The notes below the pieces were generated by a model. That model was not told where the DNA came from. It worked only from the letters and a program-made list of their open reading frames with translations, and made no database searches. 64,000 bases of DNA from an uncultured Christensenella sp. Its GTDB lineage: Bacteria > Bacillota > Clostridia > Christensenellales > UBA1242. The position numbers and the translations under genes are program-made. Shown one piece after another: positions 1-64,000 of this stretch (positions are counted from its first letter, which is position 1; each line of letters opens with the position of its first letter). The stretch is from positions 1,139-65,138 of the forward strand of contig CAZVVP010000001.1 in NCBI GenBank assembly GCA_964630515.1, in the 5' to 3' direction.

Positions 1-304
1 CAAAACTAGAATCTGCATTATATTTTAATTCATCAAATAAAGGCTTAAATAAGCCACTTTCACATCTATAGAATTGTTTGTCACGACCTCCATCTAAATC
101 GCTTTCGATATAATCTTTGTAATAATATAGTTTATAATTTGTTGAAAGAGTTTGTGATGTTGGACAAGAAGAAATTGTAACATATTCTGATTCGTAATCA
201 GTAATATCGTCAAAAATATACGGAGTATACTTAGTTGGTTCTTTTGAGTTTTCCGATTCCTTTTTGGAGCGTATTCTATCTATTAAAGATTTAATTATGC
301 TCAT
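1..304 (-). CDS. hypothetical protein, 5' part only (gene continues past the left edge)
   Basis: Minus-strand ATG at 304 with AAGGAGG (complement of 314-320) 9 nt upstream. Hand translation (MSIIKSLIDRIRSKKESENSKEPTKYTPYIFDDITDYESEYVTISSCPTSQ...) stays open to position 1. Not in the ORF track because it has no stop in the window. No recognisable domain. Confidence 0.5.
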   Translation of the reverse strand, partial: MSIIKSLIDRIRSKKESENSKEPTKYTPYIFDDITDYESEYVTISSCPTSQTLSTNYKLYYYKDYIESDLDGGRDKQFYRCESGLFKPLFDELKYNADSSF

Positions 305-351
305 CTTAAAAAACCTCCTTTTTGTCCATATCTCTTATTTTATTATAGCAG

Positions 352-447
352 ATATCCACAATTTGTGCAACTGTGTGTGTTCAATTAGCCCATTGGCAAC
401 AAATTGTGGATAACTTTAATTTAAACAAAATATCCAAATTGTGCAAA
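352..447. promoter_or_regulatory. cluster of three related operator-like sites with DnaA-box-like cores in a divergent intergenic region
   Basis: Site 1 is atatccacaatttgtgcaa (352-370). Site 2 is a perfect 13-bp inverted copy, acaaattgtggat (399-411), in which tgtggataa at 405-413 is the reverse complement of TTATCCACA. Site 3 is a degenerate direct copy, atatccaaattgtgcaaa (430-447). Confidence 0.45.
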
Positions 448-493
448 TTATATTCATATACTAAATAATTTGACAATAATTGTTTTTTTTTGT

Positions 494-518
494 AATCTTA
501 TCTATGATAAGATTTTTT
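494..518 (+). terminator. hairpin plus T-run upstream of giant gene 1 (terminator- or attenuator-like)
   Basis: aatcttatc (494-502) pairs with gataagatt (506-514), followed by tttttt. No upstream + strand gene is visible, so its role is unclear. Confidence 0.3.
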
Positions 519-660
519 ATTTTATAAATAAAATAGTGGTCTTAAATTTTAGGATAAATCAAAAAGATGTTGACTATTATAAAGAATTAATAAATATTTG
601 AAAAGTTATAGATACTTTTGGATATTTTGACAAAAATAAAATATATAAGGAAATGAAATT

Positions 661-3600
661 ATGGAATATGAGTCTACCCAAGCAAAAAAATTAGTAAAAA
701 TGCTTGAGACAAGTGAGGCACAAGAAAAGGCGTATTGGTTAAGGAGGACTAGACGGGCAATATTAATTTGGTCGATGATTTTTGTTATCGCCACTTTGTC
801 TGCAGTGTTTATCATACTTGGTCTTAACGAAAGAAATAAGTACGTCAACTTTGACTTGCATTTTGTTAAGTACTCTGACGATGCAAGCGAAGAGCCACAG
901 ATAGAGCATGAAGAAAGAAAAGCAAGTATCTATGATACAATTAAAAATATTGAGCTACCTAATGATATAGAAGGATATAATTTTAATGGAAAATATTTTA
1001 ATTCTTCTAACTTTGAGGTGCTGGTTAATCCAGAAAGTAATATTGCTAGTAGTCTTACTTATGAGAAAGCAATCTATATGCAATACGAATTGGGGCACTA
1101 TAGATTATCAATTCTAACTTCTCAAAAAGACAATGATATCTTTACAAGTGGAGATGGAGTGATTGGATATAATAAAACAATGTATGTTGTGCCATCATCT
1201 CCTATTGCAACAGATAATAATGCAATTGATAGATTCTTAGATGATAGGAAAGATTATATAGCTAACAATAATGTTGATTACATAGGAAATAATTTATACA
1301 ATTTATATGCTTTGAAGTTTAGCGAAGTTAATGAGAGCAATAATTCAATCACAGATATTGACGGAAAACTAAACAATCATATTTTTGGTTTCCATATGTC
1401 CTACAAAGGTCAAAATGTTCAATATTATTTTTATGAAGTTGTTGTAAAGAACCAAGCTAATAACGCAATTTTTGAAACTTATTTGGTAGAAAAATATATT
1501 AATGGCGAACTTTCTGCAAGAAATTTCTCTAATAATTATGCAGTCCTATTAACAGACGAAGGAGAGCCAAAAGTTGAAACTGCTACAAGCGGGGATAAAT
1601 ACTATTTTACAGATGGCACTATCCTAGACGACAATTCTCAAGATAACGCTAACGTATTTAAGATGCCTGGACATGATGTAACAGTATACATTGACTGGAT
1701 GGTTGATGATAGATATGTTATAGTTATGGATACAGTAGATGAGTATACATGGAATCGTATTTATTCTGATTACATAGTACAAAATAATAATTCTGATACA
1801 TATCAAAATATTAAGGAGTCTTTTGGATTAGATTATAATACTCCTGGATATTTAGAAAATGCTAAGACTGATGGTGTGGATGATGACTGGGACCACTTGA
1901 AAGACAACTTAAGCGAATATTATAAAGAGAATGATGGTGTATGGGACAGAACAGCTGTTAAGAAGATTTCTGCAGATGATGCAAATGCTAATATTAAAAC
2001 TTATTTAGACACTTATTTCAAAAAGGGTTATAATATTGCAACAATCAATTCTGGTCATGCTTTCCCTTATTATAAGTTCGGATATGAAACAAAGAAAGAG
2101 ACTTGGCAAATTTATACTTATGATAAAGATTTGGGTAAGTATTCATGGGTTAATGTTGATAACACAACTAACTTAAATGCATATGCTCAAGATGTATGTA
2201 TAGTTATTAGAGCAACATGGAATCCTTATGAATATTATCTGGAATTTAAGGATAGTGGAAACGCTGTCGGAACACTTAGTAATTTCCCTGGTTATGGAAG
2301 TTCTGGTGACTTTGGACGAAAACTTACAATGGACTTGGTTAATAATTTAGAAAGCAATACCACTAAAAGAGTTAGAAGATTGATTTCTGGAAGTGATAAA
2401 GATTTCTTATATTTAACCAAAACTGGTCATGAGTTCGTAGGTTGGCAATTAAATGGCAAACTTTCCTTTAATACTTCTGTTGGAGAAAACGGAAAAGGTT
2501 ATTTCGATATTGACACAACTTCAGACAATAGAATTCATGTTATTGTAGAGAGTCCAACTTTTAAGTATAAAATTAATTCTTTAGATGAACCACTAGAAGT
2601 AGAAGCTACTAAGTTCCTAAATTATAATTACAACGATAATATTGATAATCAGAACAGAAAATTATGGAAATATGATACTAATTATAAAGGCAAAAGCTAT
2701 ACATTCTATTATTTTGGCACTAAAACAGAGTTAGAAAGTGGTGTTAATTCCAAGATGGAAATTCCTGTTGGATATTATGCTACAGATGGCGCAAAAACCA
2801 CTTTGGAACTTAATCCAATTTGGAGCGTAATAAGTTATGAAATTACTGTAGACTTCAATATTGACAGCGCAAATGAGTTGGAATTGGGCGAAGCTGCAGG
2901 TGGTAAGACTATTTATGGTTTTGGCAATATTTATGGATTAGACGAAAGCTTTGATTATAACCCAAACACTGAGGGCAATCAACAATATGATGAAATAGTT
3001 ACAGATAATAATGGTTATGAAACTGGATTTAAAATTATATATGATGTCAATACAGCATTCTATTTGCCAGGATATGAACAACTTTATCGTAGAGGATATA
3101 AGTTTACTGGATACAAATTCTACAAAGTGGAAAATGGTAACAAAGTAGAACTTACAGGTAATGATTATGTATTTACTATAGGTGAAAGTTCGTCTGATAA
3201 AAATATTTATGAAAAAGTATTGATTAATGCTCCAAGTATTGCTGTAGAAAGTAATACAACCAAGATTAATAACTTGTTTGATGAAATTATAGTTGAAGCA
3301 CAGTGGGAAGCGGAAGTTTATAAAGTTGGCTATAATACAACTGCAACAGCTGATCAATCTACTAAAGTAAAATCTATTACAACACAAATTAACTATAACA
3401 TGACTTTACAAACTCCTAACTCTAACATTACTCATTATGTTTGGGATGAAGACGTAGAGATTAATAATAGTGGAAAGTTTGTAAAAAATACTTATACTTA
3501 TATTTTCCCTAAAGACAGAACAACTAACGCTTCTGCAGTTATATATGTTAAGCTAAAAGATATGTTCTCTAACTCTACATTTAGATTAATTCTTAATTTA

Positions 3601-6600
3601 GATGGAAAAAGTTATGAATATTCTAAAGAAGATTTGCTTGAATATATAGGAAGTAATTCAATTAAGTTTGAAGATAACTATTCTGGAATAAAGATTACTA
3701 AAGCAGAAATAAAAATTACTAAAGAGGAAATTGGTGGAGAGACTTATTATAAGTTCACCTTTGTTGATTTGGCTTGTGATGTGAAGTTTAATATTGACCA
3801 AATAGACTATGACTTAGTTGCAAATACATTAACAGATAGTATAGTAGGGGATAATGTTGATTCTGTAAGCATTATTAGCACTTATAAAGATTTGAAAGGA
3901 ATTTATACAAGTAATCAGACTGCAAAAGACAAAGTTAATTTTGTAATAGTTAGAGACCCATTTAGTCTTGTAAAATATAATATCTATGACATGCTTAATA
4001 TCAAGAAAGAATGGAAAGATGCTGGAATTGACTTAAAAGGTGGAGATTTAGACTCTGGGGTTTCAATCAATACAGTTTATGGAACTATATCAATGAAAGT
4101 TGGCGAAACTACTAAGATTCCACAATTGTTTAATATAGGTGCGTACTTTGCTAAAGTAGGAACTTTGGATATGAGTTCTAGTGCGGTTTTGACACTTGAT
4201 GATATTGTTAAGGGCGACCCATGTTTTGATACATATGGAAATGTAATAGATAGTCCTCTAAAAAATGCAAAAATTCAAACATCTGTTGGTCATGAATTAA
4301 TGACGCAAGAGCTTAAGAGTAGAATTTCTCATGGAATATTTACAAATAGCGTTTATATTAATGGTATAAAAGGAGTGGTTGTTCCCAATACCATCTCAAC
4401 TGTAACTACAAATGGACTTACTTTCTATGAAAATTCTAGTCCAGTGGCATATTACACAATTAAGAATATGAATTACCAAATGCAGTTGACTTTCGAAGGC
4501 GATTACAAGGACTATTTCTCTACATGGAAAACTAAAGTAGCAAGTGGTTATGTGTTAAAAGATTCTACTGCTCAAACTTTTAAAACAAACAATAGTTCAG
4601 AATATATTACAACAGATAAAGTAGAAGTTAGTTTTGAATTAAACAACATTGTTCTTGATACAATCGAGGTTAAGATGTATACAAGACTTAGTCCTGGTGT
4701 AGAAAATCCTCAAGTAGGAACTCCTGCAGTAGGTTATAATGTGCTTAATTATGGTGATAAGGGTGAAGGGGATATACTAACTGCATTAATTAGTGCTGAT
4801 AATACTGTATATAGTGCTTCAAATCTAACTAAAGATAAGGATATATACACTGGCACATATACCGCTCATTCAACTTTTGTATTTGAACCAATATTTACTG
4901 AGGAGTATAGTCAGTATAATGACAAGACTATTGAAGAGCAGAAAAATCTTATCTTGTATGGTCAGTATACTGCGCCTGAAGGCACAAAAGTAACGCTAGA
5001 TAATGGATTGTTTGCAAACCTTAACTTTGATGAAGATGGCGGAAATGCTAAGTTATTAGAATATGACAATACCTTGTACATACAAGTATATGTAACAAAA
5101 CTATCTAATGATAACCAAACTGGAACTAAAGATGTTTATGTAATCAAAGCAGACGATATTATTAACAGCTATGGTTTGACTTTTGGTTATTGGGTTACAG
5201 AGAATGGACAAACTAATGAGAATAAATTATCAACTAGTTTTGGTGCAATTACAATTAATGGTACAGATATTACTGATACTGAGAAAAATATAACGTATAC
5301 CAGTACAACCCTTAGTGCTGATAGTAAAAATCCATCTAAATTACTATATGGGTATAATTATATATTCAAAGTTACACTAAATGATGATTATTCTAATAGT
5401 AAACCAACATTAAGGATTGAATTTAATAATAGTGAAAATACTACACTTAATTTCGACACTAATACAACCACCACAACCTTAGATTCTACTACTAATATTT
5501 TATTTGAGTATATTAGTGATATTGAGTATCAAATAACTTTAACTAATGTACAACATGACTTAACTTTGACAATTGAGAATGTGTATAGGAACTTAAACAC
5601 ATTTAAAATCTTAGGTTATACAAGTGCAAGCGCCGAAGAATTATCAGATATAACCACAAACTTTTTATTACAAAAAGATGAAGGTTTAGTTCCTATAAAT
5701 CAAGATGATGTTTATGATTATACATACATGTATAAAGCAACAGTCGATAGGTTAATTAAATATAGTAGTGGTACATTTACTTATTATGAACAAGGCTCAG
5801 AGATAGAAAATATTGAGGCTTCAAAGTTGTTTACTGAATTTGTGACAGAAGAAGGTTATATTATTGAAGAGGCTGGTGGAGTTGAGCAGTTTATAATTGA
5901 TAACTATACTGAGTTAAGGAAATTAACTGACGATAAAATATTTAAAACTTCTATTGCTATTTTGGTTCAATATAATTATGGAATGTATATACAAAATTAT
6001 ACCTATATCACTAATGCCAATAAAGGTACTGAGTTTAAAATCTATACAGAAGAAAATAGAGATGCCTTTGCGAATAATGGAGCAATTACTCTAGCAGGGG
6101 CCACAAAAACAGATTCTTTAGAACTTGTTGATTATTCTCTAGATAGTGCAATTAAACTAACTCAATCTACTTATGAATTTAAGACTATCAATATTGACTT
6201 AAATTTGAAAATAACTGTAAAACCAAAAGTGTTTACAAAGAATGAGCTTATTATGCCAGAAGATTCTGATTCGATACAGCAGTTTAATATTACTACTGTT
6301 TATAATAATATGGCAGTTGTTATTATGAATAATAATTTTGAAGAGTTTTCAGATGATGATTACATAACAAATGGGGCGTTAAATGAAAACATATCATATC
6401 AAAGTTATGCGTTTATAAGAATCAAATTAAAAGATGCATATAATCAACACTTGTCTTGGACCATAAAAAATGATAAAGGTGAACAATTAGGTTATGTTGA
6501 ATTTGTTAATGGCGTAGAGGATGAAGGTAAAAGAGAGGGCGTAAGGGCTTATTATTATGATGAATATAATAAATATCATTATTACGCTGTCCTTCTAACA

Positions 6601-9600
6601 AGTACTGGAACTTCCGATTTAGGTATTACTATAGAGATCAACAACCCTATTAATACTTACGAAGCGCAGATTTTGGAGGGTAAAAATTCTGTAGGAACTT
6701 ACTCAAAAGGAGAAGGTTCAGAAGTGGAAAATATCTTGTCCCATACTACAGATAGTTATATCGCTACAACTTCTAGTGGTAAGAAAAATGAATCAAATCT
6801 TTATGTTGTTGAATATGGACAAGATTTGTCATACAATGTAACAATCAGACCTGGATATGAGAAGTTTAAACTTGATATAACATCTTCCGGCTCTGGATAT
6901 GTAGATCAATTCGTATATGATGGCGGAAATTGGAGTCACACTGGAAGTTCTTCTTCTAATATTAATGGTCAAGAAAATCCAAAGATAAATATCTCATCAC
7001 TTACAAGTAGTACTAGTGATACCGGTGAGACTATCTATATATTTACAATTACAATTAATGACATTACAGCAGATACTCAAATTGAATTACATACCTTTGA
7101 GAGAAAAGGGTTATCTGTTAATGCAACAAATATTAGTCAAACTACCATAAAATCTCAAGCAATCGCAACTGAAGACGAAATCAATGATAATCTAAACGAA
7201 AAGCCTGCAGATACTAACTTTTCAACAACAACTACTGATCTTTATTATGGAGATAGTATTAAGTTAACTTTGACAGTTAATGCTGGTTATGAGAAATCTG
7301 GATTTAAAATTTTAGTTAATGGTTGTGCGTTTGAATTTGATGCAAAGAAGTATGTAGATAGTGAAAGAAACTTTAATGGAACATATGATGCTATAACAAA
7401 TAGTACAATGTTGACTTATGGATTTAGTTCAATTTCTGTTGCAGAAACTATGACTACAGATTCAACTACATATGAGCCAACAATTACCGTAACAATCACA
7501 ATTTATCGTGTAATTGCCGATATTACTGTTGAAGTTAGTGAAATGACTAAGAATAGCTATACTGTGAGTGGAACTGATACAAATGGAGTATGGGAATTAA
7601 CAGAAGGAACAAAACCTGTTCAAGAAACAACACCTGTTCAAGAAGGAAAAGAGGCTCAGTTTAAAATAACTGTTCCAGCGGCATATAATATAGATGAAAT
7701 TGAACGAATAACATTGAAATTAAACAGATATGCACAAGATTCAAATAATGAAGAAGCTACAATTGTCGTAACTGATACACCTATTAAATTAAACTTTAAG
7801 GGAATGAGTTATACTTGTGTGCGTTATAGTGCACCTAATGAAGATGGATATTTTATTATTACTATTAATGCATTATTGGCAGATATAGAAGTTAAACAAA
7901 TAAATATATCTTTAAATAGTTATGCTATTACTGTTGGATATAATGAAAGTAAGGATTATTTAGATAATGTAGTTTATCAAACCTATTATTCTGCTTCAAA
8001 TACTAATACAGGTTGGAAAAACTTAGTTGATATTAACGGCTTAAAAACTACAGGAAGTGGATATGAATTTAAAGTTGAACATGGCTATCATTCGTTAATA
8101 TATTTTGAATTGACTGGAGGATCTTATTTTGATTTAAATCTACTTACAGATGAGAAAATTAACAAAGTAGAGATTAAAAATACAGAAAAATATGGCACCG
8201 ACTATAGTCAATGGTTGATAGATAATTTCGATTCATTGACTGATATGGGTGTTAAGTCTAGTATGTTAAACTTTGTTTATAATGGCTCACATCAAGATAA
8301 GTTGCATGGAGAAAATGGCGTAAATAATGATAATGTAACATATTATTTTGTACTTATATTCTATTCTGTAGATGCAGATACAAAGAAAGAAATAAATTTA
8401 GATACATATTTGGGACAATCTAAATATTCATTTAAGTCTAATGAATATAAAGATGGAGAAACTACCGTCGTAGCTGAAGTTGAAAATTCGGATATTACTT
8501 ACGATACCATAGAGTCTGGTACTTCAATAACCATACTAGTAAACGAAGCATACACTGCAAGTTCGATTAATGCAACATTTACAATTACAGAGCCTACAAC
8601 AGGAGTATCTGATGATGGTACAGAATTAAGTATAATAGGCGGTAAAAAAGAAGTAAAATTTGAGTCAAATGTAGTTCTTTCAATCTCTTATGATAGCACA
8701 AGCGGTGTTATTACTATCACTTGGTATGCAGGTCAGTATTATGATATTGAGGTAACTTTTGATAATTTCAAGATAAATACTTATAAGTTGACTTTCGTCA
8801 ATAATACTGATTATCAAGATGAGAATAATAATGTTAATTATGGCGTAAACTTGGTGTTCGATGATTCAGACTGTGGTTTGTCAAATAATGTTTATACTTT
8901 TAAAGCATATTATACAGATATAAATAATACTAAATATCTTGGTACAGATGTATATATTGTTACAATCACAACTAATAAAGGATTAGTCGATATCAAGGGT
9001 GCTAAAATCACAGATTGGACTACTTTCAAAGCAAAGTTTAGTGATGGCTTATATTATACCTACGATGATATAAAAGTGGAGATCAAATCGGTAGCTGATG
9101 ATGTAGTTATTAACTGGAGTAGTAATGCAAACAAAGTTACGTATTTAACAACAGACTTGACTTTTGGAAGCAAAGATAATACTTTAACAATTGATAAAAA
9201 AAATATTAGTAATAAAGATGTAGAAATTAAAATCACAACCCAAGTTCGGAATTATTCTATTGAAATTAATGATACTGGTGATAGTAGTAATGAGTTTGAA
9301 ACAGGGGGAGTGTCTCAATCTGTACAAACTTCTCCTGGTCTTAATCCTATAGTACAAAAAGATTATGCTTATAATACAATCATTTTGAAATATGTTGTAC
9401 AAGCTGAGTATTTAGATGGTATTAAAGATACAATTACACTAGATGGGGAAGATTATATATATATAAAAGACCATATAATAATTACTGGTCCTAGTGCTTC
9501 TAATATATACTTTGTATTAAAAAATTCTGCTTATGTTAGTGGAGAGAGTGAATATACATTTACTGCTGTAATTGTTAATGGTTCTACAATTAAATCTAAT

Positions 9601-12600
9601 GTTATTATCTTTGATGGAGATTATACCTTTAGCGAAACAGGTGGGGTAGATGTTCAGCCTTATGAATATACTCTAAACTATTTTGATTCTACTAACTCTT
9701 CTAACACTCTAAATGGATATACTCAAAGTTATGTCAATGAAAGTATAACTTATGATACAAATGAAGAAAATATTATATTATCAACTGAAATTAAAGTAAG
9801 CGATATTACTGTTGGTAATATTGTAGTTACAATTAGCGGAAGTTATATTTCAAGCGAAAGTAGTATCTCTAAAGATGGTACTAATTGGTTTGGTTCTAAT
9901 ATCTATATTCCTTATGGCTCTACAGTTGTTGTTGCTATTGTAATAAATGAAACTATTGCAGGAGATAGCTTTAAGAGTTCAACAGAATTTGATGATGGCG
10001 TACTATCTACTACAAGTGCTACAGATGGTAATATAACTTACGATGATGCAGATAAAAAATATACATATACTTATACTGCGGTAGATAATATAATAGCTAA
10101 CCAAACATCTCAAGAAACTACCTTGAAATTAATGCTTAATAGATATACTGTAACAATGCCGGCTAATTATTTGAGTATTGCAAGTATAGAGAAAGGTGGA
10201 GCATTTATTTCTGATGTTGAGACTGATGTAACAGGAACAAATGCTTCGGGACAATCATTTGTTATTGAATACAATACAGAAATTGTATTGCAATATACTA
10301 ATACTAGTAATATGGATTATGCGAATATTACTGGAGATTTTAAGCCTTATAATAATGAAACATTAGCTGGTGATTTGGTAATTGTTAATGGAGAATTAAA
10401 CAATTATTACTATAATGGTGTAGAAATTGGTAGTGCATTCAAAGATGAAGACAAAGATAGTCATTATACATATACTCTAATTGCTGGTCAAGATGAAAAT
10501 GTACAAAATGTAACTAGTTATAGTTTTGGCGTTAACTATGATACAATGAGATATATTGTTTCGTTTACAGGTATTGATAACTTTGAAAATTTTGATGAAT
10601 ATGTAGAGAATAATTTTGAAGGAATCGAAAGTATAGATTTGTATTTATCTTTAGCAGATGGTACTAACAAGAAAGTTAATTACTTCTCTAGTTCTCTCAC
10701 ACGTAACCTTATAGGCCCTGCTGATTGTGATTATACTGAGAACTTTGATCTAATTGAGAATATCTTGTCAGGTTTACTGTGTGAAAAATATATATATTTC
10801 TGTGTTTCAGATGCGGATGATAGTTATCCATATTATACTAACGATTATGAGTTAGGATTTATACTTAAAGTTACATTAAAAGATGGTTATGAAAGTTTTA
10901 CAGTTATTGCAACAAATGGAGAAAAAACAAATACACGTTATGGTAGCTTAGATGATAATGGTGTAAATTTGCAAACCATATATTTATATAGAGAAAATGG
11001 CTTAATTGTTGACCCTCATCTTAATTTTGACATTAAAGCAGGAGATATCAACAATTATTCGGTTACTCTAACTTCTGAGAATTTGAAGTTTAGCGGTAAT
11101 AATAAATCTATCACATATAATCAAAACCATGGTGCTAATGGTACATTCTCATTTAAATTTGATACTAATTATTCTAACGCTGAGTATTTCTATATACAGA
11201 ATACTTATCCAAGTACTGAGATTTATACTTTTATTATTAATGGAAATAATATTAAAGATGGATCGGGGAATGATATTAATAATACCGTATTGACATTTGG
11301 TGGAGTTGGTATTACCATTGTGTCTGCAACATATGATGGTACAGTTACTATTAAGTGGATGATTAGTGACAATATTAGTAATACTTTAAAAGTCTATACC
11401 GATGATATTAATGGGTATAATTTACAAATTAATTTGGGTGATAATGAAGATAATAGAGTTACAGGTGTAAAATCTTACATTGAGGCAGAAGCTGAGAAGC
11501 AAGACTGGGCTCTTTCTTCTACAGAACAAGAAATCGCTGTTACTGCAACTGCGACTTTGGAATTTACTTTACAGACACATTATACTCAGACAGAAAAATT
11601 TAGATTTGTGCTAAAAAATGCTTCCGGAAATGAAGAAAGAGGAGAAGATAATCCTTTTGAAATTGAGGTTGGAACAAGTGGATCAATTGATACTTGGGTA
11701 AAATATAGTTGTACTAGAGATGGCGACACAATCACGATTACATTTAGTGATATTACAACCAAATTCTCTATGGAAATGTTAACATTAGCTGTTAATTGGT
11801 ATGACATTAAGTATGATTCTTCAAATAAAACTTATATTGCTGGTTGGAGCGCTGTAAGTACAGCGACAGAACATTCAGATTATGTTACAAAGGTTAGTGA
11901 AGATCTTTATAGAGGACTTGGGACAAATTGTGCAAAGATAACCATTAAGGTTGCTGACGAGTATTCTCAACTAAATAATGCTATATTGACATTTGGTTAT
12001 GGATCTAATACAATTACTTATAAGTATGAATATTATAACAATACTTTGCAGTGGAGAACTGAATCAACTGATGGTAATTTGCTTAGTTTTTCTTATAATA
12101 CAAACGATCAAGAAATCACTTTTATATGGAGAATATTAGATGATCTTACAGTTTGCTTAAGTTCTGCGGATGAGAATACATACAAATTTGTCATTAATTA
12201 TATAACTTATGATTCTAGTTCTAGTAGCTGGACAACTGCTACAACAACAAACGAGGTTAATATTGGGCATACTGAGTTAATTTATGATGCTTTAAAAAGG
12301 GAATACTCTTCTGTAGATACAGATAAAGAGTTTATGGCAAAATATGGTCTAAAGTTTGTAGGATATATTCTACAAAATGGTACTTATGGAACAAATTGCT
12401 TTGTAGGAGAAAATGCTTACATTAAGGACTCTTATGCCAAAGGTATCACATATACTGATGATACTACTGGTGTAGAAGTCTCAGATTTAACACTTTATGC
12501 CTGTTATGAGAGAGGAGATTTCGACATAGCGGTTCAAACCACAACTGGAACAACTTATGATAAGACAATTTCCTTTGGTCAAGATATTGCTTTTAATAGC

Positions 12601-15600
12601 ACAAACGACTATGTTGTTGACAATTATGCACACTTTAAAGATTACAAATTCCAATATATTAGTGGCGTTAAGGTAGGTGCTGGCATTTCGTATGATAGTG
12701 CTAGTGCTAATAGTGTATTTACTAATGATGATGGTGATGATGAGGGTAGTTTGTTAGATAATTCTATTGTAAAGACTACAGATGATTATCTTGCATTCTT
12801 AAATTCTTATACACAACAAGAAACTGCAAATAAGAAGTTGGTAATGAAATACTCCGACACTGTGATAAATCTAACATTTAGTTTTGACGAAAATGTAAAT
12901 CTTGGAATTACTGATTTGTTTACAATTTCAGATGAAGAACAGGGATATGTTGTAAATTATGATGGTACTTATAAGTATATTCCAGGAAATGTTGTTGATT
13001 CAACAACTAGAATTGGTTGGTTAGATAATGGAAAAACATATTATCAAGCTATTTCATTTGAAGAAACTGAAGGAATGAATAGTGTATATGTAATGTATAT
13101 TAACGAATCTAAAGCTTTGGTTAAATATAAGGTAGCTAGTAAAGAAAAGATTACTATAATCAATGCTTCAGGAGAGGTTCCAAATGTTAGTGCTGGTGTA
13201 TTAGAATCCAATACTACAGTTATCGACTACTCAGACTTAGCTATCTTGACTATTAATGGAGACAAAAACGGAAGCGTAGCTATTGCTGAGCAATACAATG
13301 GTTTAACCATGGGAATAGATGGTATTAAAGATACTGCAACATCAGGAAAATCATTAAATGCAGGACTTCTAGATAAGTATTGGGGAGAAGAGCTAGATGT
13401 GCATAAACTATTATCTAGTTCACTTAATATAGAAATTAAAGTTGTTGCTAGTAAGATGTTAAATGTTAATTTTGAGATTTATTTGCCTAATGGTACATAT
13501 GAGTCTGTTAATAACTTTATGTATGAAGAAAATGAAAGCTTGGAGATTAGTAACGGTATTGATGATATTATAGCTAGAGCTTTTACTAATAGAAATATTT
13601 CTTTCTATGGTACAGATACAAGTAATAACTTAGTACTTCTTAGTTCTTACTATAAATTAGCAAAAGACTATACCGTTAAAAATAATGATTATTATACTAA
13701 TTATGATTCAACAAATGGCTTTGCTAACTTTATTATTGAGTCCGCAACAGATTCGTCAGGTAATGACAAAACAGAAGAAGCTAAAAGTTATTTAAGCAAT
13801 GAAATTTTGAATGCCAAAGGATTGATAGATGCTGGAATTACATCTATTACCCTTACTCTAGATACATACCAAATTAGAGGTGCGGAAGAAACACCATTTA
13901 TAATAGAAAATAATGCTACTTGGGATGTTATTATGGGTAATGTGTCCAAGAATGCATATGTTAAGGACTTGGACGGAAATGATAAAGTTGAAGATGGTTC
14001 TACTACAGATGCTAGATATTACTATGCGCAAACTGAAGATTTGGAATTGACAGATTTGGCAGATTTAAACTATAACTTCTACGGTCATTATTATGGTACT
14101 TCAAGTACAGAATCGGTTGATGATGGAGCTGGCGGAACTAGAGAAAGACTTTATTCTACAATAAACAGGGTAGATTCTGAAGATAGCACAAACATAGACA
14201 CAGCCCCTGTATTTGGCAAAATCAATGCTAATTCTAGTGTCAAAGGGCTAAATATTGTAGGAGATATTAGTGAGACTAGTCTTGGAACTGGTTGGACTGC
14301 TGGTAATTATTGGGGTAACTTGGCGGTAAGTGCATCGCATAATATAGAGATTAGTGATATTGTACTAGGTACTTCTGATGATATAACAACAACTGATGAT
14401 GAAAGGGATAGTATTACTAGTAGCTATTCGCGTACTGGAGCATTGTTAGGTACTATAGCTTCAAGTGAAGATATAGATAATAGAACATTTACAATTAATA
14501 ATATTGTTAATAACTACAATATAAATAGTACAAATAAAATGGTTACTAATGTTGGATTCATTGATATTTCTAATTATGGCAGAAAGGCAACAATGGAAAT
14601 AGATAATGTTGTCAATAATGGAGATTTTAATGGTCTACTAGTTGCAGGAACTGTTATAGTAATGAAGTTCAACTGTACAGTATTTGAGGAAGATACAACA
14701 ACAATTAAATATAGTTATAATGAGAATAGTAGCTTAGTTATATCTAATTCGGAAAATAACGGAGAGCTGATTTCAGATGATGGTAGTGGTTCAAATGGTC
14801 GTGTTGCTGGTATTGCCTATATTGAGAGTTCATTTAATGTTGTATTAGATAAATGTACAAACAGTGGGAAAATAACAAATAACAACAATTCATTATCCCA
14901 AACCGAAGATGATGATGGTAATGTTAGTTATACATTATCTTCTTATACTGCAGGAATAGTAGTTTCTAATGCAAATATCTTAACAATTAATAATTGTATT
15001 AACAAAGGACAAATTGAACATTCTCTTGTTTGTTCAGGAATCTGTGTTCTTACTAAAGGTAAAAACGACACCGCAAAGATAACAATAAATAGCTGTACAA
15101 ATGAAGGAAAACTTATAGGTAGTGGCTATGTAACAGGAATTGTATTTAATGCAAAATTTACAGAAGATTTAGAATTAGAGATAAAGAATTGTGAAAATAC
15201 TGAAACATTAGAGACAAATGACAACTTTGATCATGAAGACGGAAAGAATTTTTCTCATATTGCTGGTATATATTACGCACTAAACACTGTATTTAGTAAC
15301 AATGTGAAGTTATGTAATAACACTAATAGCGGAACGTTAAAAAATGATAGCATATATAATTCTTTTATTTATGGTATATCAAAATCAAATCACGATATTA
15401 TTATAGAAGGCTGTAATAACGAAGGTGTTTTGGTAAACGATGGTGCAAGACAATCTGAAATATATGGCATAGCTTGTGCTAAAGGCAATGCTACATTAAC
15501 CAATTGTACTAATAGTGGAACATTTACTCATGGTAAAAGTAGTAATGTATTGGATACAGCATCTGAAATGTATGGTGTAGCATATGTAGGCGGAAAAGGT

Positions 15601-18000
15601 ACTATACAAGGTTGTAGCAATAGTGGAGAGTTTAATCACTATTCTACTGGTTACACTATAATGTGTGGTGTTGCTTACATTGAGGGTGAAGGAAATCTAT
15701 CTAGTTATACCTATACTGAGAACGGATATGATACTACAGTTAATTGTACTAATAGTGGTGCATTTAATAATTACTCAAACAATGCGCTTATTGCTGGTGT
15801 TGCAATAATTGACAACAATGGTACATTAAGTAATTGTTACAATACACAAACAGGCGAGTTTAATAATTATAGTTCAAGTAGTACTGAAGCGGCTAGTGAC
15901 AATTTAGTAGTTGCTGTAGGTGTGGCTTATCTTACAGGCCAAGCAACATTAACCAATTGTACTAATAGTGGTGCATTTAATAACAACATAAATTGTAAAG
16001 CCGAAATGTATGGTGTAGCATTGGTTGAAAATAATGTTGCGACCTTAACCAATTGTTCTAATAGTGGAGCATTTAATCATGGAACAAGTAGTAATACACT
16101 AAGTACAGAATCCAAAATGTATGGTGTAGCGTATGTTTTTGGAGATGGTACTTTGACAGGTTGTGTAAATAATGGAGAGTTTAATCATTATTCTACTGGA
16201 GCTACTACAATGTGTGGAATTGCTTACATTAGTCGAGATGGAGATGTTTCATCTTATGTGGATTGGACGAATATTAGTAATAACGTTTATTGTATAAATA
16301 CTGGTTTATTTAATAACTATACAGGTGCAGGTAAGTCTACGATGTATGGTATTGCATATATTGGCGGTGTTGGTGAATTAACTTACTGCGATAATAGAGG
16401 AGCATTTAATCATGGAACAAGAGGTACTACATCAAGTGCAGAATCCGAAATGTATGGTGTAGCGTATGTAGGTGGCGTTGCGGATCTAAACTACTGCGAC
16501 AACGAGGCAGATAAGTTTAATCACTATTCCACTGGAGCTACGACTATGTACGGCGTTGCTTGTTTAAGTAACACTAATTCTGTAAGTAAAGTAAATGGTT
16601 GTTCGAATAAGGCTACATTTAATACAGGCGATGGAACTTCTAATAAAACAATTTATGGCGTAGCGTATATTGGTCAAGCTAGTGCTCTATTCAATTGTGG
16701 CAATTATGGTGCTGTTAGTGATGGAAATACCACAGATTACTCTAATTTGACATACTATCCTGTGGCGTATATTGGTACAGCTGTAGGAGATGAAACTACC
16801 AACACGTTTACCTTGAGTAGCATATCAAATGGAAAAGTAGATACTACTAGTAACAGTATAGTAGCTGCTAGCTTCCCTAAGGATTATCAATTAACTGAGA
16901 GAAGGGATATTGTAACAATTGGTACTTATGATAGTTCTATTAGTACAATTTATGTATCAAGCTGTGAAAATTACATAGATTATACTTATGCTAAGAGTGT
17001 AACAGCTGCTGTGGCTGGTGTTATTACTATACCAAATATATCTGGTCTTGAGAATGTGAGTGTTTCTGGTTGCATAAACTATGGTAATATTACTGCTAAT
17101 TATGCTAGTGCTGTTGTAGGTGTTGTTAGATGTGAGGCTGATGTTAAGACAAAAATAACTAGCTGTAATAATGGTACAAATATTACTTATACAAAGAATG
17201 GCGTTGAGGTAACTAATATTAGTTTGACAACTACAATAGGTAATATATTTGGTGTAGCACAAGTGATGCAAGCAGACTCAGTTAAATGTTGTGTTAATTT
17301 TGCAAATTTAATTTGTAATGACACTGATAATTCTGGTACTTACACATATACAGACGAAGAAAATCAACATGTAATAGTAGGTGTTGTATATGCTGCTGGC
17401 AATATTGGAGAAATTAGTTTCTGTGCTAATGGAGCAGGTAGTGGATCTAAGATAAGTAGTACTAGTAAGAACAATATTATTGCTGGTGTTGCTTATGCTG
17501 AGAATATTGACAAATGTACAAGATATGACAGTACAACAACAACAAACTATGGAGCTATAAACTATATGAATATAGAAGTTGCTAGCGGTGAGGGATTGTC
17601 TAGTACTACTAACAATGGCAAACAATATATAGATGGTTCTATAATAGCTGGTTGTATTATACTTAGAAATGCGATTGTTGACACTACTACGTGGTATCAA
17701 GTTAAAAACAGTGGACAAATCGGAACTGATACTGGGTATGGCGTTATTAATTCTGGCTGTATCATTGTAATGCATGCGTATACAGATACAGCTAAGACTA
17801 GTGAGGCTACTAGTGAGCAAGTTGAAGGTAAGTATGCTGTAGGTATAGGTGAAAAAGTCGGAGATTATACTACAGATACAGGAATAATTAATGAAGGTGA
17901 GATTGCTCCAACATCAAATGATGCTATATATAAAGATCAGGAACTTCTATACTTCTTAGATTATTCGATTAATTATGAAGTTGTTGAAGAGGCTGAATAA
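661..18000 (+). CDS. giant (5,779 aa) membrane-anchored surface protein, adhesin-like
   Basis: Single uninterrupted ORF with SD-like aagga 9 nt before the ATG. The N-terminus has RRTRR followed by the TM helix AILIWSMIFVIATLSAVFIILGL (signal-anchor). About 4,400 aa of ~100-aa modules follow, many opening with an N-x-Y-x-(V/I/L) strand (INTYEAQIL, LNSYAITVG, INTYKLTFV, LNRYTVTMP...). Scattered Listeria-Bacteroides-repeat-like G(H/Y)xFxG(W/Y) motifs occur (KTGHEFVGWQLNG, RRGYKFTGYKF, KYGLKFVGYILQNG). The C-terminal ~1,380 aa are tandem Cys-containing repeats. There is no LPXTG or C-terminal TM. Confidence 0.93.
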   Translation: MEYESTQAKKLVKMLETSEAQEKAYWLRRTRRAILIWSMIFVIATLSAVFIILGLNERNKYVNFDLHFVKYSDDASEEPQIEHEERKASIYDTIKNIELPNDIEGYNFNGKYFNSSNFEVLVNPESNIASSLTYEKAIYMQYELGHYRLSILTSQKDNDIFTSGDGVIGYNKTMYVVPSSPIATDNNAIDRFLDDRKDYIANNNVDYIGNNLYNLYALKFSEVNESNNSITDIDGKLNNHIFGFHMSYKGQNVQYYFYEVVVKNQANNAIFETYLVEKYINGELSARNFSNNYAVLLTDEGEPKVETATSGDKYYFTDGTILDDNSQDNANVFKMPGHDVTVYIDWMVDDRYVIVMDTVDEYTWNRIYSDYIVQNNNSDTYQNIKESFGLDYNTPGYLENAKTDGVDDDWDHLKDNLSEYYKENDGVWDRTAVKKISADDANANIKTYLDTYFKKGYNIATINSGHAFPYYKFGYETKKETWQIYTYDKDLGKYSWVNVDNTTNLNAYAQDVCIVIRATWNPYEYYLEFKDSGNAVGTLSNFPGYGSSGDFGRKLTMDLVNNLESNTTKRVRRLISGSDKDFLYLTKTGHEFVGWQLNGKLSFNTSVGENGKGYFDIDTTSDNRIHVIVESPTFKYKINSLDEPLEVEATKFLNYNYNDNIDNQNRKLWKYDTNYKGKSYTFYYFGTKTELESGVNSKMEIPVGYYATDGAKTTLELNPIWSVISYEITVDFNIDSANELELGEAAGGKTIYGFGNIYGLDESFDYNPNTEGNQQYDEIVTDNNGYETGFKIIYDVNTAFYLPGYEQLYRRGYKFTGYKFYKVENGNKVELTGNDYVFTIGESSSDKNIYEKVLINAPSIAVESNTTKINNLFDEIIVEAQWEAEVYKVGYNTTATADQSTKVKSITTQINYNMTLQTPNSNITHYVWDEDVEINNSGKFVKNTYTYIFPKDRTTNASAVIYVKLKDMFSNSTFRLILNLDGKSYEYSKEDLLEYIGSNSIKFEDNYSGIKITKAEIKITKEEIGGETYYKFTFVDLACDVKFNIDQIDYDLVANTLTDSIVGDNVDSVSIISTYKDLKGIYTSNQTAKDKVNFVIVRDPFSLVKYNIYDMLNIKKEWKDAGIDLKGGDLDSGVSINTVYGTISMKVGETTKIPQLFNIGAYFAKVGTLDMSSSAVLTLDDIVKGDPCFDTYGNVIDSPLKNAKIQTSVGHELMTQELKSRISHGIFTNSVYINGIKGVVVPNTISTVTTNGLTFYENSSPVAYYTIKNMNYQMQLTFEGDYKDYFSTWKTKVASGYVLKDSTAQTFKTNNSSEYITTDKVEVSFELNNIVLDTIEVKMYTRLSPGVENPQVGTPAVGYNVLNYGDKGEGDILTALISADNTVYSASNLTKDKDIYTGTYTAHSTFVFEPIFTEEYSQYNDKTIEEQKNLILYGQYTAPEGTKVTLDNGLFANLNFDEDGGNAKLLEYDNTLYIQVYVTKLSNDNQTGTKDVYVIKADDIINSYGLTFGYWVTENGQTNENKLSTSFGAITINGTDITDTEKNITYTSTTLSADSKNPSKLLYGYNYIFKVTLNDDYSNSKPTLRIEFNNSENTTLNFDTNTTTTTLDSTTNILFEYISDIEYQITLTNVQHDLTLTIENVYRNLNTFKILGYTSASAEELSDITTNFLLQKDEGLVPINQDDVYDYTYMYKATVDRLIKYSSGTFTYYEQGSEIENIEASKLFTEFVTEEGYIIEEAGGVEQFIIDNYTELRKLTDDKIFKTSIAILVQYNYGMYIQNYTYITNANKGTEFKIYTEENRDAFANNGAITLAGATKTDSLELVDYSLDSAIKLTQSTYEFKTINIDLNLKITVKPKVFTKNELIMPEDSDSIQQFNITTVYNNMAVVIMNNNFEEFSDDDYITNGALNENISYQSYAFIRIKLKDAYNQHLSWTIKNDKGEQLGYVEFVNGVEDEGKREGVRAYYYDEYNKYHYYAVLLTSTGTSDLGITIEINNPINTYEAQILEGKNSVGTYSKGEGSEVENILSHTTDSYIATTSSGKKNESNLYVVEYGQDLSYNVTIRPGYEKFKLDITSSGSGYVDQFVYDGGNWSHTGSSSSNINGQENPKINISSLTSSTSDTGETIYIFTITINDITADTQIELHTFERKGLSVNATNISQTTIKSQAIATEDEINDNLNEKPADTNFSTTTTDLYYGDSIKLTLTVNAGYEKSGFKILVNGCAFEFDAKKYVDSERNFNGTYDAITNSTMLTYGFSSISVAETMTTDSTTYEPTITVTITIYRVIADITVEVSEMTKNSYTVSGTDTNGVWELTEGTKPVQETTPVQEGKEAQFKITVPAAYNIDEIERITLKLNRYAQDSNNEEATIVVTDTPIKLNFKGMSYTCVRYSAPNEDGYFIITINALLADIEVKQINISLNSYAITVGYNESKDYLDNVVYQTYYSASNTNTGWKNLVDINGLKTTGSGYEFKVEHGYHSLIYFELTGGSYFDLNLLTDEKINKVEIKNTEKYGTDYSQWLIDNFDSLTDMGVKSSMLNFVYNGSHQDKLHGENGVNNDNVTYYFVLIFYSVDADTKKEINLDTYLGQSKYSFKSNEYKDGETTVVAEVENSDITYDTIESGTSITILVNEAYTASSINATFTITEPTTGVSDDGTELSIIGGKKEVKFESNVVLSISYDSTSGVITITWYAGQYYDIEVTFDNFKINTYKLTFVNNTDYQDENNNVNYGVNLVFDDSDCGLSNNVYTFKAYYTDINNTKYLGTDVYIVTITTNKGLVDIKGAKITDWTTFKAKFSDGLYYTYDDIKVEIKSVADDVVINWSSNANKVTYLTTDLTFGSKDNTLTIDKKNISNKDVEIKITTQVRNYSIEINDTGDSSNEFETGGVSQSVQTSPGLNPIVQKDYAYNTIILKYVVQAEYLDGIKDTITLDGEDYIYIKDHIIITGPSASNIYFVLKNSAYVSGESEYTFTAVIVNGSTIKSNVIIFDGDYTFSETGGVDVQPYEYTLNYFDSTNSSNTLNGYTQSYVNESITYDTNEENIILSTEIKVSDITVGNIVVTISGSYISSESSISKDGTNWFGSNIYIPYGSTVVVAIVINETIAGDSFKSSTEFDDGVLSTTSATDGNITYDDADKKYTYTYTAVDNIIANQTSQETTLKLMLNRYTVTMPANYLSIASIEKGGAFISDVETDVTGTNASGQSFVIEYNTEIVLQYTNTSNMDYANITGDFKPYNNETLAGDLVIVNGELNNYYYNGVEIGSAFKDEDKDSHYTYTLIAGQDENVQNVTSYSFGVNYDTMRYIVSFTGIDNFENFDEYVENNFEGIESIDLYLSLADGTNKKVNYFSSSLTRNLIGPADCDYTENFDLIENILSGLLCEKYIYFCVSDADDSYPYYTNDYELGFILKVTLKDGYESFTVIATNGEKTNTRYGSLDDNGVNLQTIYLYRENGLIVDPHLNFDIKAGDINNYSVTLTSENLKFSGNNKSITYNQNHGANGTFSFKFDTNYSNAEYFYIQNTYPSTEIYTFIINGNNIKDGSGNDINNTVLTFGGVGITIVSATYDGTVTIKWMISDNISNTLKVYTDDINGYNLQINLGDNEDNRVTGVKSYIEAEAEKQDWALSSTEQEIAVTATATLEFTLQTHYTQTEKFRFVLKNASGNEERGEDNPFEIEVGTSGSIDTWVKYSCTRDGDTITITFSDITTKFSMEMLTLAVNWYDIKYDSSNKTYIAGWSAVSTATEHSDYVTKVSEDLYRGLGTNCAKITIKVADEYSQLNNAILTFGYGSNTITYKYEYYNNTLQWRTESTDGNLLSFSYNTNDQEITFIWRILDDLTVCLSSADENTYKFVINYITYDSSSSSWTTATTTNEVNIGHTELIYDALKREYSSVDTDKEFMAKYGLKFVGYILQNGTYGTNCFVGENAYIKDSYAKGITYTDDTTGVEVSDLTLYACYERGDFDIAVQTTTGTTYDKTISFGQDIAFNSTNDYVVDNYAHFKDYKFQYISGVKVGAGISYDSASANSVFTNDDGDDEGSLLDNSIVKTTDDYLAFLNSYTQQETANKKLVMKYSDTVINLTFSFDENVNLGITDLFTISDEEQGYVVNYDGTYKYIPGNVVDSTTRIGWLDNGKTYYQAISFEETEGMNSVYVMYINESKALVKYKVASKEKITIINASGEVPNVSAGVLESNTTVIDYSDLAILTINGDKNGSVAIAEQYNGLTMGIDGIKDTATSGKSLNAGLLDKYWGEELDVHKLLSSSLNIEIKVVASKMLNVNFEIYLPNGTYESVNNFMYEENESLEISNGIDDIIARAFTNRNISFYGTDTSNNLVLLSSYYKLAKDYTVKNNDYYTNYDSTNGFANFIIESATDSSGNDKTEEAKSYLSNEILNAKGLIDAGITSITLTLDTYQIRGAEETPFIIENNATWDVIMGNVSKNAYVKDLDGNDKVEDGSTTDARYYYAQTEDLELTDLADLNYNFYGHYYGTSSTESVDDGAGGTRERLYSTINRVDSEDSTNIDTAPVFGKINANSSVKGLNIVGDISETSLGTGWTAGNYWGNLAVSASHNIEISDIVLGTSDDITTTDDERDSITSSYSRTGALLGTIASSEDIDNRTFTINNIVNNYNINSTNKMVTNVGFIDISNYGRKATMEIDNVVNNGDFNGLLVAGTVIVMKFNCTVFEEDTTTIKYSYNENSSLVISNSENNGELISDDGSGSNGRVAGIAYIESSFNVVLDKCTNSGKITNNNNSLSQTEDDDGNVSYTLSSYTAGIVVSNANILTINNCINKGQIEHSLVCSGICVLTKGKNDTAKITINSCTNEGKLIGSGYVTGIVFNAKFTEDLELEIKNCENTETLETNDNFDHEDGKNFSHIAGIYYALNTVFSNNVKLCNNTNSGTLKNDSIYNSFIYGISKSNHDIIIEGCNNEGVLVNDGARQSEIYGIACAKGNATLTNCTNSGTFTHGKSSNVLDTASEMYGVAYVGGKGTIQGCSNSGEFNHYSTGYTIMCGVAYIEGEGNLSSYTYTENGYDTTVNCTNSGAFNNYSNNALIAGVAIIDNNGTLSNCYNTQTGEFNNYSSSSTEAASDNLVVAVGVAYLTGQATLTNCTNSGAFNNNINCKAEMYGVALVENNVATLTNCSNSGAFNHGTSSNTLSTESKMYGVAYVFGDGTLTGCVNNGEFNHYSTGATTMCGIAYISRDGDVSSYVDWTNISNNVYCINTGLFNNYTGAGKSTMYGIAYIGGVGELTYCDNRGAFNHGTRGTTSSAESEMYGVAYVGGVADLNYCDNEADKFNHYSTGATTMYGVACLSNTNSVSKVNGCSNKATFNTGDGTSNKTIYGVAYIGQASALFNCGNYGAVSDGNTTDYSNLTYYPVAYIGTAVGDETTNTFTLSSISNGKVDTTSNSIVAASFPKDYQLTERRDIVTIGTYDSSISTIYVSSCENYIDYTYAKSVTAAVAGVITIPNISGLENVSVSGCINYGNITANYASAVVGVVRCEADVKTKITSCNNGTNITYTKNGVEVTNISLTTTIGNIFGVAQVMQADSVKCCVNFANLICNDTDNSGTYTYTDEENQHVIVGVVYAAGNIGEISFCANGAGSGSKISSTSKNNIIAGVAYAENIDKCTRYDSTTTTNYGAINYMNIEVASGEGLSSTTNNGKQYIDGSIIAGCIILRNAIVDTTTWYQVKNSGQIGTDTGYGVINSGCIIVMHAYTDTAKTSEATSEQVEGKYAVGIGEKVGDYTTDTGIINEGEIAPTSNDAIYKDQELLYFLDYSINYEVVEEAE
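13870..18000 (+). repeat. protein-level tandem degenerate 30-40 aa repeats (predicted parallel beta-helix) forming the C-terminus of giant protein 1
   Basis: An entry segment (EETPFIIENNATWDVIMG...YYYAQTEDLELTDLADLNYNFYGHYYG) is followed by at least ~23 units counted by eye. The unit pattern is (L/I)xNCxNxGxFxx...(M/I)YG(V/I)AY(V/I)xG, for example TNCTNSGTFTHG...EMYGVAYVGG, QGCSNSGEFNHY...MCGVAYIEG and TYCDNRGAFNHG...EMYGVAYVGG. Confidence 0.75.
15480..16700 (+). repeat. DNA-level diverged direct repeats (about 190-nt super-units) inside giant gene 1
   Basis: Units start near 15495, 16045 and 16385. They share long identical runs such as ttaaccaattgt(a/t)ctaatagtgg, gcatttaatcatggaacaag, gaaatgtatggtgtagc(a/g)tatgt and gagtttaatca(c/t)tattc(t/c)actgg. 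Confidence 0.7.
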
Positions 18001-18064
18001 TTATATAGTGGATTAAATTAGAGAGATTATTTCTTTAACAATTTTAAAAAAAACTAATTAAAAA

Positions 18065-18106
18065 AAGAAAACAAAGTTAATGTGCAGGCTTTGTTTTCTT
18101 TTTTTT
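18065..18106 (+). terminator. rho-independent terminator after giant gene 1
   Basis: aagaaaacaaag (18065-18076) pairs with ctttgttttctt (18089-18100), running into a T-run up to 18106. Confidence 0.7.
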
Positions 18107-18210
18107 GGGGATTAAAGGGAAAATATTAAATATTTAAAAGGTGGGGGAAAATTTAAAAAATGTAAATTAGTTGGTGAAAATAGTGATTATTTAATTGTGT
18201 AATTATTTAT

Positions 18211-18239
18211 TTGTTTATGTAGGGGAAATTTGTTAAAAT
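18211..18239 (+). promoter_or_regulatory. candidate sigma-A promoter for the ABC transporter leader
   Basis: TTGTTT (18211-18216), 17-nt spacer, TAAAAT (18234-18239) with an upstream TG (TGtTAAAAT, extended -10). Confidence 0.45.
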
Positions 18240-18251
18240 ATATGTATATAT

Positions 18252-18365
18252 GGGAAGAGGCGTTACAAAGTCTTTTGGACAAGGCTTTGTATCAAGTGCA
18301 AAAATTTTTTGCACTGGAGGGGAAAACCGCTTTTTTGTCAAAAAAAGGTTTTTACGCCTCTTCCC
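18252..18365 (+). promoter_or_regulatory. 114-nt multi-stem structured leader or ncRNA candidate upstream of the ABC transporter gene
   Basis: A perfect 12-bp G/C-rich closing stem, gggaagaggcgt (18252-18263) with acgcctcttccc (18354-18365), encloses three hairpins. These are acaaagtctt/aaggctttgt (18265-18290), gtgcaaaaa/tttttgcac (18296-18314) and aaaacc..tttttt/aaaaaaa..ggtttt (18323-18352). Confidence 0.4.
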
Positions 18366-18428
18366 TTATCTTGCTTGAGTTATATCGTTTACTTAAATTG
18401 GACATATTTATATAAAGGTTAAAAAAAT

Positions 18429-21116
18429 ATGATAACATTAAAGAATTTAACTAAGAGTGTAATAAGAGACGGTCAAGAAATTGAGGCATTGAGTAAAATT
18501 AATCTTCAGTTTGGCGATACAGGTCTAGTAGCAATTAAAGGCGGAGTTAGGGCAGGTAAAACCTGTCTTCTAAGGGTGCTTGCACAAGAGGATACATATA
18601 ACTCTGGAAATATGTTTGTTGACGGTGTGGATATTGGACTTCTTACAGACAAAGAGATTCAGAATTACAGAACACACTACGTTGGCATGGTTACAAGTCA
18701 AGATGATATTATGCCTAACTTAACGCTTGCAGAAAATATGTCGCTTGGAACAGCGTTTGGTCGAATCAAGCCAAGTAGTGAAACTTTGGCTGCATTATAT
18801 ACAAGTTTAGGTTTACTTAAAGTAGTTAATGTTCCAGCACATAAATGTAGTAAAGAAGAGAGAATTTGTGCGGGCTTTGGAAGACTTCTTATTAAGAGTC
18901 CTAAGGTTATGCTTATTGACGACATTGACAGTGGACTAGATGTCGATTCTTCACTTCGTATTTGGAGAATATTAAAAGAGGCAAGTGAGACACATCTAGT
19001 AATTGTGGTGTCTGATAGTGATCCATATATTTCTAAATTTGCAGACAGAGTTATTACTATGGATAATGGTAAAGTAACTTCTGATGTTGGTAGTGACAAA
19101 AAAACTCAAAGCAATGTTTTAGAGCAAAGCATGATTGATAAATCTATATTTGTTAGAAAACATAGATTTACATTCTCAGCTGTATTTAAGACTATAAAGC
19201 AAATGTTAATTTCTAATTACAAGTCCATGATAAATTCAATGGTTTTTGCTTTCCTTTTAGTTATTGGATTTGTGCTTAGTAGCACACTTTGTACATTTAA
19301 TACAACTCAGACAATTGCAAAGTCCAGCAAGGAGCATGGGGACAAATATATTGAGTTTTATAAAGAAGCGGATAATGGGACAAGAGAAGCATTAAACTAC
19401 GATTCTACTATAGAAGATACTATTATTGCTGTTTTGCAAAATGAGGATTTAAGCTATTTTTGTGCAAAACATGAGATTAACTGGCAGACGAATATCTTAA
19501 AAGATTTCCAAATGTCATCACTAATTACAAATAGTGAGGAGTTGGAGAAAGGTCAGACTAACAAATTTAATCAAAAAATATTGGCAGGAAATTATACAGG
19601 TAGTGGGGCATTTGTTAACGATGAGAGTCATGGAACAGATGTTGTCATCTCCGACTATGTTGCAGAACTTATAATTAAATATGGGATTGAGTATGGATTC
19701 CCAGCTGGGCAAAACCTTTCTGGTGGGTTTAGAAATGTGGAATTATATGAGATGCTTGTATCTACTAGTAATCAACAAAATGTCAATTTTGAGATGAATG
19801 GCACATCATATAATATTGTTGGAATTTATGAGACAGACTTTGATAACTATGTAAATAGTGATATGAGTGTAAAATCTGGCATGGAAGATATATTTGAGTA
19901 TAATTTGGCTAATATTTACTCAGTTTGTCATGTAAATACCAATTTCTACACAATTAATGCACGTAGAGAGGGAAGTATTACAATTGCAGGTACTAGCATT
20001 GGTTTCTATTCTAGTGCGGAGAATAATCATACTAAAGAGTTGTTACAAAATGATGTAAAAATTGTAAATGGTGCTAATGACCCATATATAAGCAAAATTA
20101 AAGAAAACTCTGCTAATTTTACAAAAGCAGTAGGCAAAACTTCTAACTATGTATATGTTTCTTGGGATATTATGCAAAAAATGATTAGTAGTTATCTTAA
20201 CACTAATTATGATGCGGAATATCTTGTAAATAACTGTACTAGTGTGTCTAGGTTACTAGGAGAGATTCAAGATAGATATAGAATCCAATTTGGTGGTTAT
20301 GATAAAATATTTAATATTTCTGCAATAATTCCAGATGTAGATGTGACTAATACAATAGTTGTATCTGGAAAGAAGCCTAGTGAGACAGCTGATTCAAGTA
20401 CAAGGTCTGCGTTTGAATATCTATACTTATCAAAAAATATTACTACAAATGGAGTTGTAATGCCTGTAGGCTTATTTAATGTGAGTGAGATTGAGAATTG
20501 TATCAAGACTATGAATTCTTTAGGATATACAATTAACACTCTTGCAGGGGAGACAATTTCTGGCGTAAGCGATACTTTAAGTAATTTGAGAGTAGTGTTT
20601 ATAATTGTAGCGCTTGGGGTCGCAGTTTGCTTAGTACTTCTAATGATTTCTTATATAAGAAAGTTATATATGAGAAATACTAGGACAATTGGACTTCTTA
20701 GAAGTTATGGTTGCACCAAGTATAATATAAGCTTTACAATAACTTTGCTTGCAATGGTTAGTGTACTTATAGCAATAATACTAGGAACATTTGTGACTTG
20801 GTTGTTTACTCTTATTGGAAATGCCTTAATGATGTCATCTTATGTATTTGCAGTAAGTATATTTAGTGTTAATATGTTAATTGTATCTATATTTGCAATT
20901 TGTATACTTGGAAGCTGTGCTATAATTGCTCCTTATGTATGTGATAAATTCCAGAATTTGCAACCTATATATATGATTAATTACGAAAAGACTTTTGGTA
21001 AAAAATCTAAGAAGAATAAAAATGATGATGAAGAAGAAGAGTCTAGTGAAGATGGCGTAGAGGAAGTGAAAGTTACAGAATCTAAAGAGTCAAAAGAAGA
21101 AAAGAAAGAAAAGTAA
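18429..21116 (+). CDS. MacB-like ABC transporter, fused N-terminal ATPase and FtsX-type permease, with degenerate catalytic motifs
   Basis: The ATPase part has Walker A GGVRAGKT, Q-loop region VTSQDD and Walker B-like VMLIDD. A TM helix (MINSMVFAFLLVIGFVLSSTL) and a ~430-aa extracytoplasmic domain follow. The C-terminus is an FtsX-like 3-TM bundle (VVFIIVALGVAVCLVLLMISY, RTIGLLRSYGCTK...) and then a K/E/D-rich tail. Confidence 0.8.
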   Translation: MITLKNLTKSVIRDGQEIEALSKINLQFGDTGLVAIKGGVRAGKTCLLRVLAQEDTYNSGNMFVDGVDIGLLTDKEIQNYRTHYVGMVTSQDDIMPNLTLAENMSLGTAFGRIKPSSETLAALYTSLGLLKVVNVPAHKCSKEERICAGFGRLLIKSPKVMLIDDIDSGLDVDSSLRIWRILKEASETHLVIVVSDSDPYISKFADRVITMDNGKVTSDVGSDKKTQSNVLEQSMIDKSIFVRKHRFTFSAVFKTIKQMLISNYKSMINSMVFAFLLVIGFVLSSTLCTFNTTQTIAKSSKEHGDKYIEFYKEADNGTREALNYDSTIEDTIIAVLQNEDLSYFCAKHEINWQTNILKDFQMSSLITNSEELEKGQTNKFNQKILAGNYTGSGAFVNDESHGTDVVISDYVAELIIKYGIEYGFPAGQNLSGGFRNVELYEMLVSTSNQQNVNFEMNGTSYNIVGIYETDFDNYVNSDMSVKSGMEDIFEYNLANIYSVCHVNTNFYTINARREGSITIAGTSIGFYSSAENNHTKELLQNDVKIVNGANDPYISKIKENSANFTKAVGKTSNYVYVSWDIMQKMISSYLNTNYDAEYLVNNCTSVSRLLGEIQDRYRIQFGGYDKIFNISAIIPDVDVTNTIVVSGKKPSETADSSTRSAFEYLYLSKNITTNGVVMPVGLFNVSEIENCIKTMNSLGYTINTLAGETISGVSDTLSNLRVVFIIVALGVAVCLVLLMISYIRKLYMRNTRTIGLLRSYGCTKYNISFTITLLAMVSVLIAIILGTFVTWLFTLIGNALMMSSYVFAVSIFSVNMLIVSIFAICILGSCAIIAPYVCDKFQNLQPIYMINYEKTFGKKSKKNKNDDEEEESSEDGVEEVKVTESKESKEEKKEK

Positions 21117-21123
21117 TATTAAT

Positions 21124-21168
21124 AACACTGGCCAATATATCATTTGCATATAGTGCCAGTGTTTTTTT
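21124..21168 (+). terminator. rho-independent terminator after the ABC gene
   Basis: aacactggc (21124-21132) pairs with gccagtgtt (21155-21163), followed by a T-run to 21168. Confidence 0.7.
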
Positions 21169-21200
21169 GAAATTATATAGAAGAATTTGGGACAAAAGTG

Positions 21201-21229
21201 TTGACAAGTATGATTTTGTCTGATATAAT
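21201..21229 (+). promoter_or_regulatory. consensus sigma-A promoter of rplJL
   Basis: TTGACA (21201-21206), exactly 17 nt spacer, TATAAT (21224-21229). Confidence 0.75.
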
Positions 21230-21381
21230 TTCTTTCGTAAAATAAAATTTGGTCTTTGCCAAAGACAGCAAGTGGAATTGATTTTCCGTAAGTCTTGCCG
21301 AGGGAAAGTGTTGATTGGTATATTTGGTTTTGTCCTTATAATCCTTTGATGCTTCTATTGGCATTAGAGGATTTTTATTTT
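21230..21381 (+). promoter_or_regulatory. ribosomal protein L10 leader (attenuation-type) candidate
   Basis: A ~190-nt untranslated leader lies between the promoter and rplJ. It has internal hairpins (gtctttg..caaagac) and a terminal attenuator hairpin, aatcctttgatgc...gcattagaggatt (21340-21372), followed by tttttatttt. Position and architecture match the Firmicute L10 leader. Confidence 0.6.
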
Positions 21382-21418
21382 GCAAATAAGGGTGTAAAAA
21401 ATAATATAAGGAGAGACT

Positions 21419-21907
21419 ATGAGCGCAAATTTGGACGTTAAGAAGAAACTTGTTGCCGATATTCAAGAACAACTAAAGACTGCAAATAGCATGGTGTTTG
21501 TTGATTATCGTGGCATTACAGTTGCTGAAGATACTGAATTAAGAAAAGCTTTTAGAGAAGCTGGTGTTGTATACAAAGTTTTCAAGAACAGACTTCTTAT
21601 GAAAGCATTAGACAATATCGGTATCACTGGCTATGATGCTAAGAATTTCGAAGGCACAACTGCTGTTGCTTTCTCAACTGATGAAGTTGCTCCAGCAAGA
21701 ATTTTCTGCGAAACTGCTGAGAAAATTGGCAAAATGGAAGTTAAGTTCGCTATCGTTAATGGCGAAATCATGGACAAGGCACAAACAGAAGCTTTGGCAA
21801 AAGTCCCAAGCAAACCTGTACTTATCTCTATGCTTATGTCTGTACTACAAGGACCTATGTCAGCTATGGCTAGGGCTTTAAATGAGATAGCTAAGAAACA
21901 AGCGTAA
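21419..21907 (+). CDS. rplJ: 50S ribosomal protein L10 (uL10)
   Basis: The sequence MSANLDVKKKLVADIQEQLKTANSMVFVDYRGITVAEDTELRKAFREAGVVYKVFKNRL is typical uL10. SD aaggagag precedes the start, and rplL follows. Confidence 0.95.
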   Translation: MSANLDVKKKLVADIQEQLKTANSMVFVDYRGITVAEDTELRKAFREAGVVYKVFKNRLLMKALDNIGITGYDAKNFEGTTAVAFSTDEVAPARIFCETAEKIGKMEVKFAIVNGEIMDKAQTEALAKVPSKPVLISMLMSVLQGPMSAMARALNEIAKKQA

Positions 21908-21963
21908 GTTTACAAAATAACGCAAAAATTAAATTATTAAAAAATTTTTAAGGAGAAATTAAA

Positions 21964-22332
21964 ATGGCTGATTTAAATAAAATCGTTGAACAAATCGAAA
22001 GCCTAACTGTATTAGAAGTTAGCGAATTAGTAAAAATGTTAGAAGAGAAATTTGGCGTTAGTGCTGCTGCTCAAGTTGCTGTTGCTGCTGCTGGTCCAGC
22101 TGCTGCCGCTGCTGAAGAAAAGAGCGAATTCAATGTAATCTTAAAGGAAGCTGGTGCTAATAAGATTGCTGTTATCAAGATCGTTAAGGAAATCACTGGT
22201 CTTGGTCTAGGCGAAGCTAAAGCTTTAGTTGATGGTGCTCCTGCAACTGTTAAGGAAAATGTTCCTACAGAAGAAGCTAAAGAGATGGAAGCTAAACTTA
22301 AAGAAGCTGGCGCTACTGTAGAGCTTAAGTAA
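21964..22332 (+). CDS. rplL: 50S ribosomal protein L7/L12 (bL12)
   Basis: Alanine-rich hinge [20 protein letters not shown] and a C-terminal domain [26 protein letters not shown]...[12 protein letters not shown]. Confidence 0.97.
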
Positions 22333-22360
22333 TTCTAACTTATATTAAATTTTACAAACC

Positions 22361-22407
22361 AAATAAACACTATACTATGGAGTATAGTGTTTATTTTTTG
22401 TTTTTTT
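22361..22407 (+). terminator. rho-independent terminator after rplL
   Basis: 16-bp stem aaataaacactatact (22361-22376) with agtatagtgtttattt (22381-22396), loop atgg, then a T-run. Confidence 0.8.
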
Positions 22408-22412
22408 AAAAA

Positions 22413-22441
22413 AAGTGTCTTAAAATTTGCTTAAGACACTT
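22413..22441 (-). terminator. rho-independent terminator after rplI (minus strand)
   Basis: aagtgtcttaa (22413-22423) pairs with ttaagacactt (22431-22441). On the minus strand it is followed by a T-run (the A-run at 22408-22414). Confidence 0.7.
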
Positions 22442-22483
22442 CTTCTAATTATAAGCTTGGATAGCTTATTTGTTTGATTTATA

Positions 22484-22924
22484 TTATTCTGCGACTACAT
22501 TACAAGCTAATTTAATTGATACAGTCGGGTGTAATTTCACAGTAGCTGTATACTGTCCTACTTGCTTGATTGTATCAATATCAATCTTCTTCTTGTCAAC
22601 ATCAAAGCCTAATTTGGATAAAGCTTCTGCAATTTCTTTGTTAGTGACAGAGCCAAAAGTTTTGCCGGTTGCTCCACATTTGATTGGAAGAGTTACTATG
22701 ACATCTTTCATCTTTTCTCCCATTTCTACAGCTTTTAGTCTTTCTTGTTCAGCTTTGTATGCGTTGCTTGCTTGAGCTTGTTTTGCTTCATTTAGATTAG
22801 TTGCAGTTCCTGCCAAAGCATAGCCATTTGGGATTAAAAAGTTATTAGCATAACCATTATTTACTTCAATAATTTCGCCTTTTTTTCCTTTGCCTTTAAG
22901 GTCTTTAAGTAAAACAATTTTCAT
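22484..22924 (-). CDS. rplI: 50S ribosomal protein L9 (bL9)
   Basis: MKIVLLKDLKGKGKKGEIIEVNNGYANNFLIPNGYALAGTATNLNE is the canonical L9 N-domain. The gene is monocistronic, between its own promoter and terminator. Confidence 0.95.
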   Translation of the reverse strand: MKIVLLKDLKGKGKKGEIIEVNNGYANNFLIPNGYALAGTATNLNEAKQAQASNAYKAEQERLKAVEMGEKMKDVIVTLPIKCGATGKTFGSVTNKEIAEALSKLGFDVDKKKIDIDTIKQVGQYTATVKLHPTVSIKLACNVVAE

Positions 22925-22955
22925 AATTTATTCTCCTAAAGTAATATTAGTATTT

Positions 22956-22984
22956 ATTTTAGCGGAAGTGGAAGTTATTGTCAA
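22956..22984 (-). promoter_or_regulatory. sigma-A promoter of rplI (minus strand)
   Basis: On the minus strand: TTGACA (complement of 22979-22984), 17-nt spacer, TAAAAT (complement of 22956-22961). Confidence 0.6.
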
Positions 22985-23081
22985 ATAATTTTGTTAATAG
23001 GAGTATATCATTATTCTTAAATTTAGCAAGCATATATTCTAACAATATTGAGAATAATAGAAATGTAAAGGAGAAATAAAA

Positions 23082-23402
23082 ATGGATTTGAAATGTAAGA
23101 AACTTAATTGTAAGAATAACGACAGATATTCTTGTATGAAAGATTGTATAAAAGTATCTGACTCTGCTGAGTGTGACAGCTTTGAAAAAGCAGATAATTT
23201 AGACGAAAAACAAAGACAAGATGTAAGTCAAACAATGTTTGAAACAGCTCCAGATTATCACCCATACAGGCACAAAAGAGAAGTGGATATTGAGTGTGGG
23301 GCAGACTGTCTATTTAACAGTAATCACAAATGTAGAGCAAACGGAATAAGTGTGTGTAATTGTGGAAAAACGCCACTTTGTACAACATTCCTTAAAAAAT
23401 AA
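23082..23402 (+). CDS. cysteine-rich DUF1540-type protein (two Cys modules)
   Basis: Two modules match the C..C..N...C.A..I.V...C..F pattern I associate with DUF1540 of spore-formers. They are KCKKLNCKNNDRYSCMKDCIKVSDSAECDSF and IECGADCLFNSNHKCRANGISVCNCGKTPLCTTF. SD aaaggag precedes the start. Confidence 0.55.
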   Translation: MDLKCKKLNCKNNDRYSCMKDCIKVSDSAECDSFEKADNLDEKQRQDVSQTMFETAPDYHPYRHKREVDIECGADCLFNSNHKCRANGISVCNCGKTPLCTTFLKK

Positions 23403-23404
23403 AA

Positions 23405-23439
23405 AAAATTATAAGTCAATAATGGCTTATAATTTTTTT
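23405..23439. terminator. bidirectional terminator between convergent genes
   Basis: aaaattataag (23405-23415) pairs with cttataatttt (23426-23436), with A-runs and T-runs on both sides. Confidence 0.65.
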
Positions 23440-23444
23440 ATTCC

Positions 23445-24635
23445 TTAAATTTCGATTGTTTCTAAGTAATCAAGAACTTCTTTAATCTTAACAGCGGCTT
23501 CGTCCATCTGTTCTTTAGTGTGAGTCGCTGTATAGCTAGTTCTAATCAAACTTTGTCCTTCTGGGGTAGAAGGTGGAACTGCAGGATTTGCATAAACTCC
23601 ACGCTCAGCAAGAAGTTTGCAAGCAAGGAAAGTCTTTTTCGCATCATATGTATAGATAGGGATAATTGGGGTGTTGTCAATCTCTACAATTTTTACACCA
23701 AGTGATTTAAGTTTTTGTCTCATATAATTAGAGATATCAAGAAGTGCTTTAACTCGTTCTGGGTGTTCTTTAAGAATCTTTAAAGACGCTCTTGCACAAG
23801 CTACACTAGCAGGGGTGATTGATGCTGAGAAGATAAATGGACGGGAAGAGTGTTTAACGTAGTCAACAACTTCTTTCTTTGCTGCCATGTATCCGCCAAG
23901 ACTTGCTAAGGATTTAGAGAAAGTTCCCATATATATATCTACTTCATCTTCTAAATCAAAATACTCTGCAGTACCTCTTCCATGTTTGCCAAGAACTCCT
24001 AGTGCATGTGCATCATCAACCATTATTCTTGCTCCATATTGTTTAGCAAGTTTAACAATTTCTGGAAGTTTACAAATATCACCACTCATACTGAATACAC
24101 CATCAGTAACAATTAAGATACCTTTGTCTTCTGGAACTGATTTAAGTTGTCTTTCCAAATCTTCCATGTCGCTATGATTGTATCTTAGAAGTTTGGCATA
24201 ACTAAGTCTGCAGGCATCATAAATACTAGCATGGTTTTCTTTGTCGCCAATAATTACATCATTTCTTCCAGCGATTGCGGAAATTATACCTAGATTAGAC
24301 TGAAATCCTGTACTAAAGGTCATAACTGCTTCTTTGTTAAGAAACTCTGCCAACTCTTCTTCCAAAAGTACGTGTTGGTCAAGAGTTCCATTTAGGAATC
24401 TTGAACCAGAGCAACCAGAGCCATATTTCTCTAGAGCTTCAATTCCTGCTTGAACTACATCTGGGTGAGAAGTAAGTCCAAGATAGTTGTTAGAACCTAT
24501 CATAATAGTTCTTTTTCCATTCATTATAACTTCTGTATCTTGACCTGTTTCTAATGTTTGGAAGTAGGGATAAATTCCTTCCTCTCTAATTTCGTTTAAT
24601 AGTGTAAATGAGCCACATTTGTCAAATAAATCCAT
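23445..24635 (-). CDS. PLP-dependent alpha-oxoamine synthase, serine palmitoyltransferase-like
   Basis: Motifs are SNNYLGL, GSGCSGSRFLNGT, FSTGFQSNLGIIS, ENHASIYD, DGVFSMSGD, VDDAHALG and GTFSKSLASLGGY (PLP lysine). The RFLNGT / STGxxxNLG / GTFSKS combination resembles SPT more than KBL (SVRFICGT, GTLGKA) or BioF. Confidence 0.8.
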   Translation of the reverse strand: MDLFDKCGSFTLLNEIREEGIYPYFQTLETGQDTEVIMNGKRTIMIGSNNYLGLTSHPDVVQAGIEALEKYGSGCSGSRFLNGTLDQHVLLEEELAEFLNKEAVMTFSTGFQSNLGIISAIAGRNDVIIGDKENHASIYDACRLSYAKLLRYNHSDMEDLERQLKSVPEDKGILIVTDGVFSMSGDICKLPEIVKLAKQYGARIMVDDAHALGVLGKHGRGTAEYFDLEDEVDIYMGTFSKSLASLGGYMAAKKEVVDYVKHSSRPFIFSASITPASVACARASLKILKEHPERVKALLDISNYMRQKLKSLGVKIVEIDNTPIIPIYTYDAKKTFLACKLLAERGVYANPAVPPSTPEGQSLIRTSYTATHTKEQMDEAAVKIKEVLDYLETIEI

Positions 24636-24646
24636 TTGTTAATTTA

Positions 24647-24683
24647 ATCTACTTATGTAAATTTGAAAGTAGATATCTCCCCC
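24647..24683 (-). promoter_or_regulatory. distant SD (GGGGGAG) separated from the start codon by a hairpin
   Basis: On the minus strand GGGGGAG (complement of 24677-24683) lies 41 nt before the ATG at 24635. An 8-bp hairpin (24647-24654 with 24667-24674) sits between them. No SD is present in the normal position. Confidence 0.35.
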
Positions 24684-24925
24684 TTAAAAAATATTACTAA
24701 CTCAAACATTATAACATATATCAAAGTAAAATCTAAGTAAATATAAGCCACTTTTTATTTATTTTAACAAAAATTGAATCAGAAGTTTTAGAATATAAAC
24801 TTATAGTTCTTGCAAAATAAAATTAAGTACAAAAATATTAGTAAAAAGTATTTTATTGTGGTATACTAAACTAAACTATTAGTGTAGGGAGTGTCTATAC
24901 TAAAATAGCGAAGGAGAAATGGAAA

Positions 24926-26968
24926 ATGTTTAAATTTTTGTTAGATGGAGGCGTAACCAACGAAGGCTCTACCATCTATGGAAAGTTTACCGACTTTTTG
25001 TATGGTATTGCTAAGAGTTTAGATGAGACCACAATGCTATTTATCGCACTTGGTCTTATTGTGTTGATTACTCTAGTTATTGTAATAGCCAGAAACAATA
25101 CTTATGAGAAGAAATTAATGAAGAGTATTAAGTCAACTAACAAGTTTCTTAATAAGAATCCTTATGTTACAGAAGAAAATTTAGTAGAGTTAAATGCTAA
25201 GATGAAGGCTTCTCCTAAGACTTTGAGACATAGCTGGCAAGAATATATGCTTAATAGGGAGAAATTGCCTAGTGAGTATATGAATACAGAAACTGTTATT
25301 GACCACCCATGCAAAGCAAGTGGATATAAGACAAGTATTAGGATTTGTAAGAACTTATATATAATTAGTGCAATTCTTATGGCTCTATTACTTTTTAGCC
25401 GTGTTCTTGCTAATTTCAGCACAGAAGAATTATCACAACTTCAAACAAACCAGTTAATTATTAAATCATTATTTGACGTTATGTTAATTCCAGGACTTCT
25501 ACTATTTGTAGGCTTTATAATAATTGCAATTTTTGAGTCATCATATGCATCATTCACTAATGATTTGTTTTATGAATACAGAGAATTTCAGGGCTATATC
25601 AATAAGGCTTGTACAACAATGCCACCTTATATTGATTACGAAATTCTATTTACTCAGAAGGAAATTAAAGAAGGTATTTCAGTTCTTCAAGAATATCTTG
25701 ACAAGAAAGCTATTCAAGAGCAGAAAGAGAAAGAAGAGAAAGAGCTAGATGCCAAGAATTATGAGAAGTTTGACTTTGACGAACTTGGAGTTGAGGGATC
25801 TATTCTTCTAGAGCGTGCAATGACTGAATGTGAGAAGTACTTTAATATCAAAAGAAATTTGGTCGAAAGACGAACAAGTAAAGAGCAGGAGATTGCCAAT
25901 TATTCTAAGAATTTCGATGAAGTAACTAAAGACTTTGAGAGAAAGTCTCAGACTATCAGAGAAAGTATGAACCAAATTACAGAACAATTAAACAACACTT
26001 CTGTTAAAATTGAAGCAAACTATTTAAAGAAAAGATATGATGAAGAGCAACAAAAGTTACAACAATTAGAGAAAGACCATCAATTATCTGAGGCAAGATT
26101 TAAGAAACAACAAGCTGAACTTCAGGAAGAGTTAAATGCTATTGATGAAGAAGTTGAGTCTAGAAAGAAGAAACTAGAGACAATTATGCTTTCTGAAGGT
26201 AAATCTTATTCTAACAAAATTTATGGACTTATTAATGATATAGTTAACAAACAAAATGAACCTCATATTAAAGAAATGGAAGAGCAAAAGAATGTAATGC
26301 AGAGCGAAATTGATAACATGAGACAAAAGATTGCGTCTTATGAGGTTGATATTAATGCTAAGTCTGATAAGGTTCAAGAGTTAGAGAAAGAGTTGGGTCA
26401 GAAATTAACACAGATTGAGACTATTGATAGTGTTAAAGAATACTTTGGTTCTGATGAGTTTAGAAGAAGAGTATCAACTAGCGGGGCTAAAGAATTTGAA
26501 GGTTATGATGACTTAGATAGGCTTCGTGCTAAACTTCTTCATGCAGAAGAACAATTAATGCTTCTAAATGAAAACAAAAATAATTTAGAAATGCAGACAA
26601 AGAGTTTGGCGAAAGAATACGATTCTTTGAAGAAACAAGAAAGTGATTTTAAGAAACTTAAGGAAGAAGAGGATAAGAGACTAAAAGAAGAGGAAATAAA
26701 GAGACAGCAGGCACAAAGTAAGAAGCAAGAGGGCGATTTGGAGAATATAGACTTTGACCAAGTATCCAAAGATATGATAAAGTCTGCCACAGAGCAAGCT
26801 AAGGAGAAAAAAGAAGAAGTCAAGGCGGAGGAGCAAAAGAAAGAAGTTGAAAAACAAGAAGTTAAGAAAGAGGCTCTTTCCAAAACAGACAAAATGAATT
26901 CTTTAAATCAGAAGAAAGCTAGCCTTATGAGTTCCTTAGAGAAATTAAAGAAAAATACAAAAAAATAA
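24926..26968 (+). CDS. membrane protein (about 3 TM) with ~450-aa K/E-rich coiled-coil tail, function unknown
   Basis: SD aaggagaa precedes the start. TM segments are MLFIALGLIVLITLVIVIA, LYIISAILMALLLFSRVL and MLIPGLLLFVGFIIIAIF. A long heptad-like E/K/Q-rich region follows to the C-terminus. Confidence 0.75.
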   Translation: MFKFLLDGGVTNEGSTIYGKFTDFLYGIAKSLDETTMLFIALGLIVLITLVIVIARNNTYEKKLMKSIKSTNKFLNKNPYVTEENLVELNAKMKASPKTLRHSWQEYMLNREKLPSEYMNTETVIDHPCKASGYKTSIRICKNLYIISAILMALLLFSRVLANFSTEELSQLQTNQLIIKSLFDVMLIPGLLLFVGFIIIAIFESSYASFTNDLFYEYREFQGYINKACTTMPPYIDYEILFTQKEIKEGISVLQEYLDKKAIQEQKEKEEKELDAKNYEKFDFDELGVEGSILLERAMTECEKYFNIKRNLVERRTSKEQEIANYSKNFDEVTKDFERKSQTIRESMNQITEQLNNTSVKIEANYLKKRYDEEQQKLQQLEKDHQLSEARFKKQQAELQEELNAIDEEVESRKKKLETIMLSEGKSYSNKIYGLINDIVNKQNEPHIKEMEEQKNVMQSEIDNMRQKIASYEVDINAKSDKVQELEKELGQKLTQIETIDSVKEYFGSDEFRRRVSTSGAKEFEGYDDLDRLRAKLLHAEEQLMLLNENKNNLEMQTKSLAKEYDSLKKQESDFKKLKEEEDKRLKEEEIKRQQAQSKKQEGDLENIDFDQVSKDMIKSATEQAKEKKEEVKAEEQKKEVEKQEVKKEALSKTDKMNSLNQKKASLMSSLEKLKKNTKK

Positions 26969-26982
26969 TTAGATATTAATTT

Positions 26983-27018
26983 ACAGATATACTTTAATTA
27001 GTGTATCTGTTTTTTTTC
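26983..27018 (+). terminator. rho-independent terminator
   Basis: acagatatac (26983-26992) pairs with gtgtatctgt (27001-27010) with one G-U pair, then T8. Confidence 0.7.
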
Positions 27019-27081
27019 TAAAAATCATAAACAAATAATACAATTAGACAATATCTTAGAGTCAAGACTTTAGTTATTTAT

Positions 27082-27110
27082 TTGACTTTATATTCATATA
27101 TTTGTATACT
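27082..27110 (+). promoter_or_regulatory. sigma-A promoter of lgt operon
   Basis: TTGACT (27082-27087), 17-nt spacer, TATACT (27105-27110). Confidence 0.6.
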
Positions 27111-27151
27111 AGATTAGTGATAATTTTTTTAAAAAAGGTTTGAGTAATTAT

Positions 27152-28003
27152 ATGAAAAGATTTAATAGAGAGAATTTTACAATAGCAGGGGCAACATTTA
27201 ATACAAAGAATGGTCTTATTACATTAGCTATTTCTGTAGCTTGCTTGGCTTTATTTGTTGCTTTGGAATTGTTTGGTGTAAACTTTAGCTGGTATGGACT
27301 CTTAATGGGGGTAAGCTTCTTACTTGCGATTGCTTTTAGTTGTAAATATTGCGCATATAGAGACTTGGATAGTAATTTACCATATGATTTAATTTGGTTT
27401 ATTTTTCCTTTAAGTTTAATTGGTGCTAGATTATATTTCTGTATATTTAATGGAACAATGGACTCATTTTTTGATTTTTCAGGTGGTGGGCTTGCTGTAT
27501 ATGGCGGAATTATAGGCGGTGCTATTGGTCTTATTATTTGCTGTTTGATTAAAAAAGTAAATATTCTTAAAACAATGGATATTGTCGCTCCAGTGTTGAT
27601 TCTTGGTCAAGGAATAGGAAGAATAGGTTGTTATACAGCTGGGTGTTGCTATGGCTTGGAAGTGGAGAGTGCTTCTTTACAATGGTTTCCTATTAGCTAT
27701 TTTGTATCAGGAGAATGGCATTTGGCAACATTCTTCTATGAATTTGTGTTATGTATAATTGGATTCTTTGTTCTTGCATATTTACTTCGTAAGTTCAAAG
27801 CTACAGGACTTATTACTTGTTCTTATTTATTCTTCTATGGTATTGTAAGATACTTTACAGAGAGTTTGCGTGATGTTAATGCACAATTGCAACTATCTAA
27901 CGGAACTCCAGTATCTTTGATTGTTAGTTTAATATTGCTTGTTTTGGGTACAATAGGTATTGTAATAATACTTTTAAAGGAAAGAAAAAAGAATAAAGTT
28001 TGA
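27152..28003 (+). CDS. lgt: prolipoprotein diacylglyceryl transferase
   Basis: Motifs are WYGLLMGVSFLLA, GARLYFCIFN, GGLAVYGGIIGGAIG and GQGIGRIGCYTAGCCYG, which are characteristic of Lgt. The track starts at TTG 27140, but I prefer ATG 27152. The start is uncertain. Confidence 0.9.
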   Translation: MKRFNRENFTIAGATFNTKNGLITLAISVACLALFVALELFGVNFSWYGLLMGVSFLLAIAFSCKYCAYRDLDSNLPYDLIWFIFPLSLIGARLYFCIFNGTMDSFFDFSGGGLAVYGGIIGGAIGLIICCLIKKVNILKTMDIVAPVLILGQGIGRIGCYTAGCCYGLEVESASLQWFPISYFVSGEWHLATFFYEFVLCIIGFFVLAYLLRKFKATGLITCSYLFFYGIVRYFTESLRDVNAQLQLSNGTPVSLIVSLILLVLGTIGIVIILLKERKKNKV

Positions 28004-28413
28004 AAAAAACCACCCTTCAAGGAATAATAAATCTTGTAACGCTGATTATATACATTTTGTATATTATATTGGTTGGCAAAATAGAGAAATTTGCTGACAA
28101 AATTTGGGCAGTATATGTGTTAGGATATTTTGGAATGCTAAGTGTGATTATGATTAGCAAATATGTTATCTATCGCAGGCCAATAATGATATACTTTGCG
28201 TGTATATTTGTTTCATATGTGATGCTTATATTGCTATTTATCAATAACTTCGAAAGCCTTATTTATGATAATTTTGGCTTATTTGTTATGATTTCTGGCA
28301 TTATTTCTATGTTTTTTTGGTTAAAAGGCAGAAGTTATATACATTTACGCTTTGGAATGTTTGCAATATTACTTGGGCTTGGGTTGGTTATATTATTTAA
28401 TTATGTTTTTTAG
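28000..28413 (+). CDS. small 4-TM membrane protein, unknown function
   Basis: The TTG start overlaps the lgt stop by 4 nt (TTGA), suggesting translational coupling. Four hydrophobic segments are present and no motif is recognised. Confidence 0.55.
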   Translation: MKKTTLQGIINLVTLIIYILYIILVGKIEKFADKIWAVYVLGYFGMLSVIMISKYVIYRRPIMIYFACIFVSYVMLILLFINNFESLIYDNFGLFVMISGIISMFFWLKGRSYIHLRFGMFAILLGLGLVILFNYVF

Positions 28414-28423
28414 TGAGTAGGTT

Positions 28424-29257
28424 ATGGCTAAATTTAATATTGAAAAAAGTGGTTATAGTATTAGCGAAGTAGATGAGTATATTGATTCGCTTACTTTGAA
28501 ATATGAGAAAAGATTGTCTGAGAATAAAGACAAACTTTATGCTTTGAAAAACGAAAATAACCTTCTAAGTACGACATTAACTGAGGCAAAATTAAGAGAA
28601 GAGGAGCTTTCTAAAGCTCTTGTGTTTGCAGTAGAAAAGTCAGAACAGATTGAGAAATCTTCTAAGAAACTTTATGAGTTGGAAGTGAGAAGAATGAGAC
28701 TTTTGTATGTAAGGTGGAAAGAAGTTCTTGACATGATGGATAGAGACACTTATAACGGCTTAAAAAATGGCAAATTTGCATTTAGTTTGCAGGATTTTGA
28801 AAAAGATTTACATAGTGTAATAGAACAAAATGAGTTTTATGATAATAAGCAAGGCGAAAACGCAACAATTAAGGATAATTTAAAAGAAAATAGCAGTAAT
28901 TATGTTAAGAATTTACTCAACAGAATGGATTATTTAGTTACAACCACTACCAATGCAGAGACCAAGAAAAAGGCTAAAAATAAAGCTGTAAAGAAGGTTA
29001 ACGAAAATATTAGCGAAGAGACAAAGAAAGAAAACACAAGACTTCTTAATATTAATAGAAGGTTTAATAATATTTCTGCCAGATTAGGGCTTGCCAGCGG
29101 AAGTGCAATGTTAGACGATAATATATCTGACGATAATGCTTATTATAGAAACATTACTAATAAAATTGATGAAGATGTATTTGATTTAGATGCAGTGTTA
29201 ACTCCTAAAGAGGATTTGGAAGAGATAATGAAAGCATTTGATGATATTAATTCTTAA
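28424..29257 (+). CDS. DivIVA-domain coiled-coil protein
   Basis: The N-terminus KFNIEKSGYSISEVDEYIDSLTLKYEKRLSENKDKLYALKNEN matches the DivIVA/GpsB signature (F...GY...EVD.fld). A coiled coil and a basic tail follow. Confidence 0.7.
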   Translation: MAKFNIEKSGYSISEVDEYIDSLTLKYEKRLSENKDKLYALKNENNLLSTTLTEAKLREEELSKALVFAVEKSEQIEKSSKKLYELEVRRMRLLYVRWKEVLDMMDRDTYNGLKNGKFAFSLQDFEKDLHSVIEQNEFYDNKQGENATIKDNLKENSSNYVKNLLNRMDYLVTTTTNAETKKKAKNKAVKKVNENISEETKKENTRLLNINRRFNNISARLGLASGSAMLDDNISDDNAYYRNITNKIDEDVFDLDAVLTPKEDLEEIMKAFDDINS

Positions 29258-29345
29258 AAAAAGTGTATTATTTATATTAAAAATATACAAAATACTTTAC
29301 AAATTAACTTTAAGTATGATATAATACCTATACTATTGAGATAAG

Positions 29346-29369
29346 AAAAGGTGTTGTCACCTTTTTTTG
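29346..29369 (+). terminator. rho-independent terminator
   Basis: aaaaggtg (29346-29353), loop ttgt, cacctttt (29358-29365), then a T-run. Confidence 0.65.
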
Positions 29370-29381
29370 TTACGAAATGTA

Positions 29382-29410
29382 TTGACATATTTGATATAAT
29401 ATGTTAAAAT
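29382..29410 (+). promoter_or_regulatory. sigma-A promoter of rpmG-secE-nusG-rplK-rplA
   Basis: TTGACA (29382-29387), 17-nt spacer, TAAAAT (29405-29410). Confidence 0.65.
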
Positions 29411-29457
29411 TTCAATCGGTAAAAAATTTTGTAATTAATTTGAAGGAGAACATAACA

Positions 29458-29607
29458 ATGAGAGAAACTATTACTTTAGAATGTACAGAGTGTAAGAATA
29501 GAAATTATACTTCTGAGAAGAATAAGAAAAATACTCCAGACAGAATCACTGTAAATAAGTATTGTAGTTTTTGTAAGAAACATACTGCTCATAAAGAAAC
29601 TAAGTAA
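29458..29607 (+). CDS. rpmG: 50S ribosomal protein L33 (bL33)
   Basis: [49 protein letters not shown] has the CxxC...CxxC motif and is 49 aa. SD gaaggag lies 8 nt upstream. The track's upstream ATG at 29401 lies inside the promoter. Confidence 0.93.
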
Positions 29608-29685
29608 TTGATATTTTTAGAAGTTTCTTTTGGTAAAAATACATGTTGAATATGTAATACCTAATAATCTTATAAGGAGTCTATA

Positions 29686-29994
29686 ATGGCTAAAAAAAAT
29701 AAAGACAACGCATTAGTTGAAGAACAAACAGAAAATACAACAAAGAATGAAAAAGTTAGCAAAGATTCAAAGAAAGACAAAGACAATAAGAAAGCAAAGA
29801 AAAACCAAAACAAGAAAGGTGTTAAGCAGAAATCTAAAGAGCTTTATAGTGAATTAAAGAAAGTTTCTTGGCCATCTTTTGGTAAAGTTGTCAAAACTAC
29901 AGGTGTTGTTTTGCTAGTTGTTGTTGTTTGTACTTTGATACTATTTGGTGCAGATAGATTGTTCTATTGGTTGTTTGGTTTGTTAATGGGTTAA
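29686..29994 (+). CDS. secE: preprotein translocase subunit SecE with long K-rich N-terminal extension
   Basis: The C-terminus ELKKVSWPSFGKVVKTTGVVLLVVVVCTLILFGADRLFYWLFG is typical single-TM SecE. Position between rpmG and nusG supports the call. Confidence 0.9.
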   Translation: MAKKNKDNALVEEQTENTTKNEKVSKDSKKDKDNKKAKKNQNKKGVKQKSKELYSELKKVSWPSFGKVVKTTGVVLLVVVVCTLILFGADRLFYWLFGLLMG

Positions 29995-30046
29995 GCTGTA
30001 AAAAATTTATAAAAGGACAAGAGAAATCTTGAGTATTTAAGTTATT

Positions 30047-30724
30047 ATGATAGAAGATAAGAATTTTGATACAGAGACAGTTGTAGAAGAAAAGGCACAA
30101 GATGTTGTAGAAGAGTCGATTCCTAGCGAAGAGGTTTCTACAGTGGAAGAAGAAACACTTAGTCCAGAAGAGCAAAAACGTCTTCAAGAGATTGAAGAAG
30201 CGAAAAAAGATGCTAAGTGGTATGTTCTTCATACTTTCTCAGGTTATGAGAATGTAGCAAAAGAAAACTTGGAGATTGTTATTGAGAAATATAATCTTCA
30301 ACTTCGTATCTTTGATATTGTTATTCCTTTGGAAGATGTAGTAGAAGAAAAGAATGGCAAGAGAAAGATAGTTACAAGAAAGTTAATGCCTGGATATATT
30401 CTTGTAAAGATGAATTATGGAGATGATATCTGGCACGCTGTAACAAGAACTAGAGGAATCACAGGTTTTGTTGGACCAAAGGGTAGACCTTTGCATTTGG
30501 GCGAAGATGAAATAAGAAAGATGCACCTAGAGAAAGTTGCAGTAGTTAATACTAACTTGAAAGAAGGCTCAAAAGTAGAGATTCTAGAAGGTGCACTTGG
30601 TGGCTTTATAGGAACTGTTACATCTATTGATGAAAGCAATAACAAATGTCGTGTTGTTGTTGAGATGTTTGGAAGAGAGACTCCAGTTGATGTTTCTCTT
30701 GACCAAGTTAAAGAGATTAATTAA
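30047..30724 (+). CDS. nusG: transcription termination/antitermination factor NusG with ~55-aa acidic N-terminal extension
   Basis: The NGN domain is KWYVLHTFSGYENVAKENLE...MPGYILVKM. The KOW domain is GSKVEILEGALGGFIGTVTSIDESNNKCRVVVEMFGRETPVDV. Confidence 0.93.
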   Translation: MIEDKNFDTETVVEEKAQDVVEESIPSEEVSTVEEETLSPEEQKRLQEIEEAKKDAKWYVLHTFSGYENVAKENLEIVIEKYNLQLRIFDIVIPLEDVVEEKNGKRKIVTRKLMPGYILVKMNYGDDIWHAVTRTRGITGFVGPKGRPLHLGEDEIRKMHLEKVAVVNTNLKEGSKVEILEGALGGFIGTVTSIDESNNKCRVVVEMFGRETPVDVSLDQVKEIN

Positions 30725-30732
30725 TCAAAATT

Positions 30733-30769
30733 GCCCTATTTGATTTTACTAATTTTTTGGAAATAGGGC
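30733..30769 (+). other. hairpin without U-tract between nusG and rplK (possible attenuator or processing site)
   Basis: gccctattt (30733-30741) pairs with aaatagggc (30761-30769), with a 19-nt loop. Only two T follow. Confidence 0.3.
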
Positions 30770-30857
30770 TTAAAAGCTAATAAAAAAGTTAGGAAATATT
30801 TTGGTTGTAACAACAAAGGTTGTGCAATATTATAGCCTAATATTTTAGGCAAAAAAT

Positions 30858-30900
30858 GTGGGAGAAATGTAAATCTATTAATGCATTTTGTTTATACCAC
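30858..30900 (+). promoter_or_regulatory. L1-binding-site-like structure in the rplK leader
   Basis: The structure is GTGG-GA-GAAATG...CATTTT...CCAC. Outer gtgg (30858-30861) pairs with ccac (30897-30900), and inner gaaatg pairs with catttt. The architecture and the GTGGGAGAA core are the same as at 31378. Confidence 0.4.
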
Positions 30901-30933
30901 TATATGCCACGAAAATGGCAGGAGGAAAACGCT

Positions 30934-31362
30934 ATGGCAGAGAAGAAAGTTAGTGCAGTAGTAAAACTACAATTACCAGCAGGTAAGGCAACAGCAGGTC
31001 CACCAGTAGGTTCAACACTTGGTCCTCATGGAATTAATATCCCAGCTTTCACTAAAGAATTTAATGAAAAGACAGCTAATCAAGCAGGATTAATTATTCC
31101 AGTTGTTATTACTATTTATCAAGATAGAAGTTTTACATTCATTCTTAAGACTCCACCAGTTGCTGTTCTTGTTATGAAAGCTCTTGGAATCGAAAAAGGT
31201 TCTAGCAATCCTAAGAAGAATAAAGTTGCAACTATTACTAAGGAGCAAGTAAGACAAATTGCTGAAACTAAAATGCCAGACCTTAACGCAAGTAGCATTG
31301 AGAGTGCTATGAGCATGGTTGAAGGTACTTGTAAGAGTATGGGCATTACTGTAACAGAATAA
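30934..31362 (+). CDS. rplK: 50S ribosomal protein L11 (uL11)
   Basis: [44 protein letters not shown] is canonical uL11. SD ggagga lies 8 nt upstream of ATG 30934. The track's 26-aa extension from 30856 is rejected. Confidence 0.95.
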
Positions 31363-31377
31363 GATTACAAAATTTAA

Positions 31378-31421
31378 GTGGGAGAATAAAAAATCCATTT
31401 TAATTTTATTCGATTAACCAC
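31378..31421 (+). promoter_or_regulatory. L1-binding-site-like structure immediately before the rplA SD
   Basis: The structure is GTGG-GA-GAATAAAA...TTTTATTC-gattaa-CCAC. Outer gtgg (31378-31381) pairs with ccac (31418-31421). A perfect 8-bp inner stem pairs 31384-31391 with 31404-31411. The SD aaaagga follows directly. Confidence 0.45.
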
Positions 31422-31438
31422 AAAAGGAAATTGAAAAT

Positions 31439-32119
31439 ATGAAAAGAGGTAAAAGATATTTAGAAAGTGCAAATCTTGTAGACAAAACTAAATTGTATGC
31501 AGTAGATGAAGCACTAGACTTAGTAGAAAAAACTGCTAAGGCAAAGTTTGACGAAACAGTTGAACTTCATGTTAAATTAGGTGTTGATGGTAGAAATGCT
31601 GATCAACAAGTTAGAGGAGTTGTTGTACTTCCTAACGGAACAGGTAAGAGTATTAGAGTTTTGGCAATTGCTAAAGGTGATAATGCTACTATCGCAGAGA
31701 AAGCAGGTGCTGACTTTGTTGGTGCTGAAGAAATGATTGCAAAGATTCAAGGTGGTTGGTTAGATTTTGATGCAGTTGTAACAACTCCAGATATGATGCC
31801 AGCACTTGGTAGAGTTGCTAAAGTTTTAGGTCCTAAAGGTTTAATGCCAAACCCTAAGAGCGGAACTGTTACTACAGATATTAAGAGAGCTATTGATGAT
31901 ATCAAAGCTGGTAAAGTAGAATACAGACTTGACAAAACAAACATTATCCACGTAAGAATTGGTAAAGTTTCTTTTGGCAAAGACAAGCTAAGAGAGAACT
32001 TTGATGCTTTGATGGACGCAATTGTTAAGGCTAAACCAGCTGCTGCAAAAGGTACATACATTAAGAGTGTTGTAGCTAGTAGCACAATGGGTCCTGGAAT
32101 TAAAGTAGATTTCAGATAA
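31439..32119 (+). CDS. rplA: 50S ribosomal protein L1 (uL1)
   Basis: Typical uL1 segments are present: [64 protein letters not shown] and [15 protein letters not shown]. Confidence 0.96.
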
Positions 32120-32213
32120 GAGAGAAGAAAGGCTATATTTTTAATCACTCAATTTTGAAACTAGTGTAATAATTAAGAGAATTAGATAATAAACAATCTA
32201 TTTCTCTTTTTTC

Positions 32214-32393
32214 TTGGCTACTTTATGCCGTGAAAGGTACTCGGGCATCAGAAGAAATGAAAACACAATCGAAAAAGGCTGAAAAACGACAAACAAAGTG
32301 TGTAAGCACAAAAATCGTTTCTCTGTCTTAACCAGCAAAAGAAAACTCATTTCAGAGACTCTTGTCAAGTGTGCCATGGAATAAAGTAGCCAA
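32214..32393 (+). ncRNA. ~180-nt structured RNA candidate (long irregular hairpin closed by a 13-bp stem), class unknown
   Basis: ttggctactttat (32214-32226) is the perfect complement of ataaagtagccaa (32381-32393). Further co-linear pairings are gccgtg/catgga, gaaatga (32254-32260) with tcatttc (32347-32353), gctg/cagc, and aaacga (32284-32289) with tcgttt (32315-32320). There is no terminator between rplA and this element. Confidence 0.3.
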
Positions 32394-32405
32394 TTTATAG
32401 AACAG

Positions 32406-32450
32406 CAAAAAGCGAAAGTGTGTTACGTTCACCAACACTTTCGCTTTTTG
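32406..32450 (+). terminator. strong hairpin, first terminator candidate after rplA and the structured element
   Basis: Perfect 16-bp stem caaaaagcgaaagtgt (32406-32421) with acactttcgctttttg (32435-32450). The A-tract and T-tract lie within the arms. Confidence 0.55.
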
Positions 32451-32469
32451 TCTGCTTTAATTTAGTTTA

Positions 32470-32531
32470 TAGGCGTGTGCTTGTCTGTTCGAGCGAAGCG
32501 AGAACACTTGTATATGACAAGCACACGCCTA
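32470..32531 (+). other. 62-nt nested hairpin with tandem G-A and GCGAAGC apex, no U-tract
   Basis: Perfect 16-bp outer stem taggcgtgtgcttgtc (32470-32485) with gacaagcacacgccta (32516-32531). The inner element is tgttc-ga-gc-gaa-gc-ga-gaaca, with a 9-nt 3' side bulge cttgtatat. Confidence 0.4.
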
Positions 32532-32630
32532 AGTGCCAATTGCAATTTTCTTCAAAAATTTTATAATTTTTATAGCAGAAAATATTTAGTATATGTTATA
32601 ATGTATTTGACAATATAAGGAGAATCATAA

Positions 32631-33440
32631 ATGAAAGCATATATTAGTGTAGATATGGAGGGACTTGCCTATGTTAATCATTGGGACGAGGTTGATAAGA
32701 AAAAGGAAGACCATAAGTATTTTGCAGAAGAGATGACGAAAGAGGTTGTGGCTGCTTGCGATGCAATCAATAATTTTGATAAAAATGCTGAAATTTGGGT
32801 AAGAGACGCACACTGGAAAGCAAGAAATATAATTCCCGACAGGTTGCCAGACAATGTTAGGTTAATTCGTGGCTGGGCAGAGACTCCTGAGAGTATGGTT
32901 GAGTGTATTAATCAATCCTTTGACTGTGCCATGTTTATTGGTTATCATATTGGCGCCCACTCAAATAAAAATCCTTTAAGCCATACAATAAATTCAGACG
33001 CAGTTTCATGGATAAAAATCAACGGAGAATTTGTGTCAGAATTTGATATTTATGGACTTGTTTGTTCATATTACAATGTTCCTGTTGTGTTTGTTTCTGG
33101 AGATGAGGCTCTTTGTGAACACATAAATAAAAATTATCCAACAATTAGCACTCTAAGCACAAATAGAGGACTTGGGAATGCAACTATTAGCCTTATTTCA
33201 TCAAACAAAATCAGCGAAGAAATAAATAACAAAATACAAAAGAGACTTAATGCTGGTTGTTTTCAAAAAATGGAAATTCCAAAAGAAATCACTATGCAAA
33301 TTCGTTTTAGCGAACACAAATATGCGTTTGCAATGAGTTATTATCCAAATGCAAAAGTAGTTGATGAATATACAATTTCTTTTAGTTCTAACAATTTTTA
33401 TGATGTATTGAAGTTTAAATATTTTGCTTTAAAATTTTAA
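32631..33440 (+). CDS. peptidase M55 family (D-aminopeptidase DppA-like)
   Basis: The N-terminus MKAYISVDMEGLAYVNHWDEV and the size (~270 aa) match the DppA/M55 family as I remember it. SD aaggaga precedes the start. Confidence 0.65.
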   Translation: MKAYISVDMEGLAYVNHWDEVDKKKEDHKYFAEEMTKEVVAACDAINNFDKNAEIWVRDAHWKARNIIPDRLPDNVRLIRGWAETPESMVECINQSFDCAMFIGYHIGAHSNKNPLSHTINSDAVSWIKINGEFVSEFDIYGLVCSYYNVPVVFVSGDEALCEHINKNYPTISTLSTNRGLGNATISLISSNKISEEINNKIQKRLNAGCFQKMEIPKEITMQIRFSEHKYAFAMSYYPNAKVVDEYTISFSSNNFYDVLKFKYFALKF

Positions 33441-33445
33441 AAAAT

Positions 33446-33488
33446 AAAAAACAACTTTATCAATAACGATAAAGTTGTTTTTTATTTC
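33446..33488 (+). terminator. rho-independent terminator
   Basis: aaaaaacaactttatc (33446-33461) pairs with gataaagttgtttttt (33468-33483). Confidence 0.75.
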
Positions 33489-33642
33489 ACTAGTTTCAAA
33501 AGTTAATAACCTTCGTATAGTCTTTTTTTTTGTAAATGGACATAATTCTACATATTTTTCAAATAATAAAAATAGGTTATGAAATTGCAAAAATATTTGT
33601 TATACTAAAGTTAAGAATAATATTTATTTGAGAAATGAAATA

Positions 33643-36096
33643 ATGGAGAAGTTGAAAAGTTTTAATTTTAGATTAATATTATTTATATTAATGTCTTTAA
33701 TGACAGTCTTTTTTGTAGGGTGTTCTGGGAGTGCAAAGATTAATTATAATAGGTTAAATTCTACTGATACTGCAAACGAAATTACATATAACTGGTATGT
33801 AAATGACACAAAAATTGATGATTTTGACAATAATCAGTATTTTGCTGAGTATGAATACAATTCTACAACCTTTGCTATAAGTCTGAAATATCAGATAGAC
33901 GGTGGGGAAGAATTGACTCTTGACGGCCAATACATATCTATAACTAACTTAGAGGGAAATGCTACAGAAGTTAAAGAAGTTGGTGCATATATTGTGATTG
34001 CAGATACTTCAACTTTAGGCGAAGATGTAGTGGTGGCAAATCTAAATATCAATATTTCTAAAGTAGAAATATCTACAACTTGGACTTTGCCCAATAGTGC
34101 AGAAAGTTTAGAGGGTTATGATGTTTCAACTTATAAGATTAAATATGTTGAGGGGGCAGACTTAGTAGGTGAAATTTTCGCTAAAACTCAAGGGAATTAC
34201 AACGCAAGTGAAAGTGCAAGTTATATTATTGAATTTGGAAATAGTGTTATAAACACGATTACTGAAGTTGGAGAGTATATCTTAAATATTAGCGGTTATA
34301 GTGAAGATACTTATAATTTATCTAATGAAAAAATTAGATTAATTATTGCAGAAGAAATAGAGCTAGCATGGGAAATTGATGGGGCAAATTCAACTCAAGA
34401 CAATAATTTTGAGATAGAATATCGGGCAGAAGATTTGTATAACAAAATCTTGATAACAAATCAAATAACTAAGTATAATTTGGTTGTAGTGGATTCTAAT
34501 TTGCTTGAAGTTGCTGAAGTAAAGAATGTTGGAAAGTACACTTGTACGATTGTAAGTGACTATTATTATTTTATCAATAATGGAAAGACTTTGGATATTA
34601 AGCCTAAGAAAATTTATGTAGTTGCTGATGAGATAAAGATTAATTATTTGGATAAAGTTCCAAATATTTCGGAACTAACATACAAAGTCTATTCTTCTTA
34701 TGATGTGTCGGTTATGGCTAATAATGTTTTACTTTCTGAGGATTGGGCTGATAATATTAGAGCAACACTTAATTATAAAGATATAACAAGACAGGAGATT
34801 ATTACTGAAGTCGCTAATTGGTCGTATGATATTGACGGAGTTTTGGAGAAAAATTTTATTATAGAATTAGAATCTACTGTTCCGAAAGCTGATAACTATG
34901 TAATAGAAAATATTAGTGGAAAGTTGCAAATAACTCTTAAAAAAGTAGAAGTGCGATTTATAAAGGATAATAACCAAGCGACAACCAAAACAAGAGAATA
35001 TTATCAAACTCAAACTGTACCTTTAAGTGAAGTAAGCAAAATTACAGCAAACTTTAACGAAGGTAGAGCTTTGACTTCTTGGTATAAGAGTGGACAAGTT
35101 GTAGATTTTGAGAATTGTGTTTTGACTGAAAATACAACATTTAATATCTACTCAGTATATTATATTTACTACATGGATACTGATGATAAGGCAAATGCTA
35201 AAACCATAGCTACTGTACCATATGATAATATCAATAATGTCAGTTATCCAAAAAGTTCTCATATTACAAGTGGCAACTATTCTAGTTATACAACTTTGCC
35301 AAGTAGATATGCTTACAGTCTATATGGCTGGATAGATGGTCAGGATAGTCAAAATAAACCAATGCAAGAAAACGCTCAAGCAACTAACAAATCCAATACA
35401 GTACGTGATATATATTTATACCCTTATTTTGAGCCTTTTAAATATAAAAATATAATAATTCAAAGGCAAGTTATTGAGAAACAAATCGTTAATGATAATG
35501 GTGAGATTGAAAAAATACAAATCATAGAAAAGGAAAAAGAAATTCAATTTACTATAGAGGATTATGACAAGAATGAGTATGTTAGCTTGGAAGTATGGCA
35601 AGTTGAGGGATATCAATTCTTGGGCTGGTATTATAATGGAAGTATTCTTAGTGACAATAGGTTTAAATTCTCAGACTTTATAACAAGCAGAGATAAAGTG
35701 CATTCCTTGTATCAAGATATTATGAGTGGGAAAGTGGCGCCAATTGTATTAGAGACTAAATATGAAATACAAAAATGTGTTATCACTTTGATGGTTGGTG
35801 ATAAGACATTAACAACTCTATCATTGGAGATGGGGGACAGCTTAGATAAAAATTATTTGTCATCATTGATTGATAGAAAATTTGGATATATATATATTAT
35901 GGGTGAAGTACCTAGTACTGTTACCAATACAGCACATATAATCAGAGTTACAGAGTTCCCTCTTCTTTATGTAATAGCTGGAGTAATTGTCTTGGCGGTG
36001 ATTGTTATCATAATAGTACGACAAACAGTTATAAAAAGAAGAAATGATATAGAAAAGAGCAAACTAGATAATATATTTAATAGGTTAGAAAAGTAA
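33643..36096 (+). CDS. surface lipoprotein with Listeria-Bacteroides-type repeats and a C-terminal TM anchor
   Basis: The signal peptide LILFILMSLMTVFFVGC|SGS carries a lipobox. Repeat motifs are YAYSLYGWIDGQ, VEGYQFLGWYYNGS and EGRALTSWYKSG. The C-terminal TM is LLYVIAGVIVLAVIVIIIV followed by RQTVIKRRN. The track starts at TTG 33628. Confidence 0.8.
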   Translation: MEKLKSFNFRLILFILMSLMTVFFVGCSGSAKINYNRLNSTDTANEITYNWYVNDTKIDDFDNNQYFAEYEYNSTTFAISLKYQIDGGEELTLDGQYISITNLEGNATEVKEVGAYIVIADTSTLGEDVVVANLNINISKVEISTTWTLPNSAESLEGYDVSTYKIKYVEGADLVGEIFAKTQGNYNASESASYIIEFGNSVINTITEVGEYILNISGYSEDTYNLSNEKIRLIIAEEIELAWEIDGANSTQDNNFEIEYRAEDLYNKILITNQITKYNLVVVDSNLLEVAEVKNVGKYTCTIVSDYYYFINNGKTLDIKPKKIYVVADEIKINYLDKVPNISELTYKVYSSYDVSVMANNVLLSEDWADNIRATLNYKDITRQEIITEVANWSYDIDGVLEKNFIIELESTVPKADNYVIENISGKLQITLKKVEVRFIKDNNQATTKTREYYQTQTVPLSEVSKITANFNEGRALTSWYKSGQVVDFENCVLTENTTFNIYSVYYIYYMDTDDKANAKTIATVPYDNINNVSYPKSSHITSGNYSSYTTLPSRYAYSLYGWIDGQDSQNKPMQENAQATNKSNTVRDIYLYPYFEPFKYKNIIIQRQVIEKQIVNDNGEIEKIQIIEKEKEIQFTIEDYDKNEYVSLEVWQVEGYQFLGWYYNGSILSDNRFKFSDFITSRDKVHSLYQDIMSGKVAPIVLETKYEIQKCVITLMVGDKTLTTLSLEMGDSLDKNYLSSLIDRKFGYIYIMGEVPSTVTNTAHIIRVTEFPLLYVIAGVIVLAVIVIIIVRQTVIKRRNDIEKSKLDNIFNRLEK

Positions 36097-36134
36097 AAAA
36101 ACAACTTTGGTTTATTGGCCAAAGTTGTTTTTTA
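36095..36134. terminator. bidirectional terminator between convergent genes
   Basis: aaaaaaacaactttgg (36095-36110) pairs with ccaaagttgttttttt (36119-36134). Confidence 0.75.
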
Positions 36135-36137
36135 ATA

Positions 36138-36380
36138 TTAATTCTCAGACTTTATAATTTTCTTTATTTCTTTTAAGTTTTCAAGGGTGAAGTCGCTAGA
36201 TTTTAGTTCATTATATGCGTCGCTAAAGGCTTTCTTTACTTCTTGAGAATAGTCTTTGCTGTTTGCTACATCTTTCATTATTTCTGAAAGTCTTACAACT
36301 TCTTCCTTAGTTGTAAAGTCGATTTCTGCAATTGTTTTTTCGATAATATCAAATTTGAAAACATTAGTATTCTTTGCCAT
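36138..36380 (-). CDS. hypothetical 80-aa protein (third gene of orphan operon)
   Basis: GGAGGA lies 7 nt before the internal ATG (MAKNTNVFKFDIIEK...). The gene overlaps the 3' end of the upstream gene by 17 nt. No domain recognised. Confidence 0.55.
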   Translation of the reverse strand: MAKNTNVFKFDIIEKTIAEIDFTTKEEVVRLSEIMKDVANSKDYSQEVKKAFSDAYNELKSSDFTLENLKEIKKIIKSEN

Positions 36381-36924
36381 AATTGTATCCTCCATAAACT
36401 AAACGAATGGTTTTGTCTAAATACTCATAGTTTTTGTCAACAAAATCATCAAAAGAATCATTCTTCTTCTTAATATTAAGCAAGAAGTAATTTTCGATAA
36501 TTTCATAACAAGAGTCTGTTTTCTTTAGTACGTGTTCTTTAACCTCTTCCATTATATCATATACTAATTGTAATACACTTTGGTTCCATTTGTCAAGTAT
36601 GTCTAGAGAAATAGTTCGTTGTTTTTGTTGTTTTGGGGATACAAAACCGTCTTTTAAATCATTTCTTTTGGTGTTGACATGGTTTTGTAAGTTTGTGATA
36701 TTGGTGTTAAGAAGCGTGGTTTTTAATCTTCTTACGACTTGAGAATAGTTTTCGTAATATTCCATTTCAGATGTGTTTTTTGCAAGTGCGTAAGTATCCA
36801 TTAATTCTTCATACTTTTCTTCACAATAATGACCTAGTTCTAGCTTAATTATTTGATAAATGTCTCTTTGTAAGTCGTTTTGGATAGTATAAGTATCTTT
36901 ATAGTGAAAAGTTATTTGTGACAT
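36364..36924 (-). CDS. hypothetical 186-aa protein (second gene of orphan operon)
   Basis: ORF co-directional with and 28 nt downstream of the 853-aa ORF. No TM and no recognisable motif. Confidence 0.6.
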   Translation of the reverse strand: MSQITFHYKDTYTIQNDLQRDIYQIIKLELGHYCEEKYEELMDTYALAKNTSEMEYYENYSQVVRRLKTTLLNTNITNLQNHVNTKRNDLKDGFVSPKQQKQRTISLDILDKWNQSVLQLVYDIMEEVKEHVLKKTDSCYEIIENYFLLNIKKKNDSFDDFVDKNYEYLDKTIRLVYGGYNYGKEY

Positions 36925-36952
36925 ATTTTGGATATACCTTTTTAAAAATTTT

Positions 36953-39514
36953 TTAGTTTTCGCTTAATATTTCAAATAATTTTATATCAAGTGGAGTTAC
37001 TTTTCCGTTCTTCTTTTTTAAATATTTTCTAACTAATGCTTCGGAATTTTTAATTTTTTCAGAAATAGATTTTGGCAACTTGATTTTTATAACATATTTG
37101 TTTTGGAGTATTGCTTTTTCTTTTCTGTTTCTAAGCTTTGGCTTCTGAACTAATTCAAAGTTATATGCTTCGTTGATTTCTGCAATCTCTTCATCAGATA
37201 AGACTAAATGACCAACACGCACTCTTAATTTTAGACCAACTTGCAAAGAATTAATATCTCTGCCATCTGTTTTGTATTTATTAACTAAATGATCTACATA
37301 ATTTCTTGGAGTTCTTAGTGATAAGTTAATTTTCGCCAAATCTTCATTTAAATTTGCTATCTGAACTTCTGTTAAAGGTAGGCTATATGAGTTAATTCTT
37401 TTCTGAATAGCAAGAAGCATTTTGCTTTGAGTTTTTTGTTGTTTTTCATCTAAGATGATATCTATATATTTTTTAGCATTCTTATAATTAATTACTTCTT
37501 GTAATTTTCTTTCTTCTGCAGTTATTTCTTCAGAGTTGTTATCAGAGTCTAAATCTGGTAACGGTTCTTCTATTAACTTAGCTTGTTGTGGGATAGAAAC
37601 TACCTCTTCTTTTTCCTCATCATCTTCTAAATAATCATAGTCAGAGTATTCTAGCCTAACGGTGGAAATTTGGCTTATATATGAGTCTTGTAAATCACCA
37701 TTATAGCTATTTTCTATATATTTAGCAAGTTTAACTTCTTCTTCTAAATAATAGTTCTCTTTGTTATAGTATTGATATTCCTCAACTCTTTGGGTTAATT
37801 GATGAAGACTTAATTGTTTGATAGTTAAATTTGTTTGAGGATTATCAAAGAGAGGTTCTCTGCCTTTTTTTAATTCTCCAGACTCAGTTATATAGAATTC
37901 GTCAAGCAAATCAAATATCAAATTACTGTTATAGTTAACTGCAAGATTGATTTGAGCATCAATTGGTAGATTGATAATCTTTTGTTGGATATTTAGGGGT
38001 AAAATAGGCTTCATTTCGCTTGTAACAAGTACACCATGAAACAACTTACAATCTTGAATTTTTTGCTCAAATTCTAACTTTTTTGTAAGTTTGATATATG
38101 AGAATTGGGTAATAAGTCTTGAATATAAATCTAAGTTAAATTTTGCGTCGATTGAGGCTTGATTTTTATATACTCCACGTACAATATCTTGTAAAGTGTC
38201 CTTGACAGCTTTTTTGTTTTTTGGATCTTCAAATTCGTTAACAATAACTGCGTTAATAAAGTCTGCCACAAAAAATTGTTCGGTTGACACAATATCTGTT
38301 CTGTATTTGTCAAGGGTGCTCTTAACTTTATTATAAAGATAGATAAAAGAAGAAGTCTTTATTTCTGGAAACTCAGATTCGATCCTTTCTACAAAAAGTC
38401 TTTCTGTTGATACAACATAATTAGGAATTTCGTCTTTTGCATCAAGAATTTTGAAATAATTGTTTATTTCTGGCAAATTTAAGCAAAACTCTAATTCTTG
38501 ACAAATTTGCATCTTTGCAAAATTTGTTTTGGCTTTTAGCAAAATTTCATTTAAGTTAATTGCTCTGTCCATTTCTCCAAAAATATCACTTCTTTTGAAG
38601 TCTTTATAAGTAAAAGAAGATAGCAACTCTCTTTGGATTTTGTTTAAAGTATCATTTGTGGTATCGGGATATTTGTTTGCATATAATCTCAAATAATCTT
38701 GAACAACTGAGTTGATATTTGACTTCTTATGTTCTGATTTAAATTTAACAAAAGCTTTGGATAGAGAGCCTGCGTTGTTATGTAAATAATCGTTTGTAAA
38801 AGTGTCGATATTAGATAATTGATTTTTAAATCTTGGGTTTTGTTTTAGAAGTTCTTTTAGAGTATCTAACTCAACATCTTCTTCAAAGATTTTGTCAGTT
38901 ATCTGTCTTTTGTAAATGATTGAGTAGATAAACTCTTTTTGCATCTTGGTCAAAGCTTCAGGGGTGTCGTATTTGTTATTAATCTTTTCTTTGACCTTAT
39001 TTGCTTCTTTTTCGTAAACTTTTATCTTTTCTGACAAAATACTGTTGTCATAGATAATTCCCAAGGTTAAGTTTTGATAGGTGTCATATTTACGAAGTTT
39101 TGAATATTTTTTTAAAATTCTTTTTTGCAATATTCTATTATTATCTTTTGCGTCAAAAGAATATTTTAGAGCATTTCTATAAGTTAATATATCTCTTTCA
39201 AGCAGGGATATTTTTAATCTTATAGAGTTCAATTTCTCAAAAGCTTGGTCAATATCTGCTTTTGTTGTATTCTTAAAACTTAAGAAATTTTTAATATTAA
39301 AAAAACGGTCTCTATGCCTATTTAAGATATATTTATTGTAGTTGAAAGTTATATAATTTGACATAAATGGCATATCTTTGATAACATTACTTGCAAAAAA
39401 ATCTAAGCTTTCTTGTCTGAAAAACTTTTTCATTTTTGGCTTAGTTTTATTTCTTCTGAAATGATAATTGCCTTTTTGAAAAACATTATCGCTATTTTTA
39501 AGAACAATTTTCAT
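36953..39514 (-). CDS. hypothetical 853-aa soluble protein (first gene of orphan operon)
   Basis: Long ORF with SD agagga upstream. It has a basic N-terminus and an acidic stretch, EYSDYDYLEDDEEKEE...LPDLDSDNNSEE. No catalytic or binding motif recognised. Confidence 0.75.
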   Translation of the reverse strand: MKIVLKNSDNVFQKGNYHFRRNKTKPKMKKFFRQESLDFFASNVIKDMPFMSNYITFNYNKYILNRHRDRFFNIKNFLSFKNTTKADIDQAFEKLNSIRLKISLLERDILTYRNALKYSFDAKDNNRILQKRILKKYSKLRKYDTYQNLTLGIIYDNSILSEKIKVYEKEANKVKEKINNKYDTPEALTKMQKEFIYSIIYKRQITDKIFEEDVELDTLKELLKQNPRFKNQLSNIDTFTNDYLHNNAGSLSKAFVKFKSEHKKSNINSVVQDYLRLYANKYPDTTNDTLNKIQRELLSSFTYKDFKRSDIFGEMDRAINLNEILLKAKTNFAKMQICQELEFCLNLPEINNYFKILDAKDEIPNYVVSTERLFVERIESEFPEIKTSSFIYLYNKVKSTLDKYRTDIVSTEQFFVADFINAVIVNEFEDPKNKKAVKDTLQDIVRGVYKNQASIDAKFNLDLYSRLITQFSYIKLTKKLEFEQKIQDCKLFHGVLVTSEMKPILPLNIQQKIINLPIDAQINLAVNYNSNLIFDLLDEFYITESGELKKGREPLFDNPQTNLTIKQLSLHQLTQRVEEYQYYNKENYYLEEEVKLAKYIENSYNGDLQDSYISQISTVRLEYSDYDYLEDDEEKEEVVSIPQQAKLIEEPLPDLDSDNNSEEITAEERKLQEVINYKNAKKYIDIILDEKQQKTQSKMLLAIQKRINSYSLPLTEVQIANLNEDLAKINLSLRTPRNYVDHLVNKYKTDGRDINSLQVGLKLRVRVGHLVLSDEEIAEINEAYNFELVQKPKLRNRKEKAILQNKYVIKIKLPKSISEKIKNSEALVRKYLKKKNGKVTPLDIKLFEILSEN

Positions 39515-39656
39515 AACATTTTCCTCTTAAATTTTTCCATTTTTCATCTAAGTTTCAAAAAGGAGTGAAAAAGAATAGAATTCACCCATTTTAGTTTAAG
39601 TAATTTTAACATATTTATAAAAAAATACCAACAATATATAATATTGTTGAAATTTT

Positions 39657-39689
39657 ACAAAAAAAGTTATGTTTATTATAACATAACTT
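39657..39689 (-). terminator. rho-independent terminator (minus strand) after 39699-40283
   Basis: aagttatgtt (39664-39673) pairs with aacataactt (39680-39689). A T-run follows on the minus strand. Confidence 0.65.
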
Positions 39690-39698
39690 CTTTATTTG

Positions 39699-40283
39699 TT
39701 ATTCTTTGTTCTCAAGAATATTGTTTAAATGGAACATAAATTCTTCTTCGGTTATTTTACCTTCAGATTTTAATATTCTTAATTGGCCAATTTTCAAACT
39801 CATTTCTTGCATAGAAGGGTCTTCTAAGTTTGGGAAAGTTTTGATGGTTTCAGTATATGCAACTTTGTTTCTTTTCTGATAATTGCTAAGTAAAATTACA
39901 GATAAACAATTAAGTACAAAAGGAATCAAGGCAAAGAATCCAAATAATACAAAGTTTGCAATCAACTGGAATGAGCTAAATATCAAAATTACAGAAAGTC
40001 CAGTTATTTCTCTAAATTTGTCAAAATTATATAGAGCAAGATAGATTTTGTTAAAGTATTGATTAATAAAGAAACCTACTAAAGTTATAAAAGGCAAAAG
40101 GAAAGCAGTTGTCATTGTTAAGTTAAATACACCAAATGTTGAGAAACTTTGGACTATTTGAATATAATTAAGTAAGAATTCTATATTAATTGCACTTGCA
40201 ATGAATGCTATTGCAGTATATATCAAAAGTATTAAGCTAATTATTGTGTTTGTTTTGAAATAAACTTTCAAAAATTTTTGCAT
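39699..40283 (-). CDS. 4-TM membrane protein with SHOCT-like C-terminal helix
   Basis: Four hydrophobic segments are present. The C-terminus QLRILKSEGKITEEEFMFHLNNILE resembles the SHOCT short C-terminal domain. SD aaagga precedes the start. Confidence 0.6.
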   Translation of the reverse strand: MQKFLKVYFKTNTIISLILLIYTAIAFIASAINIEFLLNYIQIVQSFSTFGVFNLTMTTAFLLPFITLVGFFINQYFNKIYLALYNFDKFREITGLSVILIFSSFQLIANFVLFGFFALIPFVLNCLSVILLSNYQKRNKVAYTETIKTFPNLEDPSMQEMSLKIGQLRILKSEGKITEEEFMFHLNNILENKE

Positions 40284-40384
40284 TTATATTATTCCTTTAT
40301 ACAAAATTCTTTTTTTTGTCTATACATGTTATCATAATGGGAATAGTTTGTCAAGTTGGTTAAATCATAGTATGTGTAAATATA

Positions 40385-41425
40385 TTAAATTGTTATTCCA
40401 TTAATTGTCATAATTATTAAGAATGCCATGTAGGCAAGGTATATTCCAAGCAATGTTAAGCCTTGCCAACGATAAGTTTTTTGTTTTAAAACCATAGGTA
40501 AAATAAATATAAGTGTAGAAATAATAGCTACTGGAAGACTAACTACCAAAGTCCAGAAACCGATTGATATACCATTAATTCCAGAAATGCAAGCCGAAGT
40601 ACCAATTATAAGAGTTATGTTAAGAATATTTGCTCCAATTACGTTTCCATAACCCAAAGTATTATTCTTCTTTCTTAGAGATGTAATAGTTGTGACTAAT
40701 TCTGGAAGGCTTGTGCCAATAGCGACAATTGTTAGTCCTACAACAGATTCGCTTATGTGTAGAGAGTATGCGATAGAAGTTGCACTTTCAATCAATCCAT
40801 AAGCTCCTGCGCCTACCATTGCAGCGCCTAGTAAGAAAAATGAAATTAATTTGCCGTATTTATCTTCTACAACATTATTTTCTTGAGTGTTGGGTTTGTC
40901 TGATTTTTCTTTAGCATAAAGCTTATCGTATTCTAATTTGTTTTTAATTTCTTTCTTGGCATCGGCTATGTTTACTGCCATGAAAATTACTGTCATAATT
41001 ATAAGTAGAGCGCCTTCAAATAAGTTCAGTTCGCCGTTTACTATATCTTGCTCAATTCCTACACAAAAAACTCCAAGTAAGATAAGGCTAAAGATAAGCA
41101 TGTAATTTTTGAAATTTGAAGTTTTATTTTTAATTATTGTTGGTGCAAAAATCAAAGAGATTGCACATATAAGACTAGTGTTGCAAATTACGCTTCCAAG
41201 TGCGTTACCAATTGCTAAATCATATGAGCCTTGAATAGATGCGATTGAGCTAACAATAAGTTCTGGCAATGTTGTCGCTAAAGAAACGATTGTTGCCCCA
41301 ACTATAATGGTTGGGATTTTGCTTTTTGTAGCAATCTTAATAGAGGCATCGACAAATATGTCTCCTCCTTTTATTACAAGAATTAATGCTACTATAAATA
41401 GCGGAATTGCGATATATAATTCCAT
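40385..41425 (-). CDS. Ca2+/Na+ antiporter (CaCA/YrbG family)
   Basis: Two alpha-repeats are present, GATIVSLATTLPELIVS...GNALGSVICN and GLTIVAIGTSLPELVTT...GNVIGANILN, with about 10 TM segments. Confidence 0.88.
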   Translation of the reverse strand: MELYIAIPLFIVALILVIKGGDIFVDASIKIATKSKIPTIIVGATIVSLATTLPELIVSSIASIQGSYDLAIGNALGSVICNTSLICAISLIFAPTIIKNKTSNFKNYMLIFSLILLGVFCVGIEQDIVNGELNLFEGALLIIMTVIFMAVNIADAKKEIKNKLEYDKLYAKEKSDKPNTQENNVVEDKYGKLISFFLLGAAMVGAGAYGLIESATSIAYSLHISESVVGLTIVAIGTSLPELVTTITSLRKKNNTLGYGNVIGANILNITLIIGTSACISGINGISIGFWTLVVSLPVAIISTLIFILPMVLKQKTYRWQGLTLLGIYLAYMAFLIIMTINGITI

Positions 41426-41440
41426 ATTATTTACTCCTTA

Positions 41441-42028
41441 TTAATTTTCACTAATTTTTTCATCAAGGAAGGTTGCTTGCATATCTGATAGGTGGAATAT
41501 TAAGCTTGTAGGGAAGGTGTAGAAGGCTGGACTTAGAGAGTAGCTTCCTCCTTTGATTCTGTCGTCCATAGCTCCCATGTGCCAATTAATTGCCATAGCT
41601 TCTTCTCTTGTTAGTTTGATAAATCCGCTAATAATATATACAGATTTTTCTCCATGTCCATAAGGAAGAGAGTCTGAAACTGTGAAATAAGGTTTCTGAA
41701 CCCACTGACCATCTACTTTTACATTACGGAAATCTGTTTTGTAAAAGTCTATCTTACAGACATCGTGAAGTAGTCCTATAATTGTTGCGCTTTCTAAACT
41801 TAATTTTTCTTGCCAGTTTTCTCCAAACTCATTTTCTAAGTTTCTAGTAAATCGTTTATATGCTTTAATAGAATGCTCACAAAGTCCGCCTTCGAAATTA
41901 GAGTGAAATTTACTACTAGCTGGGGCTACAAAGAAATCTGATGATTCTAGATAATTTAACAAATTTTCAGAGCCTTGCCTTTGTATATTAGATTTAAAAA
42001 TTTCTATAAATTCCTCTTTGGCTGTCAT
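41441..42028 (-). CDS. HD-domain phosphohydrolase
   Basis: Motifs are KFHSNFEGGLCEHS and GLLHDVCK. SD aggag lies before ATG 42028 (MTAKEEF...). The track's upstream extension is rejected. The gene ends 16 nt before the antiporter gene. Confidence 0.65.
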   Translation of the reverse strand: MTAKEEFIEIFKSNIQRQGSENLLNYLESSDFFVAPASSKFHSNFEGGLCEHSIKAYKRFTRNLENEFGENWQEKLSLESATIIGLLHDVCKIDFYKTDFRNVKVDGQWVQKPYFTVSDSLPYGHGEKSVYIISGFIKLTREEAMAINWHMGAMDDRIKGGSYSLSPAFYTFPTSLIFHLSDMQATFLDEKISEN

Positions 42029-42177
42029 AACAACTCCTAATAATTTTCTATTAAAATATTTTAGCATAAATATGTTGAAAAACCAAAACATTCTAAGCTT
42101 TTATTTTAAATAGTATTTAAAGATAGTAGTAATTTAGTTTTCAGAATAAAAGAAGGTTTGTAAAAATAATATATTGT

Positions 42178-42942
42178 ATGGAAATGATAATAATTTACTC
42201 AATTATAGCGGGTGTTCTAGGGACTGGAATAGGTGGAGTGCTTGGTGTTGTTATTGGGGAAAAAGGTTCAAAATTTATAAGTGCAATTCTTAGTCTTGCT
42301 AGTGGAATAATGCTTGCTGTTGTTTTTTTTGATTTAATTCCTGAAGCGTGTGAAATTTTTGAGGACAAAATGGTGACCTTATTGGGGCTTTGTTGGGGAG
42401 TGGTTATTATGGTTCTTCTTAACAGAATTATTGACCATTTTACCAACAAGGTTTCGGTCACGATTAAGGCTTTGAAAGGGGATAAAGAAGCAAGCTATAG
42501 AAAGTTAAAAAATGCTGGAATATTTCTGATGCTTGCAATTGCTTTGCATAATATACCAGAAGGAATGGCGATAGGGGCTAGTGGTGCTGTTGAGCATAGA
42601 CTAGGGCTTACTTTGGCAATTGTAATTTGCCTTCATGATATACCAGAAGGAGTTGCTATTTCTCTTCCTTTAAGTGTGGGAAAAGTTGGAAAAGTGAAGT
42701 CAGTTGTGTTAACTGTTATTGCTGGACTTATGACAGTTGTGGGGTGTGTTATAGGGGTGCTTATAGGAAGTGTATCTACAATTTATAGTGCATTTTTTCT
42801 TGCATTTGCAGGTGGGGCAATGCTACAAGTAACCCTTTGTGAAATGATACCCGATGCGTTAAAGTTTAATAAAGATTTGTCAAGTTTCTATTATATACTT
42901 GTAGGAATATTTCTAGGATTTGTTGTGAATATATTGCTATAA
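42178..42942 (+). CDS. zupT: ZIP-family zinc transporter
   Basis: ALHNIPEGMAIG and CLHDIPEGVAIS motifs, with about 8 TM segments. Confidence 0.85.
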   Translation: MEMIIIYSIIAGVLGTGIGGVLGVVIGEKGSKFISAILSLASGIMLAVVFFDLIPEACEIFEDKMVTLLGLCWGVVIMVLLNRIIDHFTNKVSVTIKALKGDKEASYRKLKNAGIFLMLAIALHNIPEGMAIGASGAVEHRLGLTLAIVICLHDIPEGVAISLPLSVGKVGKVKSVVLTVIAGLMTVVGCVIGVLIGSVSTIYSAFFLAFAGGAMLQVTLCEMIPDALKFNKDLSSFYYILVGIFLGFVVNILL

Positions 42943-43001
42943 TATTTGGATTTTTTGACAGTAAATATATTAATATTGACAATAATGTGTCAAATATAAA
43001 C

Positions 43002-43033
43002 AAAAAACTCACACTGAATAAAGTGTGAGTTTA
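43002..43033. terminator. bidirectional terminator between convergent genes
   Basis: aaactcacact (43005-43015) pairs with agtgtgagttt (43022-43032). Confidence 0.7.
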
Positions 43034-43034
43034 A

Positions 43035-44474
43035 TTAAATTGATTCAAAATATCTTACAAGTCTACGTTGTGCCGATTCAGTTTTTGCATACATTATCCA
43101 TCTAATTTGAGCAATATTTTTACAATGCCCTTCTTCGTCTTTTTCTAAAATAAGGTTAATCTTGTCACCGTCAGAAAGTCTTGTATAAATTGGAGTTTTT
43201 GTAGGGTTATCGTTTAGGTATGCATATTTTACACTAAAGCCAAAGTCTTTGTGAATCTTAAATGCAAAATCTAAAATAGTAGCGCCGTCTGCTATAGTTA
43301 TATCTTCGTCAGACCTAGTTTTTACAGTAATATATTTAGTAGAAACATCTTCTGTGGAATCGTCCAAGAAGCTTAAATCAATTCCGTCGCAAGTTCCGTT
43401 TCTGTAAGTCAAATAGTCCTTAAGGTTAAAAATAAATAATTGGTATTTATTTCTATATTTATCACTTATAACAATATAATTTCTATTAGTAAAAGGTTCA
43501 ATTCCATAGCCTGTAATTTTTACATCTAATGCACTTTTTTCACTAGTTAGAAATTTGAAGATGAAATCGTTAAGTTCTTTTTGAGTTATGTTGCTGTTAA
43601 TTGTAATGTATAATTTTGTTATAGCAAATTTATTTAAGTAACTTTGCTTGATGTCTTTAATCGATTTAATAAACATTGTTTCTTTGATTAGGTTAAATGT
43701 CTCAAGTTCTGTACAATGTTTAATGGAGATTTTGTGTAAATCATTTTTGTTTTTACTCTTCTTTAAATATCTTGTTAAAGTGTTAGTAAAGTTAAGTTGT
43801 AGTTCATCAAAATTTCTTTTGTTGTATGTAAAAAATTTATTGTAGATTTTGTTAAAATTTTCTATTTCATCGCTAAATCTAATCTTAAAGCATTCGTTTG
43901 CGATTTGTCTATAGAACCAAGAAGATTTGAGTATGTGGATTATTGGAATAAGCCATTTCTCAGTTTCTTTGATTTTCGCTAATTTTTTGTATGTTGGAAA
44001 AGAGTGTATTGTTCTTAAATTGTTTAGTCTATCTGCAAATTTAATATAGAAAGCATATAAATTTTCTTTACCAATACTGATTAATTTCTGATATGTTTGA
44101 GCTTCTTCTATAAATTTGGGAAATTCATCTTCGCTAAACTTGTCAAAGTCTAGTTCTATTGCGGTCACTGCGTCTACGATTTTTGCCACTATTGGATTAA
44201 AATCGTTACTCATTTCTTTAATAGTGTAATTGCAATCTTCCACTGTGTCATGAAGAAGTCCGGCACACAAAACATTAATATCAAAGTCTAGTCTGTTGAG
44301 AATTTCTGCAACTTGAATGGGGTGAAGAATATAAGGCTCTCCACTTTTTCTAAATTGATTCTTGTGAAGTTTGCTTGCTATATCATAAGCTTTAACAAAA
44401 AGTCCAATATCTACTATTTGTTTTCTCTTTAAATCGTTTAATATATTTTCATAGATTAATTCGTAATTTTCCAT
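43035..44474 (-). CDS. truncated Rel/SpoT-homologue: HD (p)ppGpp-hydrolase domain, degenerate synthetase-like middle, TGS domain
   Basis: HD domain: HKNQFRKSGEPYILHPIQVAEIL...AGLLHDTVEDC...FADRLNNLRT. TGS domain: ITVKTRSDEDITIADGATILDFAFKIHKDFG...LSDGDKINLI. The middle region lacks the synthetase acidic/EIQIRT-type motifs (YQLFIFNL in that position). Confidence 0.75.
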   Translation of the reverse strand: MENYELIYENILNDLKRKQIVDIGLFVKAYDIASKLHKNQFRKSGEPYILHPIQVAEILNRLDFDINVLCAGLLHDTVEDCNYTIKEMSNDFNPIVAKIVDAVTAIELDFDKFSEDEFPKFIEEAQTYQKLISIGKENLYAFYIKFADRLNNLRTIHSFPTYKKLAKIKETEKWLIPIIHILKSSWFYRQIANECFKIRFSDEIENFNKIYNKFFTYNKRNFDELQLNFTNTLTRYLKKSKNKNDLHKISIKHCTELETFNLIKETMFIKSIKDIKQSYLNKFAITKLYITINSNITQKELNDFIFKFLTSEKSALDVKITGYGIEPFTNRNYIVISDKYRNKYQLFIFNLKDYLTYRNGTCDGIDLSFLDDSTEDVSTKYITVKTRSDEDITIADGATILDFAFKIHKDFGFSVKYAYLNDNPTKTPIYTRLSDGDKINLILEKDEEGHCKNIAQIRWIMYAKTESAQRRLVRYFESI

Positions 44475-44479
44475 ATTTT

Positions 44480-45472
44480 TTACTCATCTTTTATTATTCT
44501 ATAGTAGTCGTCGTCTTCCATATTAGATATTTTTGCAAATCTAAACATATTGGCATCAATTAAATCTGTGACAATTGCGTTTAAACTATTTTCTACAATT
44601 TTTTTCTTTTGTAAGGTTGTTAAATCATCTTTCAGTGTGTCGTTATTAATATATAAATTTTTGAACAGGTTTATTAACTGCTCCGCTTCTGTTTCAACGT
44701 TTATATCGCTTACTCCAAGTGCAAGCAAATTATATATTTCGCCATCGGAAACTTTTAATATCTTTTTTGACATAAGTGAGAATTGTACGCAAGGCATATG
44801 TTCTCTGCCACGACTTACTGAATTAACAGTTCCAAGTCCGCCCAAATATTCGTTGTTGCTAGGTGGGTTGTTTAAAATCATTAGACTTTGGTCGTTTAAC
44901 GATTCGCTTTTTAGATAAATAAAAATTTGTTTATCGCTTGCTTCTAGTCGACCAATATACATTTGTTCCAAATTCTTATGCAAATTTTCTTTAGCTTTAG
45001 ATGAGGACAAACTATCTAGTTTGTTCTTTAAGTCTTCAGCTTCGTCTCTATTTTTGATAAAGTTGGCGTATGTGATAAATTTCTCACTAGATGGGTCTTT
45101 TATTATAGATAAAACAGCATATTTTAGAGTATTTTTGGAATAACTACTAACTTTTCCTTTGTATTCGCCACTATTGTAAAAGTATAAAAGATAAGAACCA
45201 AGAAATCTGTCCATTTTTGTATTAGTTGTAGGCTTTGTTTCTAACATTTTAGACAAGTCTGATTCTAGTAAATCATCAATATCAACACCAAAGTTTTCTT
45301 TTAGCTTGATCAAAAATGACAAACTAGGTTCTGCTTTTTTGTTAATATAATTATTGATACTTGCACAGCTAGTGGTTGTTTTTTCACTTAATTGTTTTTG
45401 GGTTAAATTGTTTTGCTTAAGTAAGAACTTTAGATTGTTATAAAATATAGTCAAATTTGTTTCTATCCCCAT
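44480..45472 (-). CDS. XRE-family HTH protein with ~250-aa uncharacterised C-terminal domain
   Basis: The N-terminal HTH is LKFLLKQNNLTQKQLSEKTTTSCASINNYINKKAEPSLSFLIKL. SD agggag precedes the start. The stop lies 5 nt before the Rel-like start. Confidence 0.75.
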   Translation of the reverse strand: MGIETNLTIFYNNLKFLLKQNNLTQKQLSEKTTTSCASINNYINKKAEPSLSFLIKLKENFGVDIDDLLESDLSKMLETKPTTNTKMDRFLGSYLLYFYNSGEYKGKVSSYSKNTLKYAVLSIIKDPSSEKFITYANFIKNRDEAEDLKNKLDSLSSSKAKENLHKNLEQMYIGRLEASDKQIFIYLKSESLNDQSLMILNNPPSNNEYLGGLGTVNSVSRGREHMPCVQFSLMSKKILKVSDGEIYNLLALGVSDINVETEAEQLINLFKNLYINNDTLKDDLTTLQKKKIVENSLNAIVTDLIDANMFRFAKISNMEDDDYYRIIKDE

Positions 45473-45659
45473 AGTTTTCTCCCTTTTGTGTTGATGATAA
45501 TAGTATACCTCAAAATGTTGTAAAAATCAACTTATTAAATATAAATTCATTATTTTGAATACAAATTTAAGTTTTTGTATTTTATTTCTTGGTTTTAATT
45601 GTTTGTTAAAGGGATTAATGGTATGTTAAAATATTAAAAAAATACTAAGGATGTATAAA

Positions 45660-46469
45660 ATGGAAGAGTTGAAAAAAGTTGCGTTAATTTATGATTTTGA
45701 CAAAACTCTAATTTCTACAAATATGCAAGAAGGGTCTTTTGTTGAGGCGTTTGATATAAGTGTTAAAGATTTTTGGGATAAAGCGAATAAAATTTCTGAG
45801 TATCAAGAATGTGATAATGTTTTGTCTGGAGTTTTGATTCCTGTGATTTTGGCTAAAGAGAAAGCAATAAAATATGATAAAGAATTTCTTAAATATCACG
45901 GAAGAAAATTGGATAACTTTTTTGACGGGGTTGAGGATTGGTTTGATAGGATAAATGACTATGGATTAAAGTGTGGTTTAGAACTTGAGCATTATGTTAT
46001 AAGTTCTGGATATCAAGAAATGATAGAAAGCTCAAAAATTGCTAGTAAGCTAAAGAAAGTTTTTGCGTGTAAATATCTTTATGATGATAATGGAGAAGTT
46101 TTGTGGCCTGCGATTGTTGTAAATTATACTCAAAAGACTCAATATATAGCAAGAATACAGAAAGGGTTAATTGATAATATAAGCGATGATAAATTGATTA
46201 ATAAGAAAATAAGTGAAAGTGATATATATATTCCATATGATAGAATGGTGTACTTTGGAGATGGGGAAACTGATGTGCCTTCTATGAGAGTTATAAAGAG
46301 TTATGGCGGGCATTGTGTATGTGTATATAACAAAAATGACAAGAGAAGTATTGGAGTGGCTAAACAGTTAAAGGAAGATGGAAGAGTGGATTATTCTGTT
46401 GAGGCGAATTATTGTGAAAATAGTGAGCTTGATAAAAAAGTTAAACGTGTTTTAAAAAATATCAAATGA
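45660..46469 (+). CDS. HAD-superfamily hydrolase
   Basis: Motif I is LIYDFDKTL. The motif III/IV region is VYFGDGETDVPSM. The ATG at 45660 has aagga 9 nt upstream, whereas the track starts at 45651. Confidence 0.6.
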   Translation: MEELKKVALIYDFDKTLISTNMQEGSFVEAFDISVKDFWDKANKISEYQECDNVLSGVLIPVILAKEKAIKYDKEFLKYHGRKLDNFFDGVEDWFDRINDYGLKCGLELEHYVISSGYQEMIESSKIASKLKKVFACKYLYDDNGEVLWPAIVVNYTQKTQYIARIQKGLIDNISDDKLINKKISESDIYIPYDRMVYFGDGETDVPSMRVIKSYGGHCVCVYNKNDKRSIGVAKQLKEDGRVDYSVEANYCENSELDKKVKRVLKNIK

Positions 46470-46472
46470 TAT

Positions 46473-46511
46473 AAAAAACTTTGGTTGCGTAGTTGTAATC
46501 AAAGTTTTTTT
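46473..46511 (+). terminator. rho-independent terminator
   Basis: aaaaaactttggtt (46473-46486) pairs with aatcaaagtttttt (46497-46510) with one G-U pair. Confidence 0.65.
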
Positions 46512-46642
46512 ATTAAAAGGTATTAAATTGTCGAAAAAATGAAAATAAAAAATTATAGCTATTGAATTTGAAATATTAATGTTTTTCTATTAGATTTTCT
46601 GTCAAGAAATAATTAACGGAAGATTTAAAGGAGATTGTTTTG

Positions 46643-47155
46643 ATGAAAAAGATTATTTTAATGCTTATTATCATGTTGTCTAGTTTAGGGTTATTTGTGG
46701 CATGTGGGAATCTGTTAGAGACAGAACAATATTTGAGAATACATATAAGAGCAAATTCTAACAGTGATGAAGACCAGAATGTTAAGTATTTAATTAAAGA
46801 TAAGGTTGTTAGTTATTTAACTCCTTACATATCAGAAAGTGAAAGCTTTGAAGATGTTGTGAATTTAATTAAAGAAAAAGAAACAGTTCTTGAATGTATG
46901 ATTGATGAAATATTGAATGAGAATGGTTTTGACTATAAAGCTAATGTACAGCTTAATAACGAATACTTTCCAACAAGAACTTACGATAATGTGACATTAG
47001 AAGGAAATTTCTATGATGCTATAATAATTAATCTTGGCGCTGGTGAGGGGGATAATTGGTGGTGTGTTGTTTATCCGCCACTTTGCTTCAAAGACACTAA
47101 AAATATAGTATACAAAAGTAAAATTGTGGAAATAATCAATCAATTTCTAAAATAA
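46643..47155 (+). CDS. spoIIR: stage II sporulation protein R
   Basis: The signal/lipobox is LSSLGLFVAC. The motifs YLRIHIRANSNSDEDQNVKYLIKDKV and GDNWWCVVYPPLCF are characteristic of SpoIIR. Confidence 0.8.
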   Translation: MKKIILMLIIMLSSLGLFVACGNLLETEQYLRIHIRANSNSDEDQNVKYLIKDKVVSYLTPYISESESFEDVVNLIKEKETVLECMIDEILNENGFDYKANVQLNNEYFPTRTYDNVTLEGNFYDAIIINLGAGEGDNWWCVVYPPLCFKDTKNIVYKSKIVEIINQFLK

Positions 47156-47159
47156 TAAA

Positions 47160-47864
47160 ATGGAGATTTTGTTAATGCAGGTTTGGTTAAAAGAGAAAGT
47201 AAATAACTTTGCAAAAATTATTTTAAGTATTTCAATTATTGTATTGGTAATTTTTGTGAGTTTAATCATGTTTCTGTTTGTAGATTTCTCAGCGAATAAA
47301 AATGTTGTATCGGCGTATAGTGAAAGTGAGGTTATACAGATACAACAGAATTTAAAAGAGCTTGGATATTTCAATGAGGAGGTTACTGGTTATTATGGAG
47401 AGATAACTAGAGGAGCTGTGTCAGATTTTCAGTACGATTATGGTTTGCCTGTAACGGGTGAAGTCGATGGTGCTACTGCGTCTGCTTTGGGGATACATTT
47501 AGGCAGTCAACAGAGCAATGATTTATATGTTTTAGCAAAGTGTATTTATGCTGAAGCTAGAGGGGAGGTTTATGAAGGACAAGTAGCAGTTGGTGCAGTA
47601 ATTCTTAATAGGGTTGCTAGTCCTGATTTTCCTAATACTATTTATGGCGTAGTATATCAGCCTTGGGCGTTTACATCTGTTAGTGATGGTCAGATGAATT
47701 TGGAGCCTGACGCAACTTCATATCAAGCAGCACAAGATGCTCTAAATGGTTGGGATCCGACTTATGGTTGCCTTTATTATTATAATCCAAATGTTGCAAC
47801 AAGTAGTTGGATTTTTGAAAGGCAAACTGTGGTCGTGATTGGAAATCATGTGTTTGCAATATAA
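47160..47864 (+). CDS. sleB: spore cortex-lytic enzyme SleB-like (TM + PG-binding domain + SleB hydrolase domain)
   Basis: PG_binding_1-like region: IQQNLKELGYFNEEVTGYYGEITRGAVSDFQYDYGLPVTGEVDG. Hydrolase_2 region: AKCIYAEARGEVYEGQVAVGAVILNRVASPDFPNTIYGVVYQPWAFTSV. An alternative start is ATG 47175. Confidence 0.85.
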   Translation: MEILLMQVWLKEKVNNFAKIILSISIIVLVIFVSLIMFLFVDFSANKNVVSAYSESEVIQIQQNLKELGYFNEEVTGYYGEITRGAVSDFQYDYGLPVTGEVDGATASALGIHLGSQQSNDLYVLAKCIYAEARGEVYEGQVAVGAVILNRVASPDFPNTIYGVVYQPWAFTSVSDGQMNLEPDATSYQAAQDALNGWDPTYGCLYYYNPNVATSSWIFERQTVVVIGNHVFAI

Positions 47865-47935
47865 AGAAATTTGTGACAACTGTATAAATACAATTGTCAA
47901 AAAATATATTGATAATGTCAAAATTTGGGTAATAT

Positions 47936-49258
47936 ATGAATAAAAAAAGTAAAGCATTTGTGATAGTTAGCATGGCAATATTAGGTGTTATAATAGTTGC
48001 TTCTTGTGTATTGTTAATATTAACTTTAGTCAAAAATAATGAGTACAAAAATAGTTTAGAGAACCAGTATCAAAGAAGTTATATGCAATTGCTAGAAAAT
48101 GTAGATGATATAGAAGTGGATTTAAGTAAGCTTATAGCGACCACATCGCATGATTCACAAAAAAGCATACTTCAAAGTGTGTATACAAATTGTGTTTTGG
48201 CGGGTGAAAATATTTCAAGTATGCCAGTTAGTTTGGACTCTTTAGTTAATGTTAATAATGTTATCAATAAAGTGGGAGGTTATGTGTATAGTCTAATCCT
48301 TAATGATACAGTTGTTGAAGGAGAGGTTTTGACAAGCATTGAGGGTTTGCATGAAAATTTGTCAGTTATAAAGTATGACCTAAACAAAGGATACTCTGAT
48401 GTGCTTAACAATAGTGTTGTCTTAACTGAGGTAACTTATGGTGAAGAAGGTAGTAGTTTTACTGCTGGTCTTGTCGGTGGAGGAAACTCCTATTCTTCTG
48501 TGCCAACTCTTATCTATGATGGGCCGTTTTCAGAAAGTGTTATGAATAAAGAGCCAATACTTTTGGAAGAGATTATAACTCAAGAAGAAGCATATATACT
48601 TGTTTCGGAGCTTGCTGAAAAATGGGAGGGGTATGAAATAGAGTATTTGGGTACTACGCTTGGCAAACTGGATACTTATAACTACAAGCTTTCTAGTGGA
48701 GAAAATGAACTATTTGTGCAGATATTACAGAATGGTGGAAAGCTTCTTTCGGCAAACTCATATGGAAATTATGAAGGTGAATATATTGACGAAGTTGGTG
48801 CTATTAAATTAGCCAAAAACATAGCGTTTGATTTTGGTTATGGTGATATGGTTGAGGTGTGGACCCAGACTGTTGGGAATATAATTTATATCAATCTTGC
48901 TCCTATAGAAGATGGTGTAATATATTACAGCGATTTGGTGAAAGTTAAAATAGATTTGAATGGTGGTGAAATTGTAGGTTGGGAAGGAACCAATTATATT
49001 TACAACCATCATGAAAGAGGTGCTTACACTTCTTCTTTAAGTATTGTGGAGGCACAATATCTGTTGAGTGATAGTTTAGAAGTGCAAGAGCGAAATTATT
49101 GTGTTATTCCAAACGAATATATAGGGGAGACTAATGCGTTTGAGTATAAATGTGTTTGGTCGGGATATACTTATTATGTGTATCTTGACTCAAATACAGG
49201 AAAAGAGCTAAATATTATGCGTGTAATTGAGACAGATAATGGAAATTTACTTGCCTAG
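47936..49258 (+). CDS. ypeB: germination protein YpeB
   Basis: An N-terminal TM is followed by NSLENQYQRSYMQLLENVDDIEVDLSKL, typical of the YpeB N-domain. The C-terminus has PepSY-like repeats. The gene is immediately downstream of sleB. Confidence 0.75.
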   Translation: MNKKSKAFVIVSMAILGVIIVASCVLLILTLVKNNEYKNSLENQYQRSYMQLLENVDDIEVDLSKLIATTSHDSQKSILQSVYTNCVLAGENISSMPVSLDSLVNVNNVINKVGGYVYSLILNDTVVEGEVLTSIEGLHENLSVIKYDLNKGYSDVLNNSVVLTEVTYGEEGSSFTAGLVGGGNSYSSVPTLIYDGPFSESVMNKEPILLEEIITQEEAYILVSELAEKWEGYEIEYLGTTLGKLDTYNYKLSSGENELFVQILQNGGKLLSANSYGNYEGEYIDEVGAIKLAKNIAFDFGYGDMVEVWTQTVGNIIYINLAPIEDGVIYYSDLVKVKIDLNGGEIVGWEGTNYIYNHHERGAYTSSLSIVEAQYLLSDSLEVQERNYCVIPNEYIGETNAFEYKCVWSGYTYYVYLDSNTGKELNIMRVIETDNGNLLA

Positions 49259-49280
49259 TTATGCACATTTTTCACGTTTT

Positions 49281-49289
49281 TGTGGATAA
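49281..49289 (-). promoter_or_regulatory. perfect DnaA-box sequence (TTATCCACA on the minus strand) upstream of giant gene 2
   Basis: tgtggataa lies at 49281-49289. With flanks, ttgtggataac is identical to 403-414 upstream of giant gene 1. Confidence 0.4.
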
Positions 49290-49303
49290 CTAAAATTTCA
49301 ATT

Positions 49304-49346
49304 TTAATTATGGTGAATTTTCACCATAATTAATTTTTTATTTTTT
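49304..49346 (+). terminator. rho-independent terminator after ypeB
   Basis: ttaattatggtgaa (49304-49317) pairs with ttcaccataattaa (49320-49333), then ttttttattttttt. Confidence 0.8.
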
Positions 49347-49365
49347 TAAATTTCTTTGTAATAAT

Positions 49366-49394
49366 TTGACCGATAATGTCGATTGTTATATAAT
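49366..49394 (+). promoter_or_regulatory. sigma-A promoter of giant gene 2
   Basis: TTGACC (49366-49371), 17-nt spacer, TATAAT (49389-49394). Confidence 0.65.
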
Positions 49395-49489
49395 ACCTAT
49401 ATAATAAAAAAATTATTATTTTTTATTTCGATGTTTGTGATTATAAAATTGCAAAATTAACAAAAAATACAAAATGAGGAAAAGGAAAA

Positions 49490-52400
49490 ATGAGAAACAT
49501 TTTGAAAGGATTGAAAAAGGTCTTTAGCGTAATTGCGGTTTTATTGTCTGCGGTTATAAGTTGCAGTTTGGTTGCTTGTTCTTGTAGTGATGACCCTTAT
49601 GCTAATATGAAGATTAAGAGTGTATCGATTGAGGCTTTTGCTGAAGGGCAAGTCAATGTTGATAATGAAAATAATAGGATTATCTTGCAGGATAGTGGGC
49701 TGAATGTTCAAGCCAACTACTTCTATCTTGATGTTTTGATAGAAGGGTATAATGGGGATAGGGAGGATATTGTTAGTATTTCTCCTGCTATTAGTTATGA
49801 GGGCTATGTAACGTTTATTAAATACGACTATTATTCCAATGGTGGATATAGAGGAGTTAAGGCTTTGTTTAACGCCATTGTTGGTGTTGAAGAAATAAAG
49901 TTTGATATTATAACTCTTGAAGGCATGATAATTGATACCTATAGCATGGAAATTGTTAATCCTATTGAAGATTTTAGTTTCTCATCAACTACAGTTCCTG
50001 TTATAAAAGGTCAGGAAAATGTAATATACGAAGCTTCAACTACTTCAAAGTACATAAACTACGTTCCAGGCAATACAACTCAGCGTGATGTGAAGTTATA
50101 TTTTAGTGATACTGATAAAGAAAACGATGGAATATATGACTTTTTGCAAGTAGAAGGAAATGAGGGAATTGTTTATCAAAATTATCAGCTATCTAATAAC
50201 AAAACTGTAGTCAAATATAAACAAAACAATGTTTTAATAGATGTATTAAGTGTTGTTGATGGAGTTTTGAAAGTTGAAAATAGCGAATTTGTGCCAGTTA
50301 AGTTTAAAGTAACAGGTTCGGTTAATAAGATTGATGGCGATGTAATAGTAAGAGAAGTTATTTTTGAAGCTTTAGAAAAAATTAATGTAAATAATGTTGG
50401 TGTTTATAATATATTGGGTGATATTGATGGTGATGGAATTGAAGATAAAGATGCGCTAGGGGTTGTAGAAACTAATAGTTCTAGTAAGACTTTTAGGTTG
50501 TATTTGCCTAACAATACTTCATCAATAGTTGATCCAAAATATAAGAAAGCAAAAGTTGAGTTTCTGTATAATGCAAATGTGTTAAAAGCTGACAAAGATA
50601 ATACAGATTATGAGTATTCGTTAGATAGGGTTGGGGTAGATGATTCTTTTGTTAGATGCTTATATGATGAAGAAAGGAAAAATGGAGTATATGAAATTTC
50701 TCACACAATATCGATAGACCAAAGCTATACTCTAGAGTTTAAGCTTTTCTATGCTGGATATTCTAACTATTTTGATGGTGTTACCGTTAAAATTGTGGTG
50801 GATATTTGTGAATATCCTGATGGAATTAGATTGTATGAGAATATTAATGATGAAATTAATGAATTGGTAGAAAACGCTACAAATAAAGATTCAATAGTTG
50901 TCTATAGTGATTATGCTGGGCAGTCTCAGGGTGCTAAAGTAATTGCAAAAGTCGTTGCAGAAGATTATGATGATACAACTGATGATGAATTGACTGCTAG
51001 TAAGTTCTCTGTTTCTGTTGTTAAGAAAGTAGAAAACAACTATGGAAATTTGACATATGAAAATTTGACAACTGACGAATTAAATAATATTCATATAAAG
51101 AATATGTTAGACAATTCTAACTTAATTGTAGCTCCTAACTCTGCTCTTCCATTAGTAGATAGTGGAAGTACTATTCTTGTTACAATTGATAATGAGATTA
51201 GTGAAGATTTAAGCAAAGCATTGGCTTTAAAGTTTGAGTCCACAGTTAATGCAAGTGGATATGTGGTAGAAAGATATATAAATATTGAGTTTGTTAGGGG
51301 AAATATTGGTTGGACAGAAAGTAGTGTTAGAAGATATATAGACTTTAATAGTACATATTTGTATGATGTTGCAAAATCTCCCGATGATCAAGTATATTTC
51401 AAACTTCCATTAAGTGATATTGCTACTTGGTCTGGAGCTAATGTTGAGACATTGAAAGGTTTCTTGTCTGAATGTGAATGTGAGGATAAGAATAGTTGTG
51501 CATGTGATAGTGCAAAAAAGATAGAAAAGATACAATTTAGGATATTTGAGAGTGATTTAAATAATCCAGTAATTAAACATAATGAGACTGGTAAAGATTA
51601 TATCTATATATCAGATAGTAGGAGTGATACTGCTGGACATATCAGTTCTCCGTATCTAAATATTCTTTTCTATAATAATAATCTTGGTAGTTGTAATATA
51701 GAGATTATGCTTCCTAATGGAAAATCCTGTATTATTACTCTTTATGTGTATTATAACTTACCTGGTGAGACTTATTTGAGTTTGGGTACAGATTATACTA
51801 AAACAGAAATTAAGTATTCTGAAGATTATGATACAGAAATCTATAAAAATGGTATAAAAGCTGAAAATCAATTTTTGACAGCAGTTCTAGGTGATAGGCA
51901 ATCATTTATTGTGAATTTGCCAATGAATGTTGGGAAAACGATAGTTAAAGAATTTGAATATAACACTATTCCTGATGGGATGACAATGAGGATAAAGTCT
52001 AATAATTCTTCTGTTGCATCAATTGATAGTGATGGAATTATTACTATTGTTGGAATTCCTACTAACACTAATAAAGACTTCTTAATTCAAGTAGAATTGA
52101 CAGGAAGAAGTCAAAAAGTTGAAAATAAAGGAGCTGCTAATGAGTATATAGATTATACTTCGACAGAATCTCAAGAATTTACTTTTGAGATTAAGGTAGT
52201 AGTTCAGACTCCAATTAAAAATATTGCATTGGATTCTACCAAGAGTGCAATATTTACACGTGATACACTTAACTATTTCGGTACAGACAATGAGTTTAGT
52301 AAGAAAGGTATTGCAACCTATTCGTTAAAGAATTTAACCAATGGAGACATTATAGATCCAAACAAAATTCTTTGGAATTTCTATTATGATGATAGTATAT

Positions 52401-55400
52401 TCAAAATAGATGTGTCTAAAGATGGTGCTGGTGAATATTTGATAAATATGTCTGTTGAAGGTGCTGGTAGTTTTGGAGAGATAAATGCTGCTACGAATGC
52501 GGGATTGTCTAGTCTGCTTGATGAAACTTATTATAGTTATTTCTATTATTTCGATTTTACACAGACATTAGGTGGAGAATCTTTCTATTTAAGAATGTAT
52601 GTTGTGCCAAAGAAAGATAATTTTGGAAATCCTGATTGGCAAAATATTGTGATTTGGGTAGAAAGAACAGATAATTCTGGAAATTTATATAAAGAAAAGT
52701 CGATAATAAATAATATTACATACCAAGTTAAGTTACAGATTGAGACAATAGTAGAAGAAACGTATACAAACTTCAGTAACTATACTGTAGAGAATACTCT
52801 TAGCAAGAAGTCCAATTTGGCTGTTGAGCCAAATTTAAGAATTGCAGACTTAGTTCCTGTTATGCAAGGTGATACTGTAAGTTTTGACTTTAGAGAATTT
52901 GAAAAAGATGTGGACTATGTCTTAGATGGCGATAATTATATAATGAATGAGACTGAAAATACAGTTAAAGTTATTGATTATACTATTTTAGATGCACATT
53001 CAAATAGTCCAAAGATTGCAAATCCTATATCTTTAAACAATCAAAATGTTAATAGGGAAATTGTTTGTGTTAAGAGTTCTGATGATAGAATTTCAGTTTC
53101 AGTTGATACAGAAAAACAACAAATTAAGATACAAATTCTAAAGCTATCTTCTCTTGATGCTACAAATTATATTAATCCTAATTTCAAAATTACATTACAA
53201 GTTAAAGGTAGCCAGTATGATGTTAATTCTTATGCTGTACAAGAAGTTATAAATGTAGTTGTAGAAGATGGAAAGAATAATCCATTTAGTATTAAAAATC
53301 AACAACAATTACAAGGTATTAACAATAGCCTAGGTTCAAATTATGTGTTAGTAGAAGATATTGTATTAAATAATACATTTGTACCTATTGGTTCGGAAAA
53401 GGAACCATTTACTGGAAGTATTTCTGGAAAAAGAACAGTTACAGATTCCACTGCTGTGGCAGATTATAGCATTAGTGGATTTAATTATACTGCTGTAGTA
53501 GATGAAAAGATTGAATTTGGAGAATATAGTACTGGAGCTAATGGCAGAATAGGTATCGGAATTTTTGCTTATGCTGTTGGCGCTAAAATAAGTAATATTG
53601 TGTTATCTGACATTAATATTAACATTTCGACAGTAAGTGGAACGAACCCTTCTGGGGTAGATATTGTTAATACACAACTTGCTGTTGGGTCTTTGGTTGG
53701 TTGGGCTGAGAAATGTTTAATCAATTATATTTTCGTTGATGATGGTAATAAATTACAAAATTTAGATGGTGAGTTTGTATCAAATGTTTCAAGTAAGCTT
53801 AATTTAGAAGAGTCAAGAAAGACAGTTTCTGGTATTAAATATATAGAAGGAAATATGTCTAAAGCTTATCTTGGTGGCTTGGCAGGTTATGTATCATCAT
53901 CTGTAGAGATGAAGAATAATGCTGTAAAAATACTAATATCCGATTATAACAGTAAAGCAGAAGCTGTAGGTGGTCTAGCTGGTTATGTTATAGAAGCAAA
54001 TAATGATTATAGGAGTATAGAGTTTGCTGATACAAATGATGGAATAAGTGACCAATTTGGCAATTCTGATATAATCGCGCTTATTAATCCACAATTATAC
54101 AAAGAAACTATTAGCAATATTGTTTTAGCTGGAAGTAACTTGGGTGGTGTTGTAGGTGAATTGGTTGGAAATTATGGAATAGCCAATGCAGGAGTTAGAG
54201 CGGTTATATTTGGTTCTAGCAATATAGGTGGTGTTGTAGGTAAATTAACAGAAAGTGCTCAAAGTAAGAGCCCGATTGTGCAAAATTCTAAAGTGCTTCC
54301 ACTCCTAATTGGTGTTAGTGCAGTTGGTGGAATTGTAGGAAATAATGATTCTAAAGGAGAATTAAATTACAATAAAGTTCAATTCCTTGAATATGAGGAC
54401 GCTTATGCTTACTATAATAGTGGAATTGTTGGGCAATATCAGATTGGTTCGATTGTGGGAAGTAATAGTGCTTCTGCTAGTGGAAAGTACAACTCAGCTT
54501 ATTCTTATGTTGTAGCTAACATGATAGCAGAGTCTTTTAATACAACTTCAAGTAAAGAAATTAAGTACTTTGGGGATATTGTTTATCATGTATTTGATAA
54601 AGATTCTGCAAATAACGGTTCAATCAACCCAATCTGTGGAACTAATGATAATTTAGAGTATAGTTTTGCTAAACTAAATATAAACTTTAAGGCGCTAGAT
54701 GGAAATATAGAATTAAATATTGACTCAACTTCTCCAATGTATTGCACAGTGCTTAATAGTGATGATGAGTTCTTAAGTATAAACAATACTATTGACAGAA
54801 ATATTTATCAAGTAGATAATATGGACGACTATGGATTCGGTGGAACTTATAATAATGAGCAATATTATCAATATAAGATAGATGGAACTAATTATTCATA
54901 TGTATTTGTGGTTAATAAAGATAAGACTATTTATGGCGTAGATGGAGTTTATCAACTTGTACTTACTGTGGATTTGCCACCAGAAAGTGTTGAGTTGGTT
55001 AAGCCAGAAATTGATGGTGACTTATATGATGTAGAAGATGCGACTGAGTATACCATTGCAATTACAATGTATGAGTTGGTTAGTGATGACTTGGACAGTG
55101 ACGGAACTGTTTCAACAACAGAATTGATATTCTTAGACTATATCAAAGAATTGTTTGAAGCTAAGAATACATACAAGCTAGAAGAGTTGGCAAATATTAA
55201 TTATCTTCCTAAATTTATTCAAGAGTCAAGTATGGTTTATACCATTATCTCTGGAGATGGCGTTGTAGATATTTATAAGAACTCTGAAGGTGGATATTCT
55301 GTTCAAGCTAAAGAAAGTGGTACAGCGGTGCTTCAATTAACAAATCTATATAACAAGGATATACAAACTATATTAAATATCAAGGTTGTGAGAAAAGTAA

Positions 55401-58400
55401 GCGACATTGATATGCATGTTTTGTCGCAAAATATTGAGACAAGAAATATTACACTAATTAAAGAGACTTCAAATAAATTGTATGTAGATTTATTCTCAGA
55501 ATATTTTGATGGAAATGAGAATTTCTCAAAAATATTTGGTGATATAGACTTAATAGAAAATGAATCAACCAAAGTAGGATTAAGAATGTTCTTGCTTACA
55601 GATGCTGTTGACAAAAGTGGAAGTATTATCCATGAGGCAGGAAACATTGAAAGTTATATCTATGACAACTATTCTTCATATTTCAATGTAAACAATTTGT
55701 CATTTAAACATTTACAAACTCAAGATGGAAAGTATCTCATTTACATTGATTGTGATGCTACAGATCATACATTTATTTCTGCATTGAAGAAATTAGAAGG
55801 AAGTATTTATGTTTGGGCTATGCCTTACATTTATACTGGAGTCAGCACAACTGGGACAGAAAAAGTTGTATTGCAGAACTTCTATACAATAAATAAAGAA
55901 AATAAGGTAGAAATCAAAAGTGATTTTTATAAAAACCCACTTGGTAGAGAGTTTTCTATTGATATTGTTAACGGAACAAGTGATATAACAACTCTTGATG
56001 TTAATGCTGAAGGAACTCCTAAATATGCAACTAAGTTCTCAGTTACAATAGAAACTGATGACCCGACTTCTGTACTTTACTTCTATGTAAATAGAGGAAC
56101 ACATCAATATGAAATAAGCGGACATAATAGGGTAACAAGCATTACAAGCAGAATCAACAATCTAAGCTCTCTTACTACATTTACAAAGAACGGTACAATT
56201 TATACTCTTGGTGGAGATGTCTATTTGTATAGGCTAGGGGATAGAAATTTAAGCAACTTTAGTTTTAGATTTGATAAATATCAAGTAAAACTTCTTGATG
56301 TTACTGATGAAATCGACACTTATGGATATATAACATTTAATTTCCAAATAGAAGTTCTAGATGCGTACAAGTATAATTGTTATGAGGAAGAGAATTATAC
56401 AATCAATTTCTTAACAAATATTGTTGTAGATAAAGATGGAGCTTATGAGTATTTGGGAACAACAAGTGTTTCTTACAAGATGAAGCCACAGTCTTTGGAG
56501 AGTACGGAGATTAATCACTATGTAGATGTTGTTGAGAGAACTTATAACATAGAAGAAGGTAAAGAAACAGTAGAGTACGAAGTTGATTTGTCTTTGCCAA
56601 GCAATACTTTAATTATTGGATATTCTGGAATGTTGCAGGTTAATCTTTATCCTGGATATTCTAAAGTGGATTATGTAGAAATTACTAGTTCTTCTATTAA
56701 TAATGTGTATATTCAATTTGAACAATTAGTTGAAGAGACAGATTTAAATAAGGAAAATGTAACTTCAGATAATTATGTTTCCAAACAATATTATTCTGCA
56801 TATCCTGAAAGAATGACTATAACTAATGGCATTAGATTAAATAATGCTAGTAATGTATATAGAAATAGTGGTGAAGATAAATACGATTTTGAAGGTATAT
56901 ACTATGTCAAAACTCATATCGGAACAATTGTCGATGAAACTAAAACATTTACAGTTACCATTAACTACTTTAAAGATGGCAAGGTTATAAAAACAGAAAC
57001 TATTAATATTTCTCCGGTTATTCCTCCTAGTATAGAAATGACTATTAATGGCGCAAGTAATTCTCCAGTAGCTATTGGAACAGATATTGATATTAATATT
57101 TCTACAAGTAACATTCTAGAAAAAATTGAAGTTGAGCTTACTAAGCCTGGAGAAAGTAGTGCTTCTTTTGGAGTAGATGCAATAAATGATTTTATTGTTG
57201 AATCTTTAGGTGGAACAAATGATACAATACTAGAAAGCTTAATTGATGCTAGATATATGACATCAATTGGAACAGATAAGTATAACTTAAATCTAATGAT
57301 TAAATATAATAAAGAGTTGATTGGTGCAAAGGCAAAAATTACTCTAACAGTTAAAAAAGTTATTAATAACAAAGTTTACAGAGTACCTTCAACTGTTGAA
57401 ATTCAATTTGCATTGTTTGTTGTTGATAGTATTTCGGTTGATGGTGTTGAAGATGGTGTATATAAGGGTCTATTTAATCAAGCTTATGATTTAGAAATTA
57501 AGATTGATGCAACATATTTTGATAATGATAAATTCAAAAGAATTGGAGTTTCTGAATCTGAGGTTAATTATATAGAGTCTCAAATCAAATTGCTTGAGGC
57601 AAGGATAACTTCGTCCGGTCTTGCTTCTGACGGAATAGGGGAAGATGAGAATCATTCGACCAAGACATGGTTTGTTAAGAACTCTATAGGACAATACAAT
57701 AACCTTTCTATTATGCAATCATACTATAGTTTCGTTGTAAGAAATTCTAGCTTTGATGTGTCATATATGCCTAATAGTGCGGGTACTTATACAACAAAAA
57801 CTTTTAGTACTTTGAAATTTAGAAATAATGTTCTTAATACACAAGACTCTATACTTGCACAAACTGTGCTAGTATACTCTTCGCTTGATGTTTATGGGGA
57901 GAGTGTTGCTGGTACTGGTGTCGCTAAATCAGTAAGTGGAATATATGTACTTAGTGATTATGAAGACATGATAGTTGATGAAGAGGGAATGTATCAAGAT
58001 AAAAAAGAATCGTTTAGATACAACTACACAGTAGAATTTACCTTTGAGATGGATAAACTATCTAATGAAGAGAATCCTATTCCAATTTATTCTGAAGAAG
58101 AGTTAATCAATATGTCAGAGGGTGTGTCATATATCCTTATGGCAGATTTAGAGGTTGAGAATTGGTCACCTTTAAATACAAAGATTACAAGTCTTGACGG
58201 TAATGGTTATGTAATTAGGATTAATTCTTTTGCCGATTTGGTTGTTACAGAAAATAATGAAACTGAGAATGCGATAGGATTATTTGGAACTGTCGATGCG
58301 GGAACTTTGCTTAAGAATATTATTATTGAACTTCCTGCTAATCCTATTGTTCAACCAGACAATGAAAAGTTCTATGAAAATAGCGTTAGTAATCCAACTT

Positions 58401-61400
58401 CTGATATACTAGTTAGTATCGGAAAAGTAACAGAGTTTAGTTATGGAACTGTTGCTGGAATTAATAATGGAACTATAACTAATGCAATAGTTATAAATAA
58501 TGCTGATAGTTACAGATATGAAAGAGATAGCTTGCTATATGGCGAAAATGAACTAAGTCTACAAGAGTTTGAAGAAAGGTTAGATAATTATTATTATACA
58601 AGAGTTATAGAGCTTATCGAAAATTATAATTATTATTCTGATAGAACATTGACTTCTGTTTATATTAAATCAGATTGTGAAGATACTAACCAAACTAACA
58701 TTAAAGCTGGTGGACTTGTAGGAATTAATAACGGATATATTACAAATAGTGCAGTTGAGAATGTTTCATTAATTGCACCATTCTATGTAGGCGGGTTTGT
58801 CTGTGATAATACAGGAAAAGTTAGTTCTTCATATTTCAAAAATGGTAATGTTATAAACAACAAAGGTAATGAGACAATTTTTAGTGGAACTGCAGGTTTT
58901 GTTGTAAATAATACTGGTGAAATTGCTTATTCTTATGTTGAGGGAAGTAACACATCTTCCAATTTGGAAATTGTCGATTATGTAAGATTTGTTGATGGCA
59001 AACCTGAGAAAGAATTTACAGAGAAGAAATTTGAACTAAAAGGGCTTAAAGCATCAACTTTGGCAGATTTTGTTGGGTTTAATTATTCTTATGCTACAGA
59101 TGATGAAAAAGAAATATTTAAGCTAAGAAACTTTGGCAACGTTGTATATTCTAATAAGCAAGCATCTGGCTTTGTATATTCTAATAAAGGTTCTGTCACA
59201 GATAGTTATTCTAATATTGTAATCAATGGAGAAAGAACTTCTGGTTTTGTGTTCTATAACGAAGCAAATGCAGTCATTGAGTCGACCTATACTATGTCAA
59301 GTATTCATTCTGGAAACGATAAACATAGCCCATTTGCTGGAACAGTAGTTGAGGGCGTTGGATTAAAGTCATTGAATACTGGTGAAATTTCTAATTCTTA
59401 CTATTTGCAAGTAGGTTATGAGGACTATATTACTTTTGAAGAAGAGAATAGTGGTGTTATAAAACAAAAAGGAATAAAAATCTCCAATGAAGAGTATGAC
59501 AATGGTGAGTATTCTTATATTAACGATAAAGGCGAGACAAAAATTGAATCGATAAGCAACAAAAACGATTATCAAGCTATTAATGAGAATTCTGAAAACA
59601 ACTCAGGATATATCCATAAAGACTATATTGATACATTCGAAGATTTGGGTGATGGACTAAGTAAGAGTGTATATGATTTCAGAACACACGAATCGTTCGT
59701 AAGTTTTGCATTTAACGATAGCTTAGAGGAAAATGGAGAAGATATTGTTAGTTCTGTATGGTTTATTCCGACCGACAGAATAACTAATACAACAGAGGGT
59801 GAAGGTAAGATATTAAAGTCTTATTTCAAGAATACAAATTATACGACCTACGCTCCTCAACTTGTTTCTGCAAACCTAAGAACCACTAGTATTAAGTATG
59901 GTAACTTTATAGAGCCATTACAACAAGATGCTGATATCTATAAGATATTAGAATTGATGAACGATGATATGGCGATAAGCGTTGCTGGTGATATCTTGAA
60001 ATCTGTAAATGATTATATATCAACTAAGAGCGCAGATATAAATAACGCGGGGTATAAATCTAACGAAATCGCAACAATTTATTCTTATATGTATTTGTAT
60101 ATTGCTTATCAAAATTTTGCAGCTAAAGATGTTGTTGAAATTGAAGAGGATAAATACAAGACATGGTTATATCCAGAATTGTCTAAGTTAAGAGTTGCTG
60201 GTGCTACATTTAATAATGAATTAAGTCTTGCTATAAATTGCAAAGCAGATATAATTGATGCGCTTAGCGCTACTGAAGATAATATTTTAACAAAAATCAA
60301 TTCTTATGTAGCAAATATTGTTAGTGAAGAGTTAACTACACCTGATAAGATAATTACTTGGATTAACAAAGTTCAAAAACTTCTTGATACACTTATTTAT
60401 CAGATAAATAGAGTTAATCAAGTTGAAGAGGGTGTAATTACTGCTTATAGTTATTCTAATTTAACAAAAAATGATGCAGGGGTTAATTTGATATATGGAG
60501 AAAGTGTACTTAATCCATATTTGGTTGATACTGCAGAGGACTTTAACATTTATGGTAAACAAATTAACGAAAAGGGTGAATATACAGGTAGTGGTCAATT
60601 AGACAAATCCATGAGAATTATTAAAGATATAACCTTTGGAGAGCTAGACTCTGCGGTTAAGACTTATGATGTTGTGTTCTATGGTGACTTGGAAGGAAAT
60701 AATATGAATATGAATAATATTCGTATTACTGCTGAGACAAATATAGATTCAGATAAGAAAGTAGACAGCATTGGATTGTTTAAGAGTTTAGGTTTAGATG
60801 ATGACGATGATGTATATTACGCATATATCAGAAATCTTAACTTATATATTGATTACGTACAAGCAAACGCTATAACATATGTAGGTGGACTTGCTGGTAA
60901 GATTGATTATGGTAGAATATATAATATTTCTATCAACAAACAAGGTAATCAAACAGGTTCTGGAATATCTGGAGCAAATGTTGTAGGTGGACTTGCTGGA
61001 TTTGTTTCCGGAAATAGTAGATTAACAAATATTATAAGTGATATTAATGTACAAGCTAACTTCTTATTATCTATCAGTGGCATTGGAGAAAACTTATTTA
61101 ATGTAGATGGTACAAGAAAGAATGTTAACATTGGAACAGAAATTTATGGCAAGAATAAAACTAGCGACTTTGGGTTAATTACTTTAGATAATATTTCAGA
61201 TGCTACAAGCAGAAGTTATTCTACAGCAAATCAATTTAATTTATATATTCCTTATTCTTCAGATTTGACAAGAATTTCATATGCTGGAGGTATTGCAGGA
61301 ATTGTTATTTCTGTCGAAGGTTATGATTTTACAGTTACTGGTGCTAGATTTAAAGGAAGTAATATAGTTGGTGGTGAAGTTGTTGGAGGATTGTTTGGCT

Positions 61401-64000
61401 TCTTAGGTAACGATGTAATTCTTCTTAATAGTGAAGTTATTGTGTCAAGCGGAATGCAACTTAAATCTTCAGCTATTGCTGGTGGCTTAGTTGGACATAG
61501 TTTAGGTAAGATTGAAAGGTCTTATGTTCAGAACGCTGACCAAGATTTATTAGATGCTAATCTATATGCAAATGTTCAGAAAGCGTCTACAACAGCAAAG
61601 AATTTCTACAATGTTTATAACGGCACAAATATAGTTAATGAGGTTACAAACTTCTTTGGCGGAAATGCTCACTATATTGGTGGCTTGATTGGTTTTGCTC
61701 ATGGTTCAGTTCTAAGAACATCATATAACAGGGTAGATGTTTCAAATATTAACTCCAAATATGCTGGTGGTGTTATAGGTTTAAGCTTAGGGGCGGATAT
61801 TGATGATGTATACACTACTGCTAGTGTATATTCATACAGAGCTTATGGTGGCACCATTGGTATACAGACGATTCTTGAAGATATAACTGTTGAGTCTGAA
61901 ACTTACAAGATGCTTTATAATGCGTACAATGATGAAGATGGTGTAGATAATCAAGTATATCATATATATAACCAAATAGGATACTTGAAAGCGTTCTGCG
62001 ATGAAGAGCCTTTGTCAACCGCGAATGATAATTCTGATATACTTAATATTGGAAGCCTAAACTCTATGAATATTTGGAAACAAGCACATAAGAATCAAGA
62101 TAGAGAACAATATAAGACTTCCGTAGCTCCAAGAGCGTTTATTGGTTCTTTTGTAGGTTACTCTACTTGTTTCAATAATGTAGAAACAACTACTTGGTGC
62201 AGTATTTATGATACTTTGGATAGAGTTCAGAGTGAATATATCTACTTTAGTCAAGCATTTAAGTTTAACGATACTCTAAATAAAGATAGCGAAACTGAAT
62301 TCTTGAGCGAAGTGGGAAATGCTCATACTTCATATTTAGAAAACAAATATGATTCTAAATATGCTACAGAAGGAGAGTATTATACTTTAAATACTAATTT
62401 ACCAAAAAATGGTACTCCAGTATTAGAAAAAGGTAAGATATATACTCTTCAAGAAATTAAAAAGGAAGCTGAAGGTGCAAACGATAATGGTTCTGGTAGT
62501 GTATGGTATGAAGGTGAAGAAATTGCAACTTTTGCTTTCAAAATATCTAATAGTGTAAAATACTATAACGGAACTATATTCCAAGGATTCTCTGGCGATA
62601 TAAATACTGAGAAAACCACAACAGCGGTTATCAACAGATTTAGTAGAATGCAATTGTTTGGAAGCTTAAGAACCCTAAAAGAATTTGTAAAAGGTAAGTA
62701 TATCTTAAATGAGACAAGTGCTTTAGATTTCGCTTATTATAGTGGAAATATGAGCACTGTCAAGAGTGGAGATATTGCTTATGACTCTGAATCTAATTAC
62801 AAACTTCCATATGTTTATGAAAACTTTAGTAAAGAGCTTTGGTATGGTGTCGAAATGACCTCAACTGAACCAGGAATTGATGCTAATAGGAAGAATGAAG
62901 AGCAGTATGTGTTCCCACATAGAAGATTTGTAACATATAAGAAAGTTATTTATGTTTATGATAGATATGATTTGACAGACAATGTTTTAGACTATCCTGA
63001 TGCGACCTATATCATCATGAACGATGTTGATTTAAGTGAAGGACTTAATAACTGGAATCCATTAAATAATGAAAAAGTTCCATTTACAGGAATTTTGCGT
63101 AGCAATATAGATTACTCTTCAATTGATGGTACTTATGCAAACTATGCCTTGTATAATATGAGATACAATGGTCAAGTTTCTGGTGATTCTTTTGGATTAT
63201 TTGCTTATGTTGATGGTGCACAATTCACAGGCTTTAGAATTGTTGTTGATTATGTAAAGATTAGTAGCTTTAGCAATCCTGATGATCCAAGTGCTGGTAT
63301 ATTATATGGAAAGCAAGCTTCCTTAAGAGAAGTTAACATTAAGAATGTAATGATTGAGGGTACTTATACAACTGGTACAGTTAATGATGTGACAAGTTAT
63401 TACAGACCAACAGAATATAAAGAATGTGAAGATGGTATTTGTCCATACTATACCCATACTGATGAAGGTGTAGTAATAACATCTCTTCATCTTACAGAAA
63501 CTCATAGAGGAATTTATGAAGTAAGTGGTGCTAAATATATAGGTGGCTTAATTGGTTATGGTCAAAATGTTAGAATGGAGTATCAAGAGGTTAATGATAG
63601 TGATCCGGAATTTGTAGAAGAGAAATATATATATCATGTTGTGAACAAGTTAGCAATTAATACTTATGACAACAATGCAAGTGAAGTATACATAGGTGGT
63701 GTTGCAGGAAGAATTGACAACACTAATTCTAGAAGTATTAAGGGATTGAGACTACTTGATACAGAAGTTAATGCAACTAAAGAGATGTCGGCAGGTGCTT
63801 ATCAACTAGCTGTAGGTGGGCTGTTTGGTTATGCTTATGGTGATACTTCTGGAAGTTCAATTAGTGAAAGCGTATTTGTTGGAAGCTCATCAATCTTTAG
63901 TCAAAGTGTTGATATTGTGGTTGTTAAATATGATGAAGGTGGAAATATCACAGGTGAGGAAATCGTTAAATTAACCGTTACTAAACAAGCAGGCATAAAC
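49490..64000 (+). CDS. giant surface lipoprotein, 3'-truncated by the window edge (at least 4,837 codons), with Big_2-like and four GLUG-type modules
   Basis: The ATG at 49490 follows gaggaaaagga. The N-terminus is MRNILKGLKKVFSVIAVLLSAVISCSLVAC|S (lipobox). I hand-translated at ten points between 49490 and 63962. All were in the same frame (positions = 2 mod 3), had no stops, and the frame ends in phase at 64000. The ORF track shows no + strand ORF in 14.5 kb, as expected for an ORF with no stop. Confidence 0.9.
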   Translation, partial: MRNILKGLKKVFSVIAVLLSAVISCSLVACSCSDDPYANMKIKSVSIEAFAEGQVNVDNENNRIILQDSGLNVQANYFYLDVLIEGYNGDREDIVSISPAISYEGYVTFIKYDYYSNGGYRGVKALFNAIVGVEEIKFDIITLEGMIIDTYSMEIVNPIEDFSFSSTTVPVIKGQENVIYEASTTSKYINYVPGNTTQRDVKLYFSDTDKENDGIYDFLQVEGNEGIVYQNYQLSNNKTVVKYKQNNVLIDVLSVVDGVLKVENSEFVPVKFKVTGSVNKIDGDVIVREVIFEALEKINVNNVGVYNILGDIDGDGIEDKDALGVVETNSSSKTFRLYLPNNTSSIVDPKYKKAKVEFLYNANVLKADKDNTDYEYSLDRVGVDDSFVRCLYDEERKNGVYEISHTISIDQSYTLEFKLFYAGYSNYFDGVTVKIVVDICEYPDGIRLYENINDEINELVENATNKDSIVVYSDYAGQSQGAKVIAKVVAEDYDDTTDDELTASKFSVSVVKKVENNYGNLTYENLTTDELNNIHIKNMLDNSNLIVAPNSALPLVDSGSTILVTIDNEISEDLSKALALKFESTVNASGYVVERYINIEFVRGNIGWTESSVRRYIDFNSTYLYDVAKSPDDQVYFKLPLSDIATWSGANVETLKGFLSECECEDKNSCACDSAKKIEKIQFRIFESDLNNPVIKHNETGKDYIYISDSRSDTAGHISSPYLNILFYNNNLGSCNIEIMLPNGKSCIITLYVYYNLPGETYLSLGTDYTKTEIKYSEDYDTEIYKNGIKAENQFLTAVLGDRQSFIVNLPMNVGKTIVKEFEYNTIPDGMTMRIKSNNSSVASIDSDGIITIVGIPTNTNKDFLIQVELTGRSQKVENKGAANEYIDYTSTESQEFTFEIKVVVQTPIKNIALDSTKSAIFTRDTLNYFGTDNEFSKKGIATYSLKNLTNGDIIDPNKILWNFYYDDSIFKIDVSKDGAGEYLINMSVEGAGSFGEINAATNAGLSSLLDETYYSYFYYFDFTQTLGGESFYLRMYVVPKKDNFGNPDWQNIVIWVERTDNSGNLYKEKSIINNITYQVKLQIETIVEETYTNFSNYTVENTLSKKSNLAVEPNLRIADLVPVMQGDTVSFDFREFEKDVDYVLDGDNYIMNETENTVKVIDYTILDAHSNSPKIANPISLNNQNVNREIVCVKSSDDRISVSVDTEKQQIKIQILKLSSLDATNYINPNFKITLQVKGSQYDVNSYAVQEVINVVVEDGKNNPFSIKNQQQLQGINNSLGSNYVLVEDIVLNNTFVPIGSEKEPFTGSISGKRTVTDSTAVADYSISGFNYTAVVDEKIEFGEYSTGANGRIGIGIFAYAVGAKISNIVLSDININISTVSGTNPSGVDIVNTQLAVGSLVGWAEKCLINYIFVDDGNKLQNLDGEFVSNVSSKLNLEESRKTVSGIKYIEGNMSKAYLGGLAGYVSSSVEMKNNAVKILISDYNSKAEAVGGLAGYVIEANNDYRSIEFADTNDGISDQFGNSDIIALINPQLYKETISNIVLAGSNLGGVVGELVGNYGIANAGVRAVIFGSSNIGGVVGKLTESAQSKSPIVQNSKVLPLLIGVSAVGGIVGNNDSKGELNYNKVQFLEYEDAYAYYNSGIVGQYQIGSIVGSNSASASGKYNSAYSYVVANMIAESFNTTSSKEIKYFGDIVYHVFDKDSANNGSINPICGTNDNLEYSFAKLNINFKALDGNIELNIDSTSPMYCTVLNSDDEFLSINNTIDRNIYQVDNMDDYGFGGTYNNEQYYQYKIDGTNYSYVFVVNKDKTIYGVDGVYQLVLTVDLPPESVELVKPEIDGDLYDVEDATEYTIAITMYELVSDDLDSDGTVSTTELIFLDYIKELFEAKNTYKLEELANINYLPKFIQESSMVYTIISGDGVVDIYKNSEGGYSVQAKESGTAVLQLTNLYNKDIQTILNIKVVRKVSDIDMHVLSQNIETRNITLIKETSNKLYVDLFSEYFDGNENFSKIFGDIDLIENESTKVGLRMFLLTDAVDKSGSIIHEAGNIESYIYDNYSSYFNVNNLSFKHLQTQDGKYLIYIDCDATDHTFISALKKLEGSIYVWAMPYIYTGVSTTGTEKVVLQNFYTINKENKVEIKSDFYKNPLGREFSIDIVNGTSDITTLDVNAEGTPKYATKFSVTIETDDPTSVLYFYVNRGTHQYEISGHNRVTSITSRINNLSSLTTFTKNGTIYTLGGDVYLYRLGDRNLSNFSFRFDKYQVKLLDVTDEIDTYGYITFNFQIEVLDAYKYNCYEEENYTINFLTNIVVDKDGAYEYLGTTSVSYKMKPQSLESTEINHYVDVVERTYNIEEGKETVEYEVDLSLPSNTLIIGYSGMLQVNLYPGYSKVDYVEITSSSINNVYIQFEQLVEETDLNKENVTSDNYVSKQYYSAYPERMTITNGIRLNNASNVYRNSGEDKYDFEGIYYVKTHIGTIVDETKTFTVTINYFKDGKVIKTETINISPVIPPSIEMTINGASNSPVAIGTDIDINISTSNILEKIEVELTKPGESSASFGVDAINDFIVESLGGTNDTILESLIDARYMTSIGTDKYNLNLMIKYNKELIGAKAKITLTVKKVINNKVYRVPSTVEIQFALFVVDSISVDGVEDGVYKGLFNQAYDLEIKIDATYFDNDKFKRIGVSESEVNYIESQIKLLEARITSSGLASDGIGEDENHSTKTWFVKNSIGQYNNLSIMQSYYSFVVRNSSFDVSYMPNSAGTYTTKTFSTLKFRNNVLNTQDSILAQTVLVYSSLDVYGESVAGTGVAKSVSGIYVLSDYEDMIVDEEGMYQDKKESFRYNYTVEFTFEMDKLSNEENPIPIYSEEELINMSEGVSYILMADLEVENWSPLNTKITSLDGNGYVIRINSFADLVVTENNETENAIGLFGTVDAGTLLKNIIIELPANPIVQPDNEKFYENSVSNPTSDILVSIGKVTEFSYGTVAGINNGTITNAIVINNADSYRYERDSLLYGENELSLQEFEERLDNYYYTRVIELIENYNYYSDRTLTSVYIKSDCEDTNQTNIKAGGLVGINNGYITNSAVENVSLIAPFYVGGFVCDNTGKVSSSYFKNGNVINNKGNETIFSGTAGFVVNNTGEIAYSYVEGSNTSSNLEIVDYVRFVDGKPEKEFTEKKFELKGLKASTLADFVGFNYSYATDDEKEIFKLRNFGNVVYSNKQASGFVYSNKGSVTDSYSNIVINGERTSGFVFYNEANAVIESTYTMSSIHSGNDKHSPFAGTVVEGVGLKSLNTGEISNSYYLQVGYEDYITFEEENSGVIKQKGIKISNEEYDNGEYSYINDKGETKIESISNKNDYQAINENSENNSGYIHKDYIDTFEDLGDGLSKSVYDFRTHESFVSFAFNDSLEENGEDIVSSVWFIPTDRITNTTEGEGKILKSYFKNTNYTTYAPQLVSANLRTTSIKYGNFIEPLQQDADIYKILELMNDDMAISVAGDILKSVNDYISTKSADINNAGYKSNEIATIYSYMYLYIAYQNFAAKDVVEIEEDKYKTWLYPELSKLRVAGATFNNELSLAINCKADIIDALSATEDNILTKINSYVANIVSEELTTPDKIITWINKVQKLLDTLIYQINRVNQVEEGVITAYSYSNLTKNDAGVNLIYGESVLNPYLVDTAEDFNIYGKQINEKGEYTGSGQLDKSMRIIKDITFGELDSAVKTYDVVFYGDLEGNNMNMNNIRITAETNIDSDKKVDSIGLFKSLGLDDDDDVYYAYIRNLNLYIDYVQANAITYVGGLAGKIDYGRIYNISINKQGNQTGSGISGANVVGGLAGFVSGNSRLTNIISDINVQANFLLSISGIGENLFNVDGTRKNVNIGTEIYGKNKTSDFGLITLDNISDATSRSYSTANQFNLYIPYSSDLTRISYAGGIAGIVISVEGYDFTVTGARFKGSNIVGGEVVGGLFGFLGNDVILLNSEVIVSSGMQLKSSAIAGGLVGHSLGKIERSYVQNADQDLLDANLYANVQKASTTAKNFYNVYNGTNIVNEVTNFFGGNAHYIGGLIGFAHGSVLRTSYNRVDVSNINSKYAGGVIGLSLGADIDDVYTTASVYSYRAYGGTIGIQTILEDITVESETYKMLYNAYNDEDGVDNQVYHIYNQIGYLKAFCDEEPLSTANDNSDILNIGSLNSMNIWKQAHKNQDREQYKTSVAPRAFIGSFVGYSTCFNNVETTTWCSIYDTLDRVQSEYIYFSQAFKFNDTLNKDSETEFLSEVGNAHTSYLENKYDSKYATEGEYYTLNTNLPKNGTPVLEKGKIYTLQEIKKEAEGANDNGSGSVWYEGEEIATFAFKISNSVKYYNGTIFQGFSGDINTEKTTTAVINRFSRMQLFGSLRTLKEFVKGKYILNETSALDFAYYSGNMSTVKSGDIAYDSESNYKLPYVYENFSKELWYGVEMTSTEPGIDANRKNEEQYVFPHRRFVTYKKVIYVYDRYDLTDNVLDYPDATYIIMNDVDLSEGLNNWNPLNNEKVPFTGILRSNIDYSSIDGTYANYALYNMRYNGQVSGDSFGLFAYVDGAQFTGFRIVVDYVKISSFSNPDDPSAGILYGKQASLREVNIKNVMIEGTYTTGTVNDVTSYYRPTEYKECEDGICPYYTHTDEGVVITSLHLTETHRGIYEVSGAKYIGGLIGYGQNVRMEYQEVNDSDPEFVEEKYIYHVVNKLAINTYDNNASEVYIGGVAGRIDNTNSRSIKGLRLLDTEVNATKEMSAGAYQLAVGGLFGYAYGDTSGSSISESVFVGSSSIFSQSVDIVVVKYDEGGNITGEEIVKLTVTKQAGIN
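53279..54520 (+). other. GLUG-type module A of giant protein 2
   Basis: The entry is NPFSIKNQQQLQGINNSLGSNYVLVEDIVLNNTFVPIGSEKEPFTGSISG. GLUG turns follow: AVGSLVGWA, YLGGLAGYV, AVGGLAGYV, NLGGVVGEL, NIGGVVGKL and AVGGIVGNN. Confidence 0.7.
58073..59350 (+). other. GLUG-type module B of giant protein 2
   Basis: The entry is NPIPIYSEEELINMSEGVSYILMADLEVENWSPLNTKITSLDGNGYVIRI. Turns follow: AIGLFGTV, KAGGLVGINNGYITNS, YVGGFVCDNTGKV and ASGFVYSNKGSVTDS. Confidence 0.65.
60512..61870 (+). other. GLUG-type module C of giant protein 2
   Basis: The entry is NPYLVDTAEDFNIYGKQ...MRIIKDITFG. Turns follow: YVGGLAGKI, VVGGLAGFV, YAGGIAGIV, VVGGLFGFL, IAGGLVGHS, YIGGLIGFA and YAGGVIGLS. Confidence 0.65.
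62944..64000 (+). other. GLUG-type module D of giant protein 2 (cut by window edge)
   Basis: The entry is VYDRYDLTDNVLDYPDATYIIMNDVDLSEGLNNWNPLNNEKVPFTGILRSN. Turns follow: SFGLFAYV, YIGGLIGYG, YIGGVAGRI and AVGGLFGYA. Confidence 0.65.

Follow-up and report, generated by a model that had tools for sequence, protein, structure and literature searches.

A putative giant surface fibre with a single N-terminal transmembrane helix and a predicted beta-solenoid tip in uncultured Clostridia

The giant gene and its surroundings

We describe here a giant gene near the start of the window, by which we mean the whole 64,000-nucleotide stretch of DNA that was analysed, together with its flanking features and the parts of its product. 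The features are as follows, with the basis of each in brackets.

570..626, forward strand: two overlapping sigma-70-like promoter candidates, TTGACT-17-AATATT and TTGAAA-17-GATATT (consensus scan)
661..18000, forward strand: giant open reading frame, 5,779 aa, 642 kDa, pI 4.4 (frame without internal stop; full-length homologues)
661..756, forward strand: predicted cytoplasmic N-terminal tail, aa 1-32, MEYESTQAKKLVKMLETSEAQEKAYWLRRTRR (invariant alignment columns)
757..825, forward strand: single transmembrane helix, aa 33-55, AILIWSMIFVIATLSAVFIILGL (hydropathy scan; predicted Nin-Cout signal-anchor)
826..3360, forward strand: conserved, putatively membrane- and wall-proximal base, aa 56-900 (family alignment, 28-34% identity)
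3361..13872, forward strand: variable stalk, aa 901-4404 (strand-rich composition, N-x-Y-x-hydrophobic junctions, family alignment)
13873..17997, forward strand: C-terminal tip module, aa 4405-5779 (cap and coil repeats, AlphaFold2, Foldseek)
14473..16245, forward strand: best-modelled beta-solenoid stretch, aa 4605-5195 (AlphaFold2)
18060..18105, forward strand: perfect 17-bp hairpin plus T-run, 60 nt past the stop codon of the giant gene
18429..21116, forward strand: MacB-type fused ABC ATPase and FtsX-type permease, 895 aa (family match, topology, synteny)

The preliminary description had reported a single 17.3-kb frame encoding 5,779 residues, and the frame indeed runs for 5,779 codons with zero internal stops. 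Its start codon is backed by an N-terminus (MEYES...) that is conserved in every homologue, and the ATG is preceded at about 10 nt by an AGGA ribosome-binding site. The product is acidic and abundant in strand-forming residues; serine makes up 8.4% of it, with no serine-rich-repeat (SRR) tracts, and the first of its 51 cysteines is at aa 513. In a set of 1.84 billion representative proteins the relatives number only about ten, every one a giant (6,108 aa at most) and every one from uncultured Clostridia of gut or rumen. The N-terminus is common to nine further members, each its own 50%-identity cluster, and five of these nine clusters contain intact giants of 5,358-6,108 aa.

That so long a frame is an assembly artefact, or a pseudogene in decay, is hardly credible. 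The exact allele is known from one contig only, and among related lineages one has a gene split by a frameshift in a G5 tract (1,265 + 5,949 aa) and another is truncated at 3,285 aa, but chance cannot yield a 17.3-kb open frame in DNA of 30% G+C, and the eight further sequences that make up the five intact clusters keep the start, the order and the neighbours. Because intact giants occur in five clusters, and one homologue recurs without change on 17 contigs of different assemblies, the gene is, on these comparisons, real and maintained.

The number of promoter-like sites is not above shuffle expectation, and the two upstream sites are candidates only. A repeated motif at 350-448, also 5' of the giant gene, is not conserved in homologous loci. 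The hairpin at 18060..18105 is likely to be an intrinsic terminator, so that the giant gene is probably monocistronic; a terminator scan that requires G+C did not pick this hairpin up. Elsewhere in the window are the spore-former genes SpoIIR, SleB and YpeB (46640-49258), in keeping with an earlier statement that the host forms spores. A second giant open reading frame starts at 49490 but is not a paralogue of the first by BLASTP, and no other protein encoded in the window is similar to the giant.

Parts of the giant protein

The helix at aa 33-55 is the only segment of transmembrane strength in a Kyte-Doolittle scan of the giant. It is preceded by RRTRR, as had been described before, and this positive cluster lies on the predicted cytoplasmic side; both helix and flank are conserved, with I36, W37, S38 and G54 invariant in the family alignment. 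The tail ahead of it, in which helix-forming residues are abundant, is the best conserved portion of the giant, with 21 of its 32 positions invariant among eight family members and its motif retained in more divergent ones. Typical cleaved signal peptides have shorter n- and h-regions than the 32 aa and 23 aa seen here, which supports an uncleaved signal-anchor. The preliminary description had treated the retention of such a protein by one helix as an open question, and we consider this overstated because N-terminal helices are well established as anchors: Nin-Cout signal-anchors inserted via SRP/Sec hold bitopic proteins on monoderm cells, including PBPs, sortases, LCP enzymes and RsgI anti-sigma factors, and Sec-exported giants of 6-10 thousand residues are known (Ebh/Embp). 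Anchoring of this kind is ordinary and poses no new problem of export or attachment.

Searches for known families were negative. Pfam gave zero families with the two halves of the giant at E<=1 and with ten 578-aa tiles at E<=10, a search by tiles, of 300 aa, having been proposed at the outset; NCBIfam likewise gave zero families, there are no precomputed Pfam matches on homologues, and PDB sequence searches (phmmer and profile) returned chance-level matches only, a VHH among them. Several classes of surface protein could be set aside. The sortase-anchored class is rejected since LPXTG-like motifs (LP.[TSA][GASN] and [NS]P.T[GND]) are absent throughout the giant and a Kyte-Doolittle plot shows no C-terminal hydrophobic tail. 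The lipoprotein class is rejected given that no cysteine precedes aa 513 and that there is no N-terminal lipobox, lipobox-like strings beginning only at aa 5165. For non-covalent wall binding, the SLH, CW_binding/choline-binding, LysM, SH3 (including SH3b) and CWB2 models are all unmatched in the Pfam halves and tiles. A serine-rich-repeat substrate of the accessory Sec system does not fit, since neither the KxYKxGKxW motif nor SRR tracts are found in the giant and there is no secA2 or secY2 gene within the 64,000-nt window; the YSIRK motif is not found either. Nor does a giant adhesin of the RTX/type I class, as RTX (HemolysinCabind) has no Pfam match in halves or tiles and the ABC protein encoded next to the giant is of the MacB type, fused to an FtsX permease, and is not a T1SS ABC. 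Ig-like repeats are a separate matter: the Big_x (Big_1-13), Cadherin-like, FN3, He_PIG and similar models are unmatched in the halves at E<=1 and the tiles at E<=10, and the structural model of aa 1-1168 is too poor to be classified by fold. No ligand or binding motif was identified in the giant, and the C-termini of homologues are mutually unrelated. The motif scans, Pfam and NCBIfam thus uphold the earlier view that lipobox, LPXTG, S-layer-homology and choline-binding motifs are all missing, and the wider one of a giant surface protein with a single signal-anchor and no wall-sorting signal fits both the sequence and these negative searches.

The base carries four family-invariant motifs resembling the Listeria-Bacteroides repeat, at about aa 104-112, 474-482, 589-595 and 809-817, with a further copy near aa 3905 and a separate W..DDR..DT.D.Y motif at aa 346-362. 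In its strict form G(H/Y)xFxG(W/Y) occurs twice in the giant (aa 589 and 812) and in relaxed form four to five times, so that the few motifs of this type previously seen are really there, but the Pfam model Flg_new (PF09479) has no match even at E<=10. We therefore do not place the giant in that repeat family, since the motif is short, is found in few places and does not make up the bulk of the protein. An AlphaFold2 model of aa 1-1168 built from eight sequences has a mean pLDDT of 44.5 and is confident only at about aa 170-350, and Foldseek with this low-confidence model gave nothing usable.

The stalk had been described as part of a run of about 40 putatively Ig-like modules of about 100 aa, each opening with an N-x-Y-x-hydrophobic strand. 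A count of NxYx[VILFA] over the body (aa 891-4404) gives 15 occurrences against 7.1 expected (p=0.0045), an enrichment that does not bear out one motif at the head of every module. About ten of these are junctions conserved in the family alignment, at aa 1502, 1998, 2298, 2419, 2706, 3160, 3464, 3584, 3712 and 3839, and their spacing of 120-450 aa suggests a stalk of about 25-30 domains of 120-150 aa each. We conclude that the count of 40 is probably an over-count and that the stalk, judged from composition and alignment, probably consists of about 25-30 beta-rich domains of no detectable family. These modules are barely alike: self-BLAST and profile-profile comparison of tiles show few and weak similarities, links in an hhsearch tile database have probabilities of 50-82%, and a jackhmmer search of the eight giants with one module as query reached convergence with two domains.

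The C-terminal 1,375 aa, which are 24% of the giant, are unlike the body modules, a point missing from the preliminary description. They open with a conserved cap (RG..ETPFII..A.W...YYAQTEDLELT...FYGHYYG), behind which come about 30 coils, each 31-36 aa long, whose consensus is l.l.nC.N.G.f..(x8-14)..yGvAyv. This region has 37 of the 51 cysteines, and the coils carry a Cys/Asn ladder. For aa 4605-5195 AlphaFold2 gives mean pLDDT values in ten-residue blocks that are mostly about 65-90, with a few low dips, and a pTM of 0.60, with three short strands per repeat. The best 50 Foldseek matches to this model are nearly all right-handed beta-helix adhesins, lyases and tailspikes, and they include IgA1 proteases, HxuA, pertactin, EtpA and UpaB, all at E>=0.33. 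On the modelling, we accordingly predict for the tip a right-handed beta-solenoid with three strands per coil and about 30 coils, and this is an assignment of fold class only because no Foldseek match reaches E<=0.001. GLUG (PF07581) and other beta-helix repeat models are unmatched in the giant even at E<=10.

The same matches raise the question of whether the tip is instead an enzyme, such as a polysaccharide lyase, a hydrolase or a protease scaffold, which would make the giant a tethered degradative enzyme and not an adhesin. PL6 alginate lyases, a fucoidan lyase, phage depolymerase tailspikes and IgA1 proteases are among the best-ranked matches (an IgA1 protease and BACOVA_03286 being among the nearest folds, at E>1), and the host is a gut or rumen anaerobe. 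Nevertheless, every one of these matches is non-significant and reflects shared fold only, Pfam and NCBIfam find no catalytic family, and the highly regular ladder coils look structural. Of the 42 invariant columns in a five-sequence, repeat-containing tip alignment, one is E and the others are G, N, I, W, A, P, F or L; D, K, R and H do not occur among them, which argues against a conserved catalytic site, if weakly given the number of sequences and the repeats. We consider an enzymatic tip very unlikely, and prefer to regard it as a surface for display or contact on an adhesin-like fibre.

Conservation of the family and the adjoining MacB-type gene

Identity within the family falls steeply along the giant, from 61% over aa 1-150 to about 30% over aa 150-900 and 12-24% distally. 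Four near-identical strains share 96-100% identity over the first 450 aa and show mosaic blocks that alternate between 95-100% and 21-35% identity. Rapid distal diversification of this sort, including recombination between strains, is as expected of an exposed adhesin or antigen.

The gene that follows the giant encodes an ABC-FtsX protein with a nucleotide-binding domain at aa 1-230, a first transmembrane helix at about aa 270-293, an extracytoplasmic domain of about 420 aa, and a C-terminal part with three transmembrane helices and then a charged tail. The order of giant and ABC-FtsX gene (881-905 aa) is kept in six of the six lineages examined, and rplJ-rplL lie downstream of the two across the relatives examined. 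An alignment of the ABC-FtsX protein against metagenomes found two distant full-length relatives, which lie amid tandem ABC-FtsX paralogues without a giant and are uninformative for this clade.

A possible model to consider is that the two proteins form a functional pair, in which the MacB-type mechanotransducer would engage the tail or base of the giant for its export, extension, tension or release. The order holds even for the member furthest removed (35% identity), whose upstream surroundings are not the same, the topology is MacB-like with an unusually large extracytoplasmic domain, and the best conserved part of the giant is the part able to touch such a partner; FtsEX with PcsB, CwlO or EnvC, and MacB-type exporters, would be comparable cases. 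However, the rplJ-rplL-rplI block is equally syntenic, so that the linkage may be mere lineage-wide gene order, the two genes are separated by a strong terminator hairpin and a 428-nt spacer, an AAA_14 gene is inserted between them in one lineage, and the distant ABC-FtsX relatives have no giant neighbour. On balance we find a functional pair doubtful and rather unlikely. The stronger proposal, that the invariant tail and base together with the ABC-FtsX protein constitute an undescribed Gram-positive two-part system for export, tensioning or release of a ~640-kDa fibre of unlisted domain families, is somewhat more doubtful still.

A proposed membrane-anchored fibre among known giants

Several known systems share some properties with this giant. 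Ebh and Embp, the staphylococcal fibronectin-binding giants, are Gram-positive surface fibres of about 1 MDa that are Sec-exported and held by a transmembrane helix and not by sortase, which is similar to what we propose here. They differ in having a C-terminal anchor and a cleaved YSIRK-type signal peptide, neither of which is present in our giant, and a rod of FIVAR/GA/DUF1542 alpha-helical modules, none of which are detected in it. The Gram-negative RTX giant adhesins SiiE (5,559 aa), LapA and MpIBP have N-terminal retention, a beta-rich extender and C-terminal ligand-binding modules, and resemble the giant in size and in the order of parts, with a cell-proximal N-terminus, a long extender and a distal tip. 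Type I secretion, however, carries them out C-terminus first and an N-terminal plug keeps them in the outer membrane, whereas the host here belongs to the monoderm Clostridia, and their BIg/Cadherin-like repeats with Ca2+ sites and their RTX repeats are not detected in the giant.

The tip invites comparison with the GLUG domains of IgA1 protease, the Chlamydia Pmp proteins (GGA[ILV]/FxxN), FHA/HxuA/EtpA, pertactin, Fap2 and PfbA, which have right-handed solenoids of coils of about 30 aa. Shared with these adhesins are a glycine-small-hydrophobic motif (yGvAyv here and aGGi in homologues) and an Asn/Cys ladder (C.N.G), and a PF/PY-I-I...YF.QT.DL.L cap is likewise a feature of GLUG-type domains; proteins of this group are also among the nearest folds by Foldseek. 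Most beta-helix adhesins use type V secretion in diderms, though, and here the GLUG model is unmatched and Foldseek values do not fall below E=0.33. For the base, the Listeria-Bacteroides repeat (Flg_new, InlB B-repeat superfamily) offers G[YH]xFxG[WY] and a following ...W at the four sites between aa 104 and 817, but the Pfam model is unmatched and the motif is confined to few places in the giant. The giant-gene proteins of Omnitrophota were considered and rejected as a close analogue, since they have many transmembrane segments and SecA-like domains (10.1101/2023.11.21.568195).

Giant1-5 of Apilactobacillus kunkeei are extracellular proteins, 3,000-8,000 aa long, that combine a beta-solenoid with a rod and diversify by recombination (PMC12863079). 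They are like our giant in being Gram-positive, with a Sec-type N-terminus, no LPXTG, a beta-solenoid on a rod of great length, hardly any sequence families that can be recognised, and short intragenic recombination between strains, and also in that a region may have more than one giant gene (PMC12863079), as with the second frame from 49490 here. In the A. kunkeei proteins, though, the solenoid is N-terminal, retention is by C-terminal SH3b-like wall binding, and the rod consists of alpha-helical Ala-rich repeats (PMC12863079), whereas here the anchor is an N-terminal transmembrane helix, the solenoid is C-terminal and the rod is beta-rich. Homologue searches detect no sequence homology between the two.

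The A. kunkeei Giants occur in both cell lysate and supernatant and are reported to be released or bound to the wall only loosely, with no covalent link (PMC12863079), which lends some weight to a different reading of the N-terminus, in which the helix is a long, specialised but cleavable export signal and the mature giant is released or similarly loosely held. There is a candidate signal-peptidase site after the invariant G54 (I-L-G|L), this glycine belongs to a conserved LG[LF]S[EQ]R motif where the helix ends on the outer side, and the conserved n-region could serve targeting and not a permanent tail, analogues being the extended signal peptides of giant autotransporters and the YSIRK and AST signals of Gram-positive giants. 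Against this, a 23-residue h-region with no A-x-A site is atypical of signal peptidase I substrates, there is no detectable wall-binding domain to retain a released protein, and conservation outside the membrane is highest in the juxtamembrane 100 aa, which fits a fixed membrane-proximal base. We regard cleavage as unlikely, while giving it serious consideration.

We favour, with a probability of roughly 60%, the interpretation that the giant is a type II (Nin-Cout) membrane-anchored, recombination-diversified and adhesin-like surface fibre, where the topology, the non-cleavage of the helix, the fibre shape and the adhesive function are what we infer. The long, hydrophobic, uncleaved N-terminal helix would be inserted co-translationally by SRP/SecYEG, with SecA threading the remainder outward and the 32-aa tail remaining in the cytoplasm. 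The conserved base (aa 56-900) would then be located at the membrane and in the wall zone, and about 3,500 aa of beta-rich domains would form a stalk that passes through and beyond the peptidoglycan. The tip solenoid, with about 30 coils and a length of about 15 nm at 0.48 nm per coil, may be the displayed ligand-binding or contact surface, and the distal parts would be those that diversify fast, including by recombination between strains.

Giant surface fibres decide what gut bacteria adhere to and what phages and antibodies see. The family described here would add a Gram-positive mirror of the RTX adhesins, with an N-terminal anchor, a stalk in the middle and a distal beta-helix tip, built from about 5,700 residues that are unrecognised by any domain library. 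Because the family occurs only in a small clade of uncultured Clostridia from human gut and rumen, and recombines between strains, it may be a useful target both for structural work (prediction and determination) on 'dark' domains and for colonisation studies at the level of strains.

The giant reading frame and its N-terminal helix

The giant protein is encoded by one uninterrupted frame (649-17997) in a window of about 30% G+C, with its first ATG at 661 and a stop codon ending at 18000, and the predicted product has 5,779 residues, a mass of 642 kDa and a pI of 4.4. The single ORF of the preliminary description is therefore borne out, and we divide its product as follows.

aa 1-32, predicted cytoplasmic tail
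aa 33-55, hydrophobic helix
aa 56-900, base
aa 901-4404, stalk
aa 4405-5779, tip

A Kyte-Doolittle scan identifies one transmembrane-strength segment at aa 33-55 (AILIWSMIFVIATLSAVFIILGL), directly after RRTRR, and just one other segment above threshold, which is marginal and lies within the C-terminal repeats, in agreement with the proposed sole N-terminal hydrophobic anchor. LPXTG-like, YSIRK and KxYKxGKxW motifs were sought and are absent, as are a C-terminal hydrophobic tail and, with no Cys before residue 513, any lipobox at the N-terminus. Pfam gave no match to the two halves of the protein (E<=1) and at most chance-level matches in a tiled search (ten 578-aa tiles, E<=10), NCBIfam gave no match, and phmmer against all PDB sequences returned chance matches only. 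The motif scans and the Pfam and NCBIfam negatives sustain the earlier view that there is no classical wall anchor.

The long n-region, the RRTRR positive-inside flank, the 23-residue h-region and the conservation of both fit a predicted uncleaved Nin-Cout signal-anchor, a reading that rests on established membrane-protein rules. The Gram-positive, spore-forming context assumed previously is justified because the window encodes SpoIIR, SleB and YpeB (together at 46640-49258) as well as Lgt, DivIVA, NusG and L10/L12. How the protein is anchored had been presented as an open question, but this was overstated, since retention by an N-terminal signal-anchor is standard. The giant would be inserted and threaded outwards by SRP/Sec and retained by its N-terminal helix; that it is instead cleaved and only loosely attached we consider unlikely.

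Architecture of the stalk and tip

The body had been proposed to comprise some 40 Ig-like modules, each about 100 aa long and starting with N-x-Y-x-hydrophobic, and this was not confirmed. NxYx[VILFA] occurs 15 times in aa 891-4404 against 7.1 expected from shuffles (p=0.0045), and about ten of the sites (aa 1502, 1998, 2298, 2419, 2706, 3160, 3464, 3584, 3712 and 3839) align with the same motif in homologues and, judged by that alignment, are real conserved junctions. Their spacing of 120-450 aa points to roughly 25-30 domains of 120-150 aa rather than 40. Self-BLAST finds weak similarity within the body for only four or five pairs of modules; comparing 140-aa tiles of the family alignment profile against profile gives a handful of pairs at only 50-82% probability, and jackhmmer started from one module does not propagate. 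The strict Listeria-Bacteroides motif is present twice (aa 589 and 812), a relaxed form adds two family-invariant copies, and a further copy lies near aa 3905; Pfam Flg_new does not score on the giant. The composition (VIYFWT 35-39%, helix-formers 23-29%) is rich in strand-forming residues, which makes an all-beta stalk likely. The sole model touching the stalk region, an AlphaFold2 prediction of aa 1-1168 from eight sequences, has a mean pLDDT of 44.5 and gave no usable Foldseek match.

The C-terminal 1,375 aa, which the preliminary description missed, differ from the body modules. They begin at aa 4405 with a family-wide cap, RG..(E/N)(T/N)P(F/Y)II..A.W..I...(K)Y(F/Y).QT.DL.LT...F.G.Y.G, and continue with some 30 repeats, each 31-36 aa long, whose consensus is ..l.l.nC.N.G.f.., a spacer of 8-14 residues and yG(v/i)Ay(v/i); 37 of the giant's 51 Cys residues are found here. 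An AlphaFold2 model of aa 4405-5604 (five sequences, pTM 0.60) has three short strands per repeat in a regular pattern, and across aa 4605-5195 the mean pLDDT of ten-residue blocks is mostly about 65-90 with a few low-confidence dips. Foldseek against the PDB returned no significant match (best E-value 0.33), and the top 50 matches, all non-significant, are nearly all right-handed parallel beta-helices, including PL6 lyases, the two-partner-secreted HxuA, phage tailspikes, IgA1 proteases (7uvl, 7uvk), the putative IgA1 protease BACOVA_03286, pertactin, EtpA and UpaB. Because of this we predict with fair confidence that the tip is a beta-solenoid, an assignment of fold class only, without a family. 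In the tip alignment 42 columns are invariant, occupied by G, N, I, W, A, P, F or L and in one case by E. No D, K, R or H is invariant, which is a weak argument that the tip has a structural or binding function rather than a catalytic one. We consider an enzymatic tip very improbable.

A small family with mosaic alleles

A search of a 5.8-billion-protein collection with aa 1-4650 identified seven relatives, all of 5,358-5,822 aa and none with a Pfam domain, and with aa 1-1150 an exhaustive HMMER search through 1.84 billion cluster representatives found 11 proteins in all, each aligning from residue 1, with one full-length member of 6,108 aa. Word-indexed searching with the repeat-rich C-terminal region missed even the protein's own family, and an empty result there is not evidence of absence. 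The genome records are uncultured Clostridia MAGs, and the sources include the Hadza human gut, an 'uncultured Christensenella sp.' MAG, 'Clostridiales bacterium SIG400' and a rumen co-assembly.

Frameshifts or stops in independent assemblies had been named as grounds for doubt. One homologue is encoded intact and identically on 17 contigs from different assemblies, so the giant frame is maintained in independent data, and we give almost no credence to an ORF artefact or pseudogene. Other lineages include two exceptions, one truncated and one split. At L021:1752-12250, in one homologue-bearing locus, the orthologue ends at 3,285 aa against unrelated AntA/LemA/TPM genes and overlaps an opposite-strand AntA-domain gene, beyond which lie TPM_phosphatase and LemA genes; this suggests either that an insertion or rearrangement truncated the gene or that the contig is chimeric. 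At L022:6740-6870, and at the same coordinates of L023, a frameshift at a TTGGGGGCAAC run divides the orthologue into parts of 1,265 and 5,949 aa, whose called ORFs lie 66 nt apart. Both JGI contigs read identically across this junction; a pseudogene, a homopolymer phase switch and an error are each possible explanations.

Identity of the giant to four non-redundant homologues
Region: identity
aa 1-150: 61%
aa 150-900: 28-34%
beyond aa 900: 12-24%

The 32-aa cytoplasmic tail has 21 positions invariant among eight proteins, and the most divergent members too keep the motif ME[YF]E..(A)..L[VI]..L[ED].SE.Q....(R)R[TL][RK]. Four close alleles (P0004-P0007) share 96-100% identity over their N-terminal 450 residues. 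Beyond this (alignment columns 450-5970) blocks of 95-100% identity alternate with blocks of 21-35%, and the partners change; at columns 4351-4800, for example, P0005/P0006 share 95-100% and P0004/P0007 66-91%, with cross pairs at 21-31% (the DNA of P0006 is L001:10001-26626). On these alignments the pattern is a clear mosaic, and it indicates that divergent cassettes in the presumed exposed part are swapped by recombination between strains.

Neighbouring genes and comparable giant proteins

350-448, three ATATCCACAATTTGTGCAA-like motif copies, one inverted, in the divergent intergenic region upstream of the giant
18060-18105, perfect 17-bp hairpin and T-run, 60 nt past the giant's stop codon
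18248-18369, inverted repeat in the ABC-FtsX leader (35-nt arms, 80% complementary, 52 nt apart; inner 13-nt hairpin)
18429-21116 (+), ABC-FtsX, a MacB-type fused ABC ATPase and permease
24926-26968 (+), membrane protein of a 640-720-aa group with three hydrophobic segments and no Pfam family
33628-36096 (+), 822-aa protein whose N-terminus (…FFVGCSGS) is lipoprotein-like, with a TM helix at the C-terminus and a Flg_new match below threshold (E=0.0018)
49490-64000 (+), second giant ORF of at least 4,836 aa, running past the window end

The 895-aa ABC-FtsX, encoded after a 428-nt spacer, fuses an ABC ATPase to an FtsX-type permease. It starts with an NBD, which is followed by one TM helix, an extracytoplasmic domain of some 420 aa and three TM helices at the C-terminus; MacB proteins are its best relatives in NCBIfam and the PDB. 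Giant, ABC-FtsX and rplJ-rplL keep this order in all six lineages examined, among them that of the 35% identical homologue P0011, at whose locus the upstream genes differ. A functional pairing of the two proteins would be compatible with a membrane-anchored giant, but we regard it as improbable: the ribosomal block is equally syntenic, so synteny does not prove a functional link, an AAA_14 gene lies between the two in one lineage, and more distant ABC-FtsX relatives have no giant neighbour.

Read by eye, the ABC-FtsX NBD (aa 140-171) looks atypical, with CSKEER (family consensus CSPEER) replacing LSGGQ, and a Walker B of LIDD-I/F in which Asp appears in place of the catalytic Glu. The CS(K/P)EER signature and LIDD are conserved in six orthologues, and these motifs suggest a putative slow or regulatory ATPase. 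The inverted repeat could be a structured leader or regulatory element, and the arrangement at 350-448 looks operator-like; it occurs nowhere else in the window and is not conserved in homologous loci. Counterparts of the 24926-26968 protein (L003:26507-28429, L010:27477-29558, L011:33735-35789) occupy the same place, between an aminotransferase gene and lgt, in all loci. The 822-aa protein is another orphan surface protein. The second giant begins MRNILKGLKKVFSVIAVLLSAVISCSLVACSCS, a lipoprotein-type signal with an LVAC lipobox. It matches no Pfam family, and BLASTP finds no resemblance between it and the first giant; the two combined take up roughly half of the 64-kb window.

In concept, the nearest published counterparts are Giant1-5 of A. 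kunkeei. These lack LPXTG, join a beta-solenoid to a long rod and a wall-binding end, and owe their diversification to recombination, but they differ in polarity and rod type (PMC12863079). Ebh/Embp are likewise TM-anchored Gram-positive giants, but with a C-terminal anchor and alpha-helical, and RTX adhesins share a base-extender-tip logic but use type I secretion in diderms. The predicted fold of the tip resembles GLUG, Pmp and FHA-type beta-helix scaffolds, but in sequence comparisons the tip does not match them. The possibility raised earlier of a known, characterised adhesin family finds no support, as the giant matched none of the named families compared in its defining feature, and it is best filed as a new, lineage-restricted family, a variant of an established type, the giant fibrillar surface protein.

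The feature is thus real and its first description partly right. What is unusual is a protein of 5,779 residues with not one recognisable domain, a tiny family, a constant MacB-type neighbour, and an extremely conserved cytoplasmic tail and juxtamembrane base set against a hypervariable mosaic exterior. We favour, with a probability of about 60%, a membrane-anchored, exposed adhesin or antigen fibre, in which the conserved base would fill the membrane and wall zone, the variable beta-rich stalk would point outwards, and the tip would carry a beta-solenoid of about 15 nm (some 30 coils at 0.48 nm per coil). Mosaic alleles and a gradient of conservation like these are expected where ligands, phages or host immunity exert diversifying pressure on an exposed adhesin or antigen.

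Follow-up and report, generated by a model that had tools for sequence, protein, structure and literature searches.

The final 14.5 kb of the analysed DNA (a stretch of 64 kb, referred to below as the window) contain the intact front portion of a genuine, native giant gene, which is chromosomal and belongs to an uncultured endospore-forming low-GC member of the Clostridia. Its product is probably a lipid-anchored, fibre-like surface adhesin or glycan binder of this bacterium. The C-terminus and true length of the protein lie beyond the window, and the visible portion, the first 4,837 codons, is a lower bound. The features of the gene are collected in Table 1.

Table 1. Features of the giant gene and its upstream region in the window
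Feature	Positions	Strand	Basis and remarks
Intrinsic terminator of ypeB (hairpin, then T-run)	49304..49333	+	Terminator scan; 13 pairs, then TTTTTTATTT
Sigma-A-type promoter TTGACC-17-TATAAT	49366..49394	+	11/12 consensus positions
Purine-rich ribosome-binding site	49476..49486	+	GAGGAAAAGGA; direct sequence reading
Giant coding sequence, 5' part	49490..64000	+	4,837 codons; the window ends inside module M4
Predicted lipoprotein signal peptide, aa 1-30	49490..49579	+	Basic n-region, hydrophobic core, lipobox L-V-A-C; Cys30 predicted to be lipidated
N-terminal region, aa 31-1261	49580..53272	+	Close orthologues only; opens with tandem Ig-like beta-sandwich domains
Module M1, GLUG-type, putative beta-helix, aa ~1262-1700	53273..54589	+	Motifs, weak Pfam Glug
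Module M2, aa ~2860-3330	58067..59479	+	First half of the M2-linker-M3 cassette; weak Glug match
Module M3, GLUG-type, putative beta-helix, aa ~3675-4130	60512..61879	+	Pfam Glug, eight GGxxG motifs
Module M4, GLUG-type, aa ~4486-4837 and beyond	62945..64000	+	Three GGxxG motifs; truncated by the window end

A single open reading frame

Direct translation of the 14,511 nt gives exactly 4,837 codons with zero in-frame stops. The preliminary description had claimed a single frame without a stop or frame change from 49490 to 64000, and the frame is indeed open throughout. Chance cannot account for it, as each of the five alternative frames across these 14.5 kb contains between 224 and 797 stops. 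The nearest in-frame stop upstream is a TGA at 49475 and the ATG at 49490 is the earliest start codon of the open stretch. An alternative genetic code is ruled out, as the frame is free of TGA, TAG and TAA and its Trp codons are TGG.

In the program-made ORF list, where + strand ORFs of at least 100 aa are missing from this region, the gene does not appear because its stop is not reached within the window. This gap and its cause had both been proposed earlier, and the list's own description agrees: ORFs running off the end of the source are left out. The blind spot hid 23% of the window, and giant genes will be missed systematically unless edge-open frames are listed. Together with a first giant gene, giant1 (661-18000, 5,779 aa), the gene covers 31.85 of the 64 kb, which matches the previous estimate of about half, and both products far exceed the next-largest ORF (895 aa), again as described. 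The two giants are not paralogues, since self blastp and phmmer detect no mutual similarity.

It is extremely improbable that the frame arose through misassembly, or that it is a pseudogene in decay which is open in this stretch by chance. Such an origin would fit the interruptions seen in homologues from other metagenome assemblies (one frameshift in L003, one TAA in L007, two stops in L002), and the absence of the giant protein from the protein collection even though the proteins of its neighbours are present. The interruptions may be assembly errors, or could mean that this giant family decays easily; the L003 frameshift is not present in the 99.8% identical L005. Against an artefact or pseudogene stand the 14.5 kb free of stops, compared with hundreds in the other frames, and the native codon usage (RSCU against the other window genes, r = 0.97); GC is also uniform along the gene. 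Tandem and dispersed DNA repeats are lacking (no DNA tandem repeat exceeds 39 nt), and self blastp and phmmer reveal no internal protein repeats except for a weak similarity between M1 and M4. Repeat-driven misassembly, the collapse or expansion for which a check had been advised, is therefore no concern. Logan contig L001, an independent assembly, matches 47061-50186, a stretch that spans the gene start, with 100% identity, and collinearity with the homologue in L006 is kept down to 21-35% identity.

Upstream region and gene order

The terminator hairpin behind ypeB sets the giant gene apart from the spoIIR-sleB-ypeB unit, and its sequence is almost invariant in the orthologous loci L003 and L004. 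The gene had been credited with its own promoter, the sequence of which is confirmed and lies behind this terminator. Promoter-like sites are no more frequent in the region than in shuffles (4 observed, 4.3 expected), and taken alone the match would be weak evidence; it is strengthened by conservation in the same two loci, where both the TTGAC and the TATAAT align. The leader is also conserved, and the L006 homologue is preceded by TTGACT-17-TATAAT. The purine-rich Shine-Dalgarno sequence reported ahead of the ATG is likewise present, and AAGGAAAA aligns with it in L003. The giant gene is probably transcribed alone, from a near-consensus sigma-A promoter just past the ypeB terminator.

The context of the gene in the window consists of chromosomal housekeeping and sporulation genes. 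The order spoIIR-sleB-ypeB-giant of the window recurs in L004, and in part also in L003 and L005. Three orthologous loci also agree in having a terminator hairpin and then a TTGAC-17-TATAAT promoter between ypeB and the giant gene. In L004 the full series of a 264-aa gene, spoIIR, sleB, ypeB and the giant gene is arranged as in the window, with 48-76% identity for the neighbours and 36% for the giant. This fixed place after spoIIR-sleB-ypeB, and N-terminal domains that resemble those of the S-layer proteins SbsC and EA1, would suit a structural envelope or spore-associated protein, either an S-layer-like coat or a germination-linked scaffold. Such a role is nevertheless quite improbable. The isolated promoter is of the vegetative sigma-A type with no sporulation-sigma pattern, the L006 homologue comes after another giant gene and not after ypeB, and a Pfam scan of the visible part found no SLH or other S-layer anchoring domain.

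Signal peptide and predicted anchoring

The giant protein begins MRNILKGLKKVFSVIAVLLSAVISCSLVAC, as read earlier, and the lipoprotein signal recognized at that time is likewise predicted here. The PROSITE rule PS51257 for bacterial lipoproteins requires a basic residue (K or R) among residues 1-7 and a Cys at positions 15-35 that follows six uncharged residues and then [LIVMFWSTAG]2-[LIVMFYSTAGCQ]-[AGS]-C. The protein contains R2 and K6, and the pattern is compatible with Cys25, Cys30 and Cys32, of which Cys30 alone is aligned with the one Cys present in L006 and P0018. The rule also describes the N-termini of P0016, P0017, L004, L005 and L006, in which the lipobox Cys is aligned. The signal peptide is the sole strongly hydrophobic segment of the visible protein, and the sorting motif pattern LP.[TSA]G is absent from the 4,837 visible residues, the C-terminus being beyond the window. 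An lgt gene is found at 27140-28003 (Lgt, PF01790, E = 2.7e-46); lspA was not seen within the window.

These features predict that the giant protein is a lipoprotein. It would be exported by Sec, after which Lgt, encoded in the same window, would attach diacylglycerol to Cys30 and signal peptidase II would cleave ahead of this residue. The resulting N-terminal tether would keep the protein on the outer face of the cytoplasmic membrane.

Domain architecture

The mature chain has a mass of at least 535 kDa, and is acidic (pI about 4.5) and non-repetitive. A giant adhesin built from repeats, of the Ebh, Bap or RTX type, was rejected as no arrays of near-identical tandem domains were found. An AlphaFold2 (AF2) model of aa 31-310 has a mean pLDDT of 71.8, rising to about 90 for aa 40-165. 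With Foldseek this model gives 21 PDB matches at E <= 1e-3, led by SbsC, titin Z1Z2 and cadherins, of which domains 6-7 of the S-layer protein SbsC are the best (E = 3e-7, probability 1.0). The modelled fold of this region is that of tandem Ig-like domains, as in surface proteins.

The remainder of the visible chain contains putative modules of the GLUG type (PF07581). M1 carries five GG[LIV][AV]G motifs, 28-58 aa apart, together with weak Pfam Glug matches; it is similar to M4 by phmmer (E = 1e-5) and is conserved in P0015 and P0016. In the scan of 600-aa pieces the one encoded by 61106-62905 matches Glug with 26.5 bits (E = 7.5e-6, 3 stretches), above the gathering cut-off of 20.5 bits, and four other pieces score 7.9-17.1 bits, under that cut-off. 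These matches appear with the 600-aa pieces only, as hmmscan of the whole protein gave no GLUG match at E up to 0.1. The GGxxG motifs are spaced by 27-34 aa or multiples of this, and the relatives P0019-P0021 carry PF07581. The M2-linker-M3 cassette is common to other large Clostridia proteins, namely P0001, P0002, P0020 and the product of the upstream gene in L006 (blastp, 28-30% identity, E = 1e-23 to 1e-42). At M4 the alignment with the L006 homologue runs on past the last residue of the window.

An AF2 model of M3 (aa 3650-4140) is all-beta with short strands, at low confidence (pLDDT 47, pTM 0.57). Nearly all of the top 50 Foldseek neighbours of this model are right-handed beta-helix proteins, although none is significant (best E = 0.36). 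The protein carries at least four diverged GLUG-type modules, which would most likely fold as right-handed beta-helices.

Beta-helices of this kind also occur in enzymes, and each module could in principle be a diverged glycanase or lyase, likened to pectate lyases, polygalacturonases or phage tailspike depolymerases, so that the chain would form a surface-tethered array degrading or modifying plant or host glycans in the gut. The M3 neighbours include polygalacturonases, pectate and alginate lyases, GH110, GH136 and tailspike depolymerases, and the names of related contigs and records suggest animal-gut metagenomes. An enzymatic role of this type is still unlikely: no M3 match is significant (E >= 0.36), the top-ranking neighbour, from the IgA1 protease of G. 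haemolysans, is a GLUG domain that is not catalytic, and no glycoside hydrolase or lyase family was matched in Pfam, NCBIfam or PDB sequences, also when 600-aa pieces were searched at E up to 10.

Relatives of the giant protein

Five further metagenome contigs of Clostridia carry collinear homologues, with 21-38% identity over up to ~4,780 residues. In L005 a single frame is open for 2,511 codons and is collinear with aa 1-2500 (34% identity), the L006 homologue has at least 4,909 codons collinear with aa 5-4780, and that of L007 is collinear with aa 1049-4277. For the N-terminal region (aa 31-1261) an exhaustive HMMER search of 1.84 billion representative proteins returned only 4 matches (P0015-P0018). 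The N-terminal 1,200 aa found no match in a word-indexed protein search, a negative that is unreliable because the exhaustive search did find these four.

The last 600 aa of the visible protein had no match in the scan of genome contigs, and two scans of JGI metagenomes (alignments A6 and A7) yielded no relatives. Scans of the whole protein against Pfam and NCBIfam gave no match, and phmmer and two profile searches of PDB sequences no credible one. In these Pfam, NCBIfam and PDB sequence searches about three-quarters of the giant protein is without a detectable family or solved relative. The PHROGs collection gave three marginal matches only (E > 3e-3), to families of unknown function, and phage and plasmid collections contained no tblastn match to the M2-M3 cassette (aa 2830-4130). 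A tail fibre or depolymerase borne by a phage or plasmid is not supported by these results or by the chromosomal context.

Proposed function

If it resembles other surface proteins of very large size in Gram-positive bacteria, the chain would most likely project as a fibre through and beyond the wall. Its beta-helix modules would then bind glycans or other surfaces and bring about adhesion or aggregation in the gut habitat. The C-terminal part beyond the window may hold another anchor, or a domain with catalytic or toxin function. Provided that the protein is indeed lipid-anchored and surface-located, it is probably a main point of contact of these uncultured gut Clostridia with their environment.

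Long beta-helical filaments bearing C-terminal toxins are known from CdiA and Rhs-type systems of other bacteria. Since the C-terminus is beyond the window, the 4,837 visible residues might represent the filament only, a stalk for delivery of a C-terminal effector as in a polymorphic toxin or contact-dependent system. We consider this very improbable, as no FHA, Rhs, LXG or pre-toxin domain was detected in the visible part, the relative P0020 reaches its stop without a recognizable toxin or immunity context, and the predicted N-terminal lipid anchor speaks against release.

A bolder proposal, which must be considered unlikely, is that the gene represents a distinct and nearly unsampled family of non-repetitive lipoproteins of at least 5,000 residues, restricted to a narrow group of spore-forming gut Clostridia that are uncultured. 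Different beta-helix modules on each lipid-anchored chain would then form a surface organelle of multiple specificity that binds or cuts several kinds of glycan, and not a simple adhesin, with M2-linker-M3 as its mobile functional core, shared with other large proteins. If so, few bacterial lipoproteins predicted so far would be as large.

Comparison with known systems

Giant bacterial surface proteins are already known as a class, which this protein joins. To this class it adds a conserved, non-repetitive giant family with some three-quarters of the chain free of known domains and a handful of relatives for the N-terminal ~1,200 residues. As such proteins usually fragment in metagenome assemblies, a contiguous stretch of at least 14.5 kb whose promoter and start are defined can usefully guide the assembly and annotation of the other members.

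Very long genes have been described from metagenomes of uncultured mammalian-gut Clostridia, where contig ends often truncate them (West-Roberts et al., bioRxiv 10.1101/2023.11.21.568195). The present gene is likewise very long and has the same type of host. Their products, in contrast, comprise 10,000-30,000 aa with repeats such as RCC1, beta-propellers, dockerin and LRR (bioRxiv 10.1101/2023.11.21.568195), whereas the gene described here lacks repeats and RCC1, beta-propeller, dockerin and LRR domains.

Tandem Ig-like beta-sandwich domains are shared with SbsC of Geobacillus stearothermophilus (domains 6-7, PDB 4uj8 and 5fty). This likeness is one of fold only (12% identity, TM about 0.25-0.29); the visible part of the giant protein has no SLH or SCWP-binding domain. 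The binding region of the serine-rich repeat adhesin SRRP of Lactobacillus reuteri (PDB 5nxk) shows how a large adhesin of a Gram-positive bacterium can bind its ligand through a right-handed beta-solenoid. It is among the Foldseek neighbours of M3, in a match that is not significant, but serine-rich repeats are lacking from the giant protein, as is LPXTG from its visible part.

A likeness at the level of motifs is found with GLUG proteins, such as the N-terminal domain of the Gemella haemolysans IgA1 protease (PDB 7uvk), which have GGLxG motifs every ~30 residues in common with the giant protein. Every module begins with a sequence of the type 'NP..I.....L..I......Y.L..DI.L', which the classical GLUG protein P0021 has as well. 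PDB 7uvk is the top Foldseek neighbour of M3, but the match is weak (E = 0.36) and is not accompanied by a PDB sequence match. Compared with the IgA1 protease, the giant protein has no protease or other catalytic domain in its visible part, four strongly diverged modules along a chain of at least 4,837 residues and a predicted N-terminal lipid anchor instead of LPXTG. A literature search found no paper treating GLUG together with the beta-helix.

Finally, Giant1-5 of Apilactobacillus kunkeei are extracellular proteins of 3,000-8,000 aa with an N-terminal export signal and beta-solenoids thought to bind glycans or cells (PMC12863079). Compared by description, the likeness is that of Firmicute proteins of several thousand residues with an N-terminal export signal and with solenoids, which are putative in the present protein. 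Several of the A. kunkeei giant genes lie close together (PMC12863079), and two giants are likewise found in this window and in L006. The A. kunkeei proteins have one N-terminal solenoid, a long rod of alpha-helical repeats and a C-terminal SH3b-like domain, and are loosely attached (PMC12863079), whereas the protein described here is non-repetitive, with at least four putative solenoid-type modules and a lipobox.

The giant2 reading frame

The reading frame of giant2 translates from ATG 49490 to 64000 as 4,837 codons with zero stops and is in phase at its end, as the preliminary description had claimed. An in-frame TGA at 49475 forms the upstream border of the open stretch, within which ATG 49490 is the earliest start codon. 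The remaining five frames contain 224-797 stops over the same 14.5 kb, so the open frame is not a chance occurrence. The ORF listing indeed has no plus-strand entry across this region, since the lister discards ORFs that leave the source end. Together giant2 and giant1, the other giant gene, occupy 49.8% of the window and the next-largest listed ORF is 895 aa, in agreement with the earlier statement that two exceptionally long genes fill about half of it.

The explanation that giant2 is an artefact, ranked fourth among the alternatives, is opposed by several observations. Its RSCU correlates with that of the other window genes at r = 0.97 (off-frames 0.76 and 0.85), and it has the GC and GC3 of the neighbouring genes. 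No DNA repeats of note, tandem or dispersed, were found in the gene and self-comparison found no internal protein repeats; repeat-driven assembly collapse or expansion, raised as a concern previously, can therefore be set aside. A 3,126-bp contig from Logan, a set of independent assemblies of sequencing runs (run SRR14307658), is 100% identical to window 47061-50186, spanning sleB, ypeB, the ypeB-giant2 spacer and giant2 codons 1-232. These data show giant2 to be an expressed-looking, conserved and native gene. A point in favour of an artefact is that the giant2 protein is missing from the searched protein collection, where its neighbours' proteins are found.

The promoter and purine-rich ribosome-binding site described previously are both present (see table). 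The ypeB-giant spacer can be aligned across the window and two related loci, L003 and L004, which share a near-invariant hairpin terminator, TTGAC-17/18-TATAAT, an A/T-rich leader and a ribosome-binding site. Locus L006 carries a terminator of its own, together with TTGACT-17-TATAAT upstream of the homologue. The promoter, which is of the vegetative sigma-A type, is thus supported by conservation across loci rather than by its consensus match alone.

Features of the window and of loci carrying giant2 homologues
Sequence	Position	Strand	Feature	Details
Window	661-18000	+	giant1	5,779 aa; N-terminal transmembrane anchor, no lipobox
Window	18429-21116	+	ABC ATPase/FtsX-type permease fusion	895 aa; directly downstream of giant1
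Window	21241-22332		rplJ-rplL with L10 leader	Leader Rfam RF00557, 62 bits
Window	24926-26968	+	ORF	No Pfam match
Window	27140-28003		lgt	
Window	30047-32119		nusG-rplK-rplA	About 8 kb downstream of rplJ-rplL
Window	33628-36096	+	ORF	No Pfam match
Window	36953-39514	-	ORF	No Pfam match
Window	49304-49333	+	Terminator	Hairpin and T-run; directly 3' of ypeB
Window	49366-49394	+	Promoter	TTGACC-17-TATAAT; 11/12 consensus positions
Window	49476-49486	+	Ribosome-binding site	GAGGAAAAGGA; upstream of ATG 49490
Window	49490-64000	+	giant2	3' end beyond window
Window	51479-51520		Cys-rich patch	ECECEDKNSCACDS; aa 664-677
L002	1-17107		Single reading frame	17.1 kb, just two stops (TAG 4984, TGA 9007)
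L003			giant2 homologue	99.8% identical to L005; one frameshift
L004			264-aa gene, spoIIR, sleB, ypeB, giant	28% GC
L004	9486-9625		Region of giant stop and following membrane ORF	
L005			giant2 homologue	35% GC; single open frame, 2,511 codons, off contig end; collinear with aa 1-2500, 34% identity
L006	3-9719		Second giant open frame	At least 3,239 codons
L006	9920-24646		giant2 homologue	Clostridiales bacterium SIG395, 110 kb contig; at least 4,909 codons, open
L007	9755-9757		Single in-frame TAA of giant2 homologue	32.5% GC; homologue collinear with aa 1049-4277

Relatives of giant2

An exhaustive HMMER search of 1.84 billion representative proteins with the first 1,200 giant2 residues gave only 4 matches, whose contigs were compared together with two loci from a genome collection. 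The L006 homologue is collinear with giant2 aa 5-4780 (21-35% identity) and still open at the locus end; in this alignment the window ends within module M4, showing that giant2 extends past 64000. The second giant frame of L006 lies upstream, in tandem. Because the nearly identical L005 lacks it, the frameshift of L003 is either erroneous or specific to a strain. The L004 giant ends after about 1,830 residues at an apparent domain border, which reflects either natural shortening or a chimeric scaffold; its stop is followed by an unrelated membrane ORF (MNNKFQKLVAPGMRLY...). As homology continues across the stops in L002 and L007, these reflect read-through, pseudogenisation or faulty assembly. 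The M2-linker-M3 segment, roughly 1,300 residues long (giant2 aa about 2830-4130), also occurs in the related proteins P0001, P0002 and P0020, in L002 and in the upstream L006 gene. Further related loci bear the title 'uncultured Clostridia bacterium', and weak relatives are hypothetical proteins of 'MAG: Clostridia bacterium'.

Domain architecture

Mature giant2, as far as visible, is at least 535 kDa with a pI of 4.5. Scans of the whole protein with Pfam, suggested previously, and with NCBIfam gave no match, whereas scans of 600-aa pieces revealed GLUG (PF07581) as the only recurring family, with one piece at 26.5 bits exceeding the cut-off of 20.5 and four others falling short of it. The same model found no match by hmmscan in the whole 4,837 aa, so very long proteins can mask short-motif families. 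In all, 17 GG[LIV][AV]G motifs, spaced 27-34 residues or multiples apart, cluster in four modules (M1-M4), of which M1 and M4 show detectable similarity to each other. A Cys-rich patch is partly or wholly missing in the orthologues P0016 and P0015.

The AlphaFold2 (AF2) model of M3 (aa about 3675-4130), based on a four-sequence alignment, is all-beta and of low confidence (pLDDT 47, pTM 0.57). Its Foldseek neighbours, none significant, are nearly all right-handed parallel beta-helix proteins, with IgA1 protease 7uvk at the top followed by tailspikes, pectate lyases and SRRP. A beta-helix fold is predicted for the modules. An enzyme array is ranked first among the alternatives to the adhesive role proposed below. 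Confidence is higher for the model of aa 31-310 (pLDDT 71.8, with values near 90 across aa 40-165), which matches tandem Ig-like domains, first S-layer SbsC (E = 3e-7), then titin and cadherins; as modelled, the N-terminal domains are Ig-like.

Predicted lipoprotein signal

The sole strongly hydrophobic segment of giant2 is residues 1-30. The PROSITE PS51257 rule places candidate lipidation sites at Cys25, Cys30 and Cys32, and Cys30 (lipobox L-V-A-C) aligns with the single Cys of the L006 and P0018 N-termini. P0016, P0017, L004, L005 and L006 also match the rule, and a C-(S/G)...DPY..MKI motif follows in giant2 and all aligned homologues. The lipobox is thus conserved, and the lipoprotein signal called earlier holds as a prediction, lipidation itself being predicted from sequence. 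An lgt gene lies in the window; no LPXTG motif was found in the visible part of giant2.

Genomic context

The window, whose proteins are found on an NCBI contig of 100,558 bp, stems from the chromosome of an endospore-forming Firmicute (31% GC) and carries lgt, divIVA, nusG, rplA, rplJ, rplL with L10 leader and an aminotransferase. The usual order nusG-rplKAJL is split and inverted here, rplJ-rplL lying about 8 kb upstream of nusG-rplK-rplA. Three further ORFs (680-853 aa) lack Pfam matches, as does either half of giant1. The latter is a singleton cluster in a 15-billion-protein collection, and about 300 aa of its sequence is duplicated internally, at aa 4800-5300; its kinship with giant2 was ruled out, there being no similarity between the two. 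The ABC ATPase/FtsX-type permease fusion that comes next may have a link to giant1 in export or the envelope. Immediately upstream of giant2 are spoIIR, sleB and ypeB, and an envelope or spore-associated structure is the second-ranked alternative for giant2.

Proposed role and comparison with known giant proteins

An adhesive role is predicted for giant2. The protein would be exported by Sec, processed at Cys30 by Lgt and Lsp, and tethered by its N-terminal lipid. At the cell surface, several beta-helix modules carried there by the extended chain may then bind glycans or other surfaces. A toxin-delivery stalk is ranked third among the alternatives. Between L004 and the window the neighbours share 48-76% identity and the giant only 36%; the giant (33-38%) diverges faster than its neighbours, which fits the exposed surface protein proposed here.

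Giant surface proteins are already well known from bacteria, and giant2 is best placed among them, without a characterised relative. Proteins of >5,000 aa have already been surveyed (PMC11573180). Apilactobacillus kunkeei Giant1-5 are surface giants with a beta-solenoid and helical rod (PMC12863079), and gut Clostridia carry giant genes with repeats (bioRxiv 10.1101/2023.11.21.568195). In comparison with both, giant2 is non-repetitive, has a conserved lipobox and contains several diverged GLUG modules.
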